From positions 32,001 to 96,000 of the IMG/VR virus record IMGVR_UViG_3300046786_000157: a stretch of 64,000 bases of DNA. One strand, given 5' to 3'. The notes under the pieces are model-generated. The model was not told the DNA's origin and made no database searches. It saw nothing but the letters and a program-made list of their open reading frames with translations. The stretch is from a virus. This document shows, piece after piece, positions 1 to 64,000 of the stretch. The position numbers and the translations under genes are program-made. The stretch's first letter is position 1, and each line of letters begins with the position of its first letter.

Positions 1-2
1 TT

Positions 3-3000
3 AGTGTAAATGACAAGATTGTTTTCACTGGAACAGTTTTTGGTGGTGTCACCTCAGGTGCTGTTTATTATATTAACAACATCATAGATGACTATACATT
101 TATGATTTCTTTAGCACAAGACGGTGATGTGTTCCCGGTATCAACTGATACCGGTTCTATGACTGCAACAGTAACACCGTTGACTACAACTGTCACTGTA
201 GCTACTGCGAATTTGTTTGGGTCAATTCAAGTTGGTCAGTATATTACTGATTCAACTAATTTGTTACCAACTAACTCTATAATTTCTGCCATCAATCAGA
301 CAACTACCACTACTACAATTACAGTTACATGGACAAGTGATAGTTTATTCTTGACCACTGCAGTGGCTGCATTAGTCACTACTGATACAACAGTTGATAA
401 CTATGCACTGTTTGAAGGAAGTCGAATTGTCTTTACAGTAGATGAAGATCCAGAAGTAAGAAATAAAATTTATGTAGCACACTTTTCTACAATAAGCTCA
501 TCTGGTTCTCCTGTATTAACATTGTCAGAAGCGTCTGACGGGGAAGTATTGCCCAACGAACAAACAGTAGCATTCAGGGGCTATAATAATGCAGGAAAAG
601 ATTTTCACTTTGATGGTATTGAATGGTTTAGCTCACAACAAAAAGTAAATGCAAATCAACCACCATTGTTTGATGTTTATGACAGTAACGGTATAAGCTT
701 TGGTGATCGTTCAGTATATGTAGGTAGCTCTTTTGCAGGATCAAAATTATTCGCATATGGAATAGCCTCTGCAGGATTAGACGATACAGTCTTGGGATTC
801 CCTGTACGTTATAGCTCAGTAGATAACGTAGGTGATATTAGCTTTGATGTATCTTTGAATTCAGACACATTTGATTATGTGAGTGGTACAAACCCAATCA
901 CACAGAAAGTAAACACTGGTTATGTATATAACTATACTTCAACAACTTCTTATGTAAGAGAGTTGGGATGGCAAACTGCTGTAGCACCTAGTATTCAATA
1001 TCAGTTATTCCAATTAACTTATGGTCCTGAAACACTAGACACGTTCTTCTTGGACATCGCCCCGTTGGGCGAAACACAATCAGAGTGGCCTGTATTTCAA
1101 GTTTATGCTGACAATGTATTGTTAGACAGCACACAGTATTCATATACAACAAATAACAACAGTACAACTATCGTAATGTTGTACACACCTGTAACTACTC
1201 AGATAATTGAAGTAGTGATGTTAAGCGATCAAGTTAGCAAGTCAGCATTCTATACGATTCCTGTCAACTTGAATAACAACCCATTGAACGAAGACTTAAC
1301 TGTTGCAAATATTGGTGACATCCGAGGACAATATCAAAGTATTTTCTACAACAATCCAAATACTACAGGTGAAGTGTTTGGACCAAACAACTACCGTGAC
1401 TTAGGAAATGTTGTACCATGGGGTAACAAGATTATCCAGAACAGCGCATCACTAGTATTACCTAGCGTATTCTTGCGTAAACAAAACCACAATTTGTTTA
1501 ATGCGTTAATGTACAACAGCAGAGAATATATTTCTTTCAAATCATTGTTGATTGATACTGTTAATAAAACTGCATATTCTAGATTACAAACTCCTGCAGA
1601 AATGCTAGACAATGCATTGGATCAAATGGCTGCATCAAAAACAGATAGCGAACCATTCTTTTGGTCTGATATGCTTCCTTCTAAAGCCGCATATGTAGCA
1701 AACACTTATTCTTTTGCGAACTCACTTGATGTTAGTATCTATCCGTTAACAAGAGTTTATGATTTTGCAACAGCAAATTATTACGGTGTATTGGTTTACT
1801 TAGTTAGAACAACCAATGGAGTTACACAGACTACACAACTTATAAGAGATGTTGATTATACTGTAAGCGCAACAGCACCATCATTAACAGTGACACTAGA
1901 TTTGTTACCAAATGATCAGGTTATTATCAAAGAGTACAACCAAACATACGGCTCTTATGCACCTAATACCCCAACTAAAATGGGTCTATACCCTGCGTCT
2001 ATCCCGGGTGTTGTACTAGACTCATCTTATACAATCCCTACATACTTTATCAAAGGTCACGACGGATCATATAATAAGTTATACGGATCATACGATCCTA
2101 CTACTAACTCTTTGGTAGATTTTAGAGACCAAGCGTTACTTGAATACGAAACACGTGTCTACAACAACTTAAAGTTGAGCAATGTTATTCCTATTCAAGA
2201 ATACGAAGTCATGCCAGGGTTCTTTAGAAATACTGATTACTCAAACGATGAGATTTTAAAGATTTACTCAGAAACATTCTTAAACTGGGTTGGTCAGAAT
2301 AGAGTTAACTACAAACGTCAAATTTATAACAAGCAAGATCAGTATTCTTGGAATTACTATCAAAGCGGTAACAAGATTGACAAAGCAGTAATTCAACAGG
2401 GTAACTGGCGAGGTGTGTATCAGTATTTCTATGATACTACTAATCCTGATACTAGTCCTTGGGAAATGCTTGGCTTCAAAAATATGCCATCATGGTGGTC
2501 TGACAGATATGGTCCTGCACCATACACAAGTGATAACTTGGTATTATGGGGAGACTTAGCAGCCGGTATTAACTGGAACAACGGTAATCCTGTTGTGATT
2601 GAGCAAGCAATTCGTCCTCAATTATTAGAAGTTCTACCAGTTGATAGCGAAGGCAATCTAGTATCACCGTTTGTATCATTGGTTGGCAACTACAACAGTA
2701 ACATTTTCCAACGTGATTGGAAAGTGGGTGACGCGGGTCCTGCAGAATTCTCATATCGTAGAAGCAGTTCATATCCGTTTGACTTAATGCGAATACTTGC
2801 ATTAACAAAACCAGCAGAGTTTTTCAACTTGGGTGTTGACGTTGACCACTATAAGTACAACGCTGAATTCAACCAGTATTTGGTTAATAACAGAAGTCAC
2901 TTAAAGTTGAGTGATATTGATGTTTATGGCAATGGTACTGCGGTTACAAGTTATGTCAACTGGATTGTTGATTATGAAAAACAAGTAGGTGTAGATGCTA

Positions 3001-6000
3001 CACAGAACATCAGCGACTTGTTGAAGAATGTAGACGTTCGTTTAATATATCGTGTTGCTGGATTTACTGATAAGAACTTGTTGAAGTTCTACGTTGAAAA
3101 AGGTACTCCGAATAGCAGAAACGCATCTTTGTTGATTCCTGACGAGAGCTATTCTGTTCTGTTATATGACAATCAACCATTTGATAGAATCGTTTACAGC
3201 GGTGTTATCATTCAATTGACTAAGAACGGTTATACTGTTTTTGGTAACTCACAGTCGGATGCATATTTCACTATTCAAGATCCATTAATTAACGGTAACT
3301 ATACTACTGTAGAAGTAGATGATTTAACTGTTAAGTTGGCAAATGATTATGCTGATTCAGTATCCTACGTCCCGTACAACACTGAATTTTATACTGTACA
3401 AGAAGTATCACAGTTTATTGAAAGTTACGGTACATATCTAGAACGCCAAGGTGTTTTATTTGACCAAGTTGAAAACGGTGTCCCGGTTAACTGGAGACAA
3501 ATGGTTGCAGAATTTATGTATTGGTCTCAGACTGGTTGGCAAACAGGTAGTATTGTTACAATGAATCCAGCCGCAACATTATTGGCAATTGACAAAGAAA
3601 ATAGTATCGTTCAGCCATTAACATTGCGTCAACAAAACTTTATTCTCAATCAAAACTTATATCCAATTCAAGCAAAAGACATGTCAGTGTTGCGTGATGG
3701 AACTGCCTTCACTGTTCAGCCTTTAAATCAAGGTGACACTGTTGCATACGGTCAATTCAATATGAGTAACTTTGAACATGGTATTGTTTTCGACAACGTT
3801 ACACTATTCAATGACATCATTTACAATACTATCACCGGCTTACGTCAAACACGTATCCTAACTAAAGGTACAAAGACTGCTGAATGGAACGGTACAGTTG
3901 ATGCACAGGGCTTTATTCTGAATCAAGATAATATTCAAGAGTGGAACAAAGAAGTCAAGTATACAACTGGTTCTATTGTAAAGTACAAAAACAAATATTG
4001 GATTGCTACCAAGATCATTCAAGCAAAAGAATTGTTTGAAGAACGTGACTGGAAGCAAACAGATTATAACGAAATTCAAAAAGGTTTGTTACCTAATAGT
4101 TCTACTCGTTCATACGAATCTACACTATATTATGATGTAAACAAGGCTAACTTAGAAAACGATGCCGACTTATTAAGCTTTAGCTTGATAGGCTACAGAC
4201 CACGTGACTACATGGCTCTTGCTGATTTAACCGACATTACTCAAGTCAATGTTTATAAGAACATGATTAAAAACAAAGGTACTCGTAATGCTACTAATGC
4301 ATTCAAGGGTGCTAACTTACCGCAAGGTGGAATTGACTATGAGCTTTTTGAAAACTGGGCTATATTGTCAGGTGAGTTTGGTGGTGTATTAAACAGCAAC
4401 TTTGTTGAATTCAAAATCAATGAAAAATATATGACTGGTAACCCTTCAATTGTTGGCTTGACAAGAGCGACACCTGATGAAGGCGTACAACAAGAAGTAC
4501 CTATATATTCATTATTCAACTACGGTCGTCCTGTAACAGATGCAAACATATTGCCTACTGTCCCTACAAATACCCCTTCAACTATATTCCCTGATGCCGG
4601 TTATGTAAACTTCAATGATGTAAAAATGGTATCATATTTTTACAACAACATGGCTTCAGCAATTAACCAGAACGGAACAGTAATACCGTTGGATGATTTC
4701 TATGTACGTGATTATGTATGGCTTGCAGATTACTTGGGTACATGGCAAGTTTACACACCAACATCAATGGGTCAAGTAGTAACTGCAAAGAATAACTTGA
4801 ATGGAACAGTTACATTAACTTTTGCAACACCTCATAATTTATCAAAGTACGAAGCGTTTGCAGTTGTAAACTTTGATGTTAGCATTAACGGTTACTATAT
4901 AACAACCTTGGTGATTGACCCTTACAGAGTTATTATCAACTTGAATTTGAACCCTAATATTTTAAATGTTACTGGTCAAGGCATCGGATTTAAATTCCAA
5001 TCTCAACGTGTAGCAACACCAGCAGACATCGCTAATTTACCATTACTAGATAGCGAGTTTATAAAGAACAAAGTTTGGGTAGATGCCAATGATGACGGTG
5101 CATGGGCAGTGTATCGTAAAGGTATTAACTACCAATACGAGTCTGAAATCACAAAGGAGAACACTGTAACATTTGGTAGTGCAGTAGCATATACTTCTAC
5201 TCTAGGTTATTTAATCAGTGATGCAGGTGATGGTAAAGCATATCGCTATACATACAATGATTTAACCAACGTATACAATTTAGTACAGACAATTTCTCAT
5301 GGTACATCATTTGGTACAGCAATCGCATACGCAGACAATATCTTTGCTATTTCTGAACCAACAACTGCGGCACAAGTTCACATATACGACTTGCAGAATA
5401 CAACATTAGTTGATGATTTGATTGTATATCAAAGTCCAATAACTGCATTAGGTGGTTCTACTAACTGGGGAAGCGCAGTTGCGATTTCCGGTGATAAGAA
5501 TTGGTTGTTTATTTCTGCTACAGATTTGAACAGAGTATACGTTTATCGTCTATCACAAGTCACTAGTGAGTATGAGTACATAACATATTTGACTGTTGCC
5601 GGATTGACAACAGGTGATTTGTTTGGTTATAGCATCGCTACTGATTACTACGGTGATACTGTTGTAATTTCTGCTCCAGGTAAAGATTATAGTGCAACTA
5701 TAGATAACTGGGGTTACACTTACGTATTCGACCGCTCGATTCAAAATATTGAAGCACTGTATACTACCCCTGTGTTAAGTTCACAAAACTTCACATTAGC
5801 ATGGACACCTAGTACAATTACTACTACTGCAACAGCTACAGTTGATTCTACAAATAGAATTACTTGCACAAGCACTGCAGGATTTGTTGGTGGCACATTA
5901 GGTCAACCGGTAATATTCTCTGGTAGTGTGTTGCCAAACAGCAATATAGATCCAAACACTGTTTATTATATCAAAACAGTAGTGGATGCCACACACTTCA

Positions 6001-9000
6001 CTATATCATTAACTAGAAACGGTGATGTATTTGATGTAACCACAGACTCTGGAAGTATGATTGTCAATGTACAAAGTACTCCGTTGTATGTAAGTGTCAA
6101 TGGTACTATATTAGAGGACAATGACTATGCTGTGATAGGTAATACAATTTCTATTGTTAAATCAATCAATGCAGGTGACATTGTAAATGTAAGTGGAAAC
6201 CAATTCACACAAGTTCAAGTATTGACTACTGAAGCTACTCCTAGAGTGGGCGTACACTTTGGTCAAAGCGTTGATACAACTACATATGCTAGTGAAATTA
6301 TTGTAGGTGCACCGTTTGCACTCAATAGTGAGAATCAAGAAGGTGCAGTATACCGCTATACTAATGGCGGCGGCAAGTATGGAGTAATCATAGGTACATC
6401 TAACTGTAGCTTAACTGTTGCTAGAAATGTTCTTATCAATGGTTACTTAGTTTCTATACCCGCAGGAGATGCAGTAGTAGCTTCTAACTATATTAATAGT
6501 TCTAAAATTACTAATGTTCAAGCTAGTGCATTTAATGGCAAACTAGTTATCAGTTTGATTGACAATAATTTAGCAACACCTAATGAAAAATTAATATTAG
6601 CTGTTACTGATTCTGCAACATTAGCTGAATTAGGAATTTCTATATTCACTCAAACACAAGTTGTTACTTGCCCTCACAAGACAGGCCCAACTCAGTTTGG
6701 TAACGTAGTTAAGTTTAACCAAGCTGGATCATTCGTAGCTAGCGCACCAACAGGAACACGATATGTATCAACTACATTTGATTTCTCTGACGATGAAAAT
6801 CAAGATGATGATACTATATTTGACAACAACACTACACAGTGGGTTGACTCATATCCGTACGCAGGTGCAGTATATATGTTTGACTACTTGGCTGTTGATA
6901 ATGAATCATTATTGACTCCTGGCAAATTTGCATATGCACAAAGCGTTAACGCATTGAATCAAGAGTATGGTGCACAGCCATTGTATGGTCATGCAGTTGA
7001 CTTCTCTGACTATCACGTGATTGTAGGTACACCTAACTTTACGTCAGGTGATAGCAACGGTCAAGTTATTACGTATATCAATGCGTCCGGTCAACAAGAT
7101 TGGTCTGTGTACAGAAGTTCATCTCCAGTAGTTGACATTAACAGAATACAGAATATTCAATTGTTCAGTGCAGAGACTAACAACACACTTGATAACTTAG
7201 ATTACATTGATCCGTTGCAAGGAAAAATATTAGGATCAGTTAGAGAAAACATTGACTTTATATCTAACATTGATCCAGCTGGTTACAACACTACTCCTGT
7301 AGCTGATTCAACACAGCGTCCATTAGCATGGACTGCTAATAAAGTTGGTCAGATATGGTTTGACACATCTGCGGTAAGATTTGTAAACTATCATCAAAAT
7401 GATAATACTTATAATAGTAAGTACTGGTCTACATTGTTCCCTGGTAGTAATGTAGCAGTTTACACATGGATTTCAAGTAACGTCCCTCCTAGTTCATATA
7501 CAGGTCCTGGTGTACCATATGATAGAACAGTTTACTCAGTTGATTATATATCTAATCCTTCTGGTTCATTGACACCAGTATATTTCTTCTGGGCTCGTAA
7601 CACAAATATCATATTTGAAAATATTGGTAAGACATTAGCTGACTCTGTAATTCAAGCCTACATCCTATCACCAAAGAGTTCGGGCATTGCATACTTCACA
7701 CCGTTATTACCTAACGTGTTTGGATTGTACAACTGTTCTTCATATATCAATGCCAACGACACTGTGTTGCACATTGGATATTCAACAGGAACTAACGATG
7801 ATGTATCTCACTCTCGTTATTCATTGATACGTGCAAATTATGCTGACGATTTCTTGCCCGGTTTACCAACAACAACGTCAACTGATACTCCGCAATATCT
7901 ATACGACAGAATGCTAGACAGCATGTGTGGTGTAGACGAAACAGGTGCAGTTGTTCCTAACCCATACTTACCAAAAGCAGTACAGTTGGGTGTATTGGTT
8001 CGCCCACGCCAAAGCTTCTTCATTAATAGATTCTTGGCTCTTAAGAATTATTTGACATATGCAAACGAGATACTATCATTGTATCCTATCACAGAGACTA
8101 GACAAAGTGCATTCTTGAACAAGTCTGGTGAATTCTATAATACTAGTGATTATTGGAATTATGTTAACTGGTGGGCTGTTGGATACAATGACAACACTAA
8201 GTCTGCTGTGCAAGTACCTATCTATGCTGATTTGGCTGCGCTAGAAGTATCTAGTGGTACTATTGCTAGAGTTGCCGCAAACGGCGATGGTAAATCAGAA
8301 ACATATGTTAAGAATACTGACGGAACATGGACTCGTATTGGATTGACTGATGGTACAATCGCATTTAGTAGCGCATTGTGGGATTATGCTGAAGCTAGAT
8401 TAGGCTTTGGTGATAATTTCTATGATACTAACGTATATGATGAGTATCCATCTGAACAAACACGCTATATCATTAGAGCATTGAACGAGCAAATTTATAT
8501 CAACGACTTGTTGATATATCGTAACAAGAGTTTGATTCTAATGTTCGAATACATTCAATCTGAAACAATTGAATCACAAAATTACTTGCCATGGTTGAAC
8601 AAGACTTCATTCATTGACGTAGCACATACTATTCGTGAGTTGCTACCATTAGAAGTATTCCAATCTGACAATCAAGATTTCTTATCTGGTTACATTAACG
8701 AAGTTAAACCATACCATGTAGTAGTTAAAGAATTCCTATTCAAGTATACTAAGACTGATGTATATGAGGGCGACATCACTGATTTTGATCTACCTGCAAA
8801 ATACAACACAACACTTGAAAAGTTTATCACACCTGAGTTAGTCTATTCTAATCCAAGCTCTGATAATCAATATCTTCCTTCTGACGCTATTTGGAACGAT
8901 CCTGCATACTCTCAGTGGTTTAATAATTACGGAGTGACCCTCACTGGTCAGCCTGACTACCCTATATCAATGTTAGCAACATACATTGCACTAAACACTA

Positions 9001-12000
9001 ATGCATTTGCAGTTGATAATGCATATGGATTCCCGATAAATGGTGTAGTTAAGATCGGAACTGAATTAATTGGATACTCTGATGTTGATAGAAACTTAAA
9101 CGTCATCAGTGGTTTGACACGAGGCGTTGATGGTACAGCTATAACAACACACATTCCGGGTGAAACTATAAGTATGGACTTACCTGCTGTGTTAGTATTA
9201 AATGGTGGCCGAGGATATGCAGAGCCTCCAAAGGTAACAGCATACATTGACACTACAATCTATCCTGAGCCGGATGAAGTTGCACAATTGGTTGCAGTTA
9301 TGAATCTTGACTCTGTATTGAGCATTGAAGTAGTTAACCCGGGTAAGGGCTATGCAGTTCTCCCAGAGATTATTATTGATAGTGCAGTTAATGTGACATT
9401 CTCATCTAGTGAAGTTAGTGTTACTACTAATACGATTCAATTGTATGCACCGTTGCTAGCAACCGGTGATATTGTCAAATATGATGTTATGGATGGTACA
9501 ACTCCTATTCAAGGTTTGGCAGTTGGTCAGTGGTATTATGTAAGAGTATTGGAAACTGTGCCTACAGTTACTGTAGGCTTATACAGCAGATATAACAATG
9601 CTGTAAATGACCAAGACAGAATCGAATTGTACTCTACAGGAACTGGCGTTGGCCACATACTAAGCGAAGGTGCAAGAGCATCTTGTATCAGTTCGTCTAG
9701 TCCTGTTCGTGAGAACAACATAGCAATTCGTTTTGACAGAACTACTTATAACTCTCAAGTTATTGATTGGTTAGCTGGAAGATTCTATGGATCTTATTAT
9801 GCTGGTACTTATAATAACAGTCAATCTATTTCAAGTTCAGGAATCACATTAGAAACTACACAGCCTCCGATTGATTCTATTTTGGCTAGTGCTCAAGGTG
9901 TGTCATTTGAAATGGTTGACGTAACAAATGACCAATTACTAACATGGTCATCATTCATTCGCTCAGTAAAGAGCACAGAATCAGCTAATGATAGTATTAG
10001 ATTGTCTCCATTAGACGGAAATAATCCTGATCTTTCTGAACTAAGCCTTAACGCATCAGGTACTACAATTGGTTTCTATGTAGGCATGCCAGTTAAGTTT
10101 AAAGGTGCAGTGGGTTCTAGTAACATAGTAAACGATACTGTATATTATGTTAAAGAAGTATTAAATGAATTAGACTTTACTATATCTACGACAGTAAATG
10201 GATCTGTATTTGCATTAGGAGATCAAACAATCAGTGTTGCCGGCTTGCAATGTTTTGTGGGTGAAGTAACAAACACAGCACTTATCACTGTGAACTATCC
10301 TGGAATCCGTACAGCAACCAATACTACTAAAACATCTAATATTGTAACTGCCCCATTAAATCCAACAGGAACAGGCGGCACAGCAGGTTTCTATGTTAAC
10401 TTACCAATATTCTTCACCGGTAATGTATTCGGTGGTGTCATCGAGAACCTAACATACTATGTCACTACAGTTATTGATTCACAAACATTTACTATGTCTG
10501 AAAATCAAGATCCAGTAATCGTTACAATTTATTCTGCTAACGCATCCACTAACATTATTGTTGGTAGTAGTACATTAGAGTTAGCAGTTAATGATCCTGT
10601 AATATTTAATAACATGACTATTGCAGGTAGTGTAGTTACTAACTTTGGTGGTATTATTGATGGTACAATATACTATGTAAGCTCTATTATTAATCCTACT
10701 AACTTCACTATTTCTGAAGTAGTTAACGGTGGTACGTTTGATATAACTTCAACTGTTGTTGCGGCATCAACTACTTCAGCATCAATGACAAGTCAAGTTG
10801 ATACAGTAGCATTAACTACTGCTACTGGAGAAATGGCAATGAACGTATCATTACCAGTAAGCCCAGGACAAGTTAACGGACAGTTGTTCACTATGTATCC
10901 AACATCTGAACAATACTCTGGTTTATCAGGTACTAACGGTAGTATAATCAGTCGTTCAATTGTAAAGACTCTTACCTCAGTTAATAGAATAGCAATTACT
11001 GAAAATAGTGGCGGCTTAACTAACGTATATAATAACTTACCGGTAAAGGTAGCATCTAATATTGGTGGATTGACTTCTGGAACACAATACTACGTAATAG
11101 AGAATGATTATATTGAAGTTGAAGTTACTAATACTTCTTCAACCGGTAATGCATTGACCTGTTCAAGTACTGCATCATTGTATGTAGACATGCCAATTAT
11201 ATTCAGTGGTACTGGCTTAGGAACAATTGATCTAGCAGTTGAATATTATGTTAAATCTATTCCATCATCAACGCAGTTTACTGTTACTAATACCCCAGGC
11301 GGTATAGAAACAGTTCTTACAAATGATAACGGCACGATGACAGGAACTGGATCTCCTTACATTGTAGTATCAACTACATTGGGCGGTAGCGCAGTAGCTT
11401 TATCTACTGCAACAGGTCCTGTGACTATTGACCAGACACCAATCGGAACCCCAGTAGTTGACGCAAGTTATATCATGGGCGGATACAGAGTTGTTATCGA
11501 AGATGGTGCTAGTGGATACGCAGTTGATAATACGATAACAATCTTAGGTACATCTTTAGGTGGCGCAACTACTGCTAATGATTTAGTAATGACAGTAGAT
11601 TCCATTGACAGCAATGGTGTAATACTTTCTGTTATTTGTTCTGGTACACCAGCTGGATCTACTGAACAGTACTACTTAAAAGTAGTATCTGCAAATCAAT
11701 TTGAAGTGTATTCAAATTCACAAATGACTATACCGGTCAGTGGAATAGATTTCCCGTACTATGGTGTTGTATCAACAATTGCTACAGAAACAGTAGCATC
11801 TAGTGACGAAATCACAGTTGAAGATTCTTCTACATTTGATATTAACGATCCTGTAGTATTCACTGGTACTGTATTTGGCGGAGTGACATTGGGTCAAACA
11901 TATTATGTTATTGCTACTCCTTCTGCTACTTCTGTAAAAGTTTCTGAGACAATAGGTGGTTCAGCACTAGCTCTATCAAATGATACAGGTACGATGACAA

Positions 12001-15000
12001 TGGCTAAGTTTGGCGACTTTATCGTGTTACCCGAACCTTTCTCGTTCAATCAATCAGTTGTCAAATACAACAATCGAGTATATCGTTGCATCGTCAGTAA
12101 TAATGACGTTGAATTCATATTTGGTAAGTGGGAATTATTAGACAGCGGTAACAGATACTTGAATGCACTTGATAGAATCATTGGTTACTATCAACCTACT
12201 GCTAACATGCCAGGTCTAGACTTGACTCAGTTAGTTGAAGGCATCACTTATCCAAATAGTACTTACAAGGGTAATGCATTTGCCCCTGAACAACAATTTG
12301 AACTTGATACTATCTTGCAAGATCAACCGTTCTACCCTACTCAAGTTGACAACGTTTCAATTACATGGGACGGCTTAACGTATTTAGGAGCATCTAATAC
12401 ACCTGACTACTCAGCAGTCATTGCTAGCGCAACCGGTGATGAGTGGACTATTGCTAAGTTAGCAAATACTTCATTGAATTTCACTGATATGATATATGCA
12501 GGTGGTTTCTACGTATTGACTACTCGCAACGCCGCTACTCCTATCTATAGAAGTAACAACGGAATTGACTGGACATCTAATGGTCAGTATACTCCATATA
12601 GTGCTACTCCATACGATGACTTCCCTTACGATGTAACTGCATTAGATGTAGCATCTATCTCGTTGAACAGTGTAGGTTATTCTACCTCATTGAATCTATG
12701 GGTAGCAGTAGGAGAGAACATTGTAACTAGTTCAGACACATATATTTGGAGAGAAACTTTTGTATTTGATGATACATTGATACACCAATTCAATGGTGTA
12801 GACGGTGTTTCTGTAACTAGCTTTACAGGCTTTGTTGCTGTAGGTAAAGGTCAAGAGTACGATTATTCTACTGGTGTAACTCAAACAGTTTACACTAACA
12901 TTTTAATGACAAGTACAAATGGACTTCAGTGGAACAAGATCAATTCATTGACAACTAAGGGATTTAACAGTGTAACTGACAACGGTTCTTTAATTATCGT
13001 TGTAGGTGAAAATGGTGTTATATATTCAAGTGTAAATAGCCAGTTATGGTTAGGTGTATCTGAATCATTTGTATACGGTACATTTGATACTACAAATCAA
13101 GTTAGTGTTCAAAGCACACTTGGATTTGCAGTCAACGATAAGATTAGATTCACATCATCATTTGGATCAATAAGTTCTAGTACTGATTACTGGATTAAAA
13201 CAGTAGACTCATCAAGCCGTGTAACAATCTCTACATCATTGGGTGGAAGTACATTGACATTGACAAATGCTCAACCGTCTGCTACAACACAAATGTATCA
13301 TTATCCAGAAACAGATACATTGAATGATGTATATTTTGCTGATTCATTGTTTGTTGCTGTAGGTGAAAACGGTATTATCAGAACATCAAGTGATGGCTAT
13401 GCTTGGACTACACAAACATCTGGTACTAGTGAAAATCTAAACGGTGTTATGTTTAACAGTGATGATTCTGTGTGGATCGTAGTAGGTGACAATAATGTCA
13501 TCTTGCAGAGCAGTGACTCAGGTATAACATGGGAAAGCACTTCTCTGTTCACAGTTGACCCAACTATATATGATGTTCAAGGTAATGAATTCATGTACGG
13601 TTATGGTCCTGAAGAACTAGTTCCTGGTTTAGTTACCGACACTATTACTATGACTATAGCAACACGTCCTGGTACAAACTGGTTAGCTGAAGAATATGCA
13701 CACGTTGGATACAACGTGGTATCAAAAGAGATCACCCCGATATCAACCACACAAACTGTTTACAGCTTTGCTAGAATGGTTCAAACCCCTACCCAACTTG
13801 CAGTATTTGAGATTGACGGTACTACTGGGTTGAGTACAACATTAGTTGGTCCTAATAGTTATTCAATAACACCTGATTATACTATTGATTGGGTTACTGA
13901 CACGATAATATTGAATACTCCACTAGGAGGAACACCTACAAATAGATTACGAGTTGATGTATACGAAACCGGTAACGGAGATCAATTAGTTAAAGCTAGT
14001 ACAAAAACAGATCCAATTCGCCTAAATACATCTACTGGATGGGATGAAATCTATGTTAACTGTAATTACAGTGCACCAATCTTCAATGGTTCAGGGTTAA
14101 TTCAACCAGGCACAAGTGAAAGAAATGCGACTGCAATACAGACTGATTCTACAACAGATACTATTTTGTTTGAAGATGTAAGTCAATTCAGTGTCAATGA
14201 ACCAATCACGTTCCAAGGTGCAGTATTTGGCGGAATTTTAGAGGACACAACATACTATGTAAAGACAGTTAGTACTATTACTAATAAGATTACTGTCTCA
14301 CTAACATATAATATAACTACAAGTACAGCCGGCCCAACACTAGCATTAACTTCTGGCACTGGCAGTATGGTTGCTGTTATTACAGTTGGATCAGGTGCAG
14401 TTTGGACTGCACCGCTAGTATATCGTAATGGTGGTAGATTATTGCGCGGAACAACCGGAACAGTGACAAAAACGAACGGCGGCACTAATACTATCACGTG
14501 TAACACTACTGGTGCAATGATTGTAGGTATGCATATTGTATTCAGTGATACAATGTTTGGTAATGACATTGAAACTGAAAATGTGACAGCAGGCGCATTC
14601 ACTGTGGGGCAGACATATACTATTGTTAGTGTAGGTACTACGGATTTCACTAGTATAGGTGCATCTGCAAACACTAGAGGTGTAGACTTTGTAGCAACAG
14701 GGGTTGGTTCTGGTACAGGTGTAGCGGCTCCAATCTACTTCATTGATTCTATTGTTGATTCAAACGAGTTTACTATTTCTAAGACTTACTTAGGTGCAAC
14801 ATTAGATTTATCTAGCGCAACTGGTGGTGCTTCATTTATAACAAATGACTTTGCATTTGGTATAGCTGATAATGGTGTTTCTGCTAAAATGATGTTTGCA
14901 AGTCACTATGACGCTAGAGATGACTACATAACATATACGTTGTTTGGCGAAACAACACCGGAGCAATATGGATATACTATACCTGAAGTACAGTATTTCA

Positions 15001-16856
15001 CTGGTGCAACAGGTCAAACTGAGTTCATTTTATTGAACAACGATGACATGGACAACGTAACTAATGCTGTAGTTGAAATAGACGGAGTTAGAGTTACTGA
15101 TACTGAATATACCATTGATGCATATGCAGATACTCTTACTTTTGTGACTGCACCAAGTGCAGGAGCAATTATTTCAGTAACTAGTTACAATGATACATTA
15201 CGTCAGTATTTCACTACTCAGTACGGCATTACGGGTAATACAGTATCGGCAATCAGTGCAATATCTAACGCTATAACTTCGCCTATCGCATCTACTAACG
15301 TAACTGCAACTGACGGAACTACTGAGTATATTACGTGTGTTTCTACTACTGGATTTATTGTAGGACAAACAGTAGAGTTTAAGGGTACTGGTTTTGGTGG
15401 CATTGCAACTGATGGTACAGTTTACTTTGTACGTGCTATCATTGATAGTACTCACTTTACTATTCAAAATGAATCTGGTACAATAATTAACTTGTCAACA
15501 GCTTCAGGATTATGTGTAGCTTATGTCGGTGGACAGCCCGCAGTTCGTGTAACTACTAATACTGCTAACGGTTATGCTGACGGTGATGTTGTTATTATCG
15601 ACGGAACTACCGGCTCAACACAATTGAATAATCAAATATTCTACGTAAAAGTAATAAGCTCAACACAATTTGACTTGTATTCTGAACCATACAATTCTTC
15701 ATATGCCGCAGTTAATTATCCAGTCACGGATATTTCTGCATATACAGGCGGAGGATACACATGGATACAAAACATATTCCCGATCATTACAGTAGAATCT
15801 ACTGGAACAACTGTTATTGTCGATAGTCATAGAATATTAGCAAACACTACACAACTAGTTGTTGATACTCCTGTACTATTCTCATTATTTGGAACACAAA
15901 TCGGTGATGTGTTGAACTCAGGAATTGTTGTAGGAACAACATACTATGTAAAAGAAATATTCAACGTAAGTGAGTTTTCTATCTCTGAAACACGTGGTGG
16001 TTCTGAGTTTGCATTAGTTGCTGACGCACAGACATTCAATATCACTCAGTGGGAACAAGAAAACGTTGACAGACTTTGGGTCACGGTTAACGGATACAGA
16101 GTTCCTTCTAGCTCATTGAGAATTAATCCTAATAATCAAGTGAGTATATTGACCGCTATAGCATCCGGTGATGAAGTTATCATGACTAGTATGATTCCAA
16201 GTGCTACACCAAACGAAGAGGTTTATCAATTGAACATTAATCAAACAAATCAAGCGACTGTGTATAGAGCAAATACTAATACTAGAACATGGTTGACTGC
16301 ACCGTTGTATAACACTTCAAGCAGTATTCAGGTTCAGGATGTTACTCGTGTTACTGATACTATAGTTCAGGAAGTAACTGCTCCTGCTGAAGTAGACGGT
16401 GTCACTAGTATTGGTTTGACAGCAGATAAGAATATAATTTCAGCAATCACTGTATATAATAACACTAGTTCTCAATTAGTCACAAACTATACAATAACTG
16501 TTGTTGATTTAGCCCCAACACTAGTTATTTCTTCGGGAGTTTCAGCAGGTGATTCAATAACTATCACGATTATTGAGGGTAATTTGGTCTATATCAACGG
16601 TGAGCAAATCAAGTTCACCTCCGTGGATCTGGAAAATAACACATTATCCGGTCTACAGAGGGGCACGAACGGTACCGGTGAGCAGTTCGCTATCCCGTTA
16701 TATGCTGAAGTTTTTGGTATATTGTCTAGTAATAGAATGACTAACGTAGAGTACGCAGAAGTATGGAATTCATACGATTATAACACTACGGACGGTGATC
16801 CTCTACAGATTAGCAATACAGCCCCTGCAATATTCTTAAATACGGACGTCAGCTAA
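3..16856 (+). CDS. Giant modular virion structural protein (tail/baseplate-associated), 5'-truncated, >5,600 aa
   Basis: The frame of the 102..16856 ORF stays open back to base 3 (SVNDKIVFTGTVFGG...), so the true start lies upstream of the window. Thr/Ser/Asn-rich. About 15 copies of a ~50-aa repeat (G.P..F.G..FGG....YYV....F.IS), FG-GAP-like repeats (~5170-7040) and BNR/Ycf48-like VAVGxNG...SSDG..W repeats (~12400-13540). Lies directly before tail-spike genes. Confidence 0.8.
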   Translation, partial: SVNDKIVFTGTVFGGVTSGAVYYINNIIDDYTFMISLAQDGDVFPVSTDTGSMTATVTPLTTTVTVATANLFGSIQVGQYITDSTNLLPTNSIISAINQTTTTTTITVTWTSDSLFLTTAVAALVTTDTTVDNYALFEGSRIVFTVDEDPEVRNKIYVAHFSTISSSGSPVLTLSEASDGEVLPNEQTVAFRGYNNAGKDFHFDGIEWFSSQQKVNANQPPLFDVYDSNGISFGDRSVYVGSSFAGSKLFAYGIASAGLDDTVLGFPVRYSSVDNVGDISFDVSLNSDTFDYVSGTNPITQKVNTGYVYNYTSTTSYVRELGWQTAVAPSIQYQLFQLTYGPETLDTFFLDIAPLGETQSEWPVFQVYADNVLLDSTQYSYTTNNNSTTIVMLYTPVTTQIIEVVMLSDQVSKSAFYTIPVNLNNNPLNEDLTVANIGDIRGQYQSIFYNNPNTTGEVFGPNNYRDLGNVVPWGNKIIQNSASLVLPSVFLRKQNHNLFNALMYNSREYISFKSLLIDTVNKTAYSRLQTPAEMLDNALDQMAASKTDSEPFFWSDMLPSKAAYVANTYSFANSLDVSIYPLTRVYDFATANYYGVLVYLVRTTNGVTQTTQLIRDVDYTVSATAPSLTVTLDLLPNDQVIIKEYNQTYGSYAPNTPTKMGLYPASIPGVVLDSSYTIPTYFIKGHDGSYNKLYGSYDPTTNSLVDFRDQALLEYETRVYNNLKLSNVIPIQEYEVMPGFFRNTDYSNDEILKIYSETFLNWVGQNRVNYKRQIYNKQDQYSWNYYQSGNKIDKAVIQQGNWRGVYQYFYDTTNPDTSPWEMLGFKNMPSWWSDRYGPAPYTSDNLVLWGDLAAGINWNNGNPVVIEQAIRPQLLEVLPVDSEGNLVSPFVSLVGNYNSNIFQRDWKVGDAGPAEFSYRRSSSYPFDLMRILALTKPAEFFNLGVDVDHYKYNAEFNQYLVNNRSHLKLSDIDVYGNGTAVTSYVNWIVDYEKQVGVDATQNISDLLKNVDVRLIYRVAGFTDKNLLKFYVEKGTPNSRNASLLIPDESYSVLLYDNQPFDRIVYSGVIIQLTKNGYTVFGNSQSDAYFTIQDPLINGNYTTVEVDDLTVKLANDYADSVSYVPYNTEFYTVQEVSQFIESYGTYLERQGVLFDQVENGVPVNWRQMVAEFMYWSQTGWQTGSIVTMNPAATLLAIDKENSIVQPLTLRQQNFILNQNLYPIQAKDMSVLRDGTAFTVQPLNQGDTVAYGQFNMSNFEHGIVFDNVTLFNDIIYNTITGLRQTRILTKGTKTAEWNGTVDAQGFILNQDNIQEWNKEVKYTTGSIVKYKNKYWIATKIIQAKELFEERDWKQTDYNEIQKGLLPNSSTRSYESTLYYDVNKANLENDADLLSFSLIGYRPRDYMALADLTDITQVNVYKNMIKNKGTRNATNAFKGANLPQGGIDYELFENWAILSGEFGGVLNSNFVEFKINEKYMTGNPSIVGLTRATPDEGVQQEVPIYSLFNYGRPVTDANILPTVPTNTPSTIFPDAGYVNFNDVKMVSYFYNNMASAINQNGTVIPLDDFYVRDYVWLADYLGTWQVYTPTSMGQVVTAKNNLNGTVTLTFATPHNLSKYEAFAVVNFDVSINGYYITTLVIDPYRVIINLNLNPNILNVTGQGIGFKFQSQRVATPADIANLPLLDSEFIKNKVWVDANDDGAWAVYRKGINYQYESEITKENTVTFGSAVAYTSTLGYLISDAGDGKAYRYTYNDLTNVYNLVQTISHGTSFGTAIAYADNIFAISEPTTAAQVHIYDLQNTTLVDDLIVYQSPITALGGSTNWGSAVAISGDKNWLFISATDLNRVYVYRLSQVTSEYEYITYLTVAGLTTGDLFGYSIATDYYGDTVVISAPGKDYSATIDNWGYTYVFDRSIQNIEALYTTPVLSSQNFTLAWTPSTITTTATATVDSTNRITCTSTAGFVGGTLGQPVIFSGSVLPNSNIDPNTVYYIKTVVDATHFTISLTRNGDVFDVTTDSGSMIVNVQSTPLYVSVNGTILEDNDYAVIGNTISIVKSINAGDIVNVSGNQFTQVQVLTTEATPRVGVHFGQSVDTTTYASEIIVGAPFALNSENQEGAVYRYTNGGGKYGVIIGTSNCSLTVARNVLINGYLVSIPAGDAVVASNYINSSKITNVQASAFNGKLVISLIDNNLATPNEKLILAVTDSATLAELGISIFTQTQVVTCPHKTGPTQFGNVVKFNQAGSFVASAPTGTRYVSTTFDFSDDENQDDDTIFDNNTTQWVDSYPYAGAVYMFDYLAVDNESLLTPGKFAYAQSVNALNQEYGAQPLYGHAVDFSDYHVIVGTPNFTSGDSNGQVITYINASGQQDWSVYRSSSPVVDINRIQNIQLFSAETNNTLDNLDYIDPLQGKILGSVRENIDFISNIDPAGYNTTPVADSTQRPLAWTANKVGQIWFDTSAVRFVNYHQNDNTYNSKYWSTLFPGSNVAVYTWISSNVPPSSYTGPGVPYDRTVYSVDYISNPSGSLTPVYFFWARNTNIIFENIGKTLADSVIQAYILSPKSSGIAYFTPLLPNVFGLYNCSSYINANDTVLHIGYSTGTNDDVSHSRYSLIRANYADDFLPGLPTTTSTDTPQYLYDRMLDSMCGVDETGAVVPNPYLPKAVQLGVLVRPRQSFFINRFLALKNYLTYANEILSLYPITETRQSAFLNKSGEFYNTSDYWNYVNWWAVGYNDNTKSAVQVPIYADLAALEVSSGTIARVAANGDGKSETYVKNTDGTWTRIGLTDGTIAFSSALWDYAEARLGFGDNFYDTNVYDEYPSEQTRYIIRALNEQIYINDLLIYRNKSLILMFEYIQSETIESQNYLPWLNKTSFIDVAHTIRELLPLEVFQSDNQDFLSGYINEVKPYHVVVKEFLFKYTKTDVYEGDITDFDLPAKYNTTLEKFITPELVYSNPSSDNQYLPSDAIWNDPAYSQWFNNYGVTLTGQPDYPISMLATYIALNTNAFAVDNAYGFPINGVVKIGTELIGYSDVDRNLNVISGLTRGVDGTAITTHIPGETISMDLPAVLVLNGGRGYAEPPKVTAYIDTTIYPEPDEVAQLVAVMNLDSVLSIEVVNPGKGYAVLPEIIIDSAVNVTFSSSEVSVTTNTIQLYAPLLATGDIVKYDVMDGTTPIQGLAVGQWYYVRVLETVPTVTVGLYSRYNNAVNDQDRIELYSTGTGVGHILSEGARASCISSSSPVRENNIAIRFDRTTYNSQVIDWLAGRFYGSYYAGTYNNSQSISSSGITLETTQPPIDSILASAQGVSFEMVDVTNDQLLTWSSFIRSVKSTESANDSIRLSPLDGNNPDLSELSLNASGTTIGFYVGMPVKFKGAVGSSNIVNDTVYYVKEVLNELDFTISTTVNGSVFALGDQTISVAGLQCFVGEVTNTALITVNYPGIRTATNTTKTSNIVTAPLNPTGTGGTAGFYVNLPIFFTGNVFGGVIENLTYYVTTVIDSQTFTMSENQDPVIVTIYSANASTNIIVGSSTLELAVNDPVIFNNMTIAGSVVTNFGGIIDGTIYYVSSIINPTNFTISEVVNGGTFDITSTVVAASTTSASMTSQVDTVALTTATGEMAMNVSLPVSPGQVNGQLFTMYPTSEQYSGLSGTNGSIISRSIVKTLTSVNRIAITENSGGLTNVYNNLPVKVASNIGGLTSGTQYYVIENDYIEVEVTNTSSTGNALTCSSTASLYVDMPIIFSGTGLGTIDLAVEYYVKSIPSSTQFTVTNTPGGIETVLTNDNGTMTGTGSPYIVVSTTLGGSAVALSTATGPVTIDQTPIGTPVVDASYIMGGYRVVIEDGASGYAVDNTITILGTSLGGATTANDLVMTVDSIDSNGVILSVICSGTPAGSTEQYYLKVVSANQFEVYSNSQMTIPVSGIDFPYYGVVSTIATETVASSDEITVEDSSTFDINDPVVFTGTVFGGVTLGQTYYVIATPSATSVKVSETIGGSALALSNDTGTMTMAKFGDFIVLPEPFSFNQSVVKYNNRVYRCIVSNNDVEFIFGKWELLDSGNRYLNALDRIIGYYQPTANMPGLDLTQLVEGITYPNSTYKGNAFAPEQQFELDTILQDQPFYPTQVDNVSITWDGLTYLGASNTPDYSAVIASATGDEWTIAKLANTSLNFTDMIYAGGFYVLTTRNAATPIYRSNNGIDWTSNGQYTPYSATPYDDFPYDVTALDVASISLNSVGYSTSLNLWVAVGENIVTSSDTYIWRETFVFDDTLIHQFNGVDGVSVTSFTGFVAVGKGQEYDYSTGVTQTVYTNILMTSTNGLQWNKINSLTTKGFNSVTDNGSLIIVVGENGVIYSSVNSQLWLGVSESFVYGTFDTTNQVSVQSTLGFAVNDKIRFTSSFGSISSSTDYWIKTVDSSSRVTISTSLGGSTLTLTNAQPSATTQMYHYPETDTLNDVYFADSLFVAVGENGIIRTSSDGYAWTTQTSGTSENLNGVMFNSDDSVWIVVGDNNVILQSSDSGITWESTSLFTVDPTIYDVQGNEFMYGYGPEELVPGLVTDTITMTIATRPGTNWLAEEYAHVGYNVVSKEITPISTTQTVYSFARMVQTPTQLAVFEIDGTTGLSTTLVGPNSYSITPDYTIDWVTDTIILNTPLGGTPTNRLRVDVYETGNGDQLVKASTKTDPIRLNTSTGWDEIYVNCNYSAPIFNGSGLIQPGTSERNATAIQTDSTTDTILFEDVSQFSVNEPITFQGAVFGGILEDTTYYVKTVSTITNKITVSLTYNITTSTAGPTLALTSGTGSMVAVITVGSGAVWTAPLVYRNGGRLLRGTTGTVTKTNGGTNTITCNTTGAMIVGMHIVFSDTMFGNDIETENVTAGAFTVGQTYTIVSVGTTDFTSIGASANTRGVDFVATGVGSGTGVAAPIYFIDSIVDSNEFTISKTYLGATLDLSSATGGASFITNDFAFGIADNGVSAKMMFASHYDARDDYITYTLFGETTPEQYGYTIPEVQYFTGATGQTEFILLNNDDMDNVTNAVVEIDGVRVTDTEYTIDAYADTLTFVTAPSAGAIISVTSYNDTLRQYFTTQYGITGNTVSAISAISNAITSPIASTNVTATDGTTEYITCVSTTGFIVGQTVEFKGTGFGGIATDGTVYFVRAIIDSTHFTIQNESGTIINLSTASGLCVAYVGGQPAVRVTTNTANGYADGDVVIIDGTTGSTQLNNQIFYVKVISSTQFDLYSEPYNSSYAAVNYPVTDISAYTGGGYTWIQNIFPIITVESTGTTVIVDSHRILANTTQLVVDTPVLFSLFGTQIGDVLNSGIVVGTTYYVKEIFNVSEFSISETRGGSEFALVADAQTFNITQWEQENVDRLWVTVNGYRVPSSSLRINPNNQVSILTAIASGDEVIMTSMIPSATPNEEVYQLNINQTNQATVYRANTNTRTWLTAPLYNTSSSIQVQDVTRVTDTIVQEVTAPAEVDGVTSIGLTADKNIISAITVYNNTSSQLVTNYTITVVDLAPTLVISSGVSAGDSITITIIEGNLVYINGEQIKFTSVDLENNTLSGLQRGTNGTGEQFAIPLYAEVFGILSSNRMTNVEYAEVWNSYDYNTTDGDPLQISNTAPAIFLNTDVS

Positions 16857-16860
16857 ATGA

Positions 16861-16870
16861 TAAATAAATA
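16861..16870 (+). promoter_or_regulatory. T4-type late promoter (TAAATA, tandem)
   Basis: TAAATAAATA in the intergenic gap; the first TAAATA ends 5 nt before ATG 16872; no SD. Confidence 0.6.
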
Positions 16871-16871
16871 T

Positions 16872-17024
16872 ATGAATAATAACGAGGATAAGAATAAAGT
16901 TGAAACTACGGAAACCCCCGGACAAAAGCCAAATGAGTCCGGTGGTGTCTATTTTTCTTCACATTTAAAGATTTCAGATCCCAACACTAAAGAAATATTG
17001 GTCCAAATGCGAGGCGATAACTAA
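16872..17024 (+). CDS. 50-aa hypothetical protein resembling the N-terminus of the next gene
   Basis: Hand-translated MNNNEDKNKVETTETPGQKPNESGGVYFSSHLKISDPNTKEILVQMRGDN*. Fills the gap, and its TAA overlaps the next ATG (TAATG). Confidence 0.7.
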   Translation: MNNNEDKNKVETTETPGQKPNESGGVYFSSHLKISDPNTKEILVQMRGDN

Positions 17025-17644
17025 TGTCAGTAATTACACTATCTTACAAAATTGAAGGCTTTTTGAAAATCTACGACCCTAATGACGGGGAAGTATTCGT
17101 AGACAAGCACAATGCCATCAACTACGAAAATATGTCGGAAGCTATCGCTGACACACTAAGCAGTCGTGGTTACGGGGAAATCTATCAAATGGCTTTCGGT
17201 AACGGTGGTGCGTCAGTTGACGAAACCGGCGTTATTACGTATTTGCCACCTAATACGACTGGTCAAAATGCCGCACTGTATAATCAAACATATGAAAAAA
17301 TCGTTGACGATACTAGCGTTTTCAACTTAGATCCTACACGTAACAAAATGACAGTTTCCCACACTACAGGGAAAGTATACACTGACATTTTAGTTCAATG
17401 TCTATTAGACTACGGTGAGCCTGCAGGCCAAGCCGCGTTTGATAACAGCACACAGACTGATTCAAGCTACATTTTTGACGAATTGGGCTTATTGGCAAAC
17501 TACGGAAATGATAATGACGGCAACGTAATCACACGATTATTGACTCATGTTATCTTTCACCCTGTTCAAAAGTCATTGAACAGACAAATTCAAATAGATT
17601 ATACAGTTAGAATTCAAAGCTTGACTAACTTAGTAACAATTTAA
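17024..17644 (+). CDS. Conserved phage tail/baseplate-module protein (206 aa)
   Basis: Coupled ORF in the structural module; YIFDELGL and LLTHVIFHPVQKSLNR motifs; function not assignable. Confidence 0.6.
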   Translation: MSVITLSYKIEGFLKIYDPNDGEVFVDKHNAINYENMSEAIADTLSSRGYGEIYQMAFGNGGASVDETGVITYLPPNTTGQNAALYNQTYEKIVDDTSVFNLDPTRNKMTVSHTTGKVYTDILVQCLLDYGEPAGQAAFDNSTQTDSSYIFDELGLLANYGNDNDGNVITRLLTHVIFHPVQKSLNRQIQIDYTVRIQSLTNLVTI

Positions 17645-17646
17645 GA

Positions 17647-17652
17647 TAAATA
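17647..17652 (+). promoter_or_regulatory. Late promoter TAAATA
   Basis: Intergenic TAAATA followed by a GGAG SD upstream of ATG 17676. Confidence 0.55.
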
Positions 17653-17675
17653 ACAGAATATCGGAGTGATTTAAT

Positions 17676-18884
17676 ATGGCATATACAATTGTAAAGAGTG
17701 ATGGTACGGTACTGACAACTATTGCAGACGGAACTATCAACACAACAAGTACTTCACAGGGGTTGCCCGGAAGGAACTATGCTGGCTACGGACAAACACT
17801 AGACACTAACTTTGTGCATCAGTTGGAAAACTTTGCGGATGTAAATCCTCCTGCAAACCCTATCAGAGGCCAGTTGTGGTATAACACTAACACACAAGTT
17901 TTATTAGTTTGCCCTACAGACGGCGAAACTAACCCAGCTAACTGGTTCTCATTGACTTCTACCGCTAGCGGTGGAGCAACAACTTTTGGTTCTGTTACTG
18001 TTACTGGTAACTTGCAAGCAAATAACGTAATTGCTACTAACAACGTTCAGGGCGCAAACGGTATTTTTACTAACATCTCAGTAAGTGCTAACGCTAACAT
18101 TGCAGTAGGTAATATTACATCTGCGATACTAGGTACTGCTAATACTACTGCGATTACTTCAGGTTCAAATACGACAGCAGGCTCGTTAACAGGTACTTGG
18201 ACAGCTAACGGTGGATCATCTGGTAATACATTCGTTATTACTAACGGTAACTTGTACATTGCCAATACAGCTAGTGCAGGTATTAAATCAGATTTCTATT
18301 ACTACTCAAACGGTAGCCCAATCTCATTCGCAGGTACATATTCTAACGCTAACGTAGCGTCATATTTACCTACATACAACGGTGTAATTTTAACTACTAC
18401 AACCCAAGCTACTACATTGACAACTGGTGCAAATACAACAGCAGGTACAGTGACAGGTAATTGGACATTGAGTACAGGTTCACGCTTGAATGCTACATAC
18501 GCTGACTTGGCAGAACGCTTTGAGGCAGATGCATTCTATGATGCTGGTACTGTAGTTGAACTAGGTGGTGATAAAGAAATCACTGCGGTTCAGTATGAAT
18601 TGTCTGAAGACGTATTTGGCGTCGTATCTGACACAGCGGCTTACTTGATGAATGCGGGCGCAGGATCTGACACAACTCACCCTCCAATCGCAGTATCAGG
18701 TCGTGTTCAAGTTAAAGTTAAGGGTAAAGTCCGTAAGGGTCAACGCTTAGTTTCAGCAGGAAGAGGTATTGCACGTGCGGCAAATGACGGGGAAGCAACT
18801 GCATTTAACGTAATAGGTAGATCATTGGAACATAAAACAGACGATGCCATTGGCACAGTCTTAGCAATGGTAACGGTTAAATAA
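17676..18884 (+). CDS. Tail fibre/spike protein with C-terminal intramolecular-chaperone (peptidase G2/IMC-like) domain
   Basis: N-terminal MAYTI..DGT..GLPGRNYAGYG..N anchor, Asn/Thr/Ala-rich beta-repeat shaft, C-terminal YADLAERFEAD...GTVVELGGDKEIT...GVVS...GRVQVKV..KG..LVS domain. Confidence 0.7.
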   Translation: MAYTIVKSDGTVLTTIADGTINTTSTSQGLPGRNYAGYGQTLDTNFVHQLENFADVNPPANPIRGQLWYNTNTQVLLVCPTDGETNPANWFSLTSTASGGATTFGSVTVTGNLQANNVIATNNVQGANGIFTNISVSANANIAVGNITSAILGTANTTAITSGSNTTAGSLTGTWTANGGSSGNTFVITNGNLYIANTASAGIKSDFYYYSNGSPISFAGTYSNANVASYLPTYNGVILTTTTQATTLTTGANTTAGTVTGNWTLSTGSRLNATYADLAERFEADAFYDAGTVVELGGDKEITAVQYELSEDVFGVVSDTAAYLMNAGAGSDTTHPPIAVSGRVQVKVKGKVRKGQRLVSAGRGIARAANDGEATAFNVIGRSLEHKTDDAIGTVLAMVTVK

Positions 18885-18894
18885 GGAATAAAGA

Positions 18895-19845
18895 ATGTCA
18901 TACGCACAATTTGGTACAATTGAAGCAACTGATTACAACAACATGGTTGGTGGTAATCCAGTAACTACTTCAGGTAAATTAAACACAGTATGGGCTACAG
19001 GTGGTTCTACTGCAGGTTATGGCCAAACTGCGGCCGCAAACGTTAGTGTTGGTGGAACAGTTACTGCTACTAACTGGGCCGCACTTGTCTCTAATACAGC
19101 AAGCGCAGCCGCACATCAAGGCACAAGTATTACTTCTGTTACTGCACCCGTTTCTGGTGGTATAGTAACATATTTGTCTGCTATTCCTACTAACTTAACA
19201 ACTATCTACGGTAGTCGTTTAAATGCAGCCACACAAGGTAGTACAACATCAAACACTGCTACTATCGGTACAACATGGTCACAATTAGCAACGTTCACTC
19301 ACACTGTTACATTTGCTAACGGTGATGCCGCACGTTACTTCTTTAACTCAGGTGGTCAGTTAGCAATTACTTGCGCTCAATCAGGTGCATCTGGTATTAA
19401 CTTGTTATTCAATAACTTATGCTCTAACGTTGGCACAGTTGTTATGTCAGCTCCTACTTCAGGTTCAGTTTCAATTGCAGGCACAAGCTATAACGGTATT
19501 ACTAAAGTCGGTGGCGGTGGTAACGCTCCTACTATCAGTAGTGGTAGTGGTTATTATGCCATGACTACTGCAAACGCAACTTGTTTCACACAAACTGCTA
19601 GTACAGGTCCTAGTGGCTATCTAAGCACATTTATTCGTATTTTAGCTAAGAGTAACGGTACACAAGGTTCAAATGCTGATGCAGGCTCAGTCATTACTAT
19701 CTATACTATTTGGGACGAAGTTCCTGATGGTCTAGTTGTAGCCTCAGGTGGTACTACTACGTTGACTGTTCGCCCACCAGAAACAACTAATTTGGCTAAT
19801 AGTTGGGGTACTATTTCAGTGACCGGAACTGTCTCTGTAGTATAA
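18895..19845 (+). CDS. Putative virion structural protein (Thr/Gly/Ser-rich, 316 aa)
   Basis: AAGGA SD; composition and position after the tail spike. Confidence 0.6.
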   Translation: MSYAQFGTIEATDYNNMVGGNPVTTSGKLNTVWATGGSTAGYGQTAAANVSVGGTVTATNWAALVSNTASAAAHQGTSITSVTAPVSGGIVTYLSAIPTNLTTIYGSRLNAATQGSTTSNTATIGTTWSQLATFTHTVTFANGDAARYFFNSGGQLAITCAQSGASGINLLFNNLCSNVGTVVMSAPTSGSVSIAGTSYNGITKVGGGGNAPTISSGSGYYAMTTANATCFTQTASTGPSGYLSTFIRILAKSNGTQGSNADAGSVITIYTIWDEVPDGLVVASGGTTTLTVRPPETTNLANSWGTISVTGTVSVV

Positions 19846-19869
19846 TTTTATCAAGTCTTTGTATCTATC

Positions 19870-19891
19870 TAAATACTTGCAGGAGTATTTA
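19870..19891 (+). promoter_or_regulatory. Late promoter embedded in an RBS-sequestering hairpin
   Basis: TAAATACTT-GCAG-GAGTATTTA: 9-bp stem (one G-U). The 5' arm holds TAAATA (19870-75); the loop and 3' arm hold the AGGAG SD and the A of ATG 19891. Confidence 0.65.
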
Positions 19892-20196
19892 TGGATACAA
19901 AGACATTAATCGCTGAAGCCAAAGCCCGCTTCAATCACAATTCAACTAAAGCATATCTCAAAGACAAATACGATGGTAAACTTATCGTAGCCGAACAAGG
20001 TGGTCTTTGGAAAGCTAACTTAGAAACAATCAATTTTCTCAACGCAACAGATAAAGAAAAGGTCATTCTAATTGACACTTTTAATAATCCTGTGCAAGTT
20101 GACAGACAAGAACTATTATCTATCTTGCAAAATACATACGAGTCTGTTATGGATGAGTGGTATAATGAATGGTCTGATTTAGAGAAAAAACGATGA
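19891..20196 (+). CDS. Hypothetical protein (101 aa), first gene of the modification operon
   Basis: Strong SD; coupled (ATGA) to the next gene. Confidence 0.75.
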   Translation: MDTKTLIAEAKARFNHNSTKAYLKDKYDGKLIVAEQGGLWKANLETINFLNATDKEKVILIDTFNNPVQVDRQELLSILQNTYESVMDEWYNEWSDLEKKR

Positions 20197-20999
20197 GCAG
20201 AGGCGCATTACTATTTGCGTTTAACTCTCCCAAGTACAACTACTATGCAATGGCAGTTGCTACAGCTAAACGAATCAATAACTTTTTGGGACTACCTGTT
20301 ACGGTCGTTACTGATGAAGAATCAGCGAAGACCGACACCTCATACGAGTTTGATAATGTAATTATTGCTGACGCTGACAAGACAAACACTAGAGACAATA
20401 CTCTTTGGCTTAATAAAGGACGATATCGTGCGTATGAGCTAAGTCCATATGACGAAACTCTATTGTTAGACACGGACTATGTTGTCAATTCAGATAAGTT
20501 GTTAAAGACATTTGATACCGGTAATGATTTTTGCTGTCACGATACTACAAGTTTCATGATGCACCCTGGTGTACCGCAAGAAGTATTAAGCGCCTATAGT
20601 TTCAACACATTGTGGGCTACTGTAATCATGTTCAGAAAAACACAACGAGCTAAACATATATTTGAATGCTTAGAAATGGTTCAGAAAAACTATAATCACT
20701 ATGCTAACATTCACAACTTTATTGGTGGTGTATTCAGAAATGACTATGCATTGACACTAGCATTACGTATTGCAAACGGGCATAGCGAAGACCCTTCAGA
20801 TATTATCCCATGGAACTTATTACACGTAGGTAAGAATACAAGTGTCTATAAGAACAATGATGATGAATTTAATACCGAATATACTGTTATGTTTGACAAT
20901 TGGCAACGTGGTAAAATCCGCAAAGAATATACAATCATTAAAGATTGTGATTTCCATGTGATGAATAAAGATAACTTTATGGAGCTAATCAATGAATAA
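20193..20999 (+). CDS. Putative GT-A fold glycosyltransferase (GT8-like)
   Basis: YELSPYDETLLLDTDY with a DxD motif, GVFRNDYA, late HVMNK motif; paralogous to the next gene. Confidence 0.6.
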   Translation: MSRGALLFAFNSPKYNYYAMAVATAKRINNFLGLPVTVVTDEESAKTDTSYEFDNVIIADADKTNTRDNTLWLNKGRYRAYELSPYDETLLLDTDYVVNSDKLLKTFDTGNDFCCHDTTSFMMHPGVPQEVLSAYSFNTLWATVIMFRKTQRAKHIFECLEMVQKNYNHYANIHNFIGGVFRNDYALTLALRIANGHSEDPSDIIPWNLLHVGKNTSVYKNNDDEFNTEYTVMFDNWQRGKIRKEYTIIKDCDFHVMNKDNFMELINE

Positions 21000-21750
21000 A
21001 GGATTTGTCATAATGGCACAGGGTGATGATTATGTTGCCTGTGCTACTGAACTAGAAGCAAGCATTAAGAAAGTTATGCCTGATGCCAATGTAACAATAG
21101 TGACAACTGATATGTTACCACACGGTGATCAGGCCCCAAACACTAATTGGAAGCTACAAAACGATTGGCAAGTTTATGAAGCTAGCCCTTACGAATATAC
21201 GATCAAGTTAGAAGCTGACATGATTATCCCACGTTCGATTGAACATTGGTGGGACATATTAAAGTCACGTGATGTTGTTGTATCAACTACTATCAGAAAC
21301 TATAAAGGTTTGATATCTGAAGTCAGGGGATACCGCAGATTTATCACTGACAATTATTTACCTGACACATACAATGCGATTACTTATTTTAAGAAATCAG
21401 ACACTGCTAAACAATTCTTTGAAATTGTACGTGATGTATTTGAGAATTGGGATGAATATAAAGCTATGTTGAAATGTAATCCTGATGAAATTGCAACTAC
21501 AGATTGGGCGTATGCAATTGCATCGCATATTGTAGGTGTTGAGAAAACACTACTACCAAGCTTTACCGAAATGGGAATGATTCACATGAAGCAATTCATT
21601 AATGAACTGCCCACTGAGAATTGGACAGACACATTGCTATACGAGATTACCCCTGATGCACTTAGAGTAAACACATATACACAATCATACCCATTTCACT
21701 ATCATGTAAAGTCATTTGCTAAACAGTTAAGGAACTATAATGGAAGATAA
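20992..21750 (+). CDS. Putative GT-A fold glycosyltransferase, paralog of 20193
   Basis: YEASPYEYTIKLEADM (ExD), YNAITYF, TDWAYAIA, PFHYHVK; aligns by eye with the preceding ORF. Confidence 0.55.
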   Translation: MNKGFVIMAQGDDYVACATELEASIKKVMPDANVTIVTTDMLPHGDQAPNTNWKLQNDWQVYEASPYEYTIKLEADMIIPRSIEHWWDILKSRDVVVSTTIRNYKGLISEVRGYRRFITDNYLPDTYNAITYFKKSDTAKQFFEIVRDVFENWDEYKAMLKCNPDEIATTDWAYAIASHIVGVEKTLLPSFTEMGMIHMKQFINELPTENWTDTLLYEITPDALRVNTYTQSYPFHYHVKSFAKQLRNYNGR

Positions 21751-22084
21751 TGAATTAATCGTTCTTTGGGAAGCTCCAAAGATTGTTCCGCCCGAATTTA
21801 GGCTATATTATGATGACACAGGTCGTGTAGTGTGTTATACTTGTGAGAAGCTTGATGGAAACTACATAGTTATAGATGCAATGACATTTGCACAGGGTAG
21901 ACCTGATGTTAGAGTAGTTGATGGGAAGTTATCAACTGTATCCTCTAATCTAGTAGTTTCAAAACTAATTCCCGATACTGATGGAATTAGTTGTTCTGTT
22001 GACGATATAAGTATTGTCATAACTGAACCTGATTATCAAGGCACTGTACAGAAATGGAAACTACACACGTATGAACTCAGATGA
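21740..22084 (+). CDS. Hypothetical protein (114 aa)
   Basis: Coupled ORF with normal codon use; no motif recognised. Confidence 0.7.
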   Translation: MEDNELIVLWEAPKIVPPEFRLYYDDTGRVVCYTCEKLDGNYIVIDAMTFAQGRPDVRVVDGKLSTVSSNLVVSKLIPDTDGISCSVDDISIVITEPDYQGTVQKWKLHTYELR

Positions 22085-23024
22085 TATTATTGACGTAGCT
22101 GATTTAGATTGTATCTATCTCAGCTATGATGAACCGCAGAAAGAAGAATTTTGGCTTAAGATTAAGAACATGGTGCCTTGGGCAAAACGTGTTGATGGAG
22201 TCAAGGGCAGTGATGCGGCTCACAAAGCCGCAGGTGAAGCAAGTGATACAGAACGTTTCATTCTAATTGACGGCGACAACATGCCTGACGAAGATTTCTT
22301 CAACATTCAATTAGACTTCACTGACAAAGAGCCTTCTTTTAAGAAAGCACAGTTTAGATGGAAAGCTGTTAACAGTATTAACGGCTTGCGTTACGGCAAC
22401 GGTGGCATGAGTAGTTGGACTAAAACCTACGTTGCTAACATGAAAACACACGAACATCAAACAGAAGGTGATGTGTCACGTATTGCTGATTTCTGTATGG
22501 GTGGCAATGATAATTTATATTGGGCTATGTACAATTGTTATAGTACAACATATCCTAACTATACGCCATTTCAAGCATGGCGTGCAGGGTTCCGTGAAGG
22601 AGTCAAGATGAGTTTAGACAGGGGTGCTAGACCATCTGTAGAGCAGTTTAAAGAAACTGTAGCAACACGCAACTTAAACAACTTAACTATCTGGCACAAT
22701 GTGGGTATGGACGCAGAGAATGGACAGTGGGCAATCATGGGTGCTCGTATGGGTACACACATGACTATGCTTACAGACTGGGACCATGCTAATGTTCAAT
22801 GGTTTGATAACTATATTGAAATGTGGGAAACAGTTAAGAACGAAGACCCATTAGAACTATCAGAATCATATGGCATTGAACTAAGTACAAAACTAGGATT
22901 GCCTATGTGTGCGTTAGATAGTGAACAATCAAAGTTCTTTAAACGCCACTACAATAGTGATAAACATAACTTAGATCCACTAGTCACTGAAATGGATGTT
23001 ATTCGTAGAATTGAAGGCTGGTAA
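22071..23024 (+). CDS. Putative GT-A-like glycosyltransferase
   Basis: DCIYLSYDEP...RVDGVKGSDAAHKAA...FILIDGDN (DxD)...N.INGLRYGNGG; homologous to the C-terminal domain of the 40742 protein. Confidence 0.55.
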   Translation: MNSDDIIDVADLDCIYLSYDEPQKEEFWLKIKNMVPWAKRVDGVKGSDAAHKAAGEASDTERFILIDGDNMPDEDFFNIQLDFTDKEPSFKKAQFRWKAVNSINGLRYGNGGMSSWTKTYVANMKTHEHQTEGDVSRIADFCMGGNDNLYWAMYNCYSTTYPNYTPFQAWRAGFREGVKMSLDRGARPSVEQFKETVATRNLNNLTIWHNVGMDAENGQWAIMGARMGTHMTMLTDWDHANVQWFDNYIEMWETVKNEDPLELSESYGIELSTKLGLPMCALDSEQSKFFKRHYNSDKHNLDPLVTEMDVIRRIEGW

Positions 23025-24421
23025 TGTCAGAACAAGACAGAATTAAAACAATCAAAATTAAGATAGAGAACGAAGCAACACCTTCATTCTGTCTTGCCAA
23101 ATGGCATCACGTAACTATGTACTTACAATCAGGTGAGACACATAGTTGTTATCATCCCAAGCCACATAAGATTCCGTTAAGTGAATTGGCTGATAACCCA
23201 TCAGCATTGCATAATACTTACGAAAAGAAACTTGAACGTAAGATGATGTTAGACGGTGGCAAGCCAGAGGGCTGTCAGTACTGCTGGAACATTGAAGCAA
23301 TGGGTCCGGACTATATAAGTGATAGGCATATCCGCAACAGTAGCATTTTTACAGAGGAGAGATATGAGCAAACCCTTAAAGGTCCTTGGGATCAAAATAT
23401 CAACCCTGAATATCTGGAAATCAACTTCGGGAACGAATGTAATTTTAAATGTGGATATTGCCACCCCAAATATTCCACTAGATTCTACAATGAGATTAAA
23501 GATCACGGTCCTGTCACTACAGTAACGAATCATCGTTGCGACATTGATTGGATGAAGCTATATCAACGTGAAGAAGAAAATCCTTATGTTGACGCATTTT
23601 GGAAATGGTGGCCTGAACTACGCAAGACATTAAACATCATGCGAGTTACTGGTGGTGAGCCTACAATGCACACTAGTACATGGAAATTGTTGAAAGAGAT
23701 TGAACAAGATCCTATGCCATGGTTAGAACTAAACATCAACAGTAACTTAGGTACAAAGACAGCACTAGTTGAAAAGTTAGCAACATCAGTAAAGACATTA
23801 TGCGATGATGGTAAGATTCGCAGTTTCAAATTGTTTACTAGCTTAGATACATGGGGACCACGTGCTGAATATATCCGTACCGGATTAGACTTAGAATTGT
23901 GGGAAAAGAACTTTCACACATATCTACAGAATACAGACAGCCCGATCACTTTCATGATTACTTTCAATATCTTTAGTGTAACAACATTCAAAGAATTCTT
24001 GGGTAAATTCTTAGAATGGCGTAAACAATATGGATGGTATGAAGACAAAGACTCTGACAAACATCGTATTCGTTTTGATACTCCGTACTTGCGTGATCCT
24101 ATTCAATATGATATGAACATTCTACCTAAAGAAGAATTCATGCCCTATATGCATGATGCATTGAAGTTCATGGAAGAACATGTAGACGACAATAAAGCAG
24201 AAGCATTTACTACAATTGAATATGAAAAGTTCAAGCGTGTAGTAGATTACATGGCTGAAACTATGTATCCTGACAGTAAATTGATAGAAGGTCGTAGAGA
24301 TTTCTACAATTGGTTCAATGAATTAGATGAACGCAGAGATGCAGACATGTTATCAGTGTTCCCCGAGTACATGAATTTTTACCGTCTTTGTCAAGAAGTT
24401 AATCAATTAAATCCAAAATGA
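23024..24421 (+). CDS. Radical SAM protein with N-terminal twitch (half-SPASM) domain
   Basis: N-terminal FCLAKW...HSCYH...GCQYCW cysteines; CxxxCxxC = CNFKCGYC; TGGEP; NINSN. Confidence 0.85.
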   Translation: MSEQDRIKTIKIKIENEATPSFCLAKWHHVTMYLQSGETHSCYHPKPHKIPLSELADNPSALHNTYEKKLERKMMLDGGKPEGCQYCWNIEAMGPDYISDRHIRNSSIFTEERYEQTLKGPWDQNINPEYLEINFGNECNFKCGYCHPKYSTRFYNEIKDHGPVTTVTNHRCDIDWMKLYQREEENPYVDAFWKWWPELRKTLNIMRVTGGEPTMHTSTWKLLKEIEQDPMPWLELNINSNLGTKTALVEKLATSVKTLCDDGKIRSFKLFTSLDTWGPRAEYIRTGLDLELWEKNFHTYLQNTDSPITFMITFNIFSVTTFKEFLGKFLEWRKQYGWYEDKDSDKHRIRFDTPYLRDPIQYDMNILPKEEFMPYMHDALKFMEEHVDDNKAEAFTTIEYEKFKRVVDYMAETMYPDSKLIEGRRDFYNWFNELDERRDADMLSVFPEYMNFYRLCQEVNQLNPK

Positions 24422-25713
24422 CAAAGAAAATAAAAAAGCTTTCTAAGAAGGCAATACCTAGTAAAGATATATTGACTAACGGTAAGTCATTCTGTATCAT
24501 CCCGTGGGTTCACTTGCACACTACTCCTAGCGGGGTAGCCGCCCCCTGCTGTATTGCTGAATCGTGTGCTACTGAAGAGGGTGTAGGTAACTCTAGAACA
24601 CAGTCATTGATGGAAATTGTGAACTCTGATAAGATGAAGGAACTACGTTTGGATATGTTATCAGACGTAAGAAATCCTGAATGTATAAAATGTCATAATC
24701 ACGAAGATCAAAATGTAGTGAGTTTTCGTAAACATGCAAATAAAGATTATGAAGACTACTTTGATGATGTAATGTCACAAACAATGAGTGACGGATCATT
24801 GAAAGAATTCAAGATGCGTTACTTTGACATACGTTTCAGTAACATTTGCAACTTCAAATGCAGAACATGTGGATCAGGATTCAGCACACAATGGGAACAA
24901 GAAGATTTAAAGAACAATGTATGGTTTGCCAGAACAATTCCAAAGAATGATAACAAAGACTTTTTGGGTGAAGTTGTAGGGCAAATCGAACACATAGATA
25001 CTGCATATTTTGCGGGCGGAGAGCCCTTGATTACAGAAGAACATTATGTTATACTTGAAGAAATGATCCGTGAGGGCAGAACGGATATCCAATTAAGGTA
25101 TAATACTAATTTGAGTAATTTAAAGTTTAAAGACAAAGATTTACTAAGTCTTTGGAGCAAGTTTAAGAAACACATTATGATTTACGCTAGTGTGGATCAT
25201 TACGGAGATCGTGCTGAATACATTAGAAGTGGTACTGATTGGGGAGTAGTAGAGAACAATTTCTTAACAGCTAAGAAAACACCCTATATACACTTGCAAA
25301 TGAATACTGTGTTAAGCGTATTCAATTGCTTAACTATACACGAATTCTATCAATATTTGATAGACAAAGAACTATATAAGCCCAATGATAATATCTATAG
25401 CTTATATAACATGTCTACCCCTGAACATCTATCATGTCATATCTTGCCCTCAACGTTGAAAGAGCGCGGTAAGTTAAGCATTCAGAATGCTATGAAAGTA
25501 ATGAGTGACCATAAATTTACTCAGGGTAAAATAAATGAACTAGAAAAGTCAATTGGTTGGATTTACGCAAGAGATACATGGGAAGAACAAAAGACAAAGT
25601 TCCAACAAGAATTGATGAGATTAGATAAAATTCGAGGTGAAAGCTTTGAAAGAACATTCCCTGAATTGAGAGAGCTATTACCATTTAACAGAAAAAGATT
25701 ATTTCCTATATGA
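24418..25713 (+). CDS. Radical SAM protein with N-terminal twitch domain
   Basis: FCIIPW...PCC...CIKC; CNFKCRTC; FAGGEP; YNTN. Confidence 0.85.
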   Translation: MTKKIKKLSKKAIPSKDILTNGKSFCIIPWVHLHTTPSGVAAPCCIAESCATEEGVGNSRTQSLMEIVNSDKMKELRLDMLSDVRNPECIKCHNHEDQNVVSFRKHANKDYEDYFDDVMSQTMSDGSLKEFKMRYFDIRFSNICNFKCRTCGSGFSTQWEQEDLKNNVWFARTIPKNDNKDFLGEVVGQIEHIDTAYFAGGEPLITEEHYVILEEMIREGRTDIQLRYNTNLSNLKFKDKDLLSLWSKFKKHIMIYASVDHYGDRAEYIRSGTDWGVVENNFLTAKKTPYIHLQMNTVLSVFNCLTIHEFYQYLIDKELYKPNDNIYSLYNMSTPEHLSCHILPSTLKERGKLSIQNAMKVMSDHKFTQGKINELEKSIGWIYARDTWEEQKTKFQQELMRLDKIRGESFERTFPELRELLPFNRKRLFPI

Positions 25714-26948
25714 CAATTAACTTAAACAAAGAATATTTGCTGAATGAAAGCAAAGTGTTTTGTATGTTCCCGTGGATGCACTTGAACGTAACACCAAAGG
25801 GAGATATCTACCCATGCTGTTCAAATGATTACACAAAGCCCTACGGAAACACTAAGGAAATGTCATTGAAAGAAGCCTTCAATACTGATAAGATGAAGGA
25901 ATTACGTTTGGATATGTTAAATGACAGACCAAATTCAATGTGTGATTTCTGCTACAAACACGAAGATTCAGGCCCTCATTCATTCCGTAACTATAGCAAA
26001 GAACAATTCAGTAAGCACTTTGATGAAATTGTGCCCACTACATTAGAAGACGGTACAGTCCCTGAATTTAAAATGCACTATTTTGATATTCGCTTTAGTA
26101 ATATCTGTAACTTCAAATGCAGAACATGTGGCTCTGAATTCAGTAGTCAATGGGGAGCAGAAATGCGAGCCAATCATGATCCAAAACACCCTATTGTAAT
26201 TCATGCTGATTCAAAGGGTAACTTGTTGAATGAAGTATTAGAACATGTAGAACATATCGACCTAGCGTACTTTGCAGGTGGCGAACCAACACTAACCGAA
26301 GAGCATTACATTATGCTTGAGGAAATGATTCGCAAAGGCCGTACTGACATTACATTACGCTACAATACTAACGCTAGTAATATCAAGTTCAAAGACTATG
26401 ATTTGTTAGACATGTGGAAACACTTTAAGAAGATTGAATTAAGTTGCTCAGTAGATCATTACGGTGAACGTGCTGAATGGTTGCGTAGTGGTACTGATTG
26501 GGGCGTTGTTGAAAGTAACTTACTAAAGTTTAGAGACTTAGAATATGTTAGTTTCCAGATGAATACTGTATTCAGTATCTTTAATTATAGCACAATTGGT
26601 GAATTCTATCAGTACCTGAAAGATAAGGGAATTGTACGTAGAGAAGACTGGTATCACAGTCTATATCTTGCAGTACATCCTAGCTATTACTGTGCAAAAT
26701 CATTACCTAAATCATTGAAGATTGAAGCCGCAAGTAAAGCAATGGCATGGGCAAACAATAACACACAAGATGGAACAAGCTTATCACGACTAATCACAGA
26801 CGCTGTTAACTTTGCATCTAGTAGTGATACCTGGCAAGAAAACAAAGACATTTTCATGCAACACACAGGTTCAATTGATAGAATTAGAAATGAAAGTTTA
26901 TGGAAAACTTTCCCCGAATTAAATAGCTTGAGAGACTTAACAGAATAA
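25710..26948 (+). CDS. Radical SAM protein with N-terminal twitch domain (close paralog of 24418)
   Basis: FCMFPW...PCC...CDFC; CNFKCRTC; FAGGEP; long stretches identical to 24418 (YFDIRFSNICNFKCRTCGS, RSGTDWGVVE). Confidence 0.85.
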   Translation: MTINLNKEYLLNESKVFCMFPWMHLNVTPKGDIYPCCSNDYTKPYGNTKEMSLKEAFNTDKMKELRLDMLNDRPNSMCDFCYKHEDSGPHSFRNYSKEQFSKHFDEIVPTTLEDGTVPEFKMHYFDIRFSNICNFKCRTCGSEFSSQWGAEMRANHDPKHPIVIHADSKGNLLNEVLEHVEHIDLAYFAGGEPTLTEEHYIMLEEMIRKGRTDITLRYNTNASNIKFKDYDLLDMWKHFKKIELSCSVDHYGERAEWLRSGTDWGVVESNLLKFRDLEYVSFQMNTVFSIFNYSTIGEFYQYLKDKGIVRREDWYHSLYLAVHPSYYCAKSLPKSLKIEAASKAMAWANNNTQDGTSLSRLITDAVNFASSSDTWQENKDIFMQHTGSIDRIRNESLWKTFPELNSLRDLTE

Positions 26949-26949
26949 T

Positions 26950-28221
26950 ATGCAAGATCCAATCGTAGTAGAAAATTTAGTTAAACACGGAAAGCACTTC
27001 TGTGTATTGCCCTGGGTACACTTCCATTCATGGCCTGACGGTCGTGTAATGCCCTGTTGTATTGCTGACAGTAACAAACCAGTTGCTAATATCAACAATA
27101 ACGAATCCGTTATTCAAATGATGAATAGCGAAGATTACAAAAAGATGCGTACTAGTATGCTTAACGATGAACCCGTCGAAGCATGTAAGCGTTGCTATGA
27201 CTTAGAATTGATGGGCACATGGACAATGCGCCAAAGTCACAACAAGCGTAGAGGATTAGACTACGTTAAAGACATTAGCGAAACTACAAAAGATGACGGT
27301 GAAATCACTGAATTCAAAATGAAGTATATGGATTTGCGCTTCAGTAGCATTTGTAACATGAAATGTCGTAGTTGTGGTCCAGGTTGTTCTAGTCTATGGG
27401 CGCAAGAGTTTGTAGACAGAATGGGTACAGACGAATATGAGAAGTATTTTGGTACTAGAAAGATTGTGATTAATGCGTCAGAAGAAATGAGCTTTATGAA
27501 CAAACTAAAGCCATACTTGAAAGACGTATTAGAAGTATACTTTGCAGGTGGTGAGATTATTATCACACCTGAACACTATGAATGTCTTGACTATTGGATT
27601 GAGAACGGGTTGAATGAGCAAATTGAATTAACTTATACAACAAACTTTAGTTCATTGAAATTCAAAGACAAAGACTTGATCGGTTATTGGAAGAAGTTCC
27701 CCAAGCTTAAGATTTGGGCTAGCTTAGATGCTGATGGTGACGTAGCAGAATTAATTCGCAAAGGTACTGATTGGGATCGAATTGTAAAGAACATTAGAGC
27801 AGTTAAAGAACAAGTTCCTCATGCTGAGTTTCAGATTACTCCTACAATTAGTATATGGAATGTGTTTGACTTCCCTGACTTCTTTGACTATATGTTAGAT
27901 GAAGGGTTTATTGATACTAAGAGTAGCCCACGATTCAATTTAGCAACTAATCCGTGGTATGCAAATATCATGATTCTACCTAAACACGTTAAGCGTAGAC
28001 TAACTGAATTGTATCGTATCTATCAGGATCGTTACAAAGACAACCCTGACATTCACAATGGATTCAAAATGATTATCTACAATTTGAATGTGGGTGAAGA
28101 AAACAAAGGTGGCATCTTAGAATTCAAGAAATTCAATGATGAATTAGATCAGTTTAGAAAAGAAAAGATAACAGATGTTATCCCAGAACTTAAAGAGGTG
28201 TACGAGTGGGCAGAAAGTTAA
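26950..28221 (+). CDS. Radical SAM protein with N-terminal twitch domain
   Basis: FCVLPW...PCC...CKRC; CNMKCRSC; FAGGE; YTTN. Confidence 0.85.
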   Translation: MQDPIVVENLVKHGKHFCVLPWVHFHSWPDGRVMPCCIADSNKPVANINNNESVIQMMNSEDYKKMRTSMLNDEPVEACKRCYDLELMGTWTMRQSHNKRRGLDYVKDISETTKDDGEITEFKMKYMDLRFSSICNMKCRSCGPGCSSLWAQEFVDRMGTDEYEKYFGTRKIVINASEEMSFMNKLKPYLKDVLEVYFAGGEIIITPEHYECLDYWIENGLNEQIELTYTTNFSSLKFKDKDLIGYWKKFPKLKIWASLDADGDVAELIRKGTDWDRIVKNIRAVKEQVPHAEFQITPTISIWNVFDFPDFFDYMLDEGFIDTKSSPRFNLATNPWYANIMILPKHVKRRLTELYRIYQDRYKDNPDIHNGFKMIIYNLNVGEENKGGILEFKKFNDELDQFRKEKITDVIPELKEVYEWAES

Positions 28222-29174
28222 TCGCAATTGAAGCCCCAGAACCGTACATTGCAGTAACATGGCAAGTTAACAACTATTGTAACTTCAAATGCAGTTATTG
28301 CAACCCGGGCAATTGGGGAGGAGAGAATCCTAATGATGGTAACTTAGACAAGTACATTGAGAACTTGGGAGTTATCATCAATCGCTATAAAGAAGTAGGG
28401 TATAAGAACTTTAAATTCTTCTTTAGTGGTGGAGAACCTACAGCTTGGCGTAACTTTATTCCTATCTGTGAATGGTTAAAACAAGAGATCCCTGATTGTA
28501 CTCTCGCAGTCAATACTAATCTAAGTCGTCCGTTAGCTTGGTGGCAGAAACATTATCATTTGTTTGATGACATTGTTGCAAGCTTTCACGTTGAATTCAG
28601 TAACAAAGAAAAGTATAAAGAAAACAATATCTTCTTATGTGACAAAGTGAACTATCTTTGCACAAAGATGCTGATGCATGAAGAAAGATTCTGGGAGATC
28701 GTTGAGTACGGTGAGCATTTGAAAACAGTAATGCCTAATTACGTATTAGAATGGACTCCGTTGTACGATGAATTGAGCGTGAATGCAGGTCCATGGCAGT
28801 ATAAAGACCCTGAGAAAGAAAAGTTCCTCAATGAACACAACACTGAGATGAACTTTACAGTTGACAAACCCTACAATCCTAGCAAATGCGTAAGCTATAA
28901 CAGATACGAAGATGATTATGTTTGCCCAACAAACAGTAATGAAATCATTGTAGACCGACAAAACTTCTTTAGTGGGTGGCAATGTAATGTGGGGGATAGT
29001 ATTTTTATCAACCCTACAGGTCTTGTGAGCTTTGCAAGTTGCGGAATGGGTGGCATTGTAGGGCATATTTTAGAAGATGTAAGCAATATTGGTCCCAAGA
29101 AGATTACATGTAGAAAAGAACATTGTATTTGTGGAACTGATATTATCATCCCCAAAGTTATGAGCAATAAATAA
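28206..29174 (+). CDS. Radical SAM protein with C-terminal twitch-like Cys cluster
   Basis: CNFKCSYC; FSGGEPT; C-terminal WQCNVG...ASC...CRKEHCICGTD; GTG start. Confidence 0.85.
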   Translation: MGRKLIAIEAPEPYIAVTWQVNNYCNFKCSYCNPGNWGGENPNDGNLDKYIENLGVIINRYKEVGYKNFKFFFSGGEPTAWRNFIPICEWLKQEIPDCTLAVNTNLSRPLAWWQKHYHLFDDIVASFHVEFSNKEKYKENNIFLCDKVNYLCTKMLMHEERFWEIVEYGEHLKTVMPNYVLEWTPLYDELSVNAGPWQYKDPEKEKFLNEHNTEMNFTVDKPYNPSKCVSYNRYEDDYVCPTNSNEIIVDRQNFFSGWQCNVGDSIFINPTGLVSFASCGMGGIVGHILEDVSNIGPKKITCRKEHCICGTDIIIPKVMSNK

Positions 29175-29177
29175 ATA
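29168..29177 (+). promoter_or_regulatory. Late promoter TAAATA (tandem), probably leaderless
   Basis: TAAATAAATA directly before ATG 29178; no SD. Confidence 0.55.
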
Positions 29178-30488
29178 ATGTCTGAAAAAATTAAAGTCGT
29201 TTACAGTTGGATAGGACCACGTGGTCCTATGATGAATACAGAGTTGCCAAACATACTGAGTATGGCTGCAGTTGCTACAGGTGCAAATACATCTAGTCAC
29301 AACTTTTGGGCTGATAACATTTGGCATGTAATATTCAATAACCCTGATGAAAACTATACATTATCGTCATCTATGATGATAGATGATAGAGATACATATA
29401 TCTTCCCGTTCACATTAACATGGCGTATTCCATTTGAATCATATTTCTTACCTAAATCGGGTATTATGGAATTCTCGCACTGCCCACAGCATATCATTCA
29501 TCATGTTAGAAATAGCAAAGGATATTTCTTACTAGACATGAGCGCAGAAGCTTATGTTAAGGATCAGCAATTAGATTTGATGCATTCTTACTTTAGATAT
29601 CACAACGGTATCCCAATGAACAAAATCATATATCTGACAGGGTGTATGAATGCACAAGAATTGTATGATGATTATTGCAACAGACGAGGAATTGATATAC
29701 ATGATAGAATGATTCTATTATCATTCCCTATATCACAAGATGCATTAGCATTGCATTTAGGATCTAATCCACCTGTACCTGAATATGATGTTAACAAGAT
29801 TCCTGAGAAGTTGTTCCTAACATGGAACAGACGTTATCGCCCGCATCGCACAATGTTGGCTTTAGGATTAGAAAAATTAAATCTTATTGATAGATGTTAT
29901 GTTAGCATGTGTAAACATGATCCCGAAAATCGTGCTATCACTTTCGATAGTACAGTACATCCAAACATAATGACATATCTCAATCTGTCAAATGAAGACA
30001 TTGATAGATTTGTAGCTAAGTTGCCGTTAATATTGGACGGCGAAACTAACGTCAATCAGATGTGTCAGGACTTTGATAATGCCGCACGTAATTACTATCA
30101 GAATAGCTTAGTAAGTATTGTAACTGAAACGAACTTTGACTTACCTGAACTAACGTTGACAGAAAAGTCATTTAAGCCTAGCAAAGAAAAACATCCGTTT
30201 ATGATTATGGGTGTTCCTGGATGCTTGAAAGCATTGCGTGATTTTGGATTCAAAACATTTGGGGAGTTCTGGGACGAATCGTATGATGAGATCGGCGATC
30301 CTTATATTAGAATGAATGCCATACTAAAGATTTGTGATGATATTAGTAGATGGGACGAGCATAAGATACGTGACTTCAGAACTAAAGTAAAGCCGATATT
30401 GGATCATAACTATGAAGCATTAAAAGTAAAGTCTAGTAGAATTGTTTCTAAAAGAATTAAACAAATAATTAACGAAAGATATCCATGA
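29178..30488 (+). CDS. Putative glycosyltransferase (GT10/GT-B-like C-terminal TEK motif)
   Basis: C-terminal SIVTETNF...LTEKSFKP...PFMIMG...GFKTF..FWDESYD, reminiscent of the fucosyltransferase donor-binding motif. Family assignment tentative. Confidence 0.45.
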   Translation: MSEKIKVVYSWIGPRGPMMNTELPNILSMAAVATGANTSSHNFWADNIWHVIFNNPDENYTLSSSMMIDDRDTYIFPFTLTWRIPFESYFLPKSGIMEFSHCPQHIIHHVRNSKGYFLLDMSAEAYVKDQQLDLMHSYFRYHNGIPMNKIIYLTGCMNAQELYDDYCNRRGIDIHDRMILLSFPISQDALALHLGSNPPVPEYDVNKIPEKLFLTWNRRYRPHRTMLALGLEKLNLIDRCYVSMCKHDPENRAITFDSTVHPNIMTYLNLSNEDIDRFVAKLPLILDGETNVNQMCQDFDNAARNYYQNSLVSIVTETNFDLPELTLTEKSFKPSKEKHPFMIMGVPGCLKALRDFGFKTFGEFWDESYDEIGDPYIRMNAILKICDDISRWDEHKIRDFRTKVKPILDHNYEALKVKSSRIVSKRIKQIINERYP

Positions 30489-31462
30489 AAAAGATTGTAG
30501 TGTGTGGTGCAGGTGGATTCATTGGTACACATTTAGTAGAGAAATTAAAAGAGCAGGGACACTATGTAATTGGTGTCGACCTACATTACCCACTATATGA
30601 TGAAACTAAAGCTGATGAGTTTATTATCGCTGATTTAAGAGTATATAGTAATGTTGACCACGTTATCCGTAGTGACGTTGATGAGATTTATCAATTAGCC
30701 GCTGACATGGGTGGCGCCGGGTATATCTTTACAGGTGAGCATGACGCTGATATCATGCACAATAGCTGCCAGATCAACTTAAACGTATTAGACGTTATGA
30801 AGAAGAAGGCTATTAAGAAGGTCTTTTACAGTTCTAGTGCATGTATGTATCCAAGTCACAATCAGGAAGATCCTGATAATCCTCTACTGAGTGAAGACAG
30901 CGCATATCCTGCTAATCCAGACAGTGAGTATGGTTGGGAGAAACTATTCAGCGAACGTCTATATCTTACATACGCACGTAACTATAATATTGATGTTCGT
31001 ATCGCCCGCTTTCACAACATCTTTGGCCCACGTGGGTCATGGAACAATGGTAAAGAGAAAGCCCCTGCCGCATTGTGTCGCAAAGTAGCAATGTGTGAAG
31101 AAGGTGGCATCATTGATGTTTGGGGCCCGGGTATACAAACACGATCCTTCTTATTCATTGATGAATGTATTGAGGGTATCCAACGTATCATGGAAAGTAA
31201 TTGTACAGTCCCAGTTAACTTAGGTAGCACACGTATGATATCAATCAACAATCTAGTATACCTAATTGCAAAGTTAACTAACAAGAATTTATCAATTAGA
31301 AACATTGACGGACCGCGCGGCGTTATGGGTCGTAACAGTGACAACAGATTAATAAAAGAAATGATTAATTGGGTTCCTGATGAAGACTTAGAAGCAGGAC
31401 TAGTAAAAACATATGCCTGGATTAATGAACAGATTACGTTGAATAAACAGGACGTAGAATGA
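30485..31462 (+). CDS. NAD-dependent epimerase, GDP-mannose 3,5-epimerase (GME)-like
   Basis: GAGGFIG, LAADMGGAGYIF, FYSSSACMYP (catalytic Cys), YGWEK, GKEKAPAALCRK (catalytic Lys), TRSFLFIDEC, GRNSDN. Confidence 0.85.
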   Translation: MKKIVVCGAGGFIGTHLVEKLKEQGHYVIGVDLHYPLYDETKADEFIIADLRVYSNVDHVIRSDVDEIYQLAADMGGAGYIFTGEHDADIMHNSCQINLNVLDVMKKKAIKKVFYSSSACMYPSHNQEDPDNPLLSEDSAYPANPDSEYGWEKLFSERLYLTYARNYNIDVRIARFHNIFGPRGSWNNGKEKAPAALCRKVAMCEEGGIIDVWGPGIQTRSFLFIDECIEGIQRIMESNCTVPVNLGSTRMISINNLVYLIAKLTNKNLSIRNIDGPRGVMGRNSDNRLIKEMINWVPDEDLEAGLVKTYAWINEQITLNKQDVE

Positions 31463-32532
31463 CAAGTTGCTATGTGATTCATCATCAACAAGCATACGAC
31501 AATACATGGGATAAAGAAATCAGTGAGATAAAAACACTAAACCCTGATAGAATTATTCTCGAATGCTTGGAAGAACAAGAATGGAATTACATATTTAGAC
31601 ATTTCTTAGACAACATATTGCCATGGGTTAGAGAACATAACAAAGTAATACAAGTATTAGCGCCCGATATCGGTAATGTTGTGATGGAACATGTAGAAGT
31701 TTATCCGACAGTCGGTGTGATGCTAATGCAAGCAAATGATGTTGACAAGTGGATCAAGCAATCACATGATGCGGGTTTGGAAGAAAGATACATAGCTAAA
31801 AGATTTCCAAAAGTTCAATTTCCATTGTTGTTTAATTGCTACATTAATAAATATAGCCTTGAAAGAAGGAAGCTTATTGATGCATTATCTAAAGAGAATT
31901 TATTAAATGAGGGTATAGTAACTTGTCACTTCACTGCGGGTGAATGGACTCATCATGATGGGTCTAAGATAGTAGACCCGGCTGAACCTGATTTTGAACT
32001 ACACTCGAAACCCGAATATAGGCCATCAGTATTACCTAGGAATTTCTTCAAAGGGTTCTTTGATATAGTCCCTGAGTCTCGTTACGCCAACAATGAGTTT
32101 ATGATGACTGAGAAGACTATCAAAAGCATTATTAATTATAAACCCTTTCTAGTATTGTCTTCTAAAGGATATCACAAAGAGTTCTTAGTTAAACGTATGG
32201 GGTATCAATTGTATGATGAAATGTTTGACTACAGCTTTGATTCATGTGATAACATTGATGACCGAATTGAAGGCATAGTAGAGAACATAAAAAGACTACG
32301 TGACAAATTATCAGGGCCAGCAGAATATGACAATAAATATAACTTAATGGTTGCTCTCTCTAAGAAATTGCATTACAACCGGGCTAAATTTTTTGATATC
32401 TTTTATGATCCTGATAAAATAATACCCGAATGTTTACAATTTGTAAGAAAGACAGATGATTATAAATTCTATGGTAATACAGATGGGTTTTTGTTTCATC
32501 ACATGAAACAAATGAATTGGATTAAATTATGA
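31459..32532 (+). CDS. Putative glycosyltransferase, paralog of the 29178 C-terminal domain
   Basis: DIVPESRY...MTEKTIKSI...KPFLVL...GYQLYDEMFDYSFD. Confidence 0.45.
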   Translation: MTSCYVIHHQQAYDNTWDKEISEIKTLNPDRIILECLEEQEWNYIFRHFLDNILPWVREHNKVIQVLAPDIGNVVMEHVEVYPTVGVMLMQANDVDKWIKQSHDAGLEERYIAKRFPKVQFPLLFNCYINKYSLERRKLIDALSKENLLNEGIVTCHFTAGEWTHHDGSKIVDPAEPDFELHSKPEYRPSVLPRNFFKGFFDIVPESRYANNEFMMTEKTIKSIINYKPFLVLSSKGYHKEFLVKRMGYQLYDEMFDYSFDSCDNIDDRIEGIVENIKRLRDKLSGPAEYDNKYNLMVALSKKLHYNRAKFFDIFYDPDKIIPECLQFVRKTDDYKFYGNTDGFLFHHMKQMNWIKL

Positions 32533-33446
32533 AAAAATATATTGTAGGTATTGGATGTAGTTGGACACAAGGTGAAGGTGGCTATACTGAACAAGTATGG
32601 GAAGAGCATGGTGGCAGAGTCCAAGTCAGAGGGCGTGATGACTATTATCTGAGAAAGATGGAACATGAAAACAGTTGGGTCAATGTACTAGCTAAAGAAC
32701 ATTTTCCAGGATATGAAGCAGTTAATCTAGGGGCACGTGGTATAGGAAATCGTGCGGCAGTACATCAGTTGCATTTCTGTGATAAAATTGACTGGGCTAA
32801 CAGTGAAGGCTATATCGTATTGATGCTGAGTGGCTTTGAGAGATTTGACTTCTTCCAAGAACATCCATACCGCAACGGTGGACAAGATGACTTTTATAGT
32901 GACAATAACTATGTACACTATAAGTGGAGAACAATGTGGCCTGTACCAGACAACGGTGGCCTTGAAGCTCCTTTATGGAATTGCTATGCTAAAATGCTAT
33001 GGAGCGAACAGTTTGTTGCTAGCGAAGCTATGATGGCGTTACTTGATGCACAGACGTTTGCAAAAGCACATGGCTTTAAGTTGATTGTTGCAAATGCTTT
33101 CAATCAACATACACGTGGAGTTAGAACATATCTATCTGAGAATACCGGATCACTTGCTGAAAAGTTTGATTGGAATACATATGTACATGAATCCACAGAC
33201 TATGTAGCCTTTATGCAACATTTAGTGACGCTAGACGGATTGATGAACCCTAGAGATTGGGGAGCATATCACAACTTCTATAGAGTCAGAGACTGGCCAT
33301 CTAAATACTTAACTAACTGTGACGGCGCGCATCCTACATTATTGGGATACAAAGAAATTGCTAGTCAGTTAGCAAAATTTATAAAAGAAAAAGATGACAA
33401 AGAAAATAGTCAGTTTCGTCAATCCGAATTTTCAACAAGGCCCTAA
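32529..33446 (+). CDS. SGNH/GDSL-fold esterase or acyltransferase-like protein
   Basis: GCSWT (block I Ser), GARGIGN, C-terminal DGAHP. Confidence 0.6.
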   Translation: MKKYIVGIGCSWTQGEGGYTEQVWEEHGGRVQVRGRDDYYLRKMEHENSWVNVLAKEHFPGYEAVNLGARGIGNRAAVHQLHFCDKIDWANSEGYIVLMLSGFERFDFFQEHPYRNGGQDDFYSDNNYVHYKWRTMWPVPDNGGLEAPLWNCYAKMLWSEQFVASEAMMALLDAQTFAKAHGFKLIVANAFNQHTRGVRTYLSENTGSLAEKFDWNTYVHESTDYVAFMQHLVTLDGLMNPRDWGAYHNFYRVRDWPSKYLTNCDGAHPTLLGYKEIASQLAKFIKEKDDKENSQFRQSEFSTRP

Positions 33447-35316
33447 AGAATTCAATGCGTTCTATCTGCCTTACAGCCCCGCTGTCCTATGGGCATACGT
33501 AGCACAATTTGAAAACATTACAGACAATTATGAATTAGGTGAATTCATATGGCGCAGAGATACAATTGAAGAAGCAGTTGAAAGATTAAAAGATCATGCA
33601 ATTGTAGGGTTCAGTACATACATTTGGAATCGCAGTTACAATACGGTGCTTGCACGTGAATTGAAGAAAGCTAACCCTGATATTCTAATTCTTGCAGGTG
33701 GGCCAGAGTATCCCATAGAGAAGCCTAACTTCTTTAAAACATACCCATTCATTGATATATGTGCTAAGTTAGAAGGTGAAAAATCATTCAAGCAGATCCT
33801 TGAACACTTCTTATCAGACAAAGACTACAAATCTATTCCAGGATTACTAATTAACGATAACGGGAATACGATTGATACCGGCGATGCTGTACGTATTGAC
33901 GACTTAGACACGATACCTAGTCCGTATCTAACAGATGTATTTAAAAGTCTCATGGATAAACATCCTGAGATACGATGGAATGCTACGTTAGAAACAAACA
34001 GAGGTTGTCCATACGCCTGTACCTTCTGTGACTGGGGTTCGTTAACATACAATAAAGTTAAGAAGTTTAATCTTGAACGTGTGTTTCATGAATTAGAATG
34101 GATCGGTAAGAACAAATGTGATTTCGTATCATTGACTGATGCTAACTTTGGAATCTTCCCTGAACGTGATAGCTTGATTGCAGACAAACTAATTGCTGTA
34201 CAGAAAGAATACGATAATCCCAAAGCATATACAATTGCATGGGCAAAGAATCAAAAGCGTGAAGTTGTAGAGATTGTACGCAAATTGATTTACGAAGGTG
34301 GAAGTAAGATGGGTCTTAACCTATCTGTGCAGAGTATGGACGATGATGTATTAGACATTATCAAGCGTAAGAATCTTGAAATGAATAAGATTCAAGAAGT
34401 ATTTGAACTATGCGAAGAATTTAACATTCCATTGTACACTGAATTGATTCTAGGCTTGCCTGGTGAGTCATTAACAACTTGGAAGCAGAACTTCTACAAA
34501 CTATTCAAAGCAGGTAATCATACGGGCATTACTGTATACCAAGCACAGTTGTTAGAGAATGCCGAGATGAACTTACTACAGCGTAAATTGTATCGTTTGG
34601 AAGGTCGTATTGTATATGATTATCTAGTAGGAACGTACAACGAGCATGAATTGAAAGAGGGTATTGAAGTTATCGTATCTACTAAAGACATGCCCCGTGA
34701 CGATATGGTTGAAGCTCAAGTGTTTAGTTGGTTTATGAACACATTTCATATTAATGGTATCACTAACTTCATTAGCAGATACTTGTATAAGCAGGGTACT
34801 GAGTATGAAGTGTTCTATGGTAAACTATTAGAACATGTACAGCTTGATCCATGGTTTAACAGTGAGATTGAAAGAATCAAAGAACATTATAGACGTTGGA
34901 CTGACAACGGTTTAATCGACCACGAGCCTATTCAGGGTATGGAGATTCACGGTTGGAATCTAATTCACTCTACAATGATTAACTTGCACGGACAGGGTAA
35001 GCACAAGCATGTATTCGAAGTAGTAGAAGAATTCATGCGTGATAACTTTGAACTAGATGAAGATATTTTACAAGAATTACTTACAATTCAAAAGACATTT
35101 GTGGTCAATCACAGTAGAATCAGTGAATACCCATTGATTGTTGAATCTAAGCTTGACATTCTAGGATACATTCAACACGATACATCATTGAATACTCCAA
35201 GCAAATATGAATTTGACTTCCCCGAAGATAAAACAATGAGTCTGCAAAGATTTTGTGAACAGATATTCTTTGCACGTAGAAGAAACTTTGGTAAAGCTTG
35301 GGTAACTAAACAATGA
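33394..35316 (+). CDS. Cobalamin-binding (class B-type) radical SAM protein
   Basis: N-terminal B12-binding-like domain (YLPYS..., GFSTYIWN, LAGGPE); RGCPYACTFCDW; DANFG; SVQSM; ELILGLPGE. Confidence 0.85.
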   Translation: MTKKIVSFVNPNFQQGPKEFNAFYLPYSPAVLWAYVAQFENITDNYELGEFIWRRDTIEEAVERLKDHAIVGFSTYIWNRSYNTVLARELKKANPDILILAGGPEYPIEKPNFFKTYPFIDICAKLEGEKSFKQILEHFLSDKDYKSIPGLLINDNGNTIDTGDAVRIDDLDTIPSPYLTDVFKSLMDKHPEIRWNATLETNRGCPYACTFCDWGSLTYNKVKKFNLERVFHELEWIGKNKCDFVSLTDANFGIFPERDSLIADKLIAVQKEYDNPKAYTIAWAKNQKREVVEIVRKLIYEGGSKMGLNLSVQSMDDDVLDIIKRKNLEMNKIQEVFELCEEFNIPLYTELILGLPGESLTTWKQNFYKLFKAGNHTGITVYQAQLLENAEMNLLQRKLYRLEGRIVYDYLVGTYNEHELKEGIEVIVSTKDMPRDDMVEAQVFSWFMNTFHINGITNFISRYLYKQGTEYEVFYGKLLEHVQLDPWFNSEIERIKEHYRRWTDNGLIDHEPIQGMEIHGWNLIHSTMINLHGQGKHKHVFEVVEEFMRDNFELDEDILQELLTIQKTFVVNHSRISEYPLIVESKLDILGYIQHDTSLNTPSKYEFDFPEDKTMSLQRFCEQIFFARRRNFGKAWVTKQ

Positions 35317-36080
35317 TTGACTATACAAAATACAAACGATTCTTTACATTTGGGTGTAGCTTCACTAGTTATATATGGCCAACATGGGCTGACCTTATAA
35401 GCAAAGAAATGCCTCAAGCAGAGTTCTTTAATTTAGGAAAGACGGGCGCCGGCAACTTATGTATATCATCCAAAGTAGCCGAAGCTAACAATAGATTTAA
35501 ATTTACTGACACTGACTTGGTAATGGTTATGTTCTCTAGTTATACCAGAGAAGATAGATGGGTAGAATACGAATGGATGACAAAAGGCAATGTATACGTT
35601 AACAATGTCTACACCAATGACTGGGTTAGAAAGTTCGCTGATGAACGTGGGTATTTGATACGTGATGCATCACTAATTGACCTGACTACTAGATACCTAA
35701 AATCCTTACCATGTGATTCATATACTATGCTGAGTGTGCCGTTTAAAACAAATGCAGATTCACCTAATAGTGATAGCACTGCCCCGGACGATATACTAGA
35801 GGTATATGCAGATACCTTTAATAAGATGGGTCCGTCATTATTTGAATTATCACTTTTTGGGTGGACTACTGATTACAAAAAGTTCTCAGACGGTCACCCT
35901 TCTCCTATAAAGTATTACGACTATCTAGAAAAGATAGGAATAACGTTGTCAGAATCAACAAAGCAATATGCATTAGATTCTACCCAAATACTAATTGAAG
36001 AAGAATCACGTGCATTAGCGCAAAGTAGGTTTCCCGAACAAGACGCTAATACAACCAAAGGGCAAAAATTAATGTTTTAA
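35313..36080 (+). CDS. SGNH-fold protein
   Basis: GCSFT, GKTGAGN, DGHP. Confidence 0.55.
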   Translation: MIDYTKYKRFFTFGCSFTSYIWPTWADLISKEMPQAEFFNLGKTGAGNLCISSKVAEANNRFKFTDTDLVMVMFSSYTREDRWVEYEWMTKGNVYVNNVYTNDWVRKFADERGYLIRDASLIDLTTRYLKSLPCDSYTMLSVPFKTNADSPNSDSTAPDDILEVYADTFNKMGPSLFELSLFGWTTDYKKFSDGHPSPIKYYDYLEKIGITLSESTKQYALDSTQILIEEESRALAQSRFPEQDANTTKGQKLMF

Positions 36081-36083
36081 CTG

Positions 36084-36112
36084 TTGCGTTATTAACTTAA
36101 ATAACGTATAAT
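36084..36112 (+). promoter_or_regulatory. Composite promoter: sigma70 TTGCGT-17-TATAAT with late TAAATA in the spacer
   Basis: -35 at 36084-89, -10 at 36107-12, TAAATA at 36098-103; AAGGAG SD precedes the TTG start at 36137. Confidence 0.6.
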
Positions 36113-36136
36113 AGTAAAGAATTAAGGAGTGTATTT

Positions 36137-38395
36137 TTGGATTTCAATTTAAAGTCATTGGCGGTAGACAAAGCCGCCCCCAAAGAAAGACCGACAGAAG
36201 ACATTGCGGATGCACGCCATCGTAGTATGATGGAAGCTATTGCTCCCTATGCTAAAAAGACGATCCAAAAGAACCTAACTCCGGTCTACGTAGATTACAA
36301 AACACGCAAGACTACATTAGCGTTAGTGTTATGTCCTGAGTGGAGCCCGTATATGCCTCCGTTCAGTCTTGCACGACTATCAGGTGTTGCTAAGAGTGCC
36401 GGCTATGAAACACACATCATGGACTTGAACGTTAAAGCGTACAATACATATCGTGATGATTGGCAACCAAACAACAAACTACCCTTTAGACTATGGGATC
36501 CTTCTAGCTCATGGCATTGGCTAGGTGACACATATCTCAATGATATTCACCCTGTACTAGAACCTATTCTTACAGAAGCTATTGATAAGTTAGTTGAAAT
36601 GAAGCCTGACGTTGTTGGCTTTAGTGTATATTACATTAGCGAAGAACCCACTAAGTGGATGTGTCAAGAACTCAAACGTAGACTGCCTAATGTAAAGATT
36701 GCTGTTGGTGGCCCTAACGTACACAAGAGTTGGTTTAAGATTGAACCGTACTATGACTATGTTGTCGTAGGTGAAGGAGAGCAGAACTTATTAGTCTTGC
36801 TAGAAGATGTAGAGAACGGTAACACACGTGATATCCCTCTGATATTGAATCAACCTGAAGACGAACGTATCAACATCAACGGCTTACCTATGCCTGACTA
36901 TGAAAGTATCGACTTCAATCAGTATGAATTGCCTAACGGCGTTAACTCAGAGATATCACGTGGCTGTACAGCTAAGTGTACATTCTGTGAAGAAACACAC
37001 TTCTGGAAGTATCGTCAGCGTCAAGCAGTTGACTTGATTGATGAAGTTGAATGGCTATATTATAACAAAGGTACTGACGTTATTTGGTTCATTGATAGTC
37101 TTATCAATGGTAACCCTAAAGAATTACGTGCATTTGCAGTAGCACTTAAAGAAAAAGACTTGAAAGTACGATGGACGGGATACGCACGTTGTGATGGTCG
37201 TATGAATTTAGAATATCTAAAAGACTTAGCTGATGGTGGCTGTATCATGTTCAACTTTGGATGTGAATCGGGCAGTCAGAAAGTATTAGATGATATGGCT
37301 AAGGGTGTTACTATCAAAGAGATGGAACAAAACTTTATTGACTGTAAAGAAGTAGGCATTTGGTGCGCTACTAACTGGATTGTAGGTTTCCCCACAGAAG
37401 ACTTCCAAGACTATGCAGATACAATGACATTCATCTGGCGTATGCGTAATAACAACATGAACAATGCAGGTCTAGGTGTAGGTTACGGTTTAGGTCCAGA
37501 AACAATTGTAGGACAGAATCCTCACAAGTTTAACATTAGTTGGCACAAGTATATGAATCATTGGATCTCTAATGATTTCGCTAAAGGTGGCACACACGTT
37601 ATGATTCGTGTGAAGACATTTCATATGTTCTTAGACTTCTTCAAAGGATGTACAGAAGTTCCTGTAGGTTATCCTGTACGTTTTGCATTAGAGAAAGAAC
37701 ATTACAAAATTACATTTGACAATCCTGATACTATCAGAGAAATCGAATATGAAAAGTTTGACTATAACATCATCAAAGTAAAGATTAACCCATTCGCTAA
37801 CACACTAGTTAATGAAATGTGGCCTTTCTTTAGAATGTTGTGGAAGACTCGCGGTGGCTATGAAGCAGAAGTATTGTATAACCCTGAGATTGACTTGAAA
37901 GAGTTTGGAAGTCAGTTTGGCCCCGGCATGTTTAATGCTGTATACAAGTTTAAAATTACTGATGACGGTAAGTGGAGTGCTGACTTTGATATCAAGTTCA
38001 ATCAGAACGTGGAGAATCCATATGATGACCGTGAGCCGCCGCCAGCAGGTCGTAAAGGTCCTTTCTATGCACAAGACTATTCTCGTCTACAGTCAAATAC
38101 AAGTAAACGTGCTCGTAAGCTTGCTAAGCCTAAGTGGGATGAAGAAGAAGGTCGTAGTGGACAAGACTTTACAGACTTACTTAACGAAGAAGCACACTTG
38201 AATGCTAACGTTGACTTCTCATTCAATCATCATTACATTGGTGAAGGTGATTGGGGCAACTATAATGATTATGCAGTTGAAGTATCAAGTGTAACAACTG
38301 TCGCATTACCGGAAAAAGAAGCTCAGAAGTACAATGAAGTGGGAGTAATTAAGTTAGACACTATCAAGCGCAAGCGTCCTGCGTTCCCTGTCTAA
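36137..38395 (+). CDS. Cobalamin-binding (class B-type) radical SAM protein, 752 aa
   Basis: MPPFSLARL, VVGFSVY, AVGGPN, GEGE; RGCTAKCTFC; FIDSLIN; FGCESGSQKVL; WIVGFPTE. TTG start with a good SD. Confidence 0.85.
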   Translation: MDFNLKSLAVDKAAPKERPTEDIADARHRSMMEAIAPYAKKTIQKNLTPVYVDYKTRKTTLALVLCPEWSPYMPPFSLARLSGVAKSAGYETHIMDLNVKAYNTYRDDWQPNNKLPFRLWDPSSSWHWLGDTYLNDIHPVLEPILTEAIDKLVEMKPDVVGFSVYYISEEPTKWMCQELKRRLPNVKIAVGGPNVHKSWFKIEPYYDYVVVGEGEQNLLVLLEDVENGNTRDIPLILNQPEDERININGLPMPDYESIDFNQYELPNGVNSEISRGCTAKCTFCEETHFWKYRQRQAVDLIDEVEWLYYNKGTDVIWFIDSLINGNPKELRAFAVALKEKDLKVRWTGYARCDGRMNLEYLKDLADGGCIMFNFGCESGSQKVLDDMAKGVTIKEMEQNFIDCKEVGIWCATNWIVGFPTEDFQDYADTMTFIWRMRNNNMNNAGLGVGYGLGPETIVGQNPHKFNISWHKYMNHWISNDFAKGGTHVMIRVKTFHMFLDFFKGCTEVPVGYPVRFALEKEHYKITFDNPDTIREIEYEKFDYNIIKVKINPFANTLVNEMWPFFRMLWKTRGGYEAEVLYNPEIDLKEFGSQFGPGMFNAVYKFKITDDGKWSADFDIKFNQNVENPYDDREPPPAGRKGPFYAQDYSRLQSNTSKRARKLAKPKWDEEEGRSGQDFTDLLNEEAHLNANVDFSFNHHYIGEGDWGNYNDYAVEVSSVTTVALPEKEAQKYNEVGVIKLDTIKRKRPAFPV

Positions 38396-38407
38396 TAGAA
38401 AGTGAAT

Positions 38408-39154
38408 ATGAAAAAGATAATGTTAATTGCAGGATGTAGTCATACATCTGGATCTGAAATAAATGGCACCGAAGATAGCGAATACAATCGCCAGCATTCG
38501 TATGGTAATCAGCTTGCATATAAGCTAGGATATGAACCCATTAACTTTGCTGAGCCAGGCTCAACAAACCCCACAATTGCTAGAAGTATTTTAGAATGGT
38601 TCAGTAAAGAATACAAACCAGAAGAAATGAAATTGTTTGTTTTGATTGGATGGACAGAATCTACTCGTATGGAAGTACCTTTTCATAGAACATCATGGTA
38701 TGATTTTCATAATTCATCACATGATTGGTTCTCTGAGTCAGGTAGAGATTATCTACGAATCAATATGGGTTGGGAAGGTATTGACCCTGAAGAAAAAGAA
38801 TTGATTCCTGCATATCATAGATTCATGGCTAATAACACTCAGTACCTAGAGATAGTCAGTGCTAACGCAGTGCTACAATTGCAATACTTCTTAAAGATGC
38901 ACAAAGTTGATTATACAATGTGCAACGTAATGCATATGTTCACTCAGGATAAACATCTTGATTTCTATACTGGCTTAATAGATACCACTAAATATATGAA
39001 CATGGACGACAATGACCAGTCATTCTATACTAGGTATAAGAGAGATGGGTATACTAATCCTAAAGCTAAGTATTGGCATCATGATGAAATTCCTCATCGT
39101 TTATATGCCGAAGAGTTGTTCAGATTCATAGGAGAGAACAAATGTTTATCGTAA
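38408..39154 (+). CDS. SGNH-fold protein
   Basis: AGCSHTSGSE, PGSTN, IGWTE, WHH. ATG 38408 preferred over GTG 38402. Confidence 0.55.
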   Translation: MKKIMLIAGCSHTSGSEINGTEDSEYNRQHSYGNQLAYKLGYEPINFAEPGSTNPTIARSILEWFSKEYKPEEMKLFVLIGWTESTRMEVPFHRTSWYDFHNSSHDWFSESGRDYLRINMGWEGIDPEEKELIPAYHRFMANNTQYLEIVSANAVLQLQYFLKMHKVDYTMCNVMHMFTQDKHLDFYTGLIDTTKYMNMDDNDQSFYTRYKRDGYTNPKAKYWHHDEIPHRLYAEELFRFIGENKCLS

Positions 39155-39240
39155 GATTTTATAAATATTTGGTACGTGAATATCAGTACCGCAAGCGCAT
39201 CAAAGAACTACGTAAAAGAGATCCATTCATCTACAAATGA
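39142..39240 (+). CDS. 32-aa basic microprotein
   Basis: Hand-translated MFIVRFYKYLVREYQYRKRIKELRKRDPFIYK*; GGAG SD; ATGA-coupled to the carbamoyltransferase. Confidence 0.6.
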   Translation: MFIVRFYKYLVREYQYRKRIKELRKRDPFIYK

Positions 39241-40733
39241 ACTATATTGGTATAAGCTCAGGTTTTCATGACGCAGCCTTAAGCGTCATTGATAGTAATG
39301 GCAACATCGTGTTCGCTGGTCACAGTGAACGATACAGTAAGCACAAGCACGACAAACATTTGTCAATGGGTCTCGTTGAAGATGCATTGAAATACTGTGA
39401 TAGTCGTGATGTAGAGATTCATTATTACGAACGTCCGTGGATGAAGTTTCTACGTCAAGTTCGTTCAGGTGAAAAGCCTAAATTAGCAAACTTGTTTGTT
39501 AAAGACATTATCGGCACTGGTCTATTGCATAAACTACAAGATGGTCGTGGTGGCAAAGTTCATACACACAATCATCACTTGAGTCATGCGGCAGCAGGGT
39601 TCCAAACAAGCCCTTATGATGACGCTACTGTTGTTGTGATTGATGCTATCGGCGAGTTTGATACTATCAGTATTTGGAATGCTTACTACGATAAGAATGG
39701 TGTAGCACAATACAAAAAACTATGGGGACAGAAGTATCCAGATAGTATAGGATTATTCTATTCAGCAATGACTGAACGTGTAGGCTTACGTCCATTAGAT
39801 GAAGAATACATTTTGATGGGTATGGCAGCATATGGCAATGACAAACCATTAAAAGACATGTCTTCTGAGTTAATAGAATCATATAAAGATATTATTTTTA
39901 AAGATAATTTACATACCGGCGTATCTTCTAATTTCTTAGAAGGCGTTGATGATATGAGTATCGCCACTAGCGCACAATTGATTGCAGAACAATTAATTAC
40001 TAACGTTATGAGTAGAGCAAGAAGTTTAAGCAATAGTAAGAATCTTGTATACGGTGGCGGTGTAGCATTAAACTGTCTAGCGAATAGACTTATAGGAGAA
40101 TATTATGAGAATATTTGGATTATGCCTAATCCTGGTGATGCTGGTTCTAGCCTTGGTGCTGCCTGTCTCGGCTACGGTAAACGTGTTACTTGGAATAATA
40201 GCTTTATTGGTCATTGTATTGAAGGCAGCTATCCCACTAATGCTATTCTTGACAGTCTGCTTAGTGATAGGATTGTTGGGGTTGCTAGTGGTAGGGCTGA
40301 ATTCGGACCGAGAGCACTTGGACATAGAAGCCTACTTGCAGACCCCAGAGGACAAGAAATAAAGGATAAAGTAAATGAAATTAAACGCAGACAGAAGTTC
40401 AGACCTTTCGCCCCAGTCATTTTGGAGGAGTATGCTGATGATTATTTTGATATGCCTCGTGGCTTCAGTAATAGCAGGTATATGCAAGTCATCAGTCGTT
40501 GTAGGCATCCTGACTTATTTCCTGCTATCGTTCATAATGATGGGACTTCACGTGTTCAGACTGTTCCAAAAGATGGAAGTGGAATCAGAGAACTCCTTGA
40601 AAAGTGGTACATCTTGACAGGATGCCCAATGTTGTTAAACACATCACTTAACATACGAGGTGAACCAATGGTCAATGATCGTAGTGACGCTGACAGATTT
40701 GAAAAACTTTATAATGTCAAAGTCATTTCATAA
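39237..40733 (+). CDS. Carbamoyltransferase (NodU/CmcH/TobZ family)
   Basis: HDAA, ERYS..KHD, HHLSHAA, GRAEFGPRALGHRS, FRPFAP, HNDGTSRVQTV, LLNTSLN. Confidence 0.92.
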   Translation: MNYIGISSGFHDAALSVIDSNGNIVFAGHSERYSKHKHDKHLSMGLVEDALKYCDSRDVEIHYYERPWMKFLRQVRSGEKPKLANLFVKDIIGTGLLHKLQDGRGGKVHTHNHHLSHAAAGFQTSPYDDATVVVIDAIGEFDTISIWNAYYDKNGVAQYKKLWGQKYPDSIGLFYSAMTERVGLRPLDEEYILMGMAAYGNDKPLKDMSSELIESYKDIIFKDNLHTGVSSNFLEGVDDMSIATSAQLIAEQLITNVMSRARSLSNSKNLVYGGGVALNCLANRLIGEYYENIWIMPNPGDAGSSLGAACLGYGKRVTWNNSFIGHCIEGSYPTNAILDSLLSDRIVGVASGRAEFGPRALGHRSLLADPRGQEIKDKVNEIKRRQKFRPFAPVILEEYADDYFDMPRGFSNSRYMQVISRCRHPDLFPAIVHNDGTSRVQTVPKDGSGIRELLEKWYILTGCPMLLNTSLNIRGEPMVNDRSDADRFEKLYNVKVIS

Positions 40734-40736
40734 GTA
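40731..40736 (+). promoter_or_regulatory. Late promoter variant TAAGTA, probably leaderless
   Basis: Ends 5 nt before ATG 40742; no SD. Confidence 0.45.
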
Positions 40737-40741
40737 ATATT

Positions 40742-43700
40742 ATGCTAAGAGATGTATTTTATTACGGACAGAAACCTAACGCCCATCCAAGAGAAAAGTT
40801 TGCACAAGACTTAGTTGATGCTAGAAATCAAGCAACAACAGAACACTTTTGGATCATAAACGAATTTTGCGACTATACAAAGTTTGATTGGGACTTTGAT
40901 TTTGAATTTTTACACGATGACGATGTATGGGCTGAGAGTCATAACAATGTATGGCCTAGTAAATATCAAAAAGATAGTGGCACATGGTTATGTGCAAAAG
41001 AATTTAGTGCTATCATAATCTATCGCAATGACGTAGACCCTGTACCCAGAAAAACTGTTTCACATAAACACTGGCAAGTATTATCGCCTATTGACGAAAC
41101 TAAGTTTGACTTTGGGTGGCATCCTGATCCATCTGACCCTCCGTATATCTACGTTTGGGGCAATCAGTGGTACCCAGGCACAGTAATGCCCACAGTAGAA
41201 TATCATGTTGATGGTGCAACACAGCGCAAATTTGTTGATACAAGTTTGGCGATACTAGCACAGCAACCTAAAAACTTTGAAGTGTTTGAAGAAGTTGACC
41301 ACTTTGACTTTAGTTGGGTTCCTAATCCAACTAGCCCACCTTATATCTATGCTTGGGGCAATCAATGGAATGACCCTGAAGATAAAGTTTCAGTGCAGTA
41401 TGTAGTAGAAGGTGGTACAGAATATAAGTTCATGCATAACAATGCTAGACGCAAACCCTGCATGGACAATTGGGTAGTACCTACTAACGTAGACGTTAGT
41501 AACTTTGATTTTAGTTGGGAGCCAAGCCCAGCAGAACCACCGTTCATATACCAGTTCGGCACACAACATCAAAAGACAGGTGGTCCAAGATACATAGTTG
41601 AAGATGCAACAGAGGTTAAGTACGTTGACATACTAAAAGCCAAAGCATTACCGTCAACAGAAAATTGGACTCTTCCAAATAATATAGACATTGATAACTT
41701 TGATTTTAGTTGGCACCCCGATGATACTAGCCCTCCTTATATCTATTACTTTGCAACACAGTGGGCATTAAGTGGTGGACCTATCTATACAGTACCTGAA
41801 GCGACCGAAGTCAAATACGTAGAAGATGTTCAAGCAAAAGCATTACCAAACAAAGCTAATTGGGAAGTGCCTGCATTCATTGATAGTGATAGCTTTGACT
41901 TTAGCTGGCACCCATATGTAGAAGATGAGCCTTATATCTATCAATTCGGCACACAATGGCAGAAGACAGGTGGCCCTAAGTATATCACCCCCGGCTCACA
42001 CAAGAACAGTCCTGTAAAGTATATTGATACACGTATTCTTAAAGCAAAACGTTTACCATCAAAGCAAGGGTTTACTCATGTGAATGGATCGTTAATTGAA
42101 GATTTTGATTACTCTTGGCACCCTGACACAACAGAAGAACCATACATATATAAATTCGGAAGTCAATGGTATTCAGCAGAGATACTATCTGCGATTGAAT
42201 ATGTTGTTCCCGGTGCAACACAAGTAAAATATGTAACAGATATTATTGCTACGTTAGCACCCTCTAAACAAAACTGGGTTATTGCAGAAGATGTTGAAGT
42301 AGCTAACTTTGACTTTAGTTGGGTGCCTAACCCACATGATCCTCCCTACATTTATCGCTGGGGTAACAAATATGTTAGTAACAAATTCAAGCCCACACTA
42401 GAATATCATGTACCCGATGCAACTGATATCAAGTACATGGATGACAATGTGGAAGTATTACCTGAATGGGATCGCTGGCAACTATTTGGCAATGTTGATA
42501 AAGAAAGTTTTGATTTCTCATGGAGACCTGATCCACGTGAACCTGCTTATATCTATCGTTGGGGTAACAAATACGTTAGTAACAAGTTTAAACCTACGGT
42601 AGAATATCATGTACCAGGAGCAACTGACATTAAGTACATGGATGATAGTGTAGGTGTGCTTCCTGAATGGGATCGTTGGGAAATACCTGATGACATTGAT
42701 AAACAGAGTTTTGATTTCTCATGGAGACCTGATCCATTAGAAGCTGATCTTATTTGGCAGTTCGGTACACAATGGCAGAAGACAGGTGGACCAAGATATG
42801 TAGTTCCTGGCGCCACAGAAGTCAAATACATAGACAAACTAAAAGCTCGCCGCTTACCATCACCCGACAATTGGGAGATGCCGGACAAAGTAAAGATAGC
42901 TAAGTTCGATACTAGCTGGCATCCTGATGCTACTGACGGCCCATACATATATCAATTTGGTACTCAGTGGGTTTTGACAGGTGGACCGAGATATGTAGTT
43001 CCTGGCGCAACTGAAGTTAAGTTCGTTGAAGAAAATAATGCAATTGCCGCACCAGATCACGCACCTTGGATAACACCTAGTGATATTGATGGCATCAGCT
43101 TTGATTACTCTTGGCACCCTCACCCTGATGACCCACCATTCGTCTATCAATTTGGTACACAGTGGCAAAAGACAGGCGGACCTAAATATATTGCTGAAGG
43201 TGCGATTGATGGTGAGACTGCTGTAAAATATATTGACACTCGTATTTTGAAATCTAGACGTTTGCCTAGTAGAAACAACTGGGTTATTGAAAATGCAATT
43301 GATGTAAGCACATTCGATTTTAGTTGGCACCCGGATGCAAACTCTCCTAAGTATATCTATCAATTCGGTACATTGAGTAATGATACAGATGGCCCACGAT
43401 ACGAAGTACCTGATAATAATGGTGAAATTGTATTCTTAGAACGCACTAAGCTTAAAGATGATGAAGTAGCATTCCCTCACTATTTTATTGAAACTACACT
43501 TGATGATTTAGTTAAGAATCATCCTAACGAAGTATTTTGGGCATTAAACCCTGATATTGATTACTCTGCATTTGATTTCAATTGGAGACCTAGTATTGAG
43601 CAAGCACGTTATATACACGCATTTGGCTCAGAGGATAACATCAATACACAAACATACTTTGTGTCAGGTCCTATGTGGCATCAAGGCTACAGAGATATCA

Positions 43701-45481
43701 ACTATGTTGAGAAAAAGATAGAAGTTAACTATATCATTGATTTGTTCTTTGTGGATAGAGGTAACAAAGAATCAAACTCTCGCTTTGAGAGATTGAAACA
43801 ACAATTTGGAAATAGAATACAAAAAACTCGCTACTTGAACAGTTGGGTTGATACAATCAATCGCTGTATCAATCGTTCATCATCTAATCTATGTTGGATA
43901 CTTAATAGTGAACTAGACTATATTGGTTTTGATTTCAAGTATTATCCTAACCCATGGCAGATGAATATGGTTCATGTATTTGGAACACAGTGGAGTCATT
44001 GGGGCACAACCTTCATGGTCAATCGTGAAACGTTTGCAAAAGATACCAAATATGTTAAAATTATTGAACACCTTTCTAATTTGAACTTTGTTAAAGATAG
44101 AAATAGTAGAGCCACTAACTGTTTATATGATGTGTTCTTAGTAGATCATGGTAACCGTAGTGTCACTAAGGTATTGAGAACAATTCAAAGTCGTGTATCA
44201 TCTGATATACCTGTCAATCTTGTAAAGTACACCGATAGTTATTTTGAAACATTTAAAGAACTATTAAAGACACTTCCTGAAAAGAAAGAGCATTACATAT
44301 GGATATGCTCTAGTGTTTGTGATTATGCTAAATTTGATTTTAGTTATATCTGTGATCCATACGCAAAAGAACAACTGCATGTGTTTCCTAGTGACAAACA
44401 GAAGTTTGGTGATACATTCTTAGTTAACGTAAACAAACTACGTGAATTGATAGCAGACATGAGTAAGTTGGAAGAGTATACAAAGATTAATTACAACCAA
44501 CATCAACGTGTTGCTAGACTACCTGCACCATCTATCATAACTGAAGGTGATACACATGTATCTAGTATCAATACTGACTTTGACTTCCCGTATGCAATCT
44601 TTACTGCGAACGACAACACAGACAACGGTATTATTGATGTTGAACCAATGAGCTTATGGTCTCCTGAACACAAGAACATCATTGTTACAACTACGGGTGC
44701 AACTAGAATCATTGCACCTAAAGAAGTTAAAGAATATGTTAAGCGTGAATTGTATGATTATCCGTACATCAAGACTAACAGCAAGCTAGGCAAGTCTACT
44801 CCAATGGACATTGTGTTCTTATCTAATGGTGAGGCAGGTGCAGACGCTAACTACGAACATTTGTTAAGAGTTACACATGGATTAGCTAATCGTGTTGTTA
44901 GAGTAGACGGAGTAAATGGTCGTGTGCAAGCATATCATGCGGCTGCTGATGCAAGCAATACACCTTGGATGTTCACTGTGTTTGCTAAGTTAAAAGTCAG
45001 CAACAAGTTTGATTGGAACTGGCAACCTGATAGAATGCAATTACCTAAACATTATGTATTCCACGCTAAAAACCCAGTTAACGGATTGGTCTATGGTCAC
45101 CAAGCTATGATTGCATATAACAAGAAAATTACATTGAAGAACAACGGTAAGGGTCTTGACTTTACAATGGACGATGAACATGAGATTGTTCCTTTGTTGT
45201 CAGGTGTTGCTAATTTTAATACTGATGTTTGGTCTACGTGGCGTACTAGCTTCCGTGAAGTTGTTAAGTTGAAATCCGACACAACAGACGAGAGTAAAGA
45301 ACGATTGAATGTTTGGATGACAGAGGCGTCAGGTAATCATAGTGAATGGTGTCTACGTGGCGCACAGGATGCTAGTGATTACTTTGATAGTGTAGGCGGT
45401 GACTTCTTTGAACTACGTGACAGTTATGAATGGGCATGGTTAAAGAACAGATTCCTGACATTGTATCCTAATGAAACCTGA
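40742..45481 (+). CDS. 1,579-aa tandem-repeat protein with degenerate GT-A-like C-terminal domains
   Basis: 12 tandem ~65-70-aa repeats (W..P..D...FDFSWxP...PYIYxFGxQW..GGPxY.VPGATEVKY), then several GT-like units. The last unit (DIVFLSNGE...RVDGVNGRVQAYHAAA...NPVNGLVYGH) is homologous to 22071. Confidence 0.7.
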   Translation: MLRDVFYYGQKPNAHPREKFAQDLVDARNQATTEHFWIINEFCDYTKFDWDFDFEFLHDDDVWAESHNNVWPSKYQKDSGTWLCAKEFSAIIIYRNDVDPVPRKTVSHKHWQVLSPIDETKFDFGWHPDPSDPPYIYVWGNQWYPGTVMPTVEYHVDGATQRKFVDTSLAILAQQPKNFEVFEEVDHFDFSWVPNPTSPPYIYAWGNQWNDPEDKVSVQYVVEGGTEYKFMHNNARRKPCMDNWVVPTNVDVSNFDFSWEPSPAEPPFIYQFGTQHQKTGGPRYIVEDATEVKYVDILKAKALPSTENWTLPNNIDIDNFDFSWHPDDTSPPYIYYFATQWALSGGPIYTVPEATEVKYVEDVQAKALPNKANWEVPAFIDSDSFDFSWHPYVEDEPYIYQFGTQWQKTGGPKYITPGSHKNSPVKYIDTRILKAKRLPSKQGFTHVNGSLIEDFDYSWHPDTTEEPYIYKFGSQWYSAEILSAIEYVVPGATQVKYVTDIIATLAPSKQNWVIAEDVEVANFDFSWVPNPHDPPYIYRWGNKYVSNKFKPTLEYHVPDATDIKYMDDNVEVLPEWDRWQLFGNVDKESFDFSWRPDPREPAYIYRWGNKYVSNKFKPTVEYHVPGATDIKYMDDSVGVLPEWDRWEIPDDIDKQSFDFSWRPDPLEADLIWQFGTQWQKTGGPRYVVPGATEVKYIDKLKARRLPSPDNWEMPDKVKIAKFDTSWHPDATDGPYIYQFGTQWVLTGGPRYVVPGATEVKFVEENNAIAAPDHAPWITPSDIDGISFDYSWHPHPDDPPFVYQFGTQWQKTGGPKYIAEGAIDGETAVKYIDTRILKSRRLPSRNNWVIENAIDVSTFDFSWHPDANSPKYIYQFGTLSNDTDGPRYEVPDNNGEIVFLERTKLKDDEVAFPHYFIETTLDDLVKNHPNEVFWALNPDIDYSAFDFNWRPSIEQARYIHAFGSEDNINTQTYFVSGPMWHQGYRDINYVEKKIEVNYIIDLFFVDRGNKESNSRFERLKQQFGNRIQKTRYLNSWVDTINRCINRSSSNLCWILNSELDYIGFDFKYYPNPWQMNMVHVFGTQWSHWGTTFMVNRETFAKDTKYVKIIEHLSNLNFVKDRNSRATNCLYDVFLVDHGNRSVTKVLRTIQSRVSSDIPVNLVKYTDSYFETFKELLKTLPEKKEHYIWICSSVCDYAKFDFSYICDPYAKEQLHVFPSDKQKFGDTFLVNVNKLRELIADMSKLEEYTKINYNQHQRVARLPAPSIITEGDTHVSSINTDFDFPYAIFTANDNTDNGIIDVEPMSLWSPEHKNIIVTTTGATRIIAPKEVKEYVKRELYDYPYIKTNSKLGKSTPMDIVFLSNGEAGADANYEHLLRVTHGLANRVVRVDGVNGRVQAYHAAADASNTPWMFTVFAKLKVSNKFDWNWQPDRMQLPKHYVFHAKNPVNGLVYGHQAMIAYNKKITLKNNGKGLDFTMDDEHEIVPLLSGVANFNTDVWSTWRTSFREVVKLKSDTTDESKERLNVWMTEASGNHSEWCLRGAQDASDYFDSVGGDFFELRDSYEWAWLKNRFLTLYPNET
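41070..43450 (+). repeat. Intragenic tandem coding repeat array (12 units of ~200 nt)
   Basis: The recurring FDFSW(H/R/V)P and QFGTQWQKTGGP motifs are visible in protein and DNA (cagaagacaggtgg recurs). Boundaries approximate. Confidence 0.8.
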
Positions 45482-46157
45482 TGTATATATCTGTGGATGT
45501 AGCTTCTCTACCGGGGCCTATTGTACTGACACACATGTCGAATATAATACCCCGTATCCAGAACTGTTTTGTATAGATAAAACGCTATCCTTCGAAAATA
45601 TTGCATTCAATGGATCATCAAATTATGGAATTGCGAAACAAGTTGAATACGCAATTAAACAACAACCTAAATTAATTTTAGTTAACGTTACTACGTCATT
45701 GAGATTTGACTGGACTATACCAGAGTCACGATTAGAAGATTTACCTACACTTGCTAATTTTGTATTCAACAACAAATTGAATACATTAGAGCCAGACACA
45801 GAAAAATGCGTACACTCGTCTTCTTTGATAACACTAGTCAATGGAAATAAAAATAGAATACTCACTGAATATGTAGCAACATTTGTAGACCCGTGGTTGA
45901 AGAGTGATATGGATAGGTTAATAATTTTAGGTATGATACACCAATTGAAGGTATCAAAAATCCCATATCAGATTGTAAATTTTAATTCTGATTATACATT
46001 TTCGGCACCCTATGTGCTTGAGTACCCTTATAGTGTGTTCACTAAAAATTTTCCAGTTGCGACAGACCCTAATCACTTTAACAGTGCAGGCCACTTAGCA
46101 TTATCTAAAGTATTACTAAGTACAATACCCAAAACTATTGACGTTAACTCTGTATAA
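45471..46157 (+). CDS. SGNH-fold protein
   Basis: CGCSFS, NGSSN, DPNHF..GH. Confidence 0.55.
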   Translation: MKPDVYICGCSFSTGAYCTDTHVEYNTPYPELFCIDKTLSFENIAFNGSSNYGIAKQVEYAIKQQPKLILVNVTTSLRFDWTIPESRLEDLPTLANFVFNNKLNTLEPDTEKCVHSSSLITLVNGNKNRILTEYVATFVDPWLKSDMDRLIILGMIHQLKVSKIPYQIVNFNSDYTFSAPYVLEYPYSVFTKNFPVATDPNHFNSAGHLALSKVLLSTIPKTIDVNSV

Positions 46158-46166
46158 ATATATACT
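46138..46166 (+). promoter_or_regulatory. Composite tmRNA promoter: sigma70 TTGACG-17-TATACT plus late TATAAATA
   Basis: -35 at 46138-43, -10 at 46161-66, full T4 late consensus TATAAATA at 46153-60. Confidence 0.75.
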
Positions 46167-46237
46167 GTAAGTTATTGCTGTATGAAGCAAAGAGAAAAGT
46201 GTTCTGGACGCGGGTTCGACTCCCGCCTGGTCCACCA
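46166..46237 (+). ncRNA. ssrA: tmRNA acceptor piece (ends in encoded CCA)
   Basis: ...TGTTCTGGACGCGGGTTCGACTCCCGCCTGGTCCACCA; 5' end inferred from the promoters. Confidence 0.85.
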
Positions 46238-46248
46238 AAAGTGATCTT

Positions 46249-46383
46249 ATGAATGATAAAATGAAAATTTGTGTAGTGTGTGAGAACTACAATGAGCAGA
46301 ATAAATCCTGTAAGTTGTGTGGGTGCTACATGCCTGCAAAAACATTAGTACCGTTCGTTAAATGCCCCGCAGGCAAATGGTAA
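46249..46383 (+). CDS. 44-aa six-cysteine protein encoded inside the tmRNA intervening segment
   Basis: Hand-translated MNDKMKICVVCENYNEQNKSCKLCGCYMPAKTLVPFVKCPAGKW*. The CxxC...CxxCGC.M..K......CP.GKW pattern matches a small phage Cys-rich family I recall as DUF6171 (unverified). Confidence 0.8.
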   Translation: MNDKMKICVVCENYNEQNKSCKLCGCYMPAKTLVPFVKCPAGKW

Positions 46384-46396
46384 GATTATTTCTGAT

Positions 46397-46615
46397 GGGC
46401 CAGTCATGGTTTCGACAGGGCAAAGAGTAACAGAGTGGACAGCTCGGGAAAGCAGAACCCGTAGGATTGGTAGAATGATCTGAAGCAAGCTAGTCTTGAC
46501 AGTAGGATTTTCCGGTCGTAGAAGCAAAAAACCATAAATGCAAACGATTCAGTTTACGCATTGGCTGCTTGATAAAAGCATCCTAGGGTAAGACATACCT
46601 AGTAACAGAAACTCA
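46397..46615 (+). ncRNA. ssrA: tmRNA coding piece
   Basis: Starts GGGCCAG, carries the A-rich resume context (AAAAAACCATAAAT-GCA) and the tag, then a short CTAGG/CCTAG hairpin and a terminator. 3' end approximate. Confidence 0.85.
46540..46575 (+). other. tmRNA proteolysis-tag reading frame ANDSVYALAA**
   Basis: GCA AAC GAT TCA GTT TAC GCA TTG GCT GCT TGA TAA. Confidence 0.92.
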
Positions 46616-46616
46616 A

Positions 46617-46643
46617 GAAAGGCTCTTCGGAGCCTTTCCTTTT
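46617..46643 (+). terminator. Intrinsic terminator after tmRNA
   Basis: GAAAGGCTC-TTCG-GAGCCTTTC: 9-bp stem with a UUCG loop, followed by CTTTT. Confidence 0.85.
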
Positions 46644-46650
46644 ATAAATA
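46643..46650 (+). promoter_or_regulatory. Late promoter TATAAATA, probably leaderless
   Basis: Abuts the terminator U-tract; ends 5 nt before ATG 46656; no SD. Confidence 0.65.
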
Positions 46651-46655
46651 TTTTA

Positions 46656-47630
46656 ATGAAAAACTTCTTTTGTCCTGCGCCGTGGCGCTCAATTTATTAC
46701 CATGTAAACAAGTCTGCGGTGTGTTGCATTAGCTCTAAGAGATTAGACATGTCTCCTAATGAGTTTCTCAAGAGTGATTACTTAGAAAATTTAAAAACTA
46801 AATTTTTAAACAATGAGTTTGATGAAACATGCACTGGATGTAAGAGACTAGAAGATGCAGGACTACAAAGCATACGCCAACATATGGTTGCATTGTATGG
46901 TGAAGACATAACTCCTAAGATAGATTACATGGAGTTAAGAACTAGCAACTTGTGCAACTTTCAATGTAGGATGTGTAATGCTGATAACAGTTCATTGATT
47001 GCAGGTGAAGTTCGTAACATAACAGACAAAGACTGGGACGAGATATTAACTCTATCAGAAAATTTGAAATACTTGACGTTAACTGGTGGCGAACCATTGT
47101 TGATTAAACACTACTATCAACTATTAGACCATTTAATAGAGAAGAATAGAACAGACATTGAACTAAGAATATACACAAATGCTAGCGTATACAATCCAGT
47201 CTTCATTGAAAAAATGTTAAAGTTTAATACGATTGTAAATCTAAGCATAGATGGAGTAGGAGAAACTGCTAGTACTCAGCGTGTAGGCACTGACTGGAAC
47301 GTAGTCAATGAAAACATACAAAAGTTTTTAGCCTTACCAGTTAAGGTAAAATTCCATTCTACCTTTACAGTTTTGTCTATAGTAGATGTACATTCATTAG
47401 CAGAGTATTTTGCTACGATAGCAAAGACTAACCCGCACTGTGGTTTTTCTGCACATACTGCAATTCTTCCTAAGGACTTAACAATCTATGGTATAGATTC
47501 TTCTAGTGCGGTCACTGCAATAGAAAGCATTGACAAGGCATTAGTAATATTGACTGATCCTAGATTTGGACAACTACGTAAGCAACTTATGTCGTACAGA
47601 ACCATAATTGACAACAAAACCAAAACGTGA
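46656..47630 (+). CDS. Compact radical SAM protein with N-terminal twitch domain
   Basis: FCPAPW...VCC...CTGC; CNFQCRMC; TGGEP; YTN. Confidence 0.85.
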   Translation: MKNFFCPAPWRSIYYHVNKSAVCCISSKRLDMSPNEFLKSDYLENLKTKFLNNEFDETCTGCKRLEDAGLQSIRQHMVALYGEDITPKIDYMELRTSNLCNFQCRMCNADNSSLIAGEVRNITDKDWDEILTLSENLKYLTLTGGEPLLIKHYYQLLDHLIEKNRTDIELRIYTNASVYNPVFIEKMLKFNTIVNLSIDGVGETASTQRVGTDWNVVNENIQKFLALPVKVKFHSTFTVLSIVDVHSLAEYFATIAKTNPHCGFSAHTAILPKDLTIYGIDSSSAVTAIESIDKALVILTDPRFGQLRKQLMSYRTIIDNKTKT

Positions 47631-47636
47631 TATCAT
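47608..47636 (+). promoter_or_regulatory. Early sigma70 promoter TTGACA-17-TATCAT (extended -10)
   Basis: -35 at 47608-13, TG at -15/-14, -10 at 47631-36; ATG 47643 is 6 nt later with no SD. Confidence 0.7.
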
Positions 47637-47642
47637 GTCGTT

Positions 47643-47891
47643 ATGAAAATTAAATACGCTGTTGATTTCCAAGAACTAGAGTTAAAACGTGAACTAGACT
47701 CTGTTGGCTACAACCCTGACTTGAAAAAAATGTACGCTAACATTGCTACTATGGTCACTGAGTTGAGCAAAATGGAAGTGTCTGCACGTAGACTGAATAA
47801 AGATACTTACACACAACCGCATGTTGACAAGATCAACCAAGCAATAGATCATTTAGAAAAATTGATTCTGATGGCAAAACTAATGCGATAA
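47643..47891 (+). CDS. Hypothetical protein (82 aa)
   Basis: ORF between two promoters. Confidence 0.7.
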   Translation: MKIKYAVDFQELELKRELDSVGYNPDLKKMYANIATMVTELSKMEVSARRLNKDTYTQPHVDKINQAIDHLEKLILMAKLMR

Positions 47892-47892
47892 T

Positions 47893-47921
47893 TTGACAAT
47901 AAAACCCATTTGTGCTATACT
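47893..47921 (+). promoter_or_regulatory. Early sigma70 promoter TTGACA-17-TATACT (extended -10)
   Basis: -35 at 47893-98, -10 at 47916-21. Confidence 0.8.
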
Positions 47922-47949
47922 ATTGTTAACTAGTAAATCGGACTACAAA

Positions 47950-48360
47950 ATGGAATTCAAAGTAGAAGGCAGTCGCCGAAACAAAAAGTTCATTGAGGCA
48001 ATACTACCCTCAATGTTCAAACAATTGAATCTTGAAAATAGTACTAAAGCAGTAGTCATTCGTGTAGCTGATGAATGCGGTACAAATAGTGGTGCAACTA
48101 TTGACCTCAGTGAAGCTACCGGATGTTACATGGTAATCATCAAACCTCACCGCAATCTTAAAGATATCGGTCTGACACTTGCACATGAAATGGTTCACGT
48201 AAAGCAATTGGCCAAGGGCACGTTGAAGAATCGTAAAACAGGGTCTTACGTGTGGGCCGGCAAACGGTACAGTAAAAAAACTGCATACTTAAGTATGCCC
48301 TGGGAAATTGAAGCCTTCAGTCGTCAGGAGCTGATTCTACGGCGTGCGATTGAGGAATAA
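47950..48360 (+). CDS. HExxH zinc metallopeptidase-like protein (136 aa)
   Basis: TLAHEMVHVKQ...PWEIEA motif. Start reassigned to ATG 47950 because the TTG at 47893 is the -35 box. Confidence 0.7.
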   Translation: MEFKVEGSRRNKKFIEAILPSMFKQLNLENSTKAVVIRVADECGTNSGATIDLSEATGCYMVIIKPHRNLKDIGLTLAHEMVHVKQLAKGTLKNRKTGSYVWAGKRYSKKTAYLSMPWEIEAFSRQELILRRAIEE

Positions 48361-48364
48361 AAAT

Positions 48365-48393
48365 TTGACAATAAATCCAAACTCTGATACAAT
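48365..48393 (+). promoter_or_regulatory. Early sigma70 promoter TTGACA-17-TACAAT (extended -10)
   Basis: -35 at 48365-70, -10 at 48388-93. Confidence 0.8.
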
Positions 48394-48426
48394 ACTTGTA
48401 TTGACACTGAAATCAAGGACAAACAA

Positions 48427-48732
48427 ATGGCTCTCACTCCCCTCACTGAACGTCAAAAAACTCTGATTGTTTCCAACGTTCTCAAAGCAGTTAAGAACAT
48501 TGACAACCTGAACAAGACAGGTTACAACTTTGTTTATCAGTGTTCGGGCTTTATTGCACACTATGACCTGTATGGTTTCATTGCAAGCTACACAGGTGAA
48601 TCATTGAAGCGTGACCTCATTTCGTATGCAGGTCAAAATCAGTGGAACAACTTTCGTCCCGGTGAACGTGACTATGAGTACATGATGGCAAAGAAGGATG
48701 TGTACAACCGCATCGTTGCCCAAATTGTGTAA
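48427..48732 (+). CDS. Hypothetical early protein (101 aa)
   Basis: AAGGA SD; follows a promoter. Confidence 0.75.
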   Translation: MALTPLTERQKTLIVSNVLKAVKNIDNLNKTGYNFVYQCSGFIAHYDLYGFIASYTGESLKRDLISYAGQNQWNNFRPGERDYEYMMAKKDVYNRIVAQIV

Positions 48733-48739
48733 AATAAAT

Positions 48740-48768
48740 TTGACGATAAATCAAATCTCTGTTACACT
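48740..48768 (+). promoter_or_regulatory. Early sigma70 promoter TTGACG-17-TACACT (extended -10)
   Basis: -35 at 48740-45, -10 at 48763-68. Confidence 0.75.
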
Positions 48769-48818
48769 ACAGTTTCTTTCTTTTTAACACACTTTCATTT
48801 TTTTTTTAGGAGCATCAA

Positions 48819-49922
48819 ATGGCATCAGTAGTTTCTGACAATCTGACTATCACCTCAGTCCAAGTTCGCAAAGCACTCTTGACTGCATTCAAAGCAAAAC
48901 GTCCCGTCTTCTTGTGGGGCCCTCCCGGCATCGGCAAATCTGAGGTTGTTGCAGAAGTTGCGGCAGAACTAAACGGTCCTGTCATTGACTTGCGTATGGC
49001 ACAGATGGAGCCTACTGACATTCGAGGTATCCCGTATTTTAATAAAGACGTTAACAAGATGGATTGGGCTGAGCCTGTCGATCTGCCTAGCGAAGAATTT
49101 GCAAGCAAGCATCCCATCGTTGTTTTGTTTCTTGACGAAATGAACAGTGCGCCACCTGCAGTGCAGGCAGCAGGTTATCAGTTGATTCTGAACCGTCGTG
49201 TTGGTAAGTACAACTTGCCTGATAACGTTGTTATTGTTGCGGCAGGTAATCGTGACAGTGACAAAGGTGTTACATATCGTATGCCGATGCCCCTCGCTAA
49301 TCGTTTCGTTCACGTTGAAATGCGAGCCGATTTTGCTTCTTGGCAAAACTGGGCTGTGAACAAAGGCATTCACAAAGACGTTGTTGGTTACTTGTCTTTC
49401 GCTAAACAAGACTTGTACGACTTTGATAGCAAATCTGCATCACGTGCGTTTGCTACCCCACGTAGCTGGTGCTTTGTCTCTGACTTGCTGAATGATGAGG
49501 CAAACGTTGACAATGATACATTGTTCAACTTGGTTGCAGGTGCAGTTGGTGAAGGTCTTGCAGTTAAGTTTCAAGCGCACCGCAAGATTGCAGGCAAGAT
49601 GCCCGAGCCAACTGACATTCTCAGTGGCAAAGTCACTGACTTGTCTGTGAAAGAAATTTCTGCAATGTACTCTCTTACAATTTCTATGTGTTACGAATTG
49701 CGTGACTCTATTGAAAACAAGAAAGTCAATAGCAAAGAGTTTCACGTTATGGCAGATAACTTCTTCAACTACATCATGAAGAACTTTGAAACTGAACTGG
49801 TTGTTATGGGTGCAAAGATTGCACTGAAAACATACAAGCTCCCGATTGAGCCTTCTCAATTGAAGAACTTTGACGAATTCCACAAGAAGTACGGTAAGTA
49901 CATCGTGGAGGCAGGTAACTAA
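48819..49922 (+). CDS. MoxR-type AAA+ ATPase
   Basis: Walker A GPPGIGKS, EPTDIRG, Walker B LFLDE, AAGN, PLANRF, TPRSW. Confidence 0.88.
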   Translation: MASVVSDNLTITSVQVRKALLTAFKAKRPVFLWGPPGIGKSEVVAEVAAELNGPVIDLRMAQMEPTDIRGIPYFNKDVNKMDWAEPVDLPSEEFASKHPIVVLFLDEMNSAPPAVQAAGYQLILNRRVGKYNLPDNVVIVAAGNRDSDKGVTYRMPMPLANRFVHVEMRADFASWQNWAVNKGIHKDVVGYLSFAKQDLYDFDSKSASRAFATPRSWCFVSDLLNDEANVDNDTLFNLVAGAVGEGLAVKFQAHRKIAGKMPEPTDILSGKVTDLSVKEISAMYSLTISMCYELRDSIENKKVNSKEFHVMADNFFNYIMKNFETELVVMGAKIALKTYKLPIEPSQLKNFDEFHKKYGKYIVEAGN

Positions 49923-49940
49923 TCAGTTACTTGTCTTATA

Positions 49941-49973
49941 GGGTGAGTGTATCATTATGCTCACCCTTTTTTT
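49941..49973 (+). terminator. Intrinsic terminator
   Basis: GGGTGAGTGTA-TCAT-TATGCTCACCC: 11-bp stem (two G-U) followed by T7. Confidence 0.75.
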
Positions 49974-49986
49974 AATAAGGATTATT

Positions 49987-50139
49987 ATGTCAGGTAAAAA
50001 GTATTTCTATGCTCTTGGTCAAAGTGCCCGAGCGAAGGGTTTCACTAAGGATCAAGGTATGACCTTGTACGCTATTGAAGCCGCACAACCTTATGCACGA
50101 ATTGCATTTGATGCAGGCTACAGAGGATTAAGCCTATGA
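49987..50139 (+). CDS. Hypothetical protein (50 aa)
   Basis: TAAGG SD before ATG 49987; the ORF-track start 49957 lies inside the terminator. Confidence 0.6.
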   Translation: MSGKKYFYALGQSARAKGFTKDQGMTLYAIEAAQPYARIAFDAGYRGLSL

Positions 50140-50405
50140 CAGAAAAAAAGAAAATGGAAGTTGTGTTTGCCCCTGGATGCTTTGACAACTTTGATGGTAC
50201 ACAGGAAGAATTGGATCAATTGATTAAAGAGATCCAAGAAGGTGTAGACAACGGAACGTTGTTTGAAAAATCTAGCGCAGTGTCCATTGAATCTTTGCTT
50301 GAAGAATTGAGCGAGGAAGAAGTCGAAGGACTATTAAATACACTTGAACTTTTGGAAGACGAGGACCTTACTGACCTTGATCGCCCTAATCGAACATTGC
50401 AATAA
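50136..50405 (+). CDS. Acidic hypothetical protein (89 aa)
   Basis: ATGA-coupled; Glu/Asp-rich. Confidence 0.7.
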   Translation: MTEKKKMEVVFAPGCFDNFDGTQEELDQLIKEIQEGVDNGTLFEKSSAVSIESLLEELSEEEVEGLLNTLELLEDEDLTDLDRPNRTLQ

Positions 50406-50406
50406 T

Positions 50407-50435
50407 TTGACAATAAATCACGGCTGTGCTATAAT
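50407..50435 (+). promoter_or_regulatory. Early sigma70 promoter TTGACA-17-TATAAT (consensus, extended -10)
   Basis: -35 at 50407-12, -10 at 50430-35. Confidence 0.85.
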
Positions 50436-50459
50436 GTTAGTAACAGTTAAGGAGTATAC

Positions 50460-51743
50460 ATGAGCGCAGTAATTGACAAATCTAAATCTAAAAAAACACG
50501 TAGCGATAAGTTTGAGAAACTTGTCGGACCCACTGATCCCAAAGTTGACCACGATGCACGTGAGCGACTAGTCACCGCACGTATCGGCTTGCTATTGCGT
50601 CAATCATTCTTTGGTAATCTCGCAACCCGATTGACTCTTATCAATGCTGATGACTGGTGCTCTACTGCGGCAACTGACGGTCTCAAATTCTATTACAACA
50701 GCCGTTTCATTATGATGCTCAAACCCAAAGAGGTTGAGTTTCTTGTGGGTCATGAAGTGTTGCACGTTGTCTACGATCACATGGGTCGCCGAGGCAATCG
50801 TGATCCTCAAATCTGGAACATTGCTGATGACTATGCAGTTAACGCAGACTTGAAGCGACACAAAGTTGGTCAATTCATTACTACAGTACCTTGCTTGTAC
50901 GAACAAAAGTATGACGGCAAAGCGGCTGAGGAAATCTATGATGACCTCATGAAAAACGTTCAAAAGATTGATATCAATAGTCTGATTGACCAGATGATTG
51001 ACGATCACATGGATGGTGAGGGAGAAGGTGATGGTGACGGTGATGGAGATCAAGAAGGCAAAGGTAAGCGTCCCAAAATGTCTCCTGAAGAACGTGAACG
51101 TGTGCGTCAGGAAGTTAAGCAAGCAATTATCAGTGCCGCACAAAGTGCAGAAGCAGGTCAACTGCCCGCAGGTGTCGAACGTCTGATTCGTCAACACACT
51201 AACCCAGTCATGCCCTGGCGTGAACTGATTCAGTCAAATTTGACTAGTGCAATTCGTACTGACTTTTCTTGGATGCGCCCTTCACGTAGAAGTTGGCATA
51301 TGGATGCTATCATGCCCGGCATGACTCCCGGCGAAGAAATTGATGTTGTCGTTGCTATTGACATGAGTGGCTCTATCTCTAACAAGCAAGCACAAGCTTT
51401 CTTGGGTGAGATTGGTGGCATGATGGAATCGTTTGATGGATATAAGGTCCATGTATTCTGTTTTGATACTGATATTTACAACCCACAAGATTTCAATAGC
51501 GAATCAATGGATACTATTGATGCGTATGAGCCAATGGGCGGTGGTGGTACAGACTTTGATGCTATCTTTGATTACTTGAAGAAAGTAGGCAATGTACCCA
51601 AGCGACTTATTTGTTTCACTGACGGCTACCCTTGTGGTAGTTGGGGTGATGCAGATTACTGCGATACGACATGGATCATTCATGGTGATCCTAATCCGAA
51701 TCCCCCATTCGGTACGTATGCTCTTTATGATGATAAAGGTTAA
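50460..51743 (+). CDS. Putative metallopeptidase plus VWA-like domain protein (MoxR partner)
   Basis: TAATDG, HEVLH (HExxH), acidic G/D/E linker, MIDAS DMSGS, GGGGTDF, FTDG. Confidence 0.85.
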   Translation: MSAVIDKSKSKKTRSDKFEKLVGPTDPKVDHDARERLVTARIGLLLRQSFFGNLATRLTLINADDWCSTAATDGLKFYYNSRFIMMLKPKEVEFLVGHEVLHVVYDHMGRRGNRDPQIWNIADDYAVNADLKRHKVGQFITTVPCLYEQKYDGKAAEEIYDDLMKNVQKIDINSLIDQMIDDHMDGEGEGDGDGDGDQEGKGKRPKMSPEERERVRQEVKQAIISAAQSAEAGQLPAGVERLIRQHTNPVMPWRELIQSNLTSAIRTDFSWMRPSRRSWHMDAIMPGMTPGEEIDVVVAIDMSGSISNKQAQAFLGEIGGMMESFDGYKVHVFCFDTDIYNPQDFNSESMDTIDAYEPMGGGGTDFDAIFDYLKKVGNVPKRLICFTDGYPCGSWGDADYCDTTWIIHGDPNPNPPFGTYALYDDKG

Positions 51744-51745
51744 TT

Positions 51746-51865
51746 ATGGAAGCATTGCATACAATTGGCTACGCCGTTCTACTAGCGGCAGTGATCGGAG
51801 TACTATACTTATTTGGTAAAGTACTCTGGTCAGGATTCAAAGCCGTTAAACAGAATGATGATTAA
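51746..51865 (+). CDS. 39-aa single-pass membrane microprotein
   Basis: Hand-translated MEALHTIGYAVLLAAVIGVLYLFGKVLWSGFKAVKQNDD*; fills the gap after the VWA gene. Confidence 0.55.
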   Translation: MEALHTIGYAVLLAAVIGVLYLFGKVLWSGFKAVKQNDD

Positions 51866-52100
51866 GTCTAGTGAAGAAATAATCATTTACGAAAGCCCAG
51901 ATGGTGGCAAGACAGTCTACTCCCGCAAGTCGGGAGAGCCTGCTTCTTCTCGTACATTACATAGCATTGATCCTGCTTATAAAAGAGAACAAGAATTAAC
52001 AGCACGTTGGGCTAAATTAAAAGAAGCAGTGATGATGGATGATCCTGTTATTAATGATTACATTGAAAAAATTGAAATACTATTGGAGCTAAAACGATGA
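51855..52100 (+). CDS. Hypothetical protein
   Basis: IYESPDGGKTVYSR motif; ATG 51855/51858 preferred over the ORF-track start 51813. Confidence 0.65.
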   Translation: MMIKSSEEIIIYESPDGGKTVYSRKSGEPASSRTLHSIDPAYKREQELTARWAKLKEAVMMDDPVINDYIEKIEILLELKR

Positions 52101-52516
52101 AACTAATTGGTCTTAGTCTTGGTGGTTGTTTGCGTAGTCTTATGGTAGGTGAAGTGTCCGAGGATGATGTTGTGTTCATTGTAACTCGCACAAATTGCCC
52201 TGAGTTCCACCAATACATTGCTGTAGTTGAGCAGTATCATAAACAAGGAAATCCCTACTCTCGTAATTCTGATAGATACGAATTGAATAATTTCCCACTC
52301 GACAAAGTAACTGACTTGGCAATTCGTTTGTGGAACAATGGTAGGATTCATCAACCGCGTATTTTTACAAGTGGGTCTGGAGTAGAGTATACTCACCCTG
52401 TTGAGTACGGTGATGGATTGTGGATGGAAATAGTTCCTTCTAATCGTAACACTAATCCTGCGGTTATTGAAGCCTATGAAAAATATAAGATGTTGGATAA
52501 CTTGACTCGTGATTGA
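52097..52516 (+). CDS. Hypothetical protein (139 aa)
   Basis: ATGA-coupled ORF. Confidence 0.7.
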   Translation: MKLIGLSLGGCLRSLMVGEVSEDDVVFIVTRTNCPEFHQYIAVVEQYHKQGNPYSRNSDRYELNNFPLDKVTDLAIRLWNNGRIHQPRIFTSGSGVEYTHPVEYGDGLWMEIVPSNRNTNPAVIEAYEKYKMLDNLTRD

Positions 52517-52763
52517 AAATGAAATTAATCCACAAGTATGGTTTGGTAGTAGAGAACTAGACTTTACTCCCAAACACTTTGTTCTCGCCAAGACTAAACT
52601 ATCAATCGAATCTAAAACTTGGATTTTAAATAAACTTTCGGGTAGATTCTCACTAGTTCAATACACTGACGATTCTACTGACTTTTTTATAACAGGAGAC
52701 AGTTGTTTTCCTGCATTTGAAGACCCTGCAGAAGCTGTTTTGTACGAATTATACTGGTCGTAA
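52509..52763 (+). CDS. Hypothetical protein (84 aa)
   Basis: Overlapping ORF, GTG start, ends AFEDPAEAVLYELYWS. Confidence 0.65.
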   Translation: MIENEINPQVWFGSRELDFTPKHFVLAKTKLSIESKTWILNKLSGRFSLVQYTDDSTDFFITGDSCFPAFEDPAEAVLYELYWS

Positions 52764-52792
52764 ATAAAATTTTTAACTAGCATAAATCTAGT

Positions 52793-52798
52793 TAAATA
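52793..52798 (+). promoter_or_regulatory. Late promoter TAAATA overlapping an inverted repeat
   Basis: TTTAACTAG-7-CTAGTTAAA (52772-52796) overlaps TAAATA; AGGAG SD before ATG 52827. Confidence 0.5.
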
Positions 52799-52826
52799 CT
52801 TTCGTAAATCTTAGTAGGAGAATAAT

Positions 52827-53486
52827 ATGAGTTTTTTACGACATGTAGGTAAACACGGTGATCGCAAGGTAGCAGTCATTTTTAGAGAGGTCCCGGGCGA
52901 ACCTCACATGTGTTTAGTTTCATATACCGAAACAATAAATCAGCACATTCACGATCCATTGATTCGTTGCATTGAATCTGATATTGGTCAGAATAGTGAA
53001 AATCTAGCTGACGCACTTAATCGCACATACACACAAGATGGTAAGCCCATTTTGCAAACACTTCACTTTGAAGGTCAGTTGAAAAAGGTTCAAACTAACC
53101 TTATCGTCATGACACCTCAACCTAACACACGTATTAAGTTAGATGAATTGAATAAGATTCTTAATGAGATGAAACAGGGTGAGGATGCTGTTAAACGACT
53201 AGCTGAATTAGATTCTAGCCGCGGATTGCAAGATCCTGCTGACGTTGCACGTAGATTGCGTGGAGACAAAATGCCTCCTGTTACTAACGTATCAGACGGT
53301 GCTTTGGGTGATAACGACTTGGCAAACAATTTTAGAGCGCAAGCTGAGAAGATGAATGCCGAGGCTAAAGGCTTGATGGCTGAAGCTCAACGTTTGATGA
53401 AGGAAGCGGCTGCTATGGATCCTCCAGTAGTAGAAGCTCCTAAGGCAAAAAGAGCATATAACAAAAAAGCAAAAGTTAGTGCATAA
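52827..53486 (+). CDS. Hypothetical protein (219 aa)
   Basis: Good SD; first gene of a coupled run to 59590. Confidence 0.75.
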   Translation: MSFLRHVGKHGDRKVAVIFREVPGEPHMCLVSYTETINQHIHDPLIRCIESDIGQNSENLADALNRTYTQDGKPILQTLHFEGQLKKVQTNLIVMTPQPNTRIKLDELNKILNEMKQGEDAVKRLAELDSSRGLQDPADVARRLRGDKMPPVTNVSDGALGDNDLANNFRAQAEKMNAEAKGLMAEAQRLMKEAAAMDPPVVEAPKAKRAYNKKAKVSA

Positions 53487-53782
53487 TGAGTCCAGAGTTT
53501 ATTCAGAAGTGGGAACACATTCTTGAAGACGTTGAAAAGCAAAAAGTACCCATACAGTTTATTAAGAAATTAATTATTAAACTGGAGGGTAAAAGACAGC
53601 AAACAATCAACATCCAAAAGTTTTTAAGTCAAGGACTTGACCCAGAACAAATAGAAGAAGCAGTTAGTAGAAAGCTAAACGAATTAGATGACCTAGTCAC
53701 TAGCGTAGAGTTTATATTAGATGTACAAAGTATCGCCGAGACTGTTCAACCGGAGACTGATAGGTTATTGAATAAATTATGA
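53486..53782 (+). CDS. Hypothetical protein (98 aa)
   Basis: TAATG-coupled. Confidence 0.7.
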   Translation: MSPEFIQKWEHILEDVEKQKVPIQFIKKLIIKLEGKRQQTINIQKFLSQGLDPEQIEEAVSRKLNELDDLVTSVEFILDVQSIAETVQPETDRLLNKL

Positions 53783-54231
53783 AATTAATTATAGCTTGTG
53801 ATCCTAAAGGAGGAATAGGCTTTGATGGTAAATTGCCCTGGACTAACCTTCAGGGCGATTTGCCAAGATTCAAGGCATTGACTACTGGTAAAGTCATACT
53901 CATGGGAAGAAATACATGGGATAGCTTACCCAAGAAACCGTTACCTAATCGTATCAATGTAGTAGTTACTAGCAAAGACATAGAAGGTATTACTACGTTA
54001 ACTAGCTTACCGGAAAGAGATACTATGGACTTGAATGATGTGTGGTTAATCGGTGGTGCAAAGTTAATTAATACTAGCTGGCACCTTATTGATGAAATAT
54101 ATCTATCGAGAACATTTACCGAATACACTTGTGATACTTTCGTAGATATAGTAAAATTACAAAACGAGTTCATGTGTTGGTTTAAAGAAGACTATACAGA
54201 CCACTCGTATGAAATTTGGAAACGAAAATGA
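53779..54231 (+). CDS. folA: Dihydrofolate reductase
   Basis: GGIGFDGKLPW, DLPRFK..T, MGRNTWDSL, PLPNR.NVV, IGGA, CDTF. Confidence 0.93.
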   Translation: MKLIIACDPKGGIGFDGKLPWTNLQGDLPRFKALTTGKVILMGRNTWDSLPKKPLPNRINVVVTSKDIEGITTLTSLPERDTMDLNDVWLIGGAKLINTSWHLIDEIYLSRTFTEYTCDTFVDIVKLQNEFMCWFKEDYTDHSYEIWKRK

Positions 54232-55127
54232 AACAATACTTAGAACTACTACAAGATATTTTAGATAACGGGGAACAAAAAGATGACAGAACTGGCGTGG
54301 GCACCATTAGTGTTTTTGGACGTAATATTCGCTTTGATTTGCGTGAATCTTTTCCCGCTGTCACTACTAAGAAGCTTGCATGGAAAGCTTGCAAAGGTGA
54401 ACTTATCTGGTTCATTGAAGGCAGTAGTGATGAGCGTAGACTGGCAGAGATTACCCACGGTAGTACAGAAGGAAAGGTTACTATCTGGACGCCAAATGCG
54501 CTTGCACCCTATTGGAAGCCTAAAGCAAAATTCGAGGGCGACCTCGGTCGTGTCTATGGGGTACAATGGCGTCACTGGAACAAAGACCGTGTTGAAAAAG
54601 ACATGGGCCCAGCGCACAAAGGTGGCACACGCCTCGCAGTGGATAGGACGGAAGTCGACCAACTCAAGAACCTCATTGAGGGCTTGAAGACTGATCCTAA
54701 TGGACGCAGACACATTCTAAGTGCTTGGAATGTAAGTGAGCTAGATCAAATGGCTTTACCTCCTTGTCATGTTATGTCACAATTTTATGTCAACAAAAAT
54801 AAAGAACTCTCTTGTCATATGTACCAGCGCAGTGTGGATGTGTTTCTTGGCTTACCTTTTAACATTGCTAGCTATGCGTTACTCACTCATTTAATTGCAC
54901 AAGTATGTGATTTGAAAGTCGGTGAATTGATTATCTCTACTGGTGATACTCACATTTATAGCGACCATGTTGAACAAGTTAAAGAACAATTGCAACGTGA
55001 GCCATTTGCTCTTCCGCAGTTGAAGTTGAATCCTGATATTAAAGATATCAACGGTTTCAAGATGGAAGATATTGAACTAGTAAACTATCAAAGTCATGGC
55101 ACTATCAAAGCAAATATGGCCGTCTGA
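54228..55127 (+). CDS. thyA: Thymidylate synthase
   Basis: DDRTGVGT, FPAVTTKK, VYGVQWR, RRHILSAWN, ALPPCH, YQRSVDVFLGLPFNIASY. Start 54228 (ATGA coupling) preferred over 54216. Confidence 0.95.
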   Translation: MKQYLELLQDILDNGEQKDDRTGVGTISVFGRNIRFDLRESFPAVTTKKLAWKACKGELIWFIEGSSDERRLAEITHGSTEGKVTIWTPNALAPYWKPKAKFEGDLGRVYGVQWRHWNKDRVEKDMGPAHKGGTRLAVDRTEVDQLKNLIEGLKTDPNGRRHILSAWNVSELDQMALPPCHVMSQFYVNKNKELSCHMYQRSVDVFLGLPFNIASYALLTHLIAQVCDLKVGELIISTGDTHIYSDHVEQVKEQLQREPFALPQLKLNPDIKDINGFKMEDIELVNYQSHGTIKANMAV

Positions 55128-55380
55128 AGACGAAGCAAAATCAATCACCTACAAAGTGAAAACACTTAACGTAGGTGATGTTGAAGATCCTGATATATAT
55201 GTAGGGCAATATATATGGGAGTGGCAAGAAAGTGAAGCTGGTAGATGGATCATGGAAAACTCTAGACCATTGCCAAGTTGGCATCGTAGTGTCGATCATC
55301 TGACGTACGGGTACAAATACGATATCAGAGCATATCTTACACCAAAACAAATAACTTATTTTGAATTGAAATACAAATGA
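55096..55380 (+). CDS. Hypothetical protein (94 aa)
   Basis: Coupled ORF; no motif recognised. Confidence 0.65.
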   Translation: MALSKQIWPSEDEAKSITYKVKTLNVGDVEDPDIYVGQYIWEWQESEAGRWIMENSRPLPSWHRSVDHLTYGYKYDIRAYLTPKQITYFELKYK

Positions 55381-56342
55381 ACATTTTAGTAACAGGCGGG
55401 CTAGGACTTATAGGTCATCATGTAGTTGAACGTCTACAGACTCAGGGTCATATTGTGTCTATCATGGACACACAAACAAACTACGGTATTATCCCACAAG
55501 ATGAGATTAATTATCTAATTGAAGAACGTAGTAAGAAGATTGACTTGAGTGGTTATTACAAGTATGATATCTGTGATAGCGAAAAAGTCAGCAAAGTTTT
55601 TAATATTGAACAGCCAGAGATTGTAATTCACATGGCTAGCTTCCCAAGACAAAAAGTAGTTAATGCAAATCCCGCATGGGGAAGTCGTGTTATGAGTGAA
55701 GGGTTGCTCAACTTGTTGGAAGCTAGCAAGAATTACGATGTACGTAAGTTCGTGTATATTAGTTCAAGTATGGTCTACGGAGACTTTACTGATGATGTTA
55801 CAGAAGATGCCATCTGTAATCCTCAAGGTCAATATGGTATTATGAAATATGCCGGCGAATGGCTTGTTAAAGATTACACACGCAAAGATAATTTAGTTCA
55901 TACTATCATTCGTCCCAGTGCAGTATACGGTCCACTTGATGTTGAGGATCGTGTCATTGCGAAGTTCATGCTTACAGCAATGCGTGGTGGAGTGTTGAAT
56001 GTTAACGGTGCTAGCGAAACATTAGACTTTACGTATGTTGAAGATGCCGCAGATGGTATTGTTGCTGCCGCACTCTCTGATAATGCAGACAACAAGACAT
56101 ACAATATCACCAAGTCACATAGCAGAACATTACTTGATGCGGCGAACTTAGCAGTAAAGTATGCAGGCAAAGGAACAATCAATGTCAGAGACAAAGACGC
56201 AGACTTCCCAAGTCGTGGTGCATTGAACATTGATGCCGCTCGTAGAGATTTCGGCTACGATCCTAAAGTAGATGTAGAAGAAGGCTTTCAGAAATACTAT
56301 GACTGGTTGAGTACTAGTGAGTATTGGAAATCTAAAATATGA
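55377..56342 (+). CDS. NAD-dependent nucleotide-sugar epimerase/dehydratase (extended SDR)
   Basis: TGGLGLIG, YISSSMVYG, YGIMK (YxxxK), RPSAVYGP, DFTYVED. Confidence 0.88.
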   Translation: MNILVTGGLGLIGHHVVERLQTQGHIVSIMDTQTNYGIIPQDEINYLIEERSKKIDLSGYYKYDICDSEKVSKVFNIEQPEIVIHMASFPRQKVVNANPAWGSRVMSEGLLNLLEASKNYDVRKFVYISSSMVYGDFTDDVTEDAICNPQGQYGIMKYAGEWLVKDYTRKDNLVHTIIRPSAVYGPLDVEDRVIAKFMLTAMRGGVLNVNGASETLDFTYVEDAADGIVAAALSDNADNKTYNITKSHSRTLLDAANLAVKYAGKGTINVRDKDADFPSRGALNIDAARRDFGYDPKVDVEEGFQKYYDWLSTSEYWKSKI

Positions 56343-57298
56343 CACTGATACCCATTAAGGTAGAGCCATCGCCGGAACCTAACTATAAAATTATAGAATG
56401 GATGCTACATAATGTCTGCAACTATGATTGTAGTTTTTGTAACACTGAGTCCAAGAACGGTTCTATCAGATGGAAAACATTAGAGCAATATAAAAATTAC
56501 ACTGACAAGTTAATTGAAGCATGTAAAGGTAGTCCTGTTTGGTTTCAAATTACAGGTGGTGAGCCAACACTGTTCCCCGAGTTAGCAGAACTGTTACATT
56601 ATATAAAAAGCAAGGGTGCATATGTTAGCTTGATATCAAATGGTTCACGAACATTGCGTTGGTGGAAAGAACTAAAAGACTCAAAGAGTCTAGACTTTTT
56701 GTTTATAACCTGTCATAATGAACAAACATCAGATTATGAACATATATCGCAAATATTAAACTTATTTCATGATGAATCTGTAGAGACAGTGTGTATGATT
56801 ACACACACAATAAAGTCAGTGGACGAAGCTATAACTGCAAGAAAATACATAGAATCAACGACAGGCACGACTATTTTGTTTAAGGCAATGTTTATTGATT
56901 CGTATGATATCTACACAATGTATACGAAAGAGCAACTAGCAGAAGTTCACAAATCCCACTCAGTGGGAATCAATCGTTCAACAAAAGCCTCAGCGGTGTA
57001 TCCAAAAGAATACAAGATGACTGATTTTTTAAAAGTTACGTATGAAGATCGTTCTACACGTATTGTCAATCCACAAACTCTACTAAAGACACAGCAAAAT
57101 AACTTTCTAGATTGGGATTGCGCTATAGGAATGAGTACTATGCGAATCTCCGGTAGTGCAGTTTATAGAGGTGTATGCAGGGAAGGTGGGATGCAATTCA
57201 CGTTAGATGATGATGTTAAGTTTAGTGACGCAATGGTTAAATGTACAAAGTCGCAATGCGTATGTCATACTGATTTAGTAACAACGAAGATAAAATGA
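56339..57298 (+). CDS. Radical SAM protein with C-terminal twitch-like Cys cluster (paralog of 28206)
   Basis: CNYDCSFC; ITGGEPT; SNGSR; WDCAIG...GVC...CTKSQCVCHTD. Confidence 0.85.
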   Translation: MTLIPIKVEPSPEPNYKIIEWMLHNVCNYDCSFCNTESKNGSIRWKTLEQYKNYTDKLIEACKGSPVWFQITGGEPTLFPELAELLHYIKSKGAYVSLISNGSRTLRWWKELKDSKSLDFLFITCHNEQTSDYEHISQILNLFHDESVETVCMITHTIKSVDEAITARKYIESTTGTTILFKAMFIDSYDIYTMYTKEQLAEVHKSHSVGINRSTKASAVYPKEYKMTDFLKVTYEDRSTRIVNPQTLLKTQQNNFLDWDCAIGMSTMRISGSAVYRGVCREGGMQFTLDDDVKFSDAMVKCTKSQCVCHTDLVTTKIK

Positions 57299-58356
57299 AA
57301 ATTCCACACTTTGGTCTAGCTAGACAATACAAACATATAGGCAAAGAGTTACTTGACGCCACACACCGAGCATTAAAGGATGGTCAGTTAATGAACGGGC
57401 ATTACACTCGTTCATTTGAAGAATGGTTAAAATACAAGACCAAAACACAATATGCTGTCACCGTACATTCGGGTACACAAGCACTTGAGATTATTGCTAG
57501 ATATAAAAAGCAAAAGCACCATGTCTCTATGGAAGATAATCCCAAGATTCGCATACCTAATTTTACATACCCTGCAACACTAAACGCATTCTTGACTGCT
57601 GGATGGGATGTTGAACTTGCTGATACTGACAAGTATGGTATTATGACCAGCGGTACTAGTCAAGATGGTGGTGTGTATAACTGTGCTATGGGCTTTGCTG
57701 GACGCAGACCATGGCCTAATGCAACATATCAAGAAAGCTACGGTGTCATCGTTGATGGGGCACAGCATTGGCTTGAAGCTGGTGGCAACGTTGGTAGTGG
57801 TATGGCAATTAGTTTTGATCCTACAAAGAATTTGAACAGTAGTGGCAATGGTGGTGCCATCGTGACGAACGACCATCATTTATATCTGTATGCGGCTAGA
57901 CACAGAGACAATAACAAACCTGAGTTTCATACAGTAGGTACTAACTCTAGAATGTCCGAACAAGATTGTGCTCACATGATGGTTCGTGTCAATTATATAG
58001 ATGCTTGGCAACTGCGTAGAAAGCAAATTGCTAGTTACTGGTGTGATAGATTCAGAGAGCTTCCAATAACTTGTTTAAGTGACACAAAGGAACCTCATGC
58101 ACATCAGAAGTTTGTGATGTATCTACCAGATCGAAATAGTTTACACACTCATTTATTGACTGATGGTATTGATAGTAAGATTCATTATGAATATGTACTA
58201 GGTGAGTTGCCTACAGCAAACAATTTGTCAAAGCCTGATCTGTTATCTACCAGTGTAATGTTAAGTCGAGGAGTAATTAGCCTCCCTATATATCCTGAGT
58301 TGACTGATGAAGAAGTGGACTATATAGCTGAGAAAGTTACTGAATTTTATGAATAA
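57295..58356 (+). CDS. DegT/DnrJ/EryC1/StrS PLP-dependent sugar aminotransferase
   Basis: VHSGTQAL, DGAQ, SFDPTKNL (PLP lysine), GNGGAIVT, G.NSRM.E, SLPIYPEL. Confidence 0.9.
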   Translation: MKIPHFGLARQYKHIGKELLDATHRALKDGQLMNGHYTRSFEEWLKYKTKTQYAVTVHSGTQALEIIARYKKQKHHVSMEDNPKIRIPNFTYPATLNAFLTAGWDVELADTDKYGIMTSGTSQDGGVYNCAMGFAGRRPWPNATYQESYGVIVDGAQHWLEAGGNVGSGMAISFDPTKNLNSSGNGGAIVTNDHHLYLYAARHRDNNKPEFHTVGTNSRMSEQDCAHMMVRVNYIDAWQLRRKQIASYWCDRFRELPITCLSDTKEPHAHQKFVMYLPDRNSLHTHLLTDGIDSKIHYEYVLGELPTANNLSKPDLLSTSVMLSRGVISLPIYPELTDEEVDYIAEKVTEFYE

Positions 58357-59590
58357 GACGTTTTGTGTAATGCCATGGATTAACATATCTGTAGATCCTG
58401 ACGGAAGCATAAAACCATGTTGCATATCTCAGCAACACATCACCAAAGAAAACAAACAAAACTATAATTTAGGGTACGACAAGCTTGATGATATTATAAA
58501 CTCTCCTGATTACGTTGCTATAAGAAAGAAAATGCTTAGAGGGGAAGAAGTTGCAGGATGTAAACAGTGTTATGCTATAGAGCAATATGGCAAGACAGAG
58601 AGCAAAAGAATTATGTTTAACAAGACATGGTTTCCTAAACAAGAGATACGAAAAAAAGTTGTTCAGGGTGCTGTCATTGATAACACAGTGTATGATTTTG
58701 ATTTGAGGTTCGGTAATATGTGCAACTTATCATGCAAGAGTTGTTCATCTGTAAACTCAAGTCAACTAGAAAAAGAACTGAATGAATTGAACAGCAAAAC
58801 AAATATTAGTAAATTTTTCTCTATAACATCTTATACTAACATTAATGAATGGTACGAGACAGACACTTTTGAATCCAACATCAAATCTAATTTAGATACG
58901 ATTAGACAGTTGTATATCACCGGTGGCGAACCTACGATAATAAAAAAGAACCAAGAACTATTAAAGTTTCTCGTAGACAATGGGAAAAGCAAGAATATTA
59001 AACTGATCCTAAATTCTAACATGACAAACATTAACCCTGCATTCTACGAACTACTTCCCGAGTTTGAATCAGTGTTGTTCTTTGCAAGCGTGGATGGTTA
59101 TGGGGAGATACAAGAGTACTTGCGCTATCCTAGTAAATGGACTCAGGTTGACAAACATGTTAAAAAGTTAGTGTCATTGGGCGGGAACATAACAGTGCGT
59201 CTGTCCCCTACAGTACAGATCGGCAACCTAAACAAGCTAGTTGACCTGTTTGAATATGCAGAAGACCTTAATAGAACTGCAGGTAAAGCAGTATGTTATA
59301 TATGGATCAATCTATTGGAGTTCCCCACACATTTGAATATAGTGCACCTGCCTATAGACTATAAAAACAATTGTTGGGAAAGGATTGAATCGTGGATCAG
59401 AGACAGTTGCCAGTACCAAGACACTATATTTCATGACAGAATAGCGGCACTGAGAAACAAATGTATGACAGAAACACACGATCCTGAGAAAATCTCAAAT
59501 TTCTTTGAAATGAATGATATTTTTGATACACATCGGGGACATTTCTTAGATGAAATTAACCCTGAACTAGCCTCACTACGGGCTAAATAA
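58349..59590 (+). CDS. Radical SAM protein with N-terminal twitch domain
   Basis: FCVMPW...PCC...CKQC; CNLSCKSC; TGGEP; NSN. Confidence 0.85.
   Translation: MNKTFCVMPWINISVDPDGSIKPCCISQQHITKENKQNYNLGYDKLDDIINSPDYVAIRKKMLRGEEVAGCKQCYAIEQYGKTESKRIMFNKTWFPKQEIRKKVVQGAVIDNTVYDFDLRFGNMCNLSCKSCSSVNSSQLEKELNELNSKTNISKFFSITSYTNINEWYETDTFESNIKSNLDTIRQLYITGGEPTIIKKNQELLKFLVDNGKSKNIKLILNSNMTNINPAFYELLPEFESVLFFASVDGYGEIQEYLRYPSKWTQVDKHVKKLVSLGGNITVRLSPTVQIGNLNKLVDLFEYAEDLNRTAGKAVCYIWINLLEFPTHLNIVHLPIDYKNNCWERIESWIRDSCQYQDTIFHDRIAALRNKCMTETHDPEKISNFFEMNDIFDTHRGHFLDEINPELASLRAK
59584..59589 (+). promoter_or_regulatory. Late promoter TAAATA, probably leaderless
   Basis: Ends 5 nt before ATG 59595; no SD. 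Confidence 0.55.
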
Positions 59591-59594
59591 CTAC

Positions 59595-60038
59595 ATGTGG
59601 ATATTAACTGTACTGCCGGAATGGGTCACTCACGCAATTTTTAGCGTAGGTGTACTAGGAACTATAGCAGGGTTCATCTTGGGATTCTTACCGTTGGTAA
59701 GGGCATATAAACTAGCAATTCAAGTTATTAGCTTGTTAACACTAGTATTCGGTGTCTATCTTGAGGGCGGCTTAGCTGACTATAAAGAGTGGGAACTCAA
59801 AGTCGCTGAAATGAAGGCTCAAGTAGCACAAGCAGAAGTTAAAGGTGCTGAAAAGAATGTAGAGATTCAGGAAAAAGTCGTTGAAAAGACGAAAATTATC
59901 CGTGAAAAGGGTCGTGATATAATCAAGTACGTAGACCGTGAAGTTGTCAAAAACGAAGAAGTTATTAAGTACGTAGAACAATGCCCTGCTATCCCATCAA
60001 TCATTATTGAACAACACAATAAGGCGGCCACAAAATGA
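59595..60038 (+). CDS. Putative inner-membrane spanin (Rz-like)
   Basis: N-terminal hydrophobic segments, then a charged coiled coil (KVVEKTKIIREKG) and a C-terminal Cys; followed by an overlapping lipoprotein gene. Confidence 0.55.
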   Translation: MWILTVLPEWVTHAIFSVGVLGTIAGFILGFLPLVRAYKLAIQVISLLTLVFGVYLEGGLADYKEWELKVAEMKAQVAQAEVKGAEKNVEIQEKVVEKTKIIREKGRDIIKYVDREVVKNEEVIKYVEQCPAIPSIIIEQHNKAATK

Positions 60039-60298
60039 AATATCTATTAATCGCCCTATTACTTGCAGGCTGTGCGACAACGACAGTTCCTGTAAAACCT
60101 ACATTCCCTAACCCAACTCCTGAGCTTATGAAGAAGTGCGAGGATTTGCGAAAAATTGAGGGTGACAAAGTGGCAATCACAGAGATGCTAAAAGTCGTAG
60201 TCCACAACTATTCACTATATTATGAGTGCTCAACTAAAGTAGATGGTTGGCAAGAATGGTACACTGAACAGAAGAAGATATATGACAACGCAAAATAA
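60035..60298 (+). CDS. Putative outer-membrane spanin lipoprotein (Rz1-like)
   Basis: Signal peptide and lipobox MKYLLIALLLAGC; Pro-rich linker PVKPTFPNPTPELM; further Cys residues. Confidence 0.65.
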   Translation: MKYLLIALLLAGCATTTVPVKPTFPNPTPELMKKCEDLRKIEGDKVAITEMLKVVVHNYSLYYECSTKVDGWQEWYTEQKKIYDNAK

Positions 60299-60557
60299 TA
60301 GCATATTATTAGTTTTATGTTTATGTCTTGCAGGGTGTGCATCTACTCACGACTATCAAACGTATGTAGACACTCAAAAGTCGTTGAACAAAGACTATAC
60401 TATGGCAGAATTAGCACGAATTTCAGCACTGACAGAAATCGTCAAAGAATCACAAGATGTGAGTGTTAGAATTGAAGCTATAAAAGCTTTACAAGAGATT
60501 CAACGCAGTAAACGTCCGTTAAAAATAGACAGACCCAAGTCTTGGTTCGAAAGATAA
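60282..60557 (+). CDS. Second putative lipoprotein (91 aa)
   Basis: MTTQNNSILLVLCLCLAGC lipobox; start 60282 preferred over 60243. Confidence 0.55.
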   Translation: MTTQNNSILLVLCLCLAGCASTHDYQTYVDTQKSLNKDYTMAELARISALTEIVKESQDVSVRIEAIKALQEIQRSKRPLKIDRPKSWFER

Positions 60558-60560
60558 ATA
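60555..60560 (+). promoter_or_regulatory. Late promoter TAAATA
   Basis: At the gene junction, with an AGGA SD before ATG 60584. Confidence 0.5.
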
Positions 60561-60583
60561 CTATATAGATCAGGATATTTACG

Positions 60584-61126
60584 ATGGCAACACCAGAAAT
60601 AATCAATATAGGTACCTTACCCAATGATGGTGAAGGTGACCCGTTACGAACAGCATTTCAGAAGATTAACAACAACTTTGCAGAGATATTCTCTACAGGG
60701 GCTTTCACCTATACCGGAGTCACTACTGGTAATACTGCTAATCAAGTTGTCTTTGAGACAGACGCAAACATATTCACTCAGGGTGTTTTCCAGATCAACT
60801 CTTATAAACCTGATTCAGCAGATAGTCAAAATATAACATTAAATGCCGCAATAAACAATGGTGCAAACAATGTCAAATTCACTGCCTTTGCAACTACTAT
60901 GTTTGGCAATTATGTAGTATCTAACTACAATATGGATGTTACAGACGGCAATGTAAGAATTTTAGTCAATCCGAATACAAGTTCTACATTAGAGCATTTT
61001 ATCTCAGCACAAATCACGTTCAATGAAATAGTAGATACTATGGCATTAGGATTGAATGGTTATGATAGCGGAGATGTATTGGGTACTGAAGATAATTTAG
61101 TTATCGTTACTGAGCAACCAGCATAA
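60584..61126 (+). CDS. Baseplate wedge-type structural protein (T4 gp9/gp10 N-terminal motif)
   Basis: INIGTLPNDGEGDPLRTAFQKINNNFAE, the hallmark gp9/gp10 trimerisation N-terminus. Confidence 0.75.
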   Translation: MATPEIINIGTLPNDGEGDPLRTAFQKINNNFAEIFSTGAFTYTGVTTGNTANQVVFETDANIFTQGVFQINSYKPDSADSQNITLNAAINNGANNVKFTAFATTMFGNYVVSNYNMDVTDGNVRILVNPNTSSTLEHFISAQITFNEIVDTMALGLNGYDSGDVLGTEDNLVIVTEQPA

Positions 61127-61521
61127 TGAGAGCAAAAGAATTTATAACTGAGCAACGTGCGGCATTGTCTGTGGATATTTCCAGAGCACTACCCGGCACG
61201 TATACTATTCCGGGGTTACCCAACAATGACTTCTATAAGCAATATCGTTTTGGTGTAGCACTTGCAGGAGCCCGCGGCCAAATAGAGAGAGTACAAGATA
61301 GCATTCCTCCTTATAACTTTGAAAAAGAAACTCCATGGGGCGAGAACATGATTGTTTCATCATATATGGATGGTTATATTGAACAAGACATTGACTATGC
61401 AATGAGAGAAGTCGGTGTTGAAGGTGGCAAAGTATTGATAAGCACTAAGAAAAGTGAAGAAGCAACTGATGTTGTTAAACATAGCCCAGTTAAGGCTTTC
61501 AAAGGATACAAGAGAAAATGA
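61126..61521 (+). CDS. Putative internal head protein A
   Basis: N-terminus MRAKEFITE resembles the T4 capsid-targeting sequence; C-terminus SPVKAFKGYKRK. Confidence 0.5.
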   Translation: MRAKEFITEQRAALSVDISRALPGTYTIPGLPNNDFYKQYRFGVALAGARGQIERVQDSIPPYNFEKETPWGENMIVSSYMDGYIEQDIDYAMREVGVEGGKVLISTKKSEEATDVVKHSPVKAFKGYKRK

Positions 61522-61892
61522 GAGCCACTGAATTTGTAACTGAAGGTAAAACAGCTAAACCCACAAAACGCCAAAGTTTTGCAACACGAGGTATGCAAAA
61601 ATTTCGTGACCCTAATGGACTTGACCGTATATATGAGTTAAATCGTATTATGATGGCAGTAGCTTCTACTGATGGAGTATCAATGCCGGACTTAGATTCA
61701 GAAACATGGAGTGGACGTTTTAACACAGCACATCCTTATACTGACGTAGAAGCTGATATGCTTAAACTAGCATACAGGGCTGTTGGAAGTGAAATGCATG
61801 ACTTAAACCACGGTGATAACGAAAGTCAAGAATTACCGGGTACCAATACTCAAAGCACAGTCAAACCCTTCAAGGGATACAAGAGAAAATAA
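61518..61892 (+). CDS. Putative internal head protein B (paralog of A)
   Basis: N-terminus MRATEFVTE; C-terminus STVKPFKGYKRK. Confidence 0.5.
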   Translation: MRATEFVTEGKTAKPTKRQSFATRGMQKFRDPNGLDRIYELNRIMMAVASTDGVSMPDLDSETWSGRFNTAHPYTDVEADMLKLAYRAVGSEMHDLNHGDNESQELPGTNTQSTVKPFKGYKRK

Positions 61893-61908
61893 TTTCTCAT
61901 CAGTTGTA

Positions 61909-61943
61909 GAGAATAAGTAATTTATATAAATTACAGGATTCTC
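61909..61943 (+). promoter_or_regulatory. Hairpin with perfect 18-bp palindrome covering a late promoter variant and the RBS
   Basis: GAGAAT-AA-GTAATTTATATAAATTAC-AGG-ATTCTC; palindrome 61917-61934; TAAGTA at 61914-19; AGGA at 61935-38; ATG at 61945. Confidence 0.55.
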
Positions 61944-61944
61944 A

Positions 61945-62637
61945 ATGATTGATATTAACAACACACTTGACCTAGTCAAACTCAAATTTTACAACGAATG
62001 GTTGTATACTGCCCACATTTATGATGAGGGCGACAGTCCAATGCATCAACATATGACTAGTGAAGTAGTCAAAACATATATTGATCCATTGAACATTCCT
62101 AAGAATGCAAAAATAGTTGACTTGGGATGTGGCCCCGGTTACTTCTTAGATGAAATGAAATCTAGGGGTTATACTGATTTAACCGGAGTTACATTAAGCC
62201 CGGGTGATGTAGATATATGTGAAAAGAAAGGTCATACAATCAAAAAATATGACTTGACATTCTTACCACAAGATCAAGGCTACCACGATGAATCCACCGA
62301 CTTCATCTTCTTACGTCACGCACTAGAACATAGTCCATATCCTATCTTTAGCTTAATGGAATACAATCGTATATTGAAACAGTTTGGTAAGATTTATATT
62401 GAAGTACCTGCTCCAGATTGTGACAGACGCCATGAGTACAACTTAAATCACTATAGTATTTTAGGACAGAATCAATTGGCTGCACTACTACAGCGCACTG
62501 GGTTTGACATTGACAGATTTAATGTAATAGAATTTGACATTAGTATCCCGAACCAAGAGACCGGTGAGCAAGTAACGGTCAAAGAAAAGTACTACTGCAT
62601 CGTGGCAACAAAACAACGCCCATTAGATATTAAATAA
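61945..62637 (+). CDS. Class I SAM-dependent methyltransferase
   Basis: IVDLGCGPG motif I; FLRHALEHSPYP; LKQFGKIYIEVP. Confidence 0.85.
   Translation: MIDINNTLDLVKLKFYNEWLYTAHIYDEGDSPMHQHMTSEVVKTYIDPLNIPKNAKIVDLGCGPGYFLDEMKSRGYTDLTGVTLSPGDVDICEKKGHTIKKYDLTFLPQDQGYHDESTDFIFLRHALEHSPYPIFSLMEYNRILKQFGKIYIEVPAPDCDRRHEYNLNHYSILGQNQLAALLQRTGFDIDRFNVIEFDISIPNQETGEQVTVKEKYYCIVATKQRPLDIK
62631..62636 (+). promoter_or_regulatory. Late promoter TAAATA
   Basis: 7 nt before ATG 62644; no SD. Confidence 0.45.
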
Positions 62638-62643
62638 TTTAAA

Positions 62644-63342
62644 ATGTCCTTGGTATCTGTAGAGAACTTTAAAAAAGCAAAATACTTATACGTAGTTTAC
62701 CCCGGGGCAACCGGGGGTAACCATGTGTGTAATATGATAAGCATTTGTGAGGGGTTTGGTCCTAGAGTAAAGAAGCCAAACTACAAAGAATGGATGCTTA
62801 AAAAGTATAAACGAGTAAATTATAAAAGTAAGCCACCTAAGTTTGTTAATGCACATGTGGATGACAGTATTCATCACGTTGATAGACTTTATGAATACAT
62901 TGACAAAGATTATTTACTAAATGCTAACGAAAAGATAGTTATACAAGGTCATATCTTCAACTTTTGGTCCGCAATAAAAAAAGGCGTTTTGAAAGAATTA
63001 GGTAATGACTATGTGGGAATCATATTAGATTATCCTAAAGAAGGTTCTATGGCTTATGAGAGGATAAACGTTTATGGGTATGCGAGTCCTCATCGTGATT
63101 ATACTTTTCCACTTAAAATAGAATACATTGACTTTACTGTAGATATTGCAGAACATAATGGGTTTCATGTTGATACTAGCAAACTGTTTACTGAGAATGG
63201 CAGTCACTATTTGCGTGAGTTATTACGTGAAACCTTCGATCTAGAATTGCCCCCGGAAGCAGACGAAATGCATGAAATATGGTTTACGTGGATGAAACAC
63301 GTAATCACCCCGGAAGTTGTTGAGTTTTGGAAAGATCAATAA
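62644..63342 (+). CDS. Hypothetical protein (232 aa)
   Basis: N-terminal YPGATGGNH Gly-rich loop; function not assignable. Confidence 0.65.
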   Translation: MSLVSVENFKKAKYLYVVYPGATGGNHVCNMISICEGFGPRVKKPNYKEWMLKKYKRVNYKSKPPKFVNAHVDDSIHHVDRLYEYIDKDYLLNANEKIVIQGHIFNFWSAIKKGVLKELGNDYVGIILDYPKEGSMAYERINVYGYASPHRDYTFPLKIEYIDFTVDIAEHNGFHVDTSKLFTENGSHYLRELLRETFDLELPPEADEMHEIWFTWMKHVITPEVVEFWKDQ

Positions 63343-63347
63343 TACGA

Positions 63348-63379
63348 TAAATACTCTCTAACAAGAGAGTATTTTTTTT
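63348..63379 (+). terminator. Hairpin plus T8 overlapping a late promoter and the downstream RBS
   Basis: AAATACTCTCT-AACA-AGAGAGTATTT: 11-bp stem (63349-63374); T run 63372-79; TAAATA at 63348-53; ATG at 63380. Confidence 0.65.
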
Positions 63380-63976
63380 ATGGCCAATCCACCTCCACCG
63401 TATGCAAACATTTCTGGTATTACCAGAACAATAATGAAGGACAATCAGGAAGAGACTATCAGTAACTATGATGGTAATGCTCGTCCCGGAGAACTTGTAG
63501 TCGACCAACTAACAGATAATCTTTATATAGGCAATACCAATGGTAATTTGAATTTAGTAGCATTTGGATCAGGTGTAACCAATCCCACATTATTTGATCC
63601 GCAGTTTACTGACGCATCGGGTACCGTTGCTGGTGTTACTACCACAGGAACATACACACGGATAGGCCCATTGTGTTATTATCATGTGTACTTAGATTTT
63701 TCAACTTGTACTAACTTTGGCACAGGACAATATCGAATCACTCTGCCATTCCCAACAAATCAAACTATGACTATACGTGGTGGCACATTACATCAAACAA
63801 CCGGTAATTCATTGTATCACATTGCTGGTATTACTGAAAACACAGTCAGTAATGTAGTTCAAAACTTGTATTATAGTGGCAGTACCACAGACTTGGCTTG
63901 GAAATATAACACACCAGTTGGTGCTACTACTGTAACTAGCCACTTTGATATTTCAGGTATCTATCAAATAGCGTAA
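63380..63976 (+). CDS. Putative tail-fibre/structural protein (198 aa)
   Basis: DGNARPGELVVDQ...LYIGN N-terminus; C-terminal GTYTRIG.L..Y...GTGQYRITLPF domain typical of fibre tips. Confidence 0.55.
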   Translation: MANPPPPYANISGITRTIMKDNQEETISNYDGNARPGELVVDQLTDNLYIGNTNGNLNLVAFGSGVTNPTLFDPQFTDASGTVAGVTTTGTYTRIGPLCYYHVYLDFSTCTNFGTGQYRITLPFPTNQTMTIRGGTLHQTTGNSLYHIAGITENTVSNVVQNLYYSGSTTDLAWKYNTPVGATTVTSHFDISGIYQIA

Positions 63977-64000
63977 TGTTCGATCCTTTTCAACAAGCTA

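Follow-up and report, generated by a model that had tools for sequence, protein, structure and literature searches.

A late-promoted gene block behind the fibre genes of an uncultured jumbo phage, predicted to build a heavily edited glycan, probably on the virion

Directly behind the baseplate and fibre genes of an uncultured jumbo phage, our analysis revealed a real, late-promoted block of 28 kb, whose encoded proteins point to the assembly of an extensively edited sugar chain as its most likely role, with the virion as the probable site. The window analyzed spans 64,000 nucleotides (positions 32,001 to 96,000 of IMG/VR record IMGVR_UViG_3300046786_000157), and the phage was placed in the RaK2 / Atu_ph07 / RsoM2USA jumbo group. 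All of the cluster genes lie on the + strand between 19891 and 47630, with most neighbors separated by gaps of ≤8 nt or overlapping by 1-16 nt, in agreement with a sequence-only reading of this DNA that had described a one-strand block of mostly coupled genes. The inventory comprises soluble sugar-transferring, radical-SAM, esterase-like, and carbamoyl-adding enzymes; a membrane helix was found in none of the 26 products, and Pfam recognized the radical SAM, B12-binding, epimerase, and carbamoyltransferase domains. Overall, the gene content given in the sequence-only reading was confirmed, while its interpretation was supported in part: the pathway, its late timing, and its linkage to the tail genes gained ground, and the alternative of host-surface remodeling lost it.

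The adjacent virion genes anchor this placement. A 6,409-aa giant protein ends at 16856 and is immediately followed by a set of + strand virion genes (16857..19845) assigned from Pfam, PHROG, conservation, and composition. Specifically, these are a small conserved ORF (16857-17024), a 206-aa protein (17024-17644) whose identity across relatives is 84-98%, a fibre-like protein (17676-18884) carrying an intramolecular-chaperone domain, and a 316-aa Ser/Thr/Gly-rich protein (18895-19845), and among them are a Pfam Peptidase_G2 IMC domain and a match to the PHROG "virion structural protein." The homolog of the giant protein in the cultured phage RsoM2USA, ORF361, was detected in virions by mass spectrometry (PMC8504454). 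The proteins preceding the block had been singled out as very Ser/Thr/Asn-rich, and they do contain 28-36% Ser+Thr+Asn, but we regard this as usual for phage fibres and not exceptional. A comparison of gene content among related phages, which had been proposed as a check, showed that 22 of the 34 related viral contigs carry the block behind the giant protein and fibre genes. A complete 364-kb relative retains the full gene order, and the linkage to tail genes is kept as far as RsoM2USA, where a baseplate wedge, giant protein, fibre-like protein, GT8, GT8, GT-A, and twitch radical SAM follow one another at 28-42% identity. In a cyanomyovirus-related lineage, the array sits behind another structural protein, which is Ser/Thr-rich and 1,818 aa long.

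Late expression, also proposed earlier, is supported indirectly by a T4-late-like motif. TAAATA (19870..19875, +) occupies the same position ahead of the first cluster gene in 20/20 distinct relatives and also precedes a fibre gene in 19/19, whereas the next region instead carries sigma70-like TTGACRATAAATC promoters, which begin only after 47.9 kb; this conservation before both the cluster and the fibre genes is why we consider the block to be late. Five TA(A/G)ATA sites had been named as the starts of sub-operons, and four of them read TAAATA, including that at 36098 before the second B12-binding radical SAM enzyme, while the site at 40731 reads TAAGTA. At 46643, TATAAATA precedes the fifth N-terminal-twitch radical SAM gene (46656). 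The sequence ATAAATA is depleted overall (13 observed versus 26.7 expected), with 12 of the 13 on the + strand, 10 of which fall in short gaps before genes (coordinates read by eye); an automated count over the whole contig put 10 of 18 motifs ≤60 nt upstream of a same-strand start.

The first gene of the block encodes a 101-aa protein (19891..20196, +; 59-92% identity in relatives) that has no assigned role and whose sole family match, DUF6402, is sub-threshold. At the head of the block are three GT-A-type proteins. Two of these are GT8-like (GT-A type) nucleotide-sugar transferase candidates (20193-20999, with D93 and D95 invariant, and 20992-21750, both +), which belong to paralogous families (hhalign 98.6%) and have Atlas neighbors named NDP-sugar transferase or GT8, taken here as leads; the pair had no Pfam match and no PDB sequence match. 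A 114-aa protein (21740..22084, +; 47-84% identity in relatives), likewise without an assigned role and with no match in family searches, lies between them and the GT-A-fold protein 22071 (22071..23024, +). The latter is the most conserved core enzyme (mean column identity, 81%; D67 and D69 invariant), its family numbers 1,425 clusters at 50% identity, and its RsoM2USA homolog is 42% identical. The best Foldseek match of its AlphaFold model (pLDDT 65) was, weakly, the PBCV-1 capsid glycosyltransferase (E 0.02), and its best 50 VIA matches were all GT-A or NDP-sugar nucleotidyltransferase folds (Z 6-7.8, residues 4-165). The three proteins called GT-A-like in the sequence-only reading stand as candidates, drawing on weak fold matches and language-model neighbors.

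Further along, a triad (29178..32532) combines a GT-B glycosyltransferase (29178-30488, +; Foldseek E 4e-6, VIA Z about 12), a GDP-mannose 3,5-epimerase (30485-31462, +), and a second GT-B that is a paralog of the first (31459-32532, +; hhalign 99.2%), with an AlphaFold model of pLDDT 82 supporting the GT-B fold. The epimerase, previously described as GME-like, matches the plant GDP-mannose 3,5-epimerase over its full length (PDB 2c59, E 9e-91); judged by its sequence, it is a bona fide enzyme of this type, which can supply GDP-L-galactose or GDP-L-gulose. The two proteins called GT10-like are thus the paralogous GT-B enzymes of this triad; GT10 membership was supported by no HMM, leaving GT10 and L-galactose transfer as a plausible detail.

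Radical SAM enzymes make up much of the remainder. Four tandem N-terminal-twitch paralogs (23024, 24418, 25710, and 26950; 23024..28221, +) scored 309-371 bits against NCBIfam NF033640 (N_Twi_rSAM; cut-off, 170 bits), with 309 and 371 bits for 23024 and 24418 in a separate hmmscan. They conserve their Cys pattern, and in three of the four, Pfam placed SPASM N-terminal to the radical SAM core. With a fifth such protein (46656..47630, +; 200.9 bits and the Cys pattern), the number of proteins above the cut-off comes to five within the span and to seven on the contig; no solved structure for N_Twi_rSAM proteins was detectable by sequence. Six twitch enzymes had been counted, and the sixth (28206..29174, +) differs in having a C-terminal Cys cluster (CxxxCxxC at residues 25-32; Cys at 260, 279, 302, 307, and 309). 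Its Pfam Radical_SAM score of 28.9 bits is just below the 29.5-bit cut-off, and its nearest PDB sequence, MoaA, is not significant. Both cobalamin radical SAM enzymes were recovered by Pfam, namely, 33394..35316 (+; Radical_SAM 48 bits and B12-binding 30.3 bits, the latter just below the Pfam cut-off) and 36137..38395 (+; 71 and 44 bits), which has a weak PDB match to the B12 methyltransferase TokK.

The other tailoring candidates also matched their earlier descriptions. Four SGNH-signature proteins (32529..33446, 35313..36080, 38402..39154, and 45471..46157, all +) keep G-C-S, G, N, and H invariant in an alignment of 16 sequences; the first has weak DUF6071 / Lipase_GDSL matches, and the third is DUF6071-like by family matches and has an RsoM2USA homolog that adjoins a twitch radical SAM and a carbamoyltransferase. 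The NodU/CmcH-type carbamoyltransferase (39237..40733, +) scored 117 bits for Carbam_trans_N and 162 bits for Carbam_trans_C in Pfam. Overlapping its start is a 32-aa ORF (39142..39240, +), absent from the list used in the sequence-only reading, that encodes a basic micropeptide with a DPFIYK end. This peptide is 84% identical and in the same place in the complete relative, and its tail also occurs on an RsoM2USA peptide. The phage micropeptides had no match in Pfam, the DUF5989 model included, and a same-position peptide in a bacterial locus (L053) is Pfam DUF5989 (E 1e-22) with the end APFIYTVF. The phage peptide is better explained as a DUF5989-like partner of the carbamoyltransferase: as in DUF5989/Carbam_trans pairs, a tiny ORF ending in a PFIY motif is translationally coupled to the carbamoyltransferase, although the phage version, which is basic, does not have the hydrophobic helix seen in its bacterial counterpart. 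Saxitoxin clusters offer a similar arrangement, SxtI-SxtJ-SxtK, of a carbamoyltransferase with small partner proteins.

The 1,579-aa soluble protein that follows (40742..45481, +), described earlier as a giant GT-repeat protein, contains 17 FDxSW-type motifs, 12 of them at a 65-71-aa period (FDFSW..P..PYIY.FG), and is ordered as 12 tandem units, then degenerate units, and then a C-terminal domain. The repeats were confirmed, and the C-terminal domain proved related to 22071, with the DxD lost; the protein had no match in Pfam, and its homolog in the complete relative is 55% identical. A permuted (two-piece) tmRNA gene (46145..46663, +), not mentioned in the earlier account, interrupts the block and stands outside the pathway (ARAGORN tag, ANDSVYALAA; Rfam tmRNA_permuted, 110.8 bits, and beta_tmRNA, 97.2 bits). 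Outside the span first described, Pfam revealed a second, separate sugar module (55377..59590, +), kept in the complete relative, with an extended SDR (dehydratase/epimerase type), a radical SAM, a DegT-type aminotransferase, and an N-terminal-twitch radical SAM (328 bits against NF033640).

A phage-encoded pathway for building and tailoring a glycan, as first suggested, fits this content of epimerase, GT-A, GT-B, SGNH, carbamoyltransferase, and radical SAM proteins, and gains further support from the sugar-type loci that the radical SAM enzymes occupy in bacteria, where the twitch arrays sit with carbamoyltransferase, GDSL fusions, DegT aminotransferase, and split transketolase. Our best reading, held tentatively and at a little under an even chance, is virion glycosylation. 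A late cytoplasmic pathway would make unusual nucleotide sugars, assemble them into a glycan, and then edit it heavily, and the acceptors would most likely be virion proteins of the phage itself, namely its fibres and the giant protein attached to the baseplate. The GT-A core would start the chain on Ser/Thr-rich virion proteins, and the GT-B enzymes would add an L-hexose. The five N-terminal-twitch enzymes and that with the C-terminal cluster could then act on NDP-sugars or sugar units by radical epimerization, dehydration, or C-C chemistry, C-methylation could fall to the two B12-radical SAM enzymes, the SGNH proteins may add or remove O-acyl groups, and the carbamoyltransferase with its DUF5989-like micropeptide would O-carbamoylate, while the repeat protein may be a non-catalytic scaffold or glycan-binding platform. 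If so, the adsorption apparatus would bear a lineage-variable glycan coat that affects host recognition or shields the particle.

The same enzymes could instead yield a free or peptide- or cofactor-linked glycoconjugate and no virion coat, that is, a small specialized metabolite of the infected cell (aminoglycoside-like, nucleoside-antibiotic-like, or a decorated peptide) that might act against competitors or host defenses. We consider this unlikely, even though radical SAM arrays with B12-radical SAM, carbamoyltransferase, aminotransferases, and SGNH proteins typify secondary-metabolite tailoring and a conserved micropeptide lies within the block. Genomes of Bdellovibrionota and Flavobacteriales carry homologous arrays with no virion gene nearby. 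Since these bacterial loci lack such linkage, the tailoring module would act on something that also exists in bacteria; and since the carbamoyltransferase / SGNH / twitch radical SAM module of RsoM2USA lies ~90 kb from its fibre-linked GT core, the two halves may have different targets. However, the micropeptide fits better as a carbamoyltransferase partner, Pfam gave no RiPP recognition element or transporter in the block, which is also without an exporter or membrane protein, and the core is deeply and recurrently linked to fibre genes, with which the block has its late promoter motif in common.

Remodeling of a host surface polysaccharide (O-antigen or capsule) during infection, for example, against superinfection, strikes us as distinctly improbable. 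Lipopolysaccharide pathways commonly include GT8-like enzymes and O-acyl enzymes of the SGNH type, and lipid-linked intermediates can be substrates of peripheral soluble transferases. Such a role has been proposed for GT8-rich islands with radical SAM cassettes beside tail fibres (PMC7029224). Export of a surface polysaccharide is nevertheless disfavored because no cluster protein has a membrane helix, and the block contains no initiating polyprenyl-phosphate (lipid-carrier) transferase, flippase, polymerase, ligase, or ABC exporter; further, a promoter of the fibre-gene type is late for an exclusion function, and phages that must infect different hosts share a strongly conserved block. The least credible reading, to which we give very little weight, is that the enzymes place a tailored sugar on phage DNA as a base hypermodification, comparable to glucosylated or arabinosylated hydroxymethylcytosine and to other bases that bear glycans. 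Carbamoyl-type modifications are known on phage bases, the GT-B structural neighbors include, tied with many others, the alpha- and beta-glucosyltransferases of T4, and a thymidylate-synthase-family gene lies 7 kb downstream. Phage glycosyltransferases acting on modified bases have been described (Pyle et al. 2024, as cited in PMC12619734). Yet the product of the thymidylate-synthase-family gene matches canonical ThyA from end to end (260-300 bits), and base hypermodification is disfavored because the complete 364-kb relative has that ThyA as its only family member, with no TGT/DpdA match and no TET/JBP match, the latter in a search without a positive control. The late-type motifs on the block and its position in the tail module point the same way.

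Of the known systems, RsoM2USA (MG752970; PMC8504454) stands alone among the cultured phages of the collection in encoding homologs of the GT8-like and GT-A-like proteins and of the C-terminal domain of the repeat protein, which follow the same order behind a baseplate wedge and giant virion protein. This phage further encodes a twitch radical SAM, a carbamoyltransferase, an SGNH-like protein, and a DPFIYK peptide. It represents a miniature, split version of the block; the regions examined held no GDP-mannose epimerase / GT-B triad, B12-radical SAM enzymes, or long repeat protein, and its block-homologous genes are all annotated as hypothetical. The twitch enzymes resemble NF033640 (twitch domain-containing radical SAM protein) in having an N-terminal Cys-rich domain before CxxxCxxC and in exceeding the curated cut-off, and that catalogue entry has no known reaction. 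In the virion glycosylation of mycobacteriophages, which involves the capsid and tail tube (Freeman et al. 2023, PMC10527164, as cited in PMC12619734), and of PBCV-1 (A64R, PDB 2p6w), soluble virus-encoded glycosyltransferases lie beside or within structural modules, as here, and act in the cytoplasm on virion proteins, whereas the present system is known from genes alone; the PBCV-1 capsid-glycosylating enzyme is also the best, if weak, Foldseek neighbor of 22071. Those systems employ few transferases, with no radical SAM arrays, B12-radical SAM enzymes, carbamoyltransferase, or SGNH set. By analogy, the published counterpart of the block is the "host recognition cluster" of pelagimyophages and cyanomyophages (PMC7029224), a large island that neighbors tail fibres and a giant protein within the structural region, is rich in GT8-type transferases, and contains radical SAM cassettes whose presence varies between close relatives. 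That cluster was described at the annotation level only, in T4-like marine phages, and read as host O-chain modification, whereas the block described here, in a RaK2 / Atu_ph07 / RsoM2USA-group jumbo phage, joins a fixed GT core to a defined tailoring set.

The plus-strand block at 19891-47630 very probably encodes a late, cytoplasmic pathway that builds and edits sugars. It comprises 25 ORFs of at least 100 aa and one 32-aa ORF, mostly overlapping the next gene by 1-16 nt or separated from it by a gap of at most 8 nt, and all of the genes discussed here lie on the + strand. The window covers bases 32001-96000 of a single viral contig of 121 kb, with an estimated completeness of ~35% for the contig and a G+C of ~0.38 all along the window. 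By protein similarity, the phage groups with the jumbo myoviruses RaK2, 121Q, Atu_ph07, PA5oct, and RsoM2USA, and a megablast search with 25 kb of the block found no match among 50,697 phage records. We also considered the “Moraphages” (PMC12619734) as its lineage and found no link, that paper being without radical SAM, tmRNA, or carbamoyltransferase. Our comparison set was 34 related IMG/VR contigs, including one complete 364-kb genome with terminal repeats (the complete relative). Within the block, Pfam and NCBIfam name radical SAM, B12-radical SAM, carbamoyltransferase, and SDR epimerase proteins, and the other proteins had no match in those databases at the usual thresholds. Family, fold, and alignment checks bear out the gene content proposed by the sequence-only reading, subject to the corrections stated for individual families.

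The block directly continues a run of virion genes. Specifically, the upstream order is a baseplate wedge homolog (1,123 aa), a giant protein (6,409 aa), a small ORF, a 206-aa protein (84-98% identity in all relatives), a fibre-like protein that carries an intramolecular-chaperone domain, and a Ser/Thr/Gly-rich protein. The small ORF (16857-17024, +; 55 aa) has a double ATAAATA upstream and is conserved among relatives in its C-terminal part. Of the 34 loci, 22 show the virion-gene order leading on to the transferases, as does the complete relative, in which the whole block is retained, and a matching gene order, at 28-42% identity, occurs in the cultured Ralstonia phage RsoM2USA; the earlier placement of the cluster next to the tail genes is thereby upheld. 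The RsoM2USA counterparts, assigned by homology, are ORF362 (baseplate wedge), ORF361 (giant protein), ORF355 (fibre-like), ORF353 and ORF352 (a GT8-like pair), ORF350 (GT-A), ORF349 (twitch radical SAM), and ORF348 (a second GT-A-like domain), and every homolog is annotated there as “hypothetical protein.” The giant protein ORF361 has been detected in virions by LC-MS/MS (PMC8504454). Unlike in the window, the SGNH-like protein, second twitch radical SAM, carbamoyltransferase, and a peptide with the DPFIYK motif sit elsewhere in the RsoM2USA genome; because RsoM2USA holds them apart, we regard the fibre-linked transferase core and the tailoring set as two modules that are fused in the window. 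In a cyanomyovirus-related lineage, the array lies behind another large Ser/Thr-rich structural protein. In the gene-content comparison that the sequence-only reading had proposed, the content downstream is variable: relatives differ in the number of GT-B paralogs and in the presence or absence of the epimerase, as would be expected from glycan diversity.

The best-conserved enzyme of the block, 22071 (genes are named by start coordinate), has a mean column identity of 81%, and D67 and D69 are invariant in its family. Its AlphaFold model is moderate (pLDDT 65); the best 50 VIA rows were all GT-A or NDP-sugar nucleotidyltransferase chains (Z 6-7.8, residues 4-165), and the best Foldseek row was the PBCV-1 enzyme that glycosylates the PBCV-1 capsid protein (E 0.02). 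The modeled fold of 22071 is thus that of a GT-A/nucleotide-diphospho-sugar transferase with a DxD motif. The 20193 and 20992 families are paralogs of one another (hhalign 98.6%). Across the 20193 family, D93 and D95 are invariant, in keeping with the DxD that GT-A enzymes carry after a Rossmann-like N-terminal half, and the 20992 family has E74-A75-D76 at the aligned position. Neither 20193 nor 20992 had a sequence match in Pfam, NCBIfam, or PDB, and the language-model neighbours of the 20193 family (0.96-0.97) were viral “nucleotide-diphospho-sugar transferase,” GT8, and Nucleotid_trans clusters, which are leads, rather than proof, that the two may be GT8-like GT-A transferases. Since the relatives recovered by the 20193-family profile search were all close and unannotated, that search gave abundance and no function; for one transferase family, profile searching counted >3,700 clusters of sequences at 90% identity. 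When profiles of the three GT-A-like families and of the GT-B family were run against PDB sequences, only chance-level rows came back.

The SDR epimerase matches plant GDP-mannose 3,5-epimerase (GME; PDB 2c59) over residues 3-321, with an E value of 9e-91 and 308 bits; the next-best family, UDP-glucuronate decarboxylase, reached 100 bits, a GME lead of 200 bits over other SDR sugar enzymes. This full-length similarity to a characterized enzyme supports the GME-like epimerase of the sequence-only reading. The nearby 29178 has a confident AlphaFold model (pLDDT 82) with a GT-B glycosyltransferase fold (Foldseek E 4e-6; VIA Z ~12). Its top VIA rows include the GT10 structures 5zoi (Z 11.3) and 8d0o (Z 10.8), tied at Z 11-12 with Gtf3, EXT1, and T4 beta-glucosyltransferase. 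The GT10 donor-binding motif is approximately of the ...E(N/T)..(x)..TEK... type; the invariant residues are E317, T318, E329, K330, K333, and P334 in the 29178 family and T217, E218, and K219 in the family of its partner, 31459. None of the 14 GT-B family members matched Pfam Glyco_transf_10 at an E cut-off of 1 (0.01 for the window protein), and Pfam gave no glycosyltransferase family at all for any of them. Given the tie with unrelated GT-B enzymes and the lack of a GT10 HMM match, we term 29178 a GT-B protein whose GT10-likeness is unproven, and the earlier description of two GT10-like proteins is reduced to the fold. Because 31459 is paralogous to 29178 over the C-terminal donor-binding half (hhalign 99.2%), the epimerase is truly bracketed by two related transferases, an arrangement that would fit transfer of an L-hexose made by the epimerase.

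Radical SAM enzymes make up much of the tailoring set. By the curated cut-off of NCBIfam NF033640 (N_Twi_rSAM; 170 bits, whole model), the members are 23024, 24418, 25710, and 26950, which stand in tandem (309, 371, 367, and 368 bits), and 46656, the last gene of the block (201 bits). In three paralogs, Pfam places SPASM at residues 18-93 and Radical_SAM from about residue 130; the auxiliary Cys-rich (twitch/SPASM-like) domain is N-terminal to the CxxxCxxC core, with invariant Cys columns in a five-sequence alignment, and 46656 shows the same N-terminal Cys pattern. The sixth radical SAM of the non-B12 set, 28206, has a C-terminal Cys cluster and scores only 31-32 bits against NF033640, leaving five of the six twitch enzymes previously counted. 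The twitch profile had no significant match in PDB, its best rows being viperin and MoaA (E ~0.08). Both cobalamin radical SAMs of the earlier count were recovered, each with an N-terminal B12-binding domain ahead of the radical SAM core: 36137 by 44 bits for B12-binding (cut-off 32.1) and 71 bits for Radical_SAM, and 33394 by 30.3 bits, just below the cut-off, and 48 bits (Pfam). A seventh N-terminal-twitch radical SAM gene lies outside the window, far from the block, at contig bases 110201-111361.

The four proteins read as SGNH enzymes are small, start with G-C-S, and align with one another and with relatives. In an alignment of 16 sequences from the four paralog groups, G9, C10, S11, G71, N74, and H268 are invariant and fill the SGNH blocks with Ser (I), Gly (II), Asn (III), and His (V); HMM support is sub-threshold, with none of the 16 above a family cut-off, Lipase_GDSL in 3 (best E 0.0014), DUF6071 in 6 (best E 9e-8), and an SGNH protein as the best PDB row at E 0.3. 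The carbamoyltransferase 39237 (NodU/CmcH) was confirmed by both Pfam domains above cut-off (Carbam_trans_N, 117 bits; Carbam_trans_C, 162 bits). Its start is overlapped by a 32-aa basic micropeptide ORF (39142-39240, +), which is 84% identical in the complete relative at the equivalent position and has a DPFIYK tail that is also present in RsoM2USA. The corresponding peptide of a Bdellovibrionota locus has the C-terminus APFIYTVF and is assigned by Pfam to DUF5989 (E 1e-22); since DUF5989 is a small protein coupled to carbamoyltransferases, we take the phage micropeptide to be a divergent, soluble carbamoyltransferase partner, and the same observation downgraded its candidacy as a RiPP precursor. 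The 1,579-aa protein has 17 FDxSW-type motifs, 12 of them in tandem units of 65-71 aa, and over its C-terminal 130 residues it is similar to 22071 (27% identity, E 5e-6), with other residues in place of the DxD. The name “GT-repeat protein” is therefore reasonable but weak: the repeats and the C-terminal match stand, the DxD is lost, and we treat the protein as probably non-catalytic.

Beyond the phages, twitch radical SAM arrays of up to eight paralogs occur mostly in Bdellovibrionota and Flavobacteriales (loci L037-L091; e.g., L077:4052-16048), accompanied by B12-radical SAM enzymes, carbamoyltransferase, GDSL fusions, a split transketolase, and aminotransferases of the DegT and class-III types, companions that point to carbohydrate-type chemistry. 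Some of these loci also carry carbamoyltransferase with the DUF5989 peptide. From gene content, the arrays appear to be uncharacterized counterparts of the phage tailoring module.

Elsewhere in the window, a second sugar module (55377-59590, +), conserved in the complete relative, encodes an extended SDR of the dehydratase/epimerase type, a radical SAM, a DegT aminotransferase, and an N-terminal-twitch radical SAM; it resembles a branch for amino-deoxy sugars and could supply the main block. The genes at 59595-60298 (+) encode a 147-aa protein with a single membrane helix near its N terminus and an overlapping 87-aa protein that starts with a lipoprotein-like LLAGC box; they look like an i-spanin/o-spanin lysis pair and lie directly ahead of a T4 gp9/10-like baseplate gene. 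Among the baseplate-region genes is also a class I SAM-dependent methyltransferase (61945-62637, +).

Late expression of the block is supported by analogy with T4 late promoters, the model for reading TAAATA as a late motif. ATAAATA is depleted in the window (13 observed, 26.7 expected) and strand-biased, with 12 of 13 on the coding strand; 10 of these 12 fall in short gaps ahead of genes when coordinates are compared by eye, and over the whole contig an automated count placed 10 of 18 no more than 60 nt ahead of a start on the same strand. TAAATA precedes fibre gene 17676 in 19/19 distinct relatives and the first cluster gene, 19891, in 20/20, at a constant spacing from the ribosome-binding site; it precedes 29178 in 9/16 and 36137 in 7/13, and is also found ahead of the tmRNA gene and 46656. 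Among the TA(A/G)ATA sub-operon starts listed by the sequence-only reading, the TAAATA sites stand, and that at 40731 reads TAAGTA. Directly after the block, four TTGACRATAAATC boxes (47893-50419, +; 0.3 expected), each with a -10-like hexamer ~17 nt on, precede small genes together with a MoxR/CobS-like AAA ATPase and a DUF2201/VWA protein; they read as a separate promoter class of the sigma70 type whose conserved -35 region is extended. From this distribution, the block has the promoter type of the fibre genes, unlike the neighbouring ATPase/VWA region; the “late-expressed” label thus keeps a late-type motif common to block and fibre genes and depends on the T4 analogy. An TATAAATA at 39160 was discounted as a promoter because it lies within the micropeptide ORF and encodes other residues in the complete relative (FFKN vs. 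FYKY). Upstream of the permuted (two-piece) tmRNA gene (46145-46663, +; tag ANDSVYALAA) lies another TATAAATA; the gene also scores as Betaproteobacteria-type. Taken with the relationship to a Ralstonia phage, this gives a hint of a betaproteobacterial host.

As to where the sugars go, we give the virion somewhat less than even confidence as the target of the glycan. The bacterial arrays show that the tailoring module does not require a virion. A free or peptide-linked product is conceivable, if unlikely. Decoration of the host surface seems quite improbable: no product of 19891-47630 has a 19-residue window with a Kyte-Doolittle mean of at least 1.8, and thus none has a membrane-spanning segment, and the block is without an initiating lipid-carrier transferase, flippase, polymerase, or exporter, which disfavours export of the O-antigen or capsule type.

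DNA as the target we consider highly improbable. The thymidylate-synthase-family gene 54216 matches canonical ThyA over its entire length, the complete relative has a single member of that family, and searches of that genome gave no TGT/DpdA match and, in a search run without a positive control, no TET/JBP match; no precursor route to a sugar-bearing base is therefore visible.

Returning to the virion as target, we tentatively suggest, as a possibility that we rate as doubtful, that abundant aquatic jumbo phages write a lineage-specific, radically edited glycan on the giant baseplate protein and fibres. The twitch arrays would then represent a new enzyme class that edits glycans or NDP-sugars, working with methylation by B12-radical SAM, O-carbamoylation, and O-acylation, and the repeat protein would be an assembly scaffold. 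If so, the phages would carry a virus-made glycan code for adsorption or evasion, and a catalogued radical SAM family that has neither reaction nor substrate, and that also forms arrays in predatory bacteria, would gain both. A glycan on the adsorption apparatus would matter for host range and receptor recognition, and for the ways in which large aquatic phages evade defences or grazing. The presence of the conserved core in cultured RsoM2USA makes the question directly testable.

To our knowledge, phage-encoded virion glycosylation is known from few systems, with simple transferase sets; if the virion is the target, the block, with its 26 genes, is a version rich in radical SAM enzymes and is very common in metagenomes. 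A comparable arrangement is already known: radical SAM cassettes and GT8 genes also lie beside the fibres in the host recognition cluster of pelagimyophages (PMC7029224). New here are the negative base-modification checks in the complete relative, the DUF5989 link for the micropeptide, and a gene order shared with a cultured phage, the giant protein of which has been proven to be part of the virion.

Follow-up and report, generated by a model that had tools for sequence, protein, structure and literature searches.

A selected six-cysteine mini-protein gene in the spacer of a two-piece phage tmRNA

Introduction

Can the spacer of a two-piece tmRNA, which is removed when the RNA matures, also serve as the messenger of a protein? 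This question is raised by a locus in a stretch of viral DNA of 64,000 nucleotides (IMG/VR record IMGVR_UViG_3300046786_000157, positions 32,001 to 96,000), here called the window, for which an initial annotation made from the letters alone had described a complete ORF between the two parts of a permuted tmRNA gene. Permuted tmRNA genes are known from Alphaproteobacteria, some Betaproteobacteria, Cyanobacteria, and aquatic phages (RF04321, RF01850; PMC11915505; PMC9004378), and marine and aquatic phages typically carry tmRNAs of the two-piece kind, for example the OM43 phage Melnitz and the pelagimyophages (PMC9004378). The permuted tmRNA is matured by tRNA-processing enzymes, and the intervening segment (IVS) is absent in the mature two-piece tmRNA (PMC11915505). 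As contents of such spacers, a tmRNA database paper of 2025 gives one tRNA-Ala gene and one repetitive element (PMC11915505). A riboswitch in the 3′ domain of a phage tmRNA gene has been discussed, spacer ORFs have not (PMC9004378). The initial annotation knew of no description of protein genes in the spacer of a two-piece tmRNA, and full-text literature searches, with subscription papers outside their coverage, likewise found none.

The tmRNA gene and its transcription unit

Rfam and ARAGORN place the permuted (two-piece) tmRNA gene at window positions 46176-46640 on the plus strand, on which all features described below are located. RF04321 matched the permuted tmRNA at 46176-46572 with 110.8 bits (cut-off 47), and RF01850, the betaproteobacterial-type two-piece tmRNA, matched 46124-46640 with 97.2 bits (cut-off 84). 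Both alignments show an insertion of about 150 nt, which separates the CCA from the 5′ acceptor strand. ARAGORN also called the locus as a permuted tmRNA. Based on the alignments with RF04321 and RF01850 and on ARAGORN, the acceptor piece (46176-46237) represents the 3′ half of the tRNA-like domain and consists of the T-arm, the acceptor 3′ strand CTGGTCC (46227-46233), A73 (46234), and an encoded CCA (46235-46237). It is followed by the IVS of 159 nt (46238-46396), which lies between the CCA and G1 and corresponds to the insertion. The coding piece (46397-46640, according to RF01850) comprises the acceptor 5′ strand, the D-loop analogue GGTTTCGAC, the pseudoknot region, the tag frame, and the 3′ hairpin. 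The 5′ strand of the tRNA-like domain, GGGCCAG (46397-46403), forms 7/7 pairs with CTGGTCC, including G3.U70. The tag frame (46540-46575), as reported by ARAGORN and read from the sequence, encodes ANDSVYALAA and ends with two stop codons; it has an Ala resume codon and a hydrophobic ...LAA end before the stop. All coordinates initially given for the two pieces, namely the CCA at 46237, the 5′ end at 46397, and a spacer of 159 nt, are confirmed by Rfam, ARAGORN, and the acceptor stem.

A promoter-like sequence TTGACG-17-TATACT (46138-46166) is located directly upstream of the tmRNA; it is a consensus match only, with 10 of 12 positions, and the sole promoter-like site on the plus strand from the end of the upstream gene (46157) to the ORF. 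At the other end, an intrinsic-terminator-like hairpin (46617-46638) with a T-run (46617-46646 in total) closes the transcription unit, and promoter-like and terminator-like elements bracket the whole tmRNA unit. No internal promoter-like site was found on the plus strand upstream of the ORF within this unit. An exact match to the T4-late-like motif TATAAATA (46153-46160) overlaps the sigma-70-like promoter of the tmRNA. At the position of this motif, the related tmRNA loci L126 and L038 described below carry ATAAATA, and the remaining upstream region is unconserved.

The source DNA stretch is present in freshwater metagenomes, and RNA-library contigs from two freshwater metatranscriptome studies matched positions 46418-46612 in the coding piece with 100% identity, while further RNA-library contigs covered the acceptor piece (46166-46241). 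As assembled contigs, they show the tmRNA sequence in RNA libraries, whereas RNA ends, precursor, and spacer are not resolvable in such data; the position of 46243-46377 outside the contig cover carries no weight on excision or stability of the spacer. Two other RNA-library contigs (X17 and X18) bridge the acceptor and 5′ pieces with different letters in between, the joins being at 46241/46389 and 46251/46382. These bridging contigs belong to relatives whose spacer differs, and they may represent either precursor RNA or carried-over DNA.

A protein gene under purifying selection

The spacer contains the ORF of 44 codons with six Cys codons that had been annotated at 46249-46383 (ATG at 46249; TAA at 46381-46383, stop included). 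An ORF of at least 44 codons was obtained in 1.0-1.6% of shuffled spacer sequences. The length of the ORF is therefore only moderately unlikely by chance, and its status as a gene rests on comparative evidence. The permuted tmRNAs of L038 and L126 contain the same ORF with unchanged offsets (positions 12..146 in a spacer of 159 nt); L126 was found via the protein P0001, and besides L038 itself, five metagenome copies of the L038 type were present. Between the window and L126, the protein identity is 86%, with pS 0.72, pN 0.06, and dN/dS 0.03 (Fisher p 3e-11). Between the window and L038, 28 of 44 amino acids are identical, with pS 0.94 and pN 0.24 at saturated dS (Fisher p 8e-11). The comparison of dN and dS proposed in the initial annotation has become the main support of its gene call: the relatives keep the ORF and show no neutral pattern. 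Because of purifying selection in three lineages and membership in a protein family (see below), the spacer ORF is identified by these comparisons as a real gene under strong selection on its product.

An untranslated chance ORF in a long structured spacer would agree with the frequency of equally long ORFs in the shuffles and with the presence of ORF-less hairpins among long spacers (13 of 63, see below). It does not agree with synonymous sites that are saturated or nearly so at a conserved protein in three lineages, nor with the significant homology to a large protein family, and can practically be dismissed.

With 12 kb around the locus as query, megablast against GenBank phages gave no match, and in a distant blastn search only the acceptor piece of the tmRNA was matched, in Stenotrophomonas and Xanthomonas phages. 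No cultured phage carrying this spacer gene was found among the GenBank phages. A metagenome scan for the family-specific peptide beside a tmRNA 5′ end gave near-identical copies of the L038 type only.

Protein family and predicted structure

A full HMMER scan with the 44-aa protein yielded 782 cluster representatives at E ≤ 1e-3; a word-indexed protein search yielded a single relative. In an alignment of 63 sequences, the residues C8, C11, C21, C24, C26, K31, C39, P40, and W44 are invariant, and all nine are kept in the window protein. Of 63 relatives found by phmmer, 62 match Pfam DUF6171. The window protein itself matches PHROG 13558 with an E-value of 7.4e-11, and DUF6171 with 15.7 bits (E 0.02), which is below the cut-off of 27 bits and covers profile positions 41-80 of 80 only. 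It has the pattern CxxC...CxxCxC...K...CP..KW in common with the DUF6171/PHROG 13558 proteins of phages, e.g. gp29 of cyanophage Syn9. Genes of the known members stand free and frequently encode an additional N-terminal extension, whereas the copy in the window is limited to the 44-aa domain and lies within a tmRNA gene. Free-standing homologues were detected by tblastn in 170 phage records, including T4-like cyanophages, the Acidovorax phage ACP17, and Stenotrophomonas phages of the genus Menderavirus; in the latter, the homologue is located about 1.4 kb upstream of a permuted tmRNA with a short spacer.

For the 44-aa protein, AlphaFold (AF2) predicts a small fold with good confidence (pLDDT 88.8). 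Foldseek found no structural neighbour in the PDB, the best hit of a wide structure search with VIA-align was not significant (Z 2.1), and a profile search against the PDB gave only a non-significant similarity to a zinc ribbon (bL32, E 0.1). From its sequence we infer that the six-Cys protein of 44 residues probably binds metal. No paper on DUF6171 was found in the searchable literature, and the finding described here gives this uncharacterised domain a defined expression context.

Spacer ORFs in other phage tmRNAs

A search for ORFs in the spacers of other permuted phage tmRNAs, as suggested in the initial annotation, showed that the window is not a singular case. For this search, IMG/VR was scanned with an exact-motif pattern, in which 145-206 nt were allowed between the CCA and the GGTTTCGAC motif. 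Since the pattern requires exact TTCGA.TCC and GGTTTCGAC and missed L126, all counts are lower bounds. The scan returned 86 loci. ARAGORN or an acceptor stem with 7/7 pairs confirmed 81 of them, in which 63 different spacers with a length of 134-194 nt occur. Of these 63 long spacers, 50 contain an ORF with 33 or more codons whose start lies 8-24 nt after the CCA (mode 12), with ATG as start codon in 47 cases; the other 13 are plain hairpins lacking an ORF. The spacer ORFs belong to about 27 unrelated families. For 12 of the 13 families with more than one distinct sequence, pS in diverged pairs was well above pN, with dN/dS mostly between 0.05 and 0.37. Short spacers (0-69 nt) were found at least 231 times and outnumber the ORF-bearing long ones, and by these sequence counts ORF-bearing spacers are a sizeable minority of the phage permuted tmRNAs. 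In 185,579 bacterial and archaeal genomes, the same pattern gave 15 matches, of which 14 were chance tRNA matches and one a true permuted tmRNA (L111), located on an Alteromonadales MAG contig and carrying a phage-type spacer ORF. In two 65-nt spacers (L299 and L338), TAAGGG...ATG opens a frame of some 17 codons whose end lies in the conserved TGAT preceding G1, and mini-ORFs may extend to short spacers.

The ends of the ORFs fall into two groups. The stop codon of 29 of the 50 ORFs still belongs to the spacer, in many cases at a distance of 1-15 nt from the RNase P site and frequently 1 nt before G1. The other 21 ORFs reach 27-90 nt into the mature 5′ piece before a stop. Examples of ORFs without an in-spacer stop are found in L019, L022, L026, L031, L032, L037, L051, L052, and L054, and further in L056, L068, L073, L074, L080, L086, L089, L092, and others; these run-through ORFs read the mature tRNA-like 5′ end as ...DGPVMVSTG. 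Cleavage by RNase P would turn a run-through ORF into a message without stop codon, and thereby into a substrate for tmRNA itself.

The 64-nt acceptor piece of the window is 100% identical in L065 and L084 and 98% identical in L083, and the ORFs in all three loci are unrelated to that of the window. The gene for a 1,579-aa repeat protein upstream of the window tmRNA is syntenic in L083, which has a different ORF, and in L126. Unrelated ORFs in near-identical tmRNAs, together with upstream synteny, indicate that the spacer is exchanged as a cassette among related phages. As judged by this comparison, the spacer is a general exchangeable slot that was filled many times by unrelated small genes. 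The exchange probably occurs by recombination between the highly conserved tmRNA halves, which suggests a simple recombination route for the shuffling of small genes among phages. Mini-proteins of this kind could have been missed by annotation if genes are not called inside RNA genes.

The use of one slot by about 27 unrelated ORF families, swapped between near-identical tmRNAs, would also be expected if the ORF were pure cargo, moron-like or selfish, at a harmless insertion site, with its translation unlinked to tmRNA maturation. Copies of the family that stand free elsewhere, including those near the short-spacer tmRNA of the Menderavirus phages, point in the same direction. Against free insertion, the placement of the ORFs is regular, with starts at 8-24 nt after the CCA and stops often abutting the RNase P site, and a conserved helix includes both the start and the stop region; this argues for constraints of the precursor. 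Pure cargo overlaps with the explanation preferred below and differs solely in the missing coupling; we regard it as rather unlikely, yet as the most serious of the alternatives.

A covarying helix closes the spacer

According to the initial annotation, the flanks of the ORF pair over 12 bp and form a stem of its own. The pairing itself is present: when the IVS is folded (z -2.4), the MFE and centroid structures alike contain the 12-bp stem. Its 5′ arm (46239-46250) spans the site equivalent to a Shine-Dalgarno sequence (SD), GTGATC, and the AT of the start codon, and its 3′ arm (46380-46391) spans the TAA stop codon together with the final nucleotide of the Trp44 codon. When the acceptor strands were added, a near-continuous helix of 8+2+17 pairs was obtained (z -5.0), and 0 of 200 shuffled sequences folded as well. 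The last four bases of the spacer, TGAT, are opposite ACCA, so that the closing helix stacks on the acceptor stem.

Covariation was analyzed with 60 distinct spacer ends of phage tmRNAs by comparing position i from the CCA with position L-3-i, for i = 1-11. In this register, 83% of the cells were paired, versus 45-55% in shifted registers; with partners shuffled among loci, 60.5 ± 1.3% were paired, with a maximum of 65% in 1000 shuffles. Most helix positions showed several pair types, for example GC 17, AT 13, TA 10, and GT 9 at position 5. Between the window and L038, 11 of 12 helix pairs are kept, and at two of them both partners have changed in a compensatory way (T-A to G-C; T-A to A-T). 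The covariation that had been demanded as a check of the stem is clearly there; the assignment of the stem to the ORF is not upheld. The helix is also found in the ORF-less long spacers, which are GC-rich plain hairpins, and in short spacers of 50-66 nt. On this covariation evidence, it is a conserved element of phage pre-tmRNAs in general and not private to the ORF, and its most plausible role is that of a precursor element which joins both halves of the tRNA-like domain and carries the ORF in its loop.

The position of start and stop codons in the two arms means that a ribosome on the ORF must affect the folding of the tRNA-like domain. The ORF could accordingly act like a leader peptide, as a sensor in which the act of translation controls both folding and processing of the tmRNA and the peptide has no function. 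In such a case, selection on the amino-acid sequence would not be expected, but dN/dS is 0.03 and the six Cys as well as K31, P40, and W44 are invariant; also, the same domain occurs as free-standing genes in hundreds of phage clusters. We therefore consider a pure sensor very improbable.

Four of the ORF-less, GC-richer spacers (L018, L041, L060, and L095; 134-165 nt) form long near-perfect hairpins with an end-to-end duplex of -22 to -35 kcal/mol. Such ORF-less hairpins seem to represent a second, purely structural type of long spacer. As a speculation, the long continuous helix might be a target for a double-strand-specific nuclease.

Ribosome binding

The initial annotation had noted the absence of an SD. 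This is correct for the window insofar as its leader lacks a canonical motif of the GGAGG type. It does not hold in a wider sense: the window leader contains GTGATC (46241-46246) two bases before the ATG, and by sequence reading these 6 nt are complementary to GAUCAC, the conserved 3′ tail of 16S rRNA; the orthologue in L038 has AAAAGGAATTC ahead of the ATG, with an SD-like AAGGA at that spot. The leader of L126 has neither a canonical SD nor the GTGATC complement; the former has been lost there as well as in the window. Among the long spacers, an SD-like 4-mer in the first 12 nt was found in 32 of the 50 ORF-bearing and in 0 of the 13 ORF-less ones. The position of the SD directly after the CCA, in the L038 orthologue as well as in these 32 spacers, weakens the earlier idea of a near-leaderless mRNA. 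In the window as a whole, an SD-like motif precedes 13 of 44 long ORFs, so that SD-independent initiation seems to be usual for this phage, as far as its gene starts indicate. Some short spacers also have the SD-like AAGG, there as a component of the helix, and its occurrence in spacers may thus be partly structural.

The pre-tmRNA as putative messenger

Having no promoter of its own, the spacer gene would be transcribed within the pre-tmRNA from the promoter at 46138-46166, and most simply, the pre-tmRNA would be its mRNA. The best explanation of the locus, to which we assign a probability of about 0.7, is a functional and expressed two-piece tmRNA whose spacer carries a cargo gene on the pre-tmRNA that is translated before maturation. 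We infer translation from the precursor, the order of events, and the processing enzymes as follows. Ribosomes would load on the nascent precursor about 130 nt ahead of the synthesis of the 3′ arm, and a ribosome completing the ORF would hold the 3′ arm unpaired. After the end of translation, the helix could form by pairing of spacer positions 2-13 with 143-154 and would stack on the ACCA/TGAT pairs and the 7-bp acceptor stem. In the formed helix, start codon, stop codon, and ribosome-binding region would be hidden, and the tRNA-like domain would fold. Finally, RNase P, cleaving 5′ of G46397, and 3′ trimming at CCA46237 would free the two tmRNA pieces, and the spacer would be discarded. This proposal includes a testable competition between translation and maturation of the RNase P type.

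The use of the spacer as an mRNA, as assumed in the initial annotation, is supported insofar as a real, selected gene lies inside the promoter-terminator unit of the tmRNA; the messenger could be either the precursor or an excised fragment. The 21 of 50 ORFs that find their stop only in the mature tmRNA favour, for those loci, translation of the uncleaved precursor. In the window, the stop of the ORF is 13 nt before the RNase P site, and an excised fragment could therefore also be the mRNA at this locus. The peptide would then be made after processing, from a spacer of about 150 nt that is cut out near the CCA and by RNase P and whose leader would measure no more than 11 nt. With the stop inside the spacer, as in the window and in 29 of the 50 ORF-bearing spacers, such a piece is a complete cistron, and the short window leader without canonical SD would fit as well. 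However, the fragment keeps both arms of the helix, so that the start region stays paired, and with a 5′ monophosphate and no protective structure it should be short-lived according to general knowledge of RNase E. Furthermore, cleavage by RNase P would deprive 21 of 50 related ORFs of their stop codon, and the usual endonucleolytic cut downstream would presumably clip an SD located 2-7 nt after the CCA. Synthesis from an excised spacer is for these reasons distinctly unlikely, more so than pure cargo.

Starting from translation of the precursor, a further-reaching proposal is possible, which we put forward tentatively and at somewhat less than even odds: the spacer hairpin could be a dedicated expression-and-exchange module, with the tmRNA halves as recombination arms, the helix as a kinetic switch, and the precursor serving first as mRNA and then as tmRNA. 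If this were true, co-infecting phages would swap small genes through the conserved tmRNA halves, and dose and timing of about two dozen mini-protein families, in the window that of the DUF6171 six-Cys protein, would be tied to tmRNA synthesis.

Comparison with known systems

With the known permuted tmRNAs, the locus shares the order of acceptor piece with CCA, IVS, and coding piece, the 7-bp stem with G3.U70, and a tag ending in ...ALAA. The difference is in the IVS, which is treated as discarded RNA in those cases and holds a selected protein gene here. The two-piece tmRNA spacer, so far taken as thrown-away RNA, would thereby be a working gene in the window, and in related freshwater phages it is a recurrent slot for small genes.

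ORFs in removed parts of tmRNA genes are known from group I introns in the T-loop, some of which contain homing-endonuclease ORFs (PMC11915505). Like these, the window has a protein ORF in a stretch of the tmRNA gene that is missing from the mature RNA. It differs in that there is no intron and no splicing or religation, the insertion being located between the two pieces, and in that a Cys-rich protein and not an endonuclease is encoded. In agreement with this, Rfam at gathering thresholds reported no intron family in the window; the T-loop is intact, and the insertion follows the CCA.

Messengers derived from tRNA-containing precursors include the tRNA-tufB operon of E. coli, the tRNA cluster of phage T4 with its small ORFs, and mitochondrial transcripts with tRNA punctuation. 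In these systems as in the window, a coding region lies between tRNA-type processing sites of one primary transcript. In the window, by contrast, the flanking sites are the halves of a single tRNA-like domain, which must pair across the ORF, so that the mRNA is the loop of a precursor hairpin. Dual-function RNAs acting as regulator and as mRNA, such as SgrS/SgrT and RNAIII/hld, likewise combine a functional RNA and a small-protein cistron in one transcript, with the difference that in the window the coding part is removed from the functional RNA. The arrangement as such is related to three known things, namely the permuted tmRNA, ORFs located in those parts of RNA genes that are removed, and mRNAs flanked by tRNAs, and it offers a compact natural case of a single transcript as messenger and as precursor of a stable RNA.

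Neighbouring genes

The 1,579-aa protein mentioned above is encoded at 40742-45481 (+) upstream of the tmRNA and contains more than a dozen repeats of the unit FDFSWHPD...PPYIYxFGTQW. Its gene is separated from the tmRNA by a gene for a protein of 228 aa (45471-46157). In L083 (49% identity) and L126, a homologue of the repeat protein is encoded immediately before the tmRNA. On the other side, a radical-SAM gene (46656-47630, +; PHROG 14086, E 3e-19) starts 10 nt after the T-run of the tmRNA terminator. Its closest relative (L003, 41% identity) is located inside an array of 16 tRNA genes, and no tmRNA was found at the relatives of this gene. Near the beginning of the window, positions 102-16856 (+) are occupied by a single ORF of about 5,584 codons counted from the first ATG, which is very large for a phage gene.
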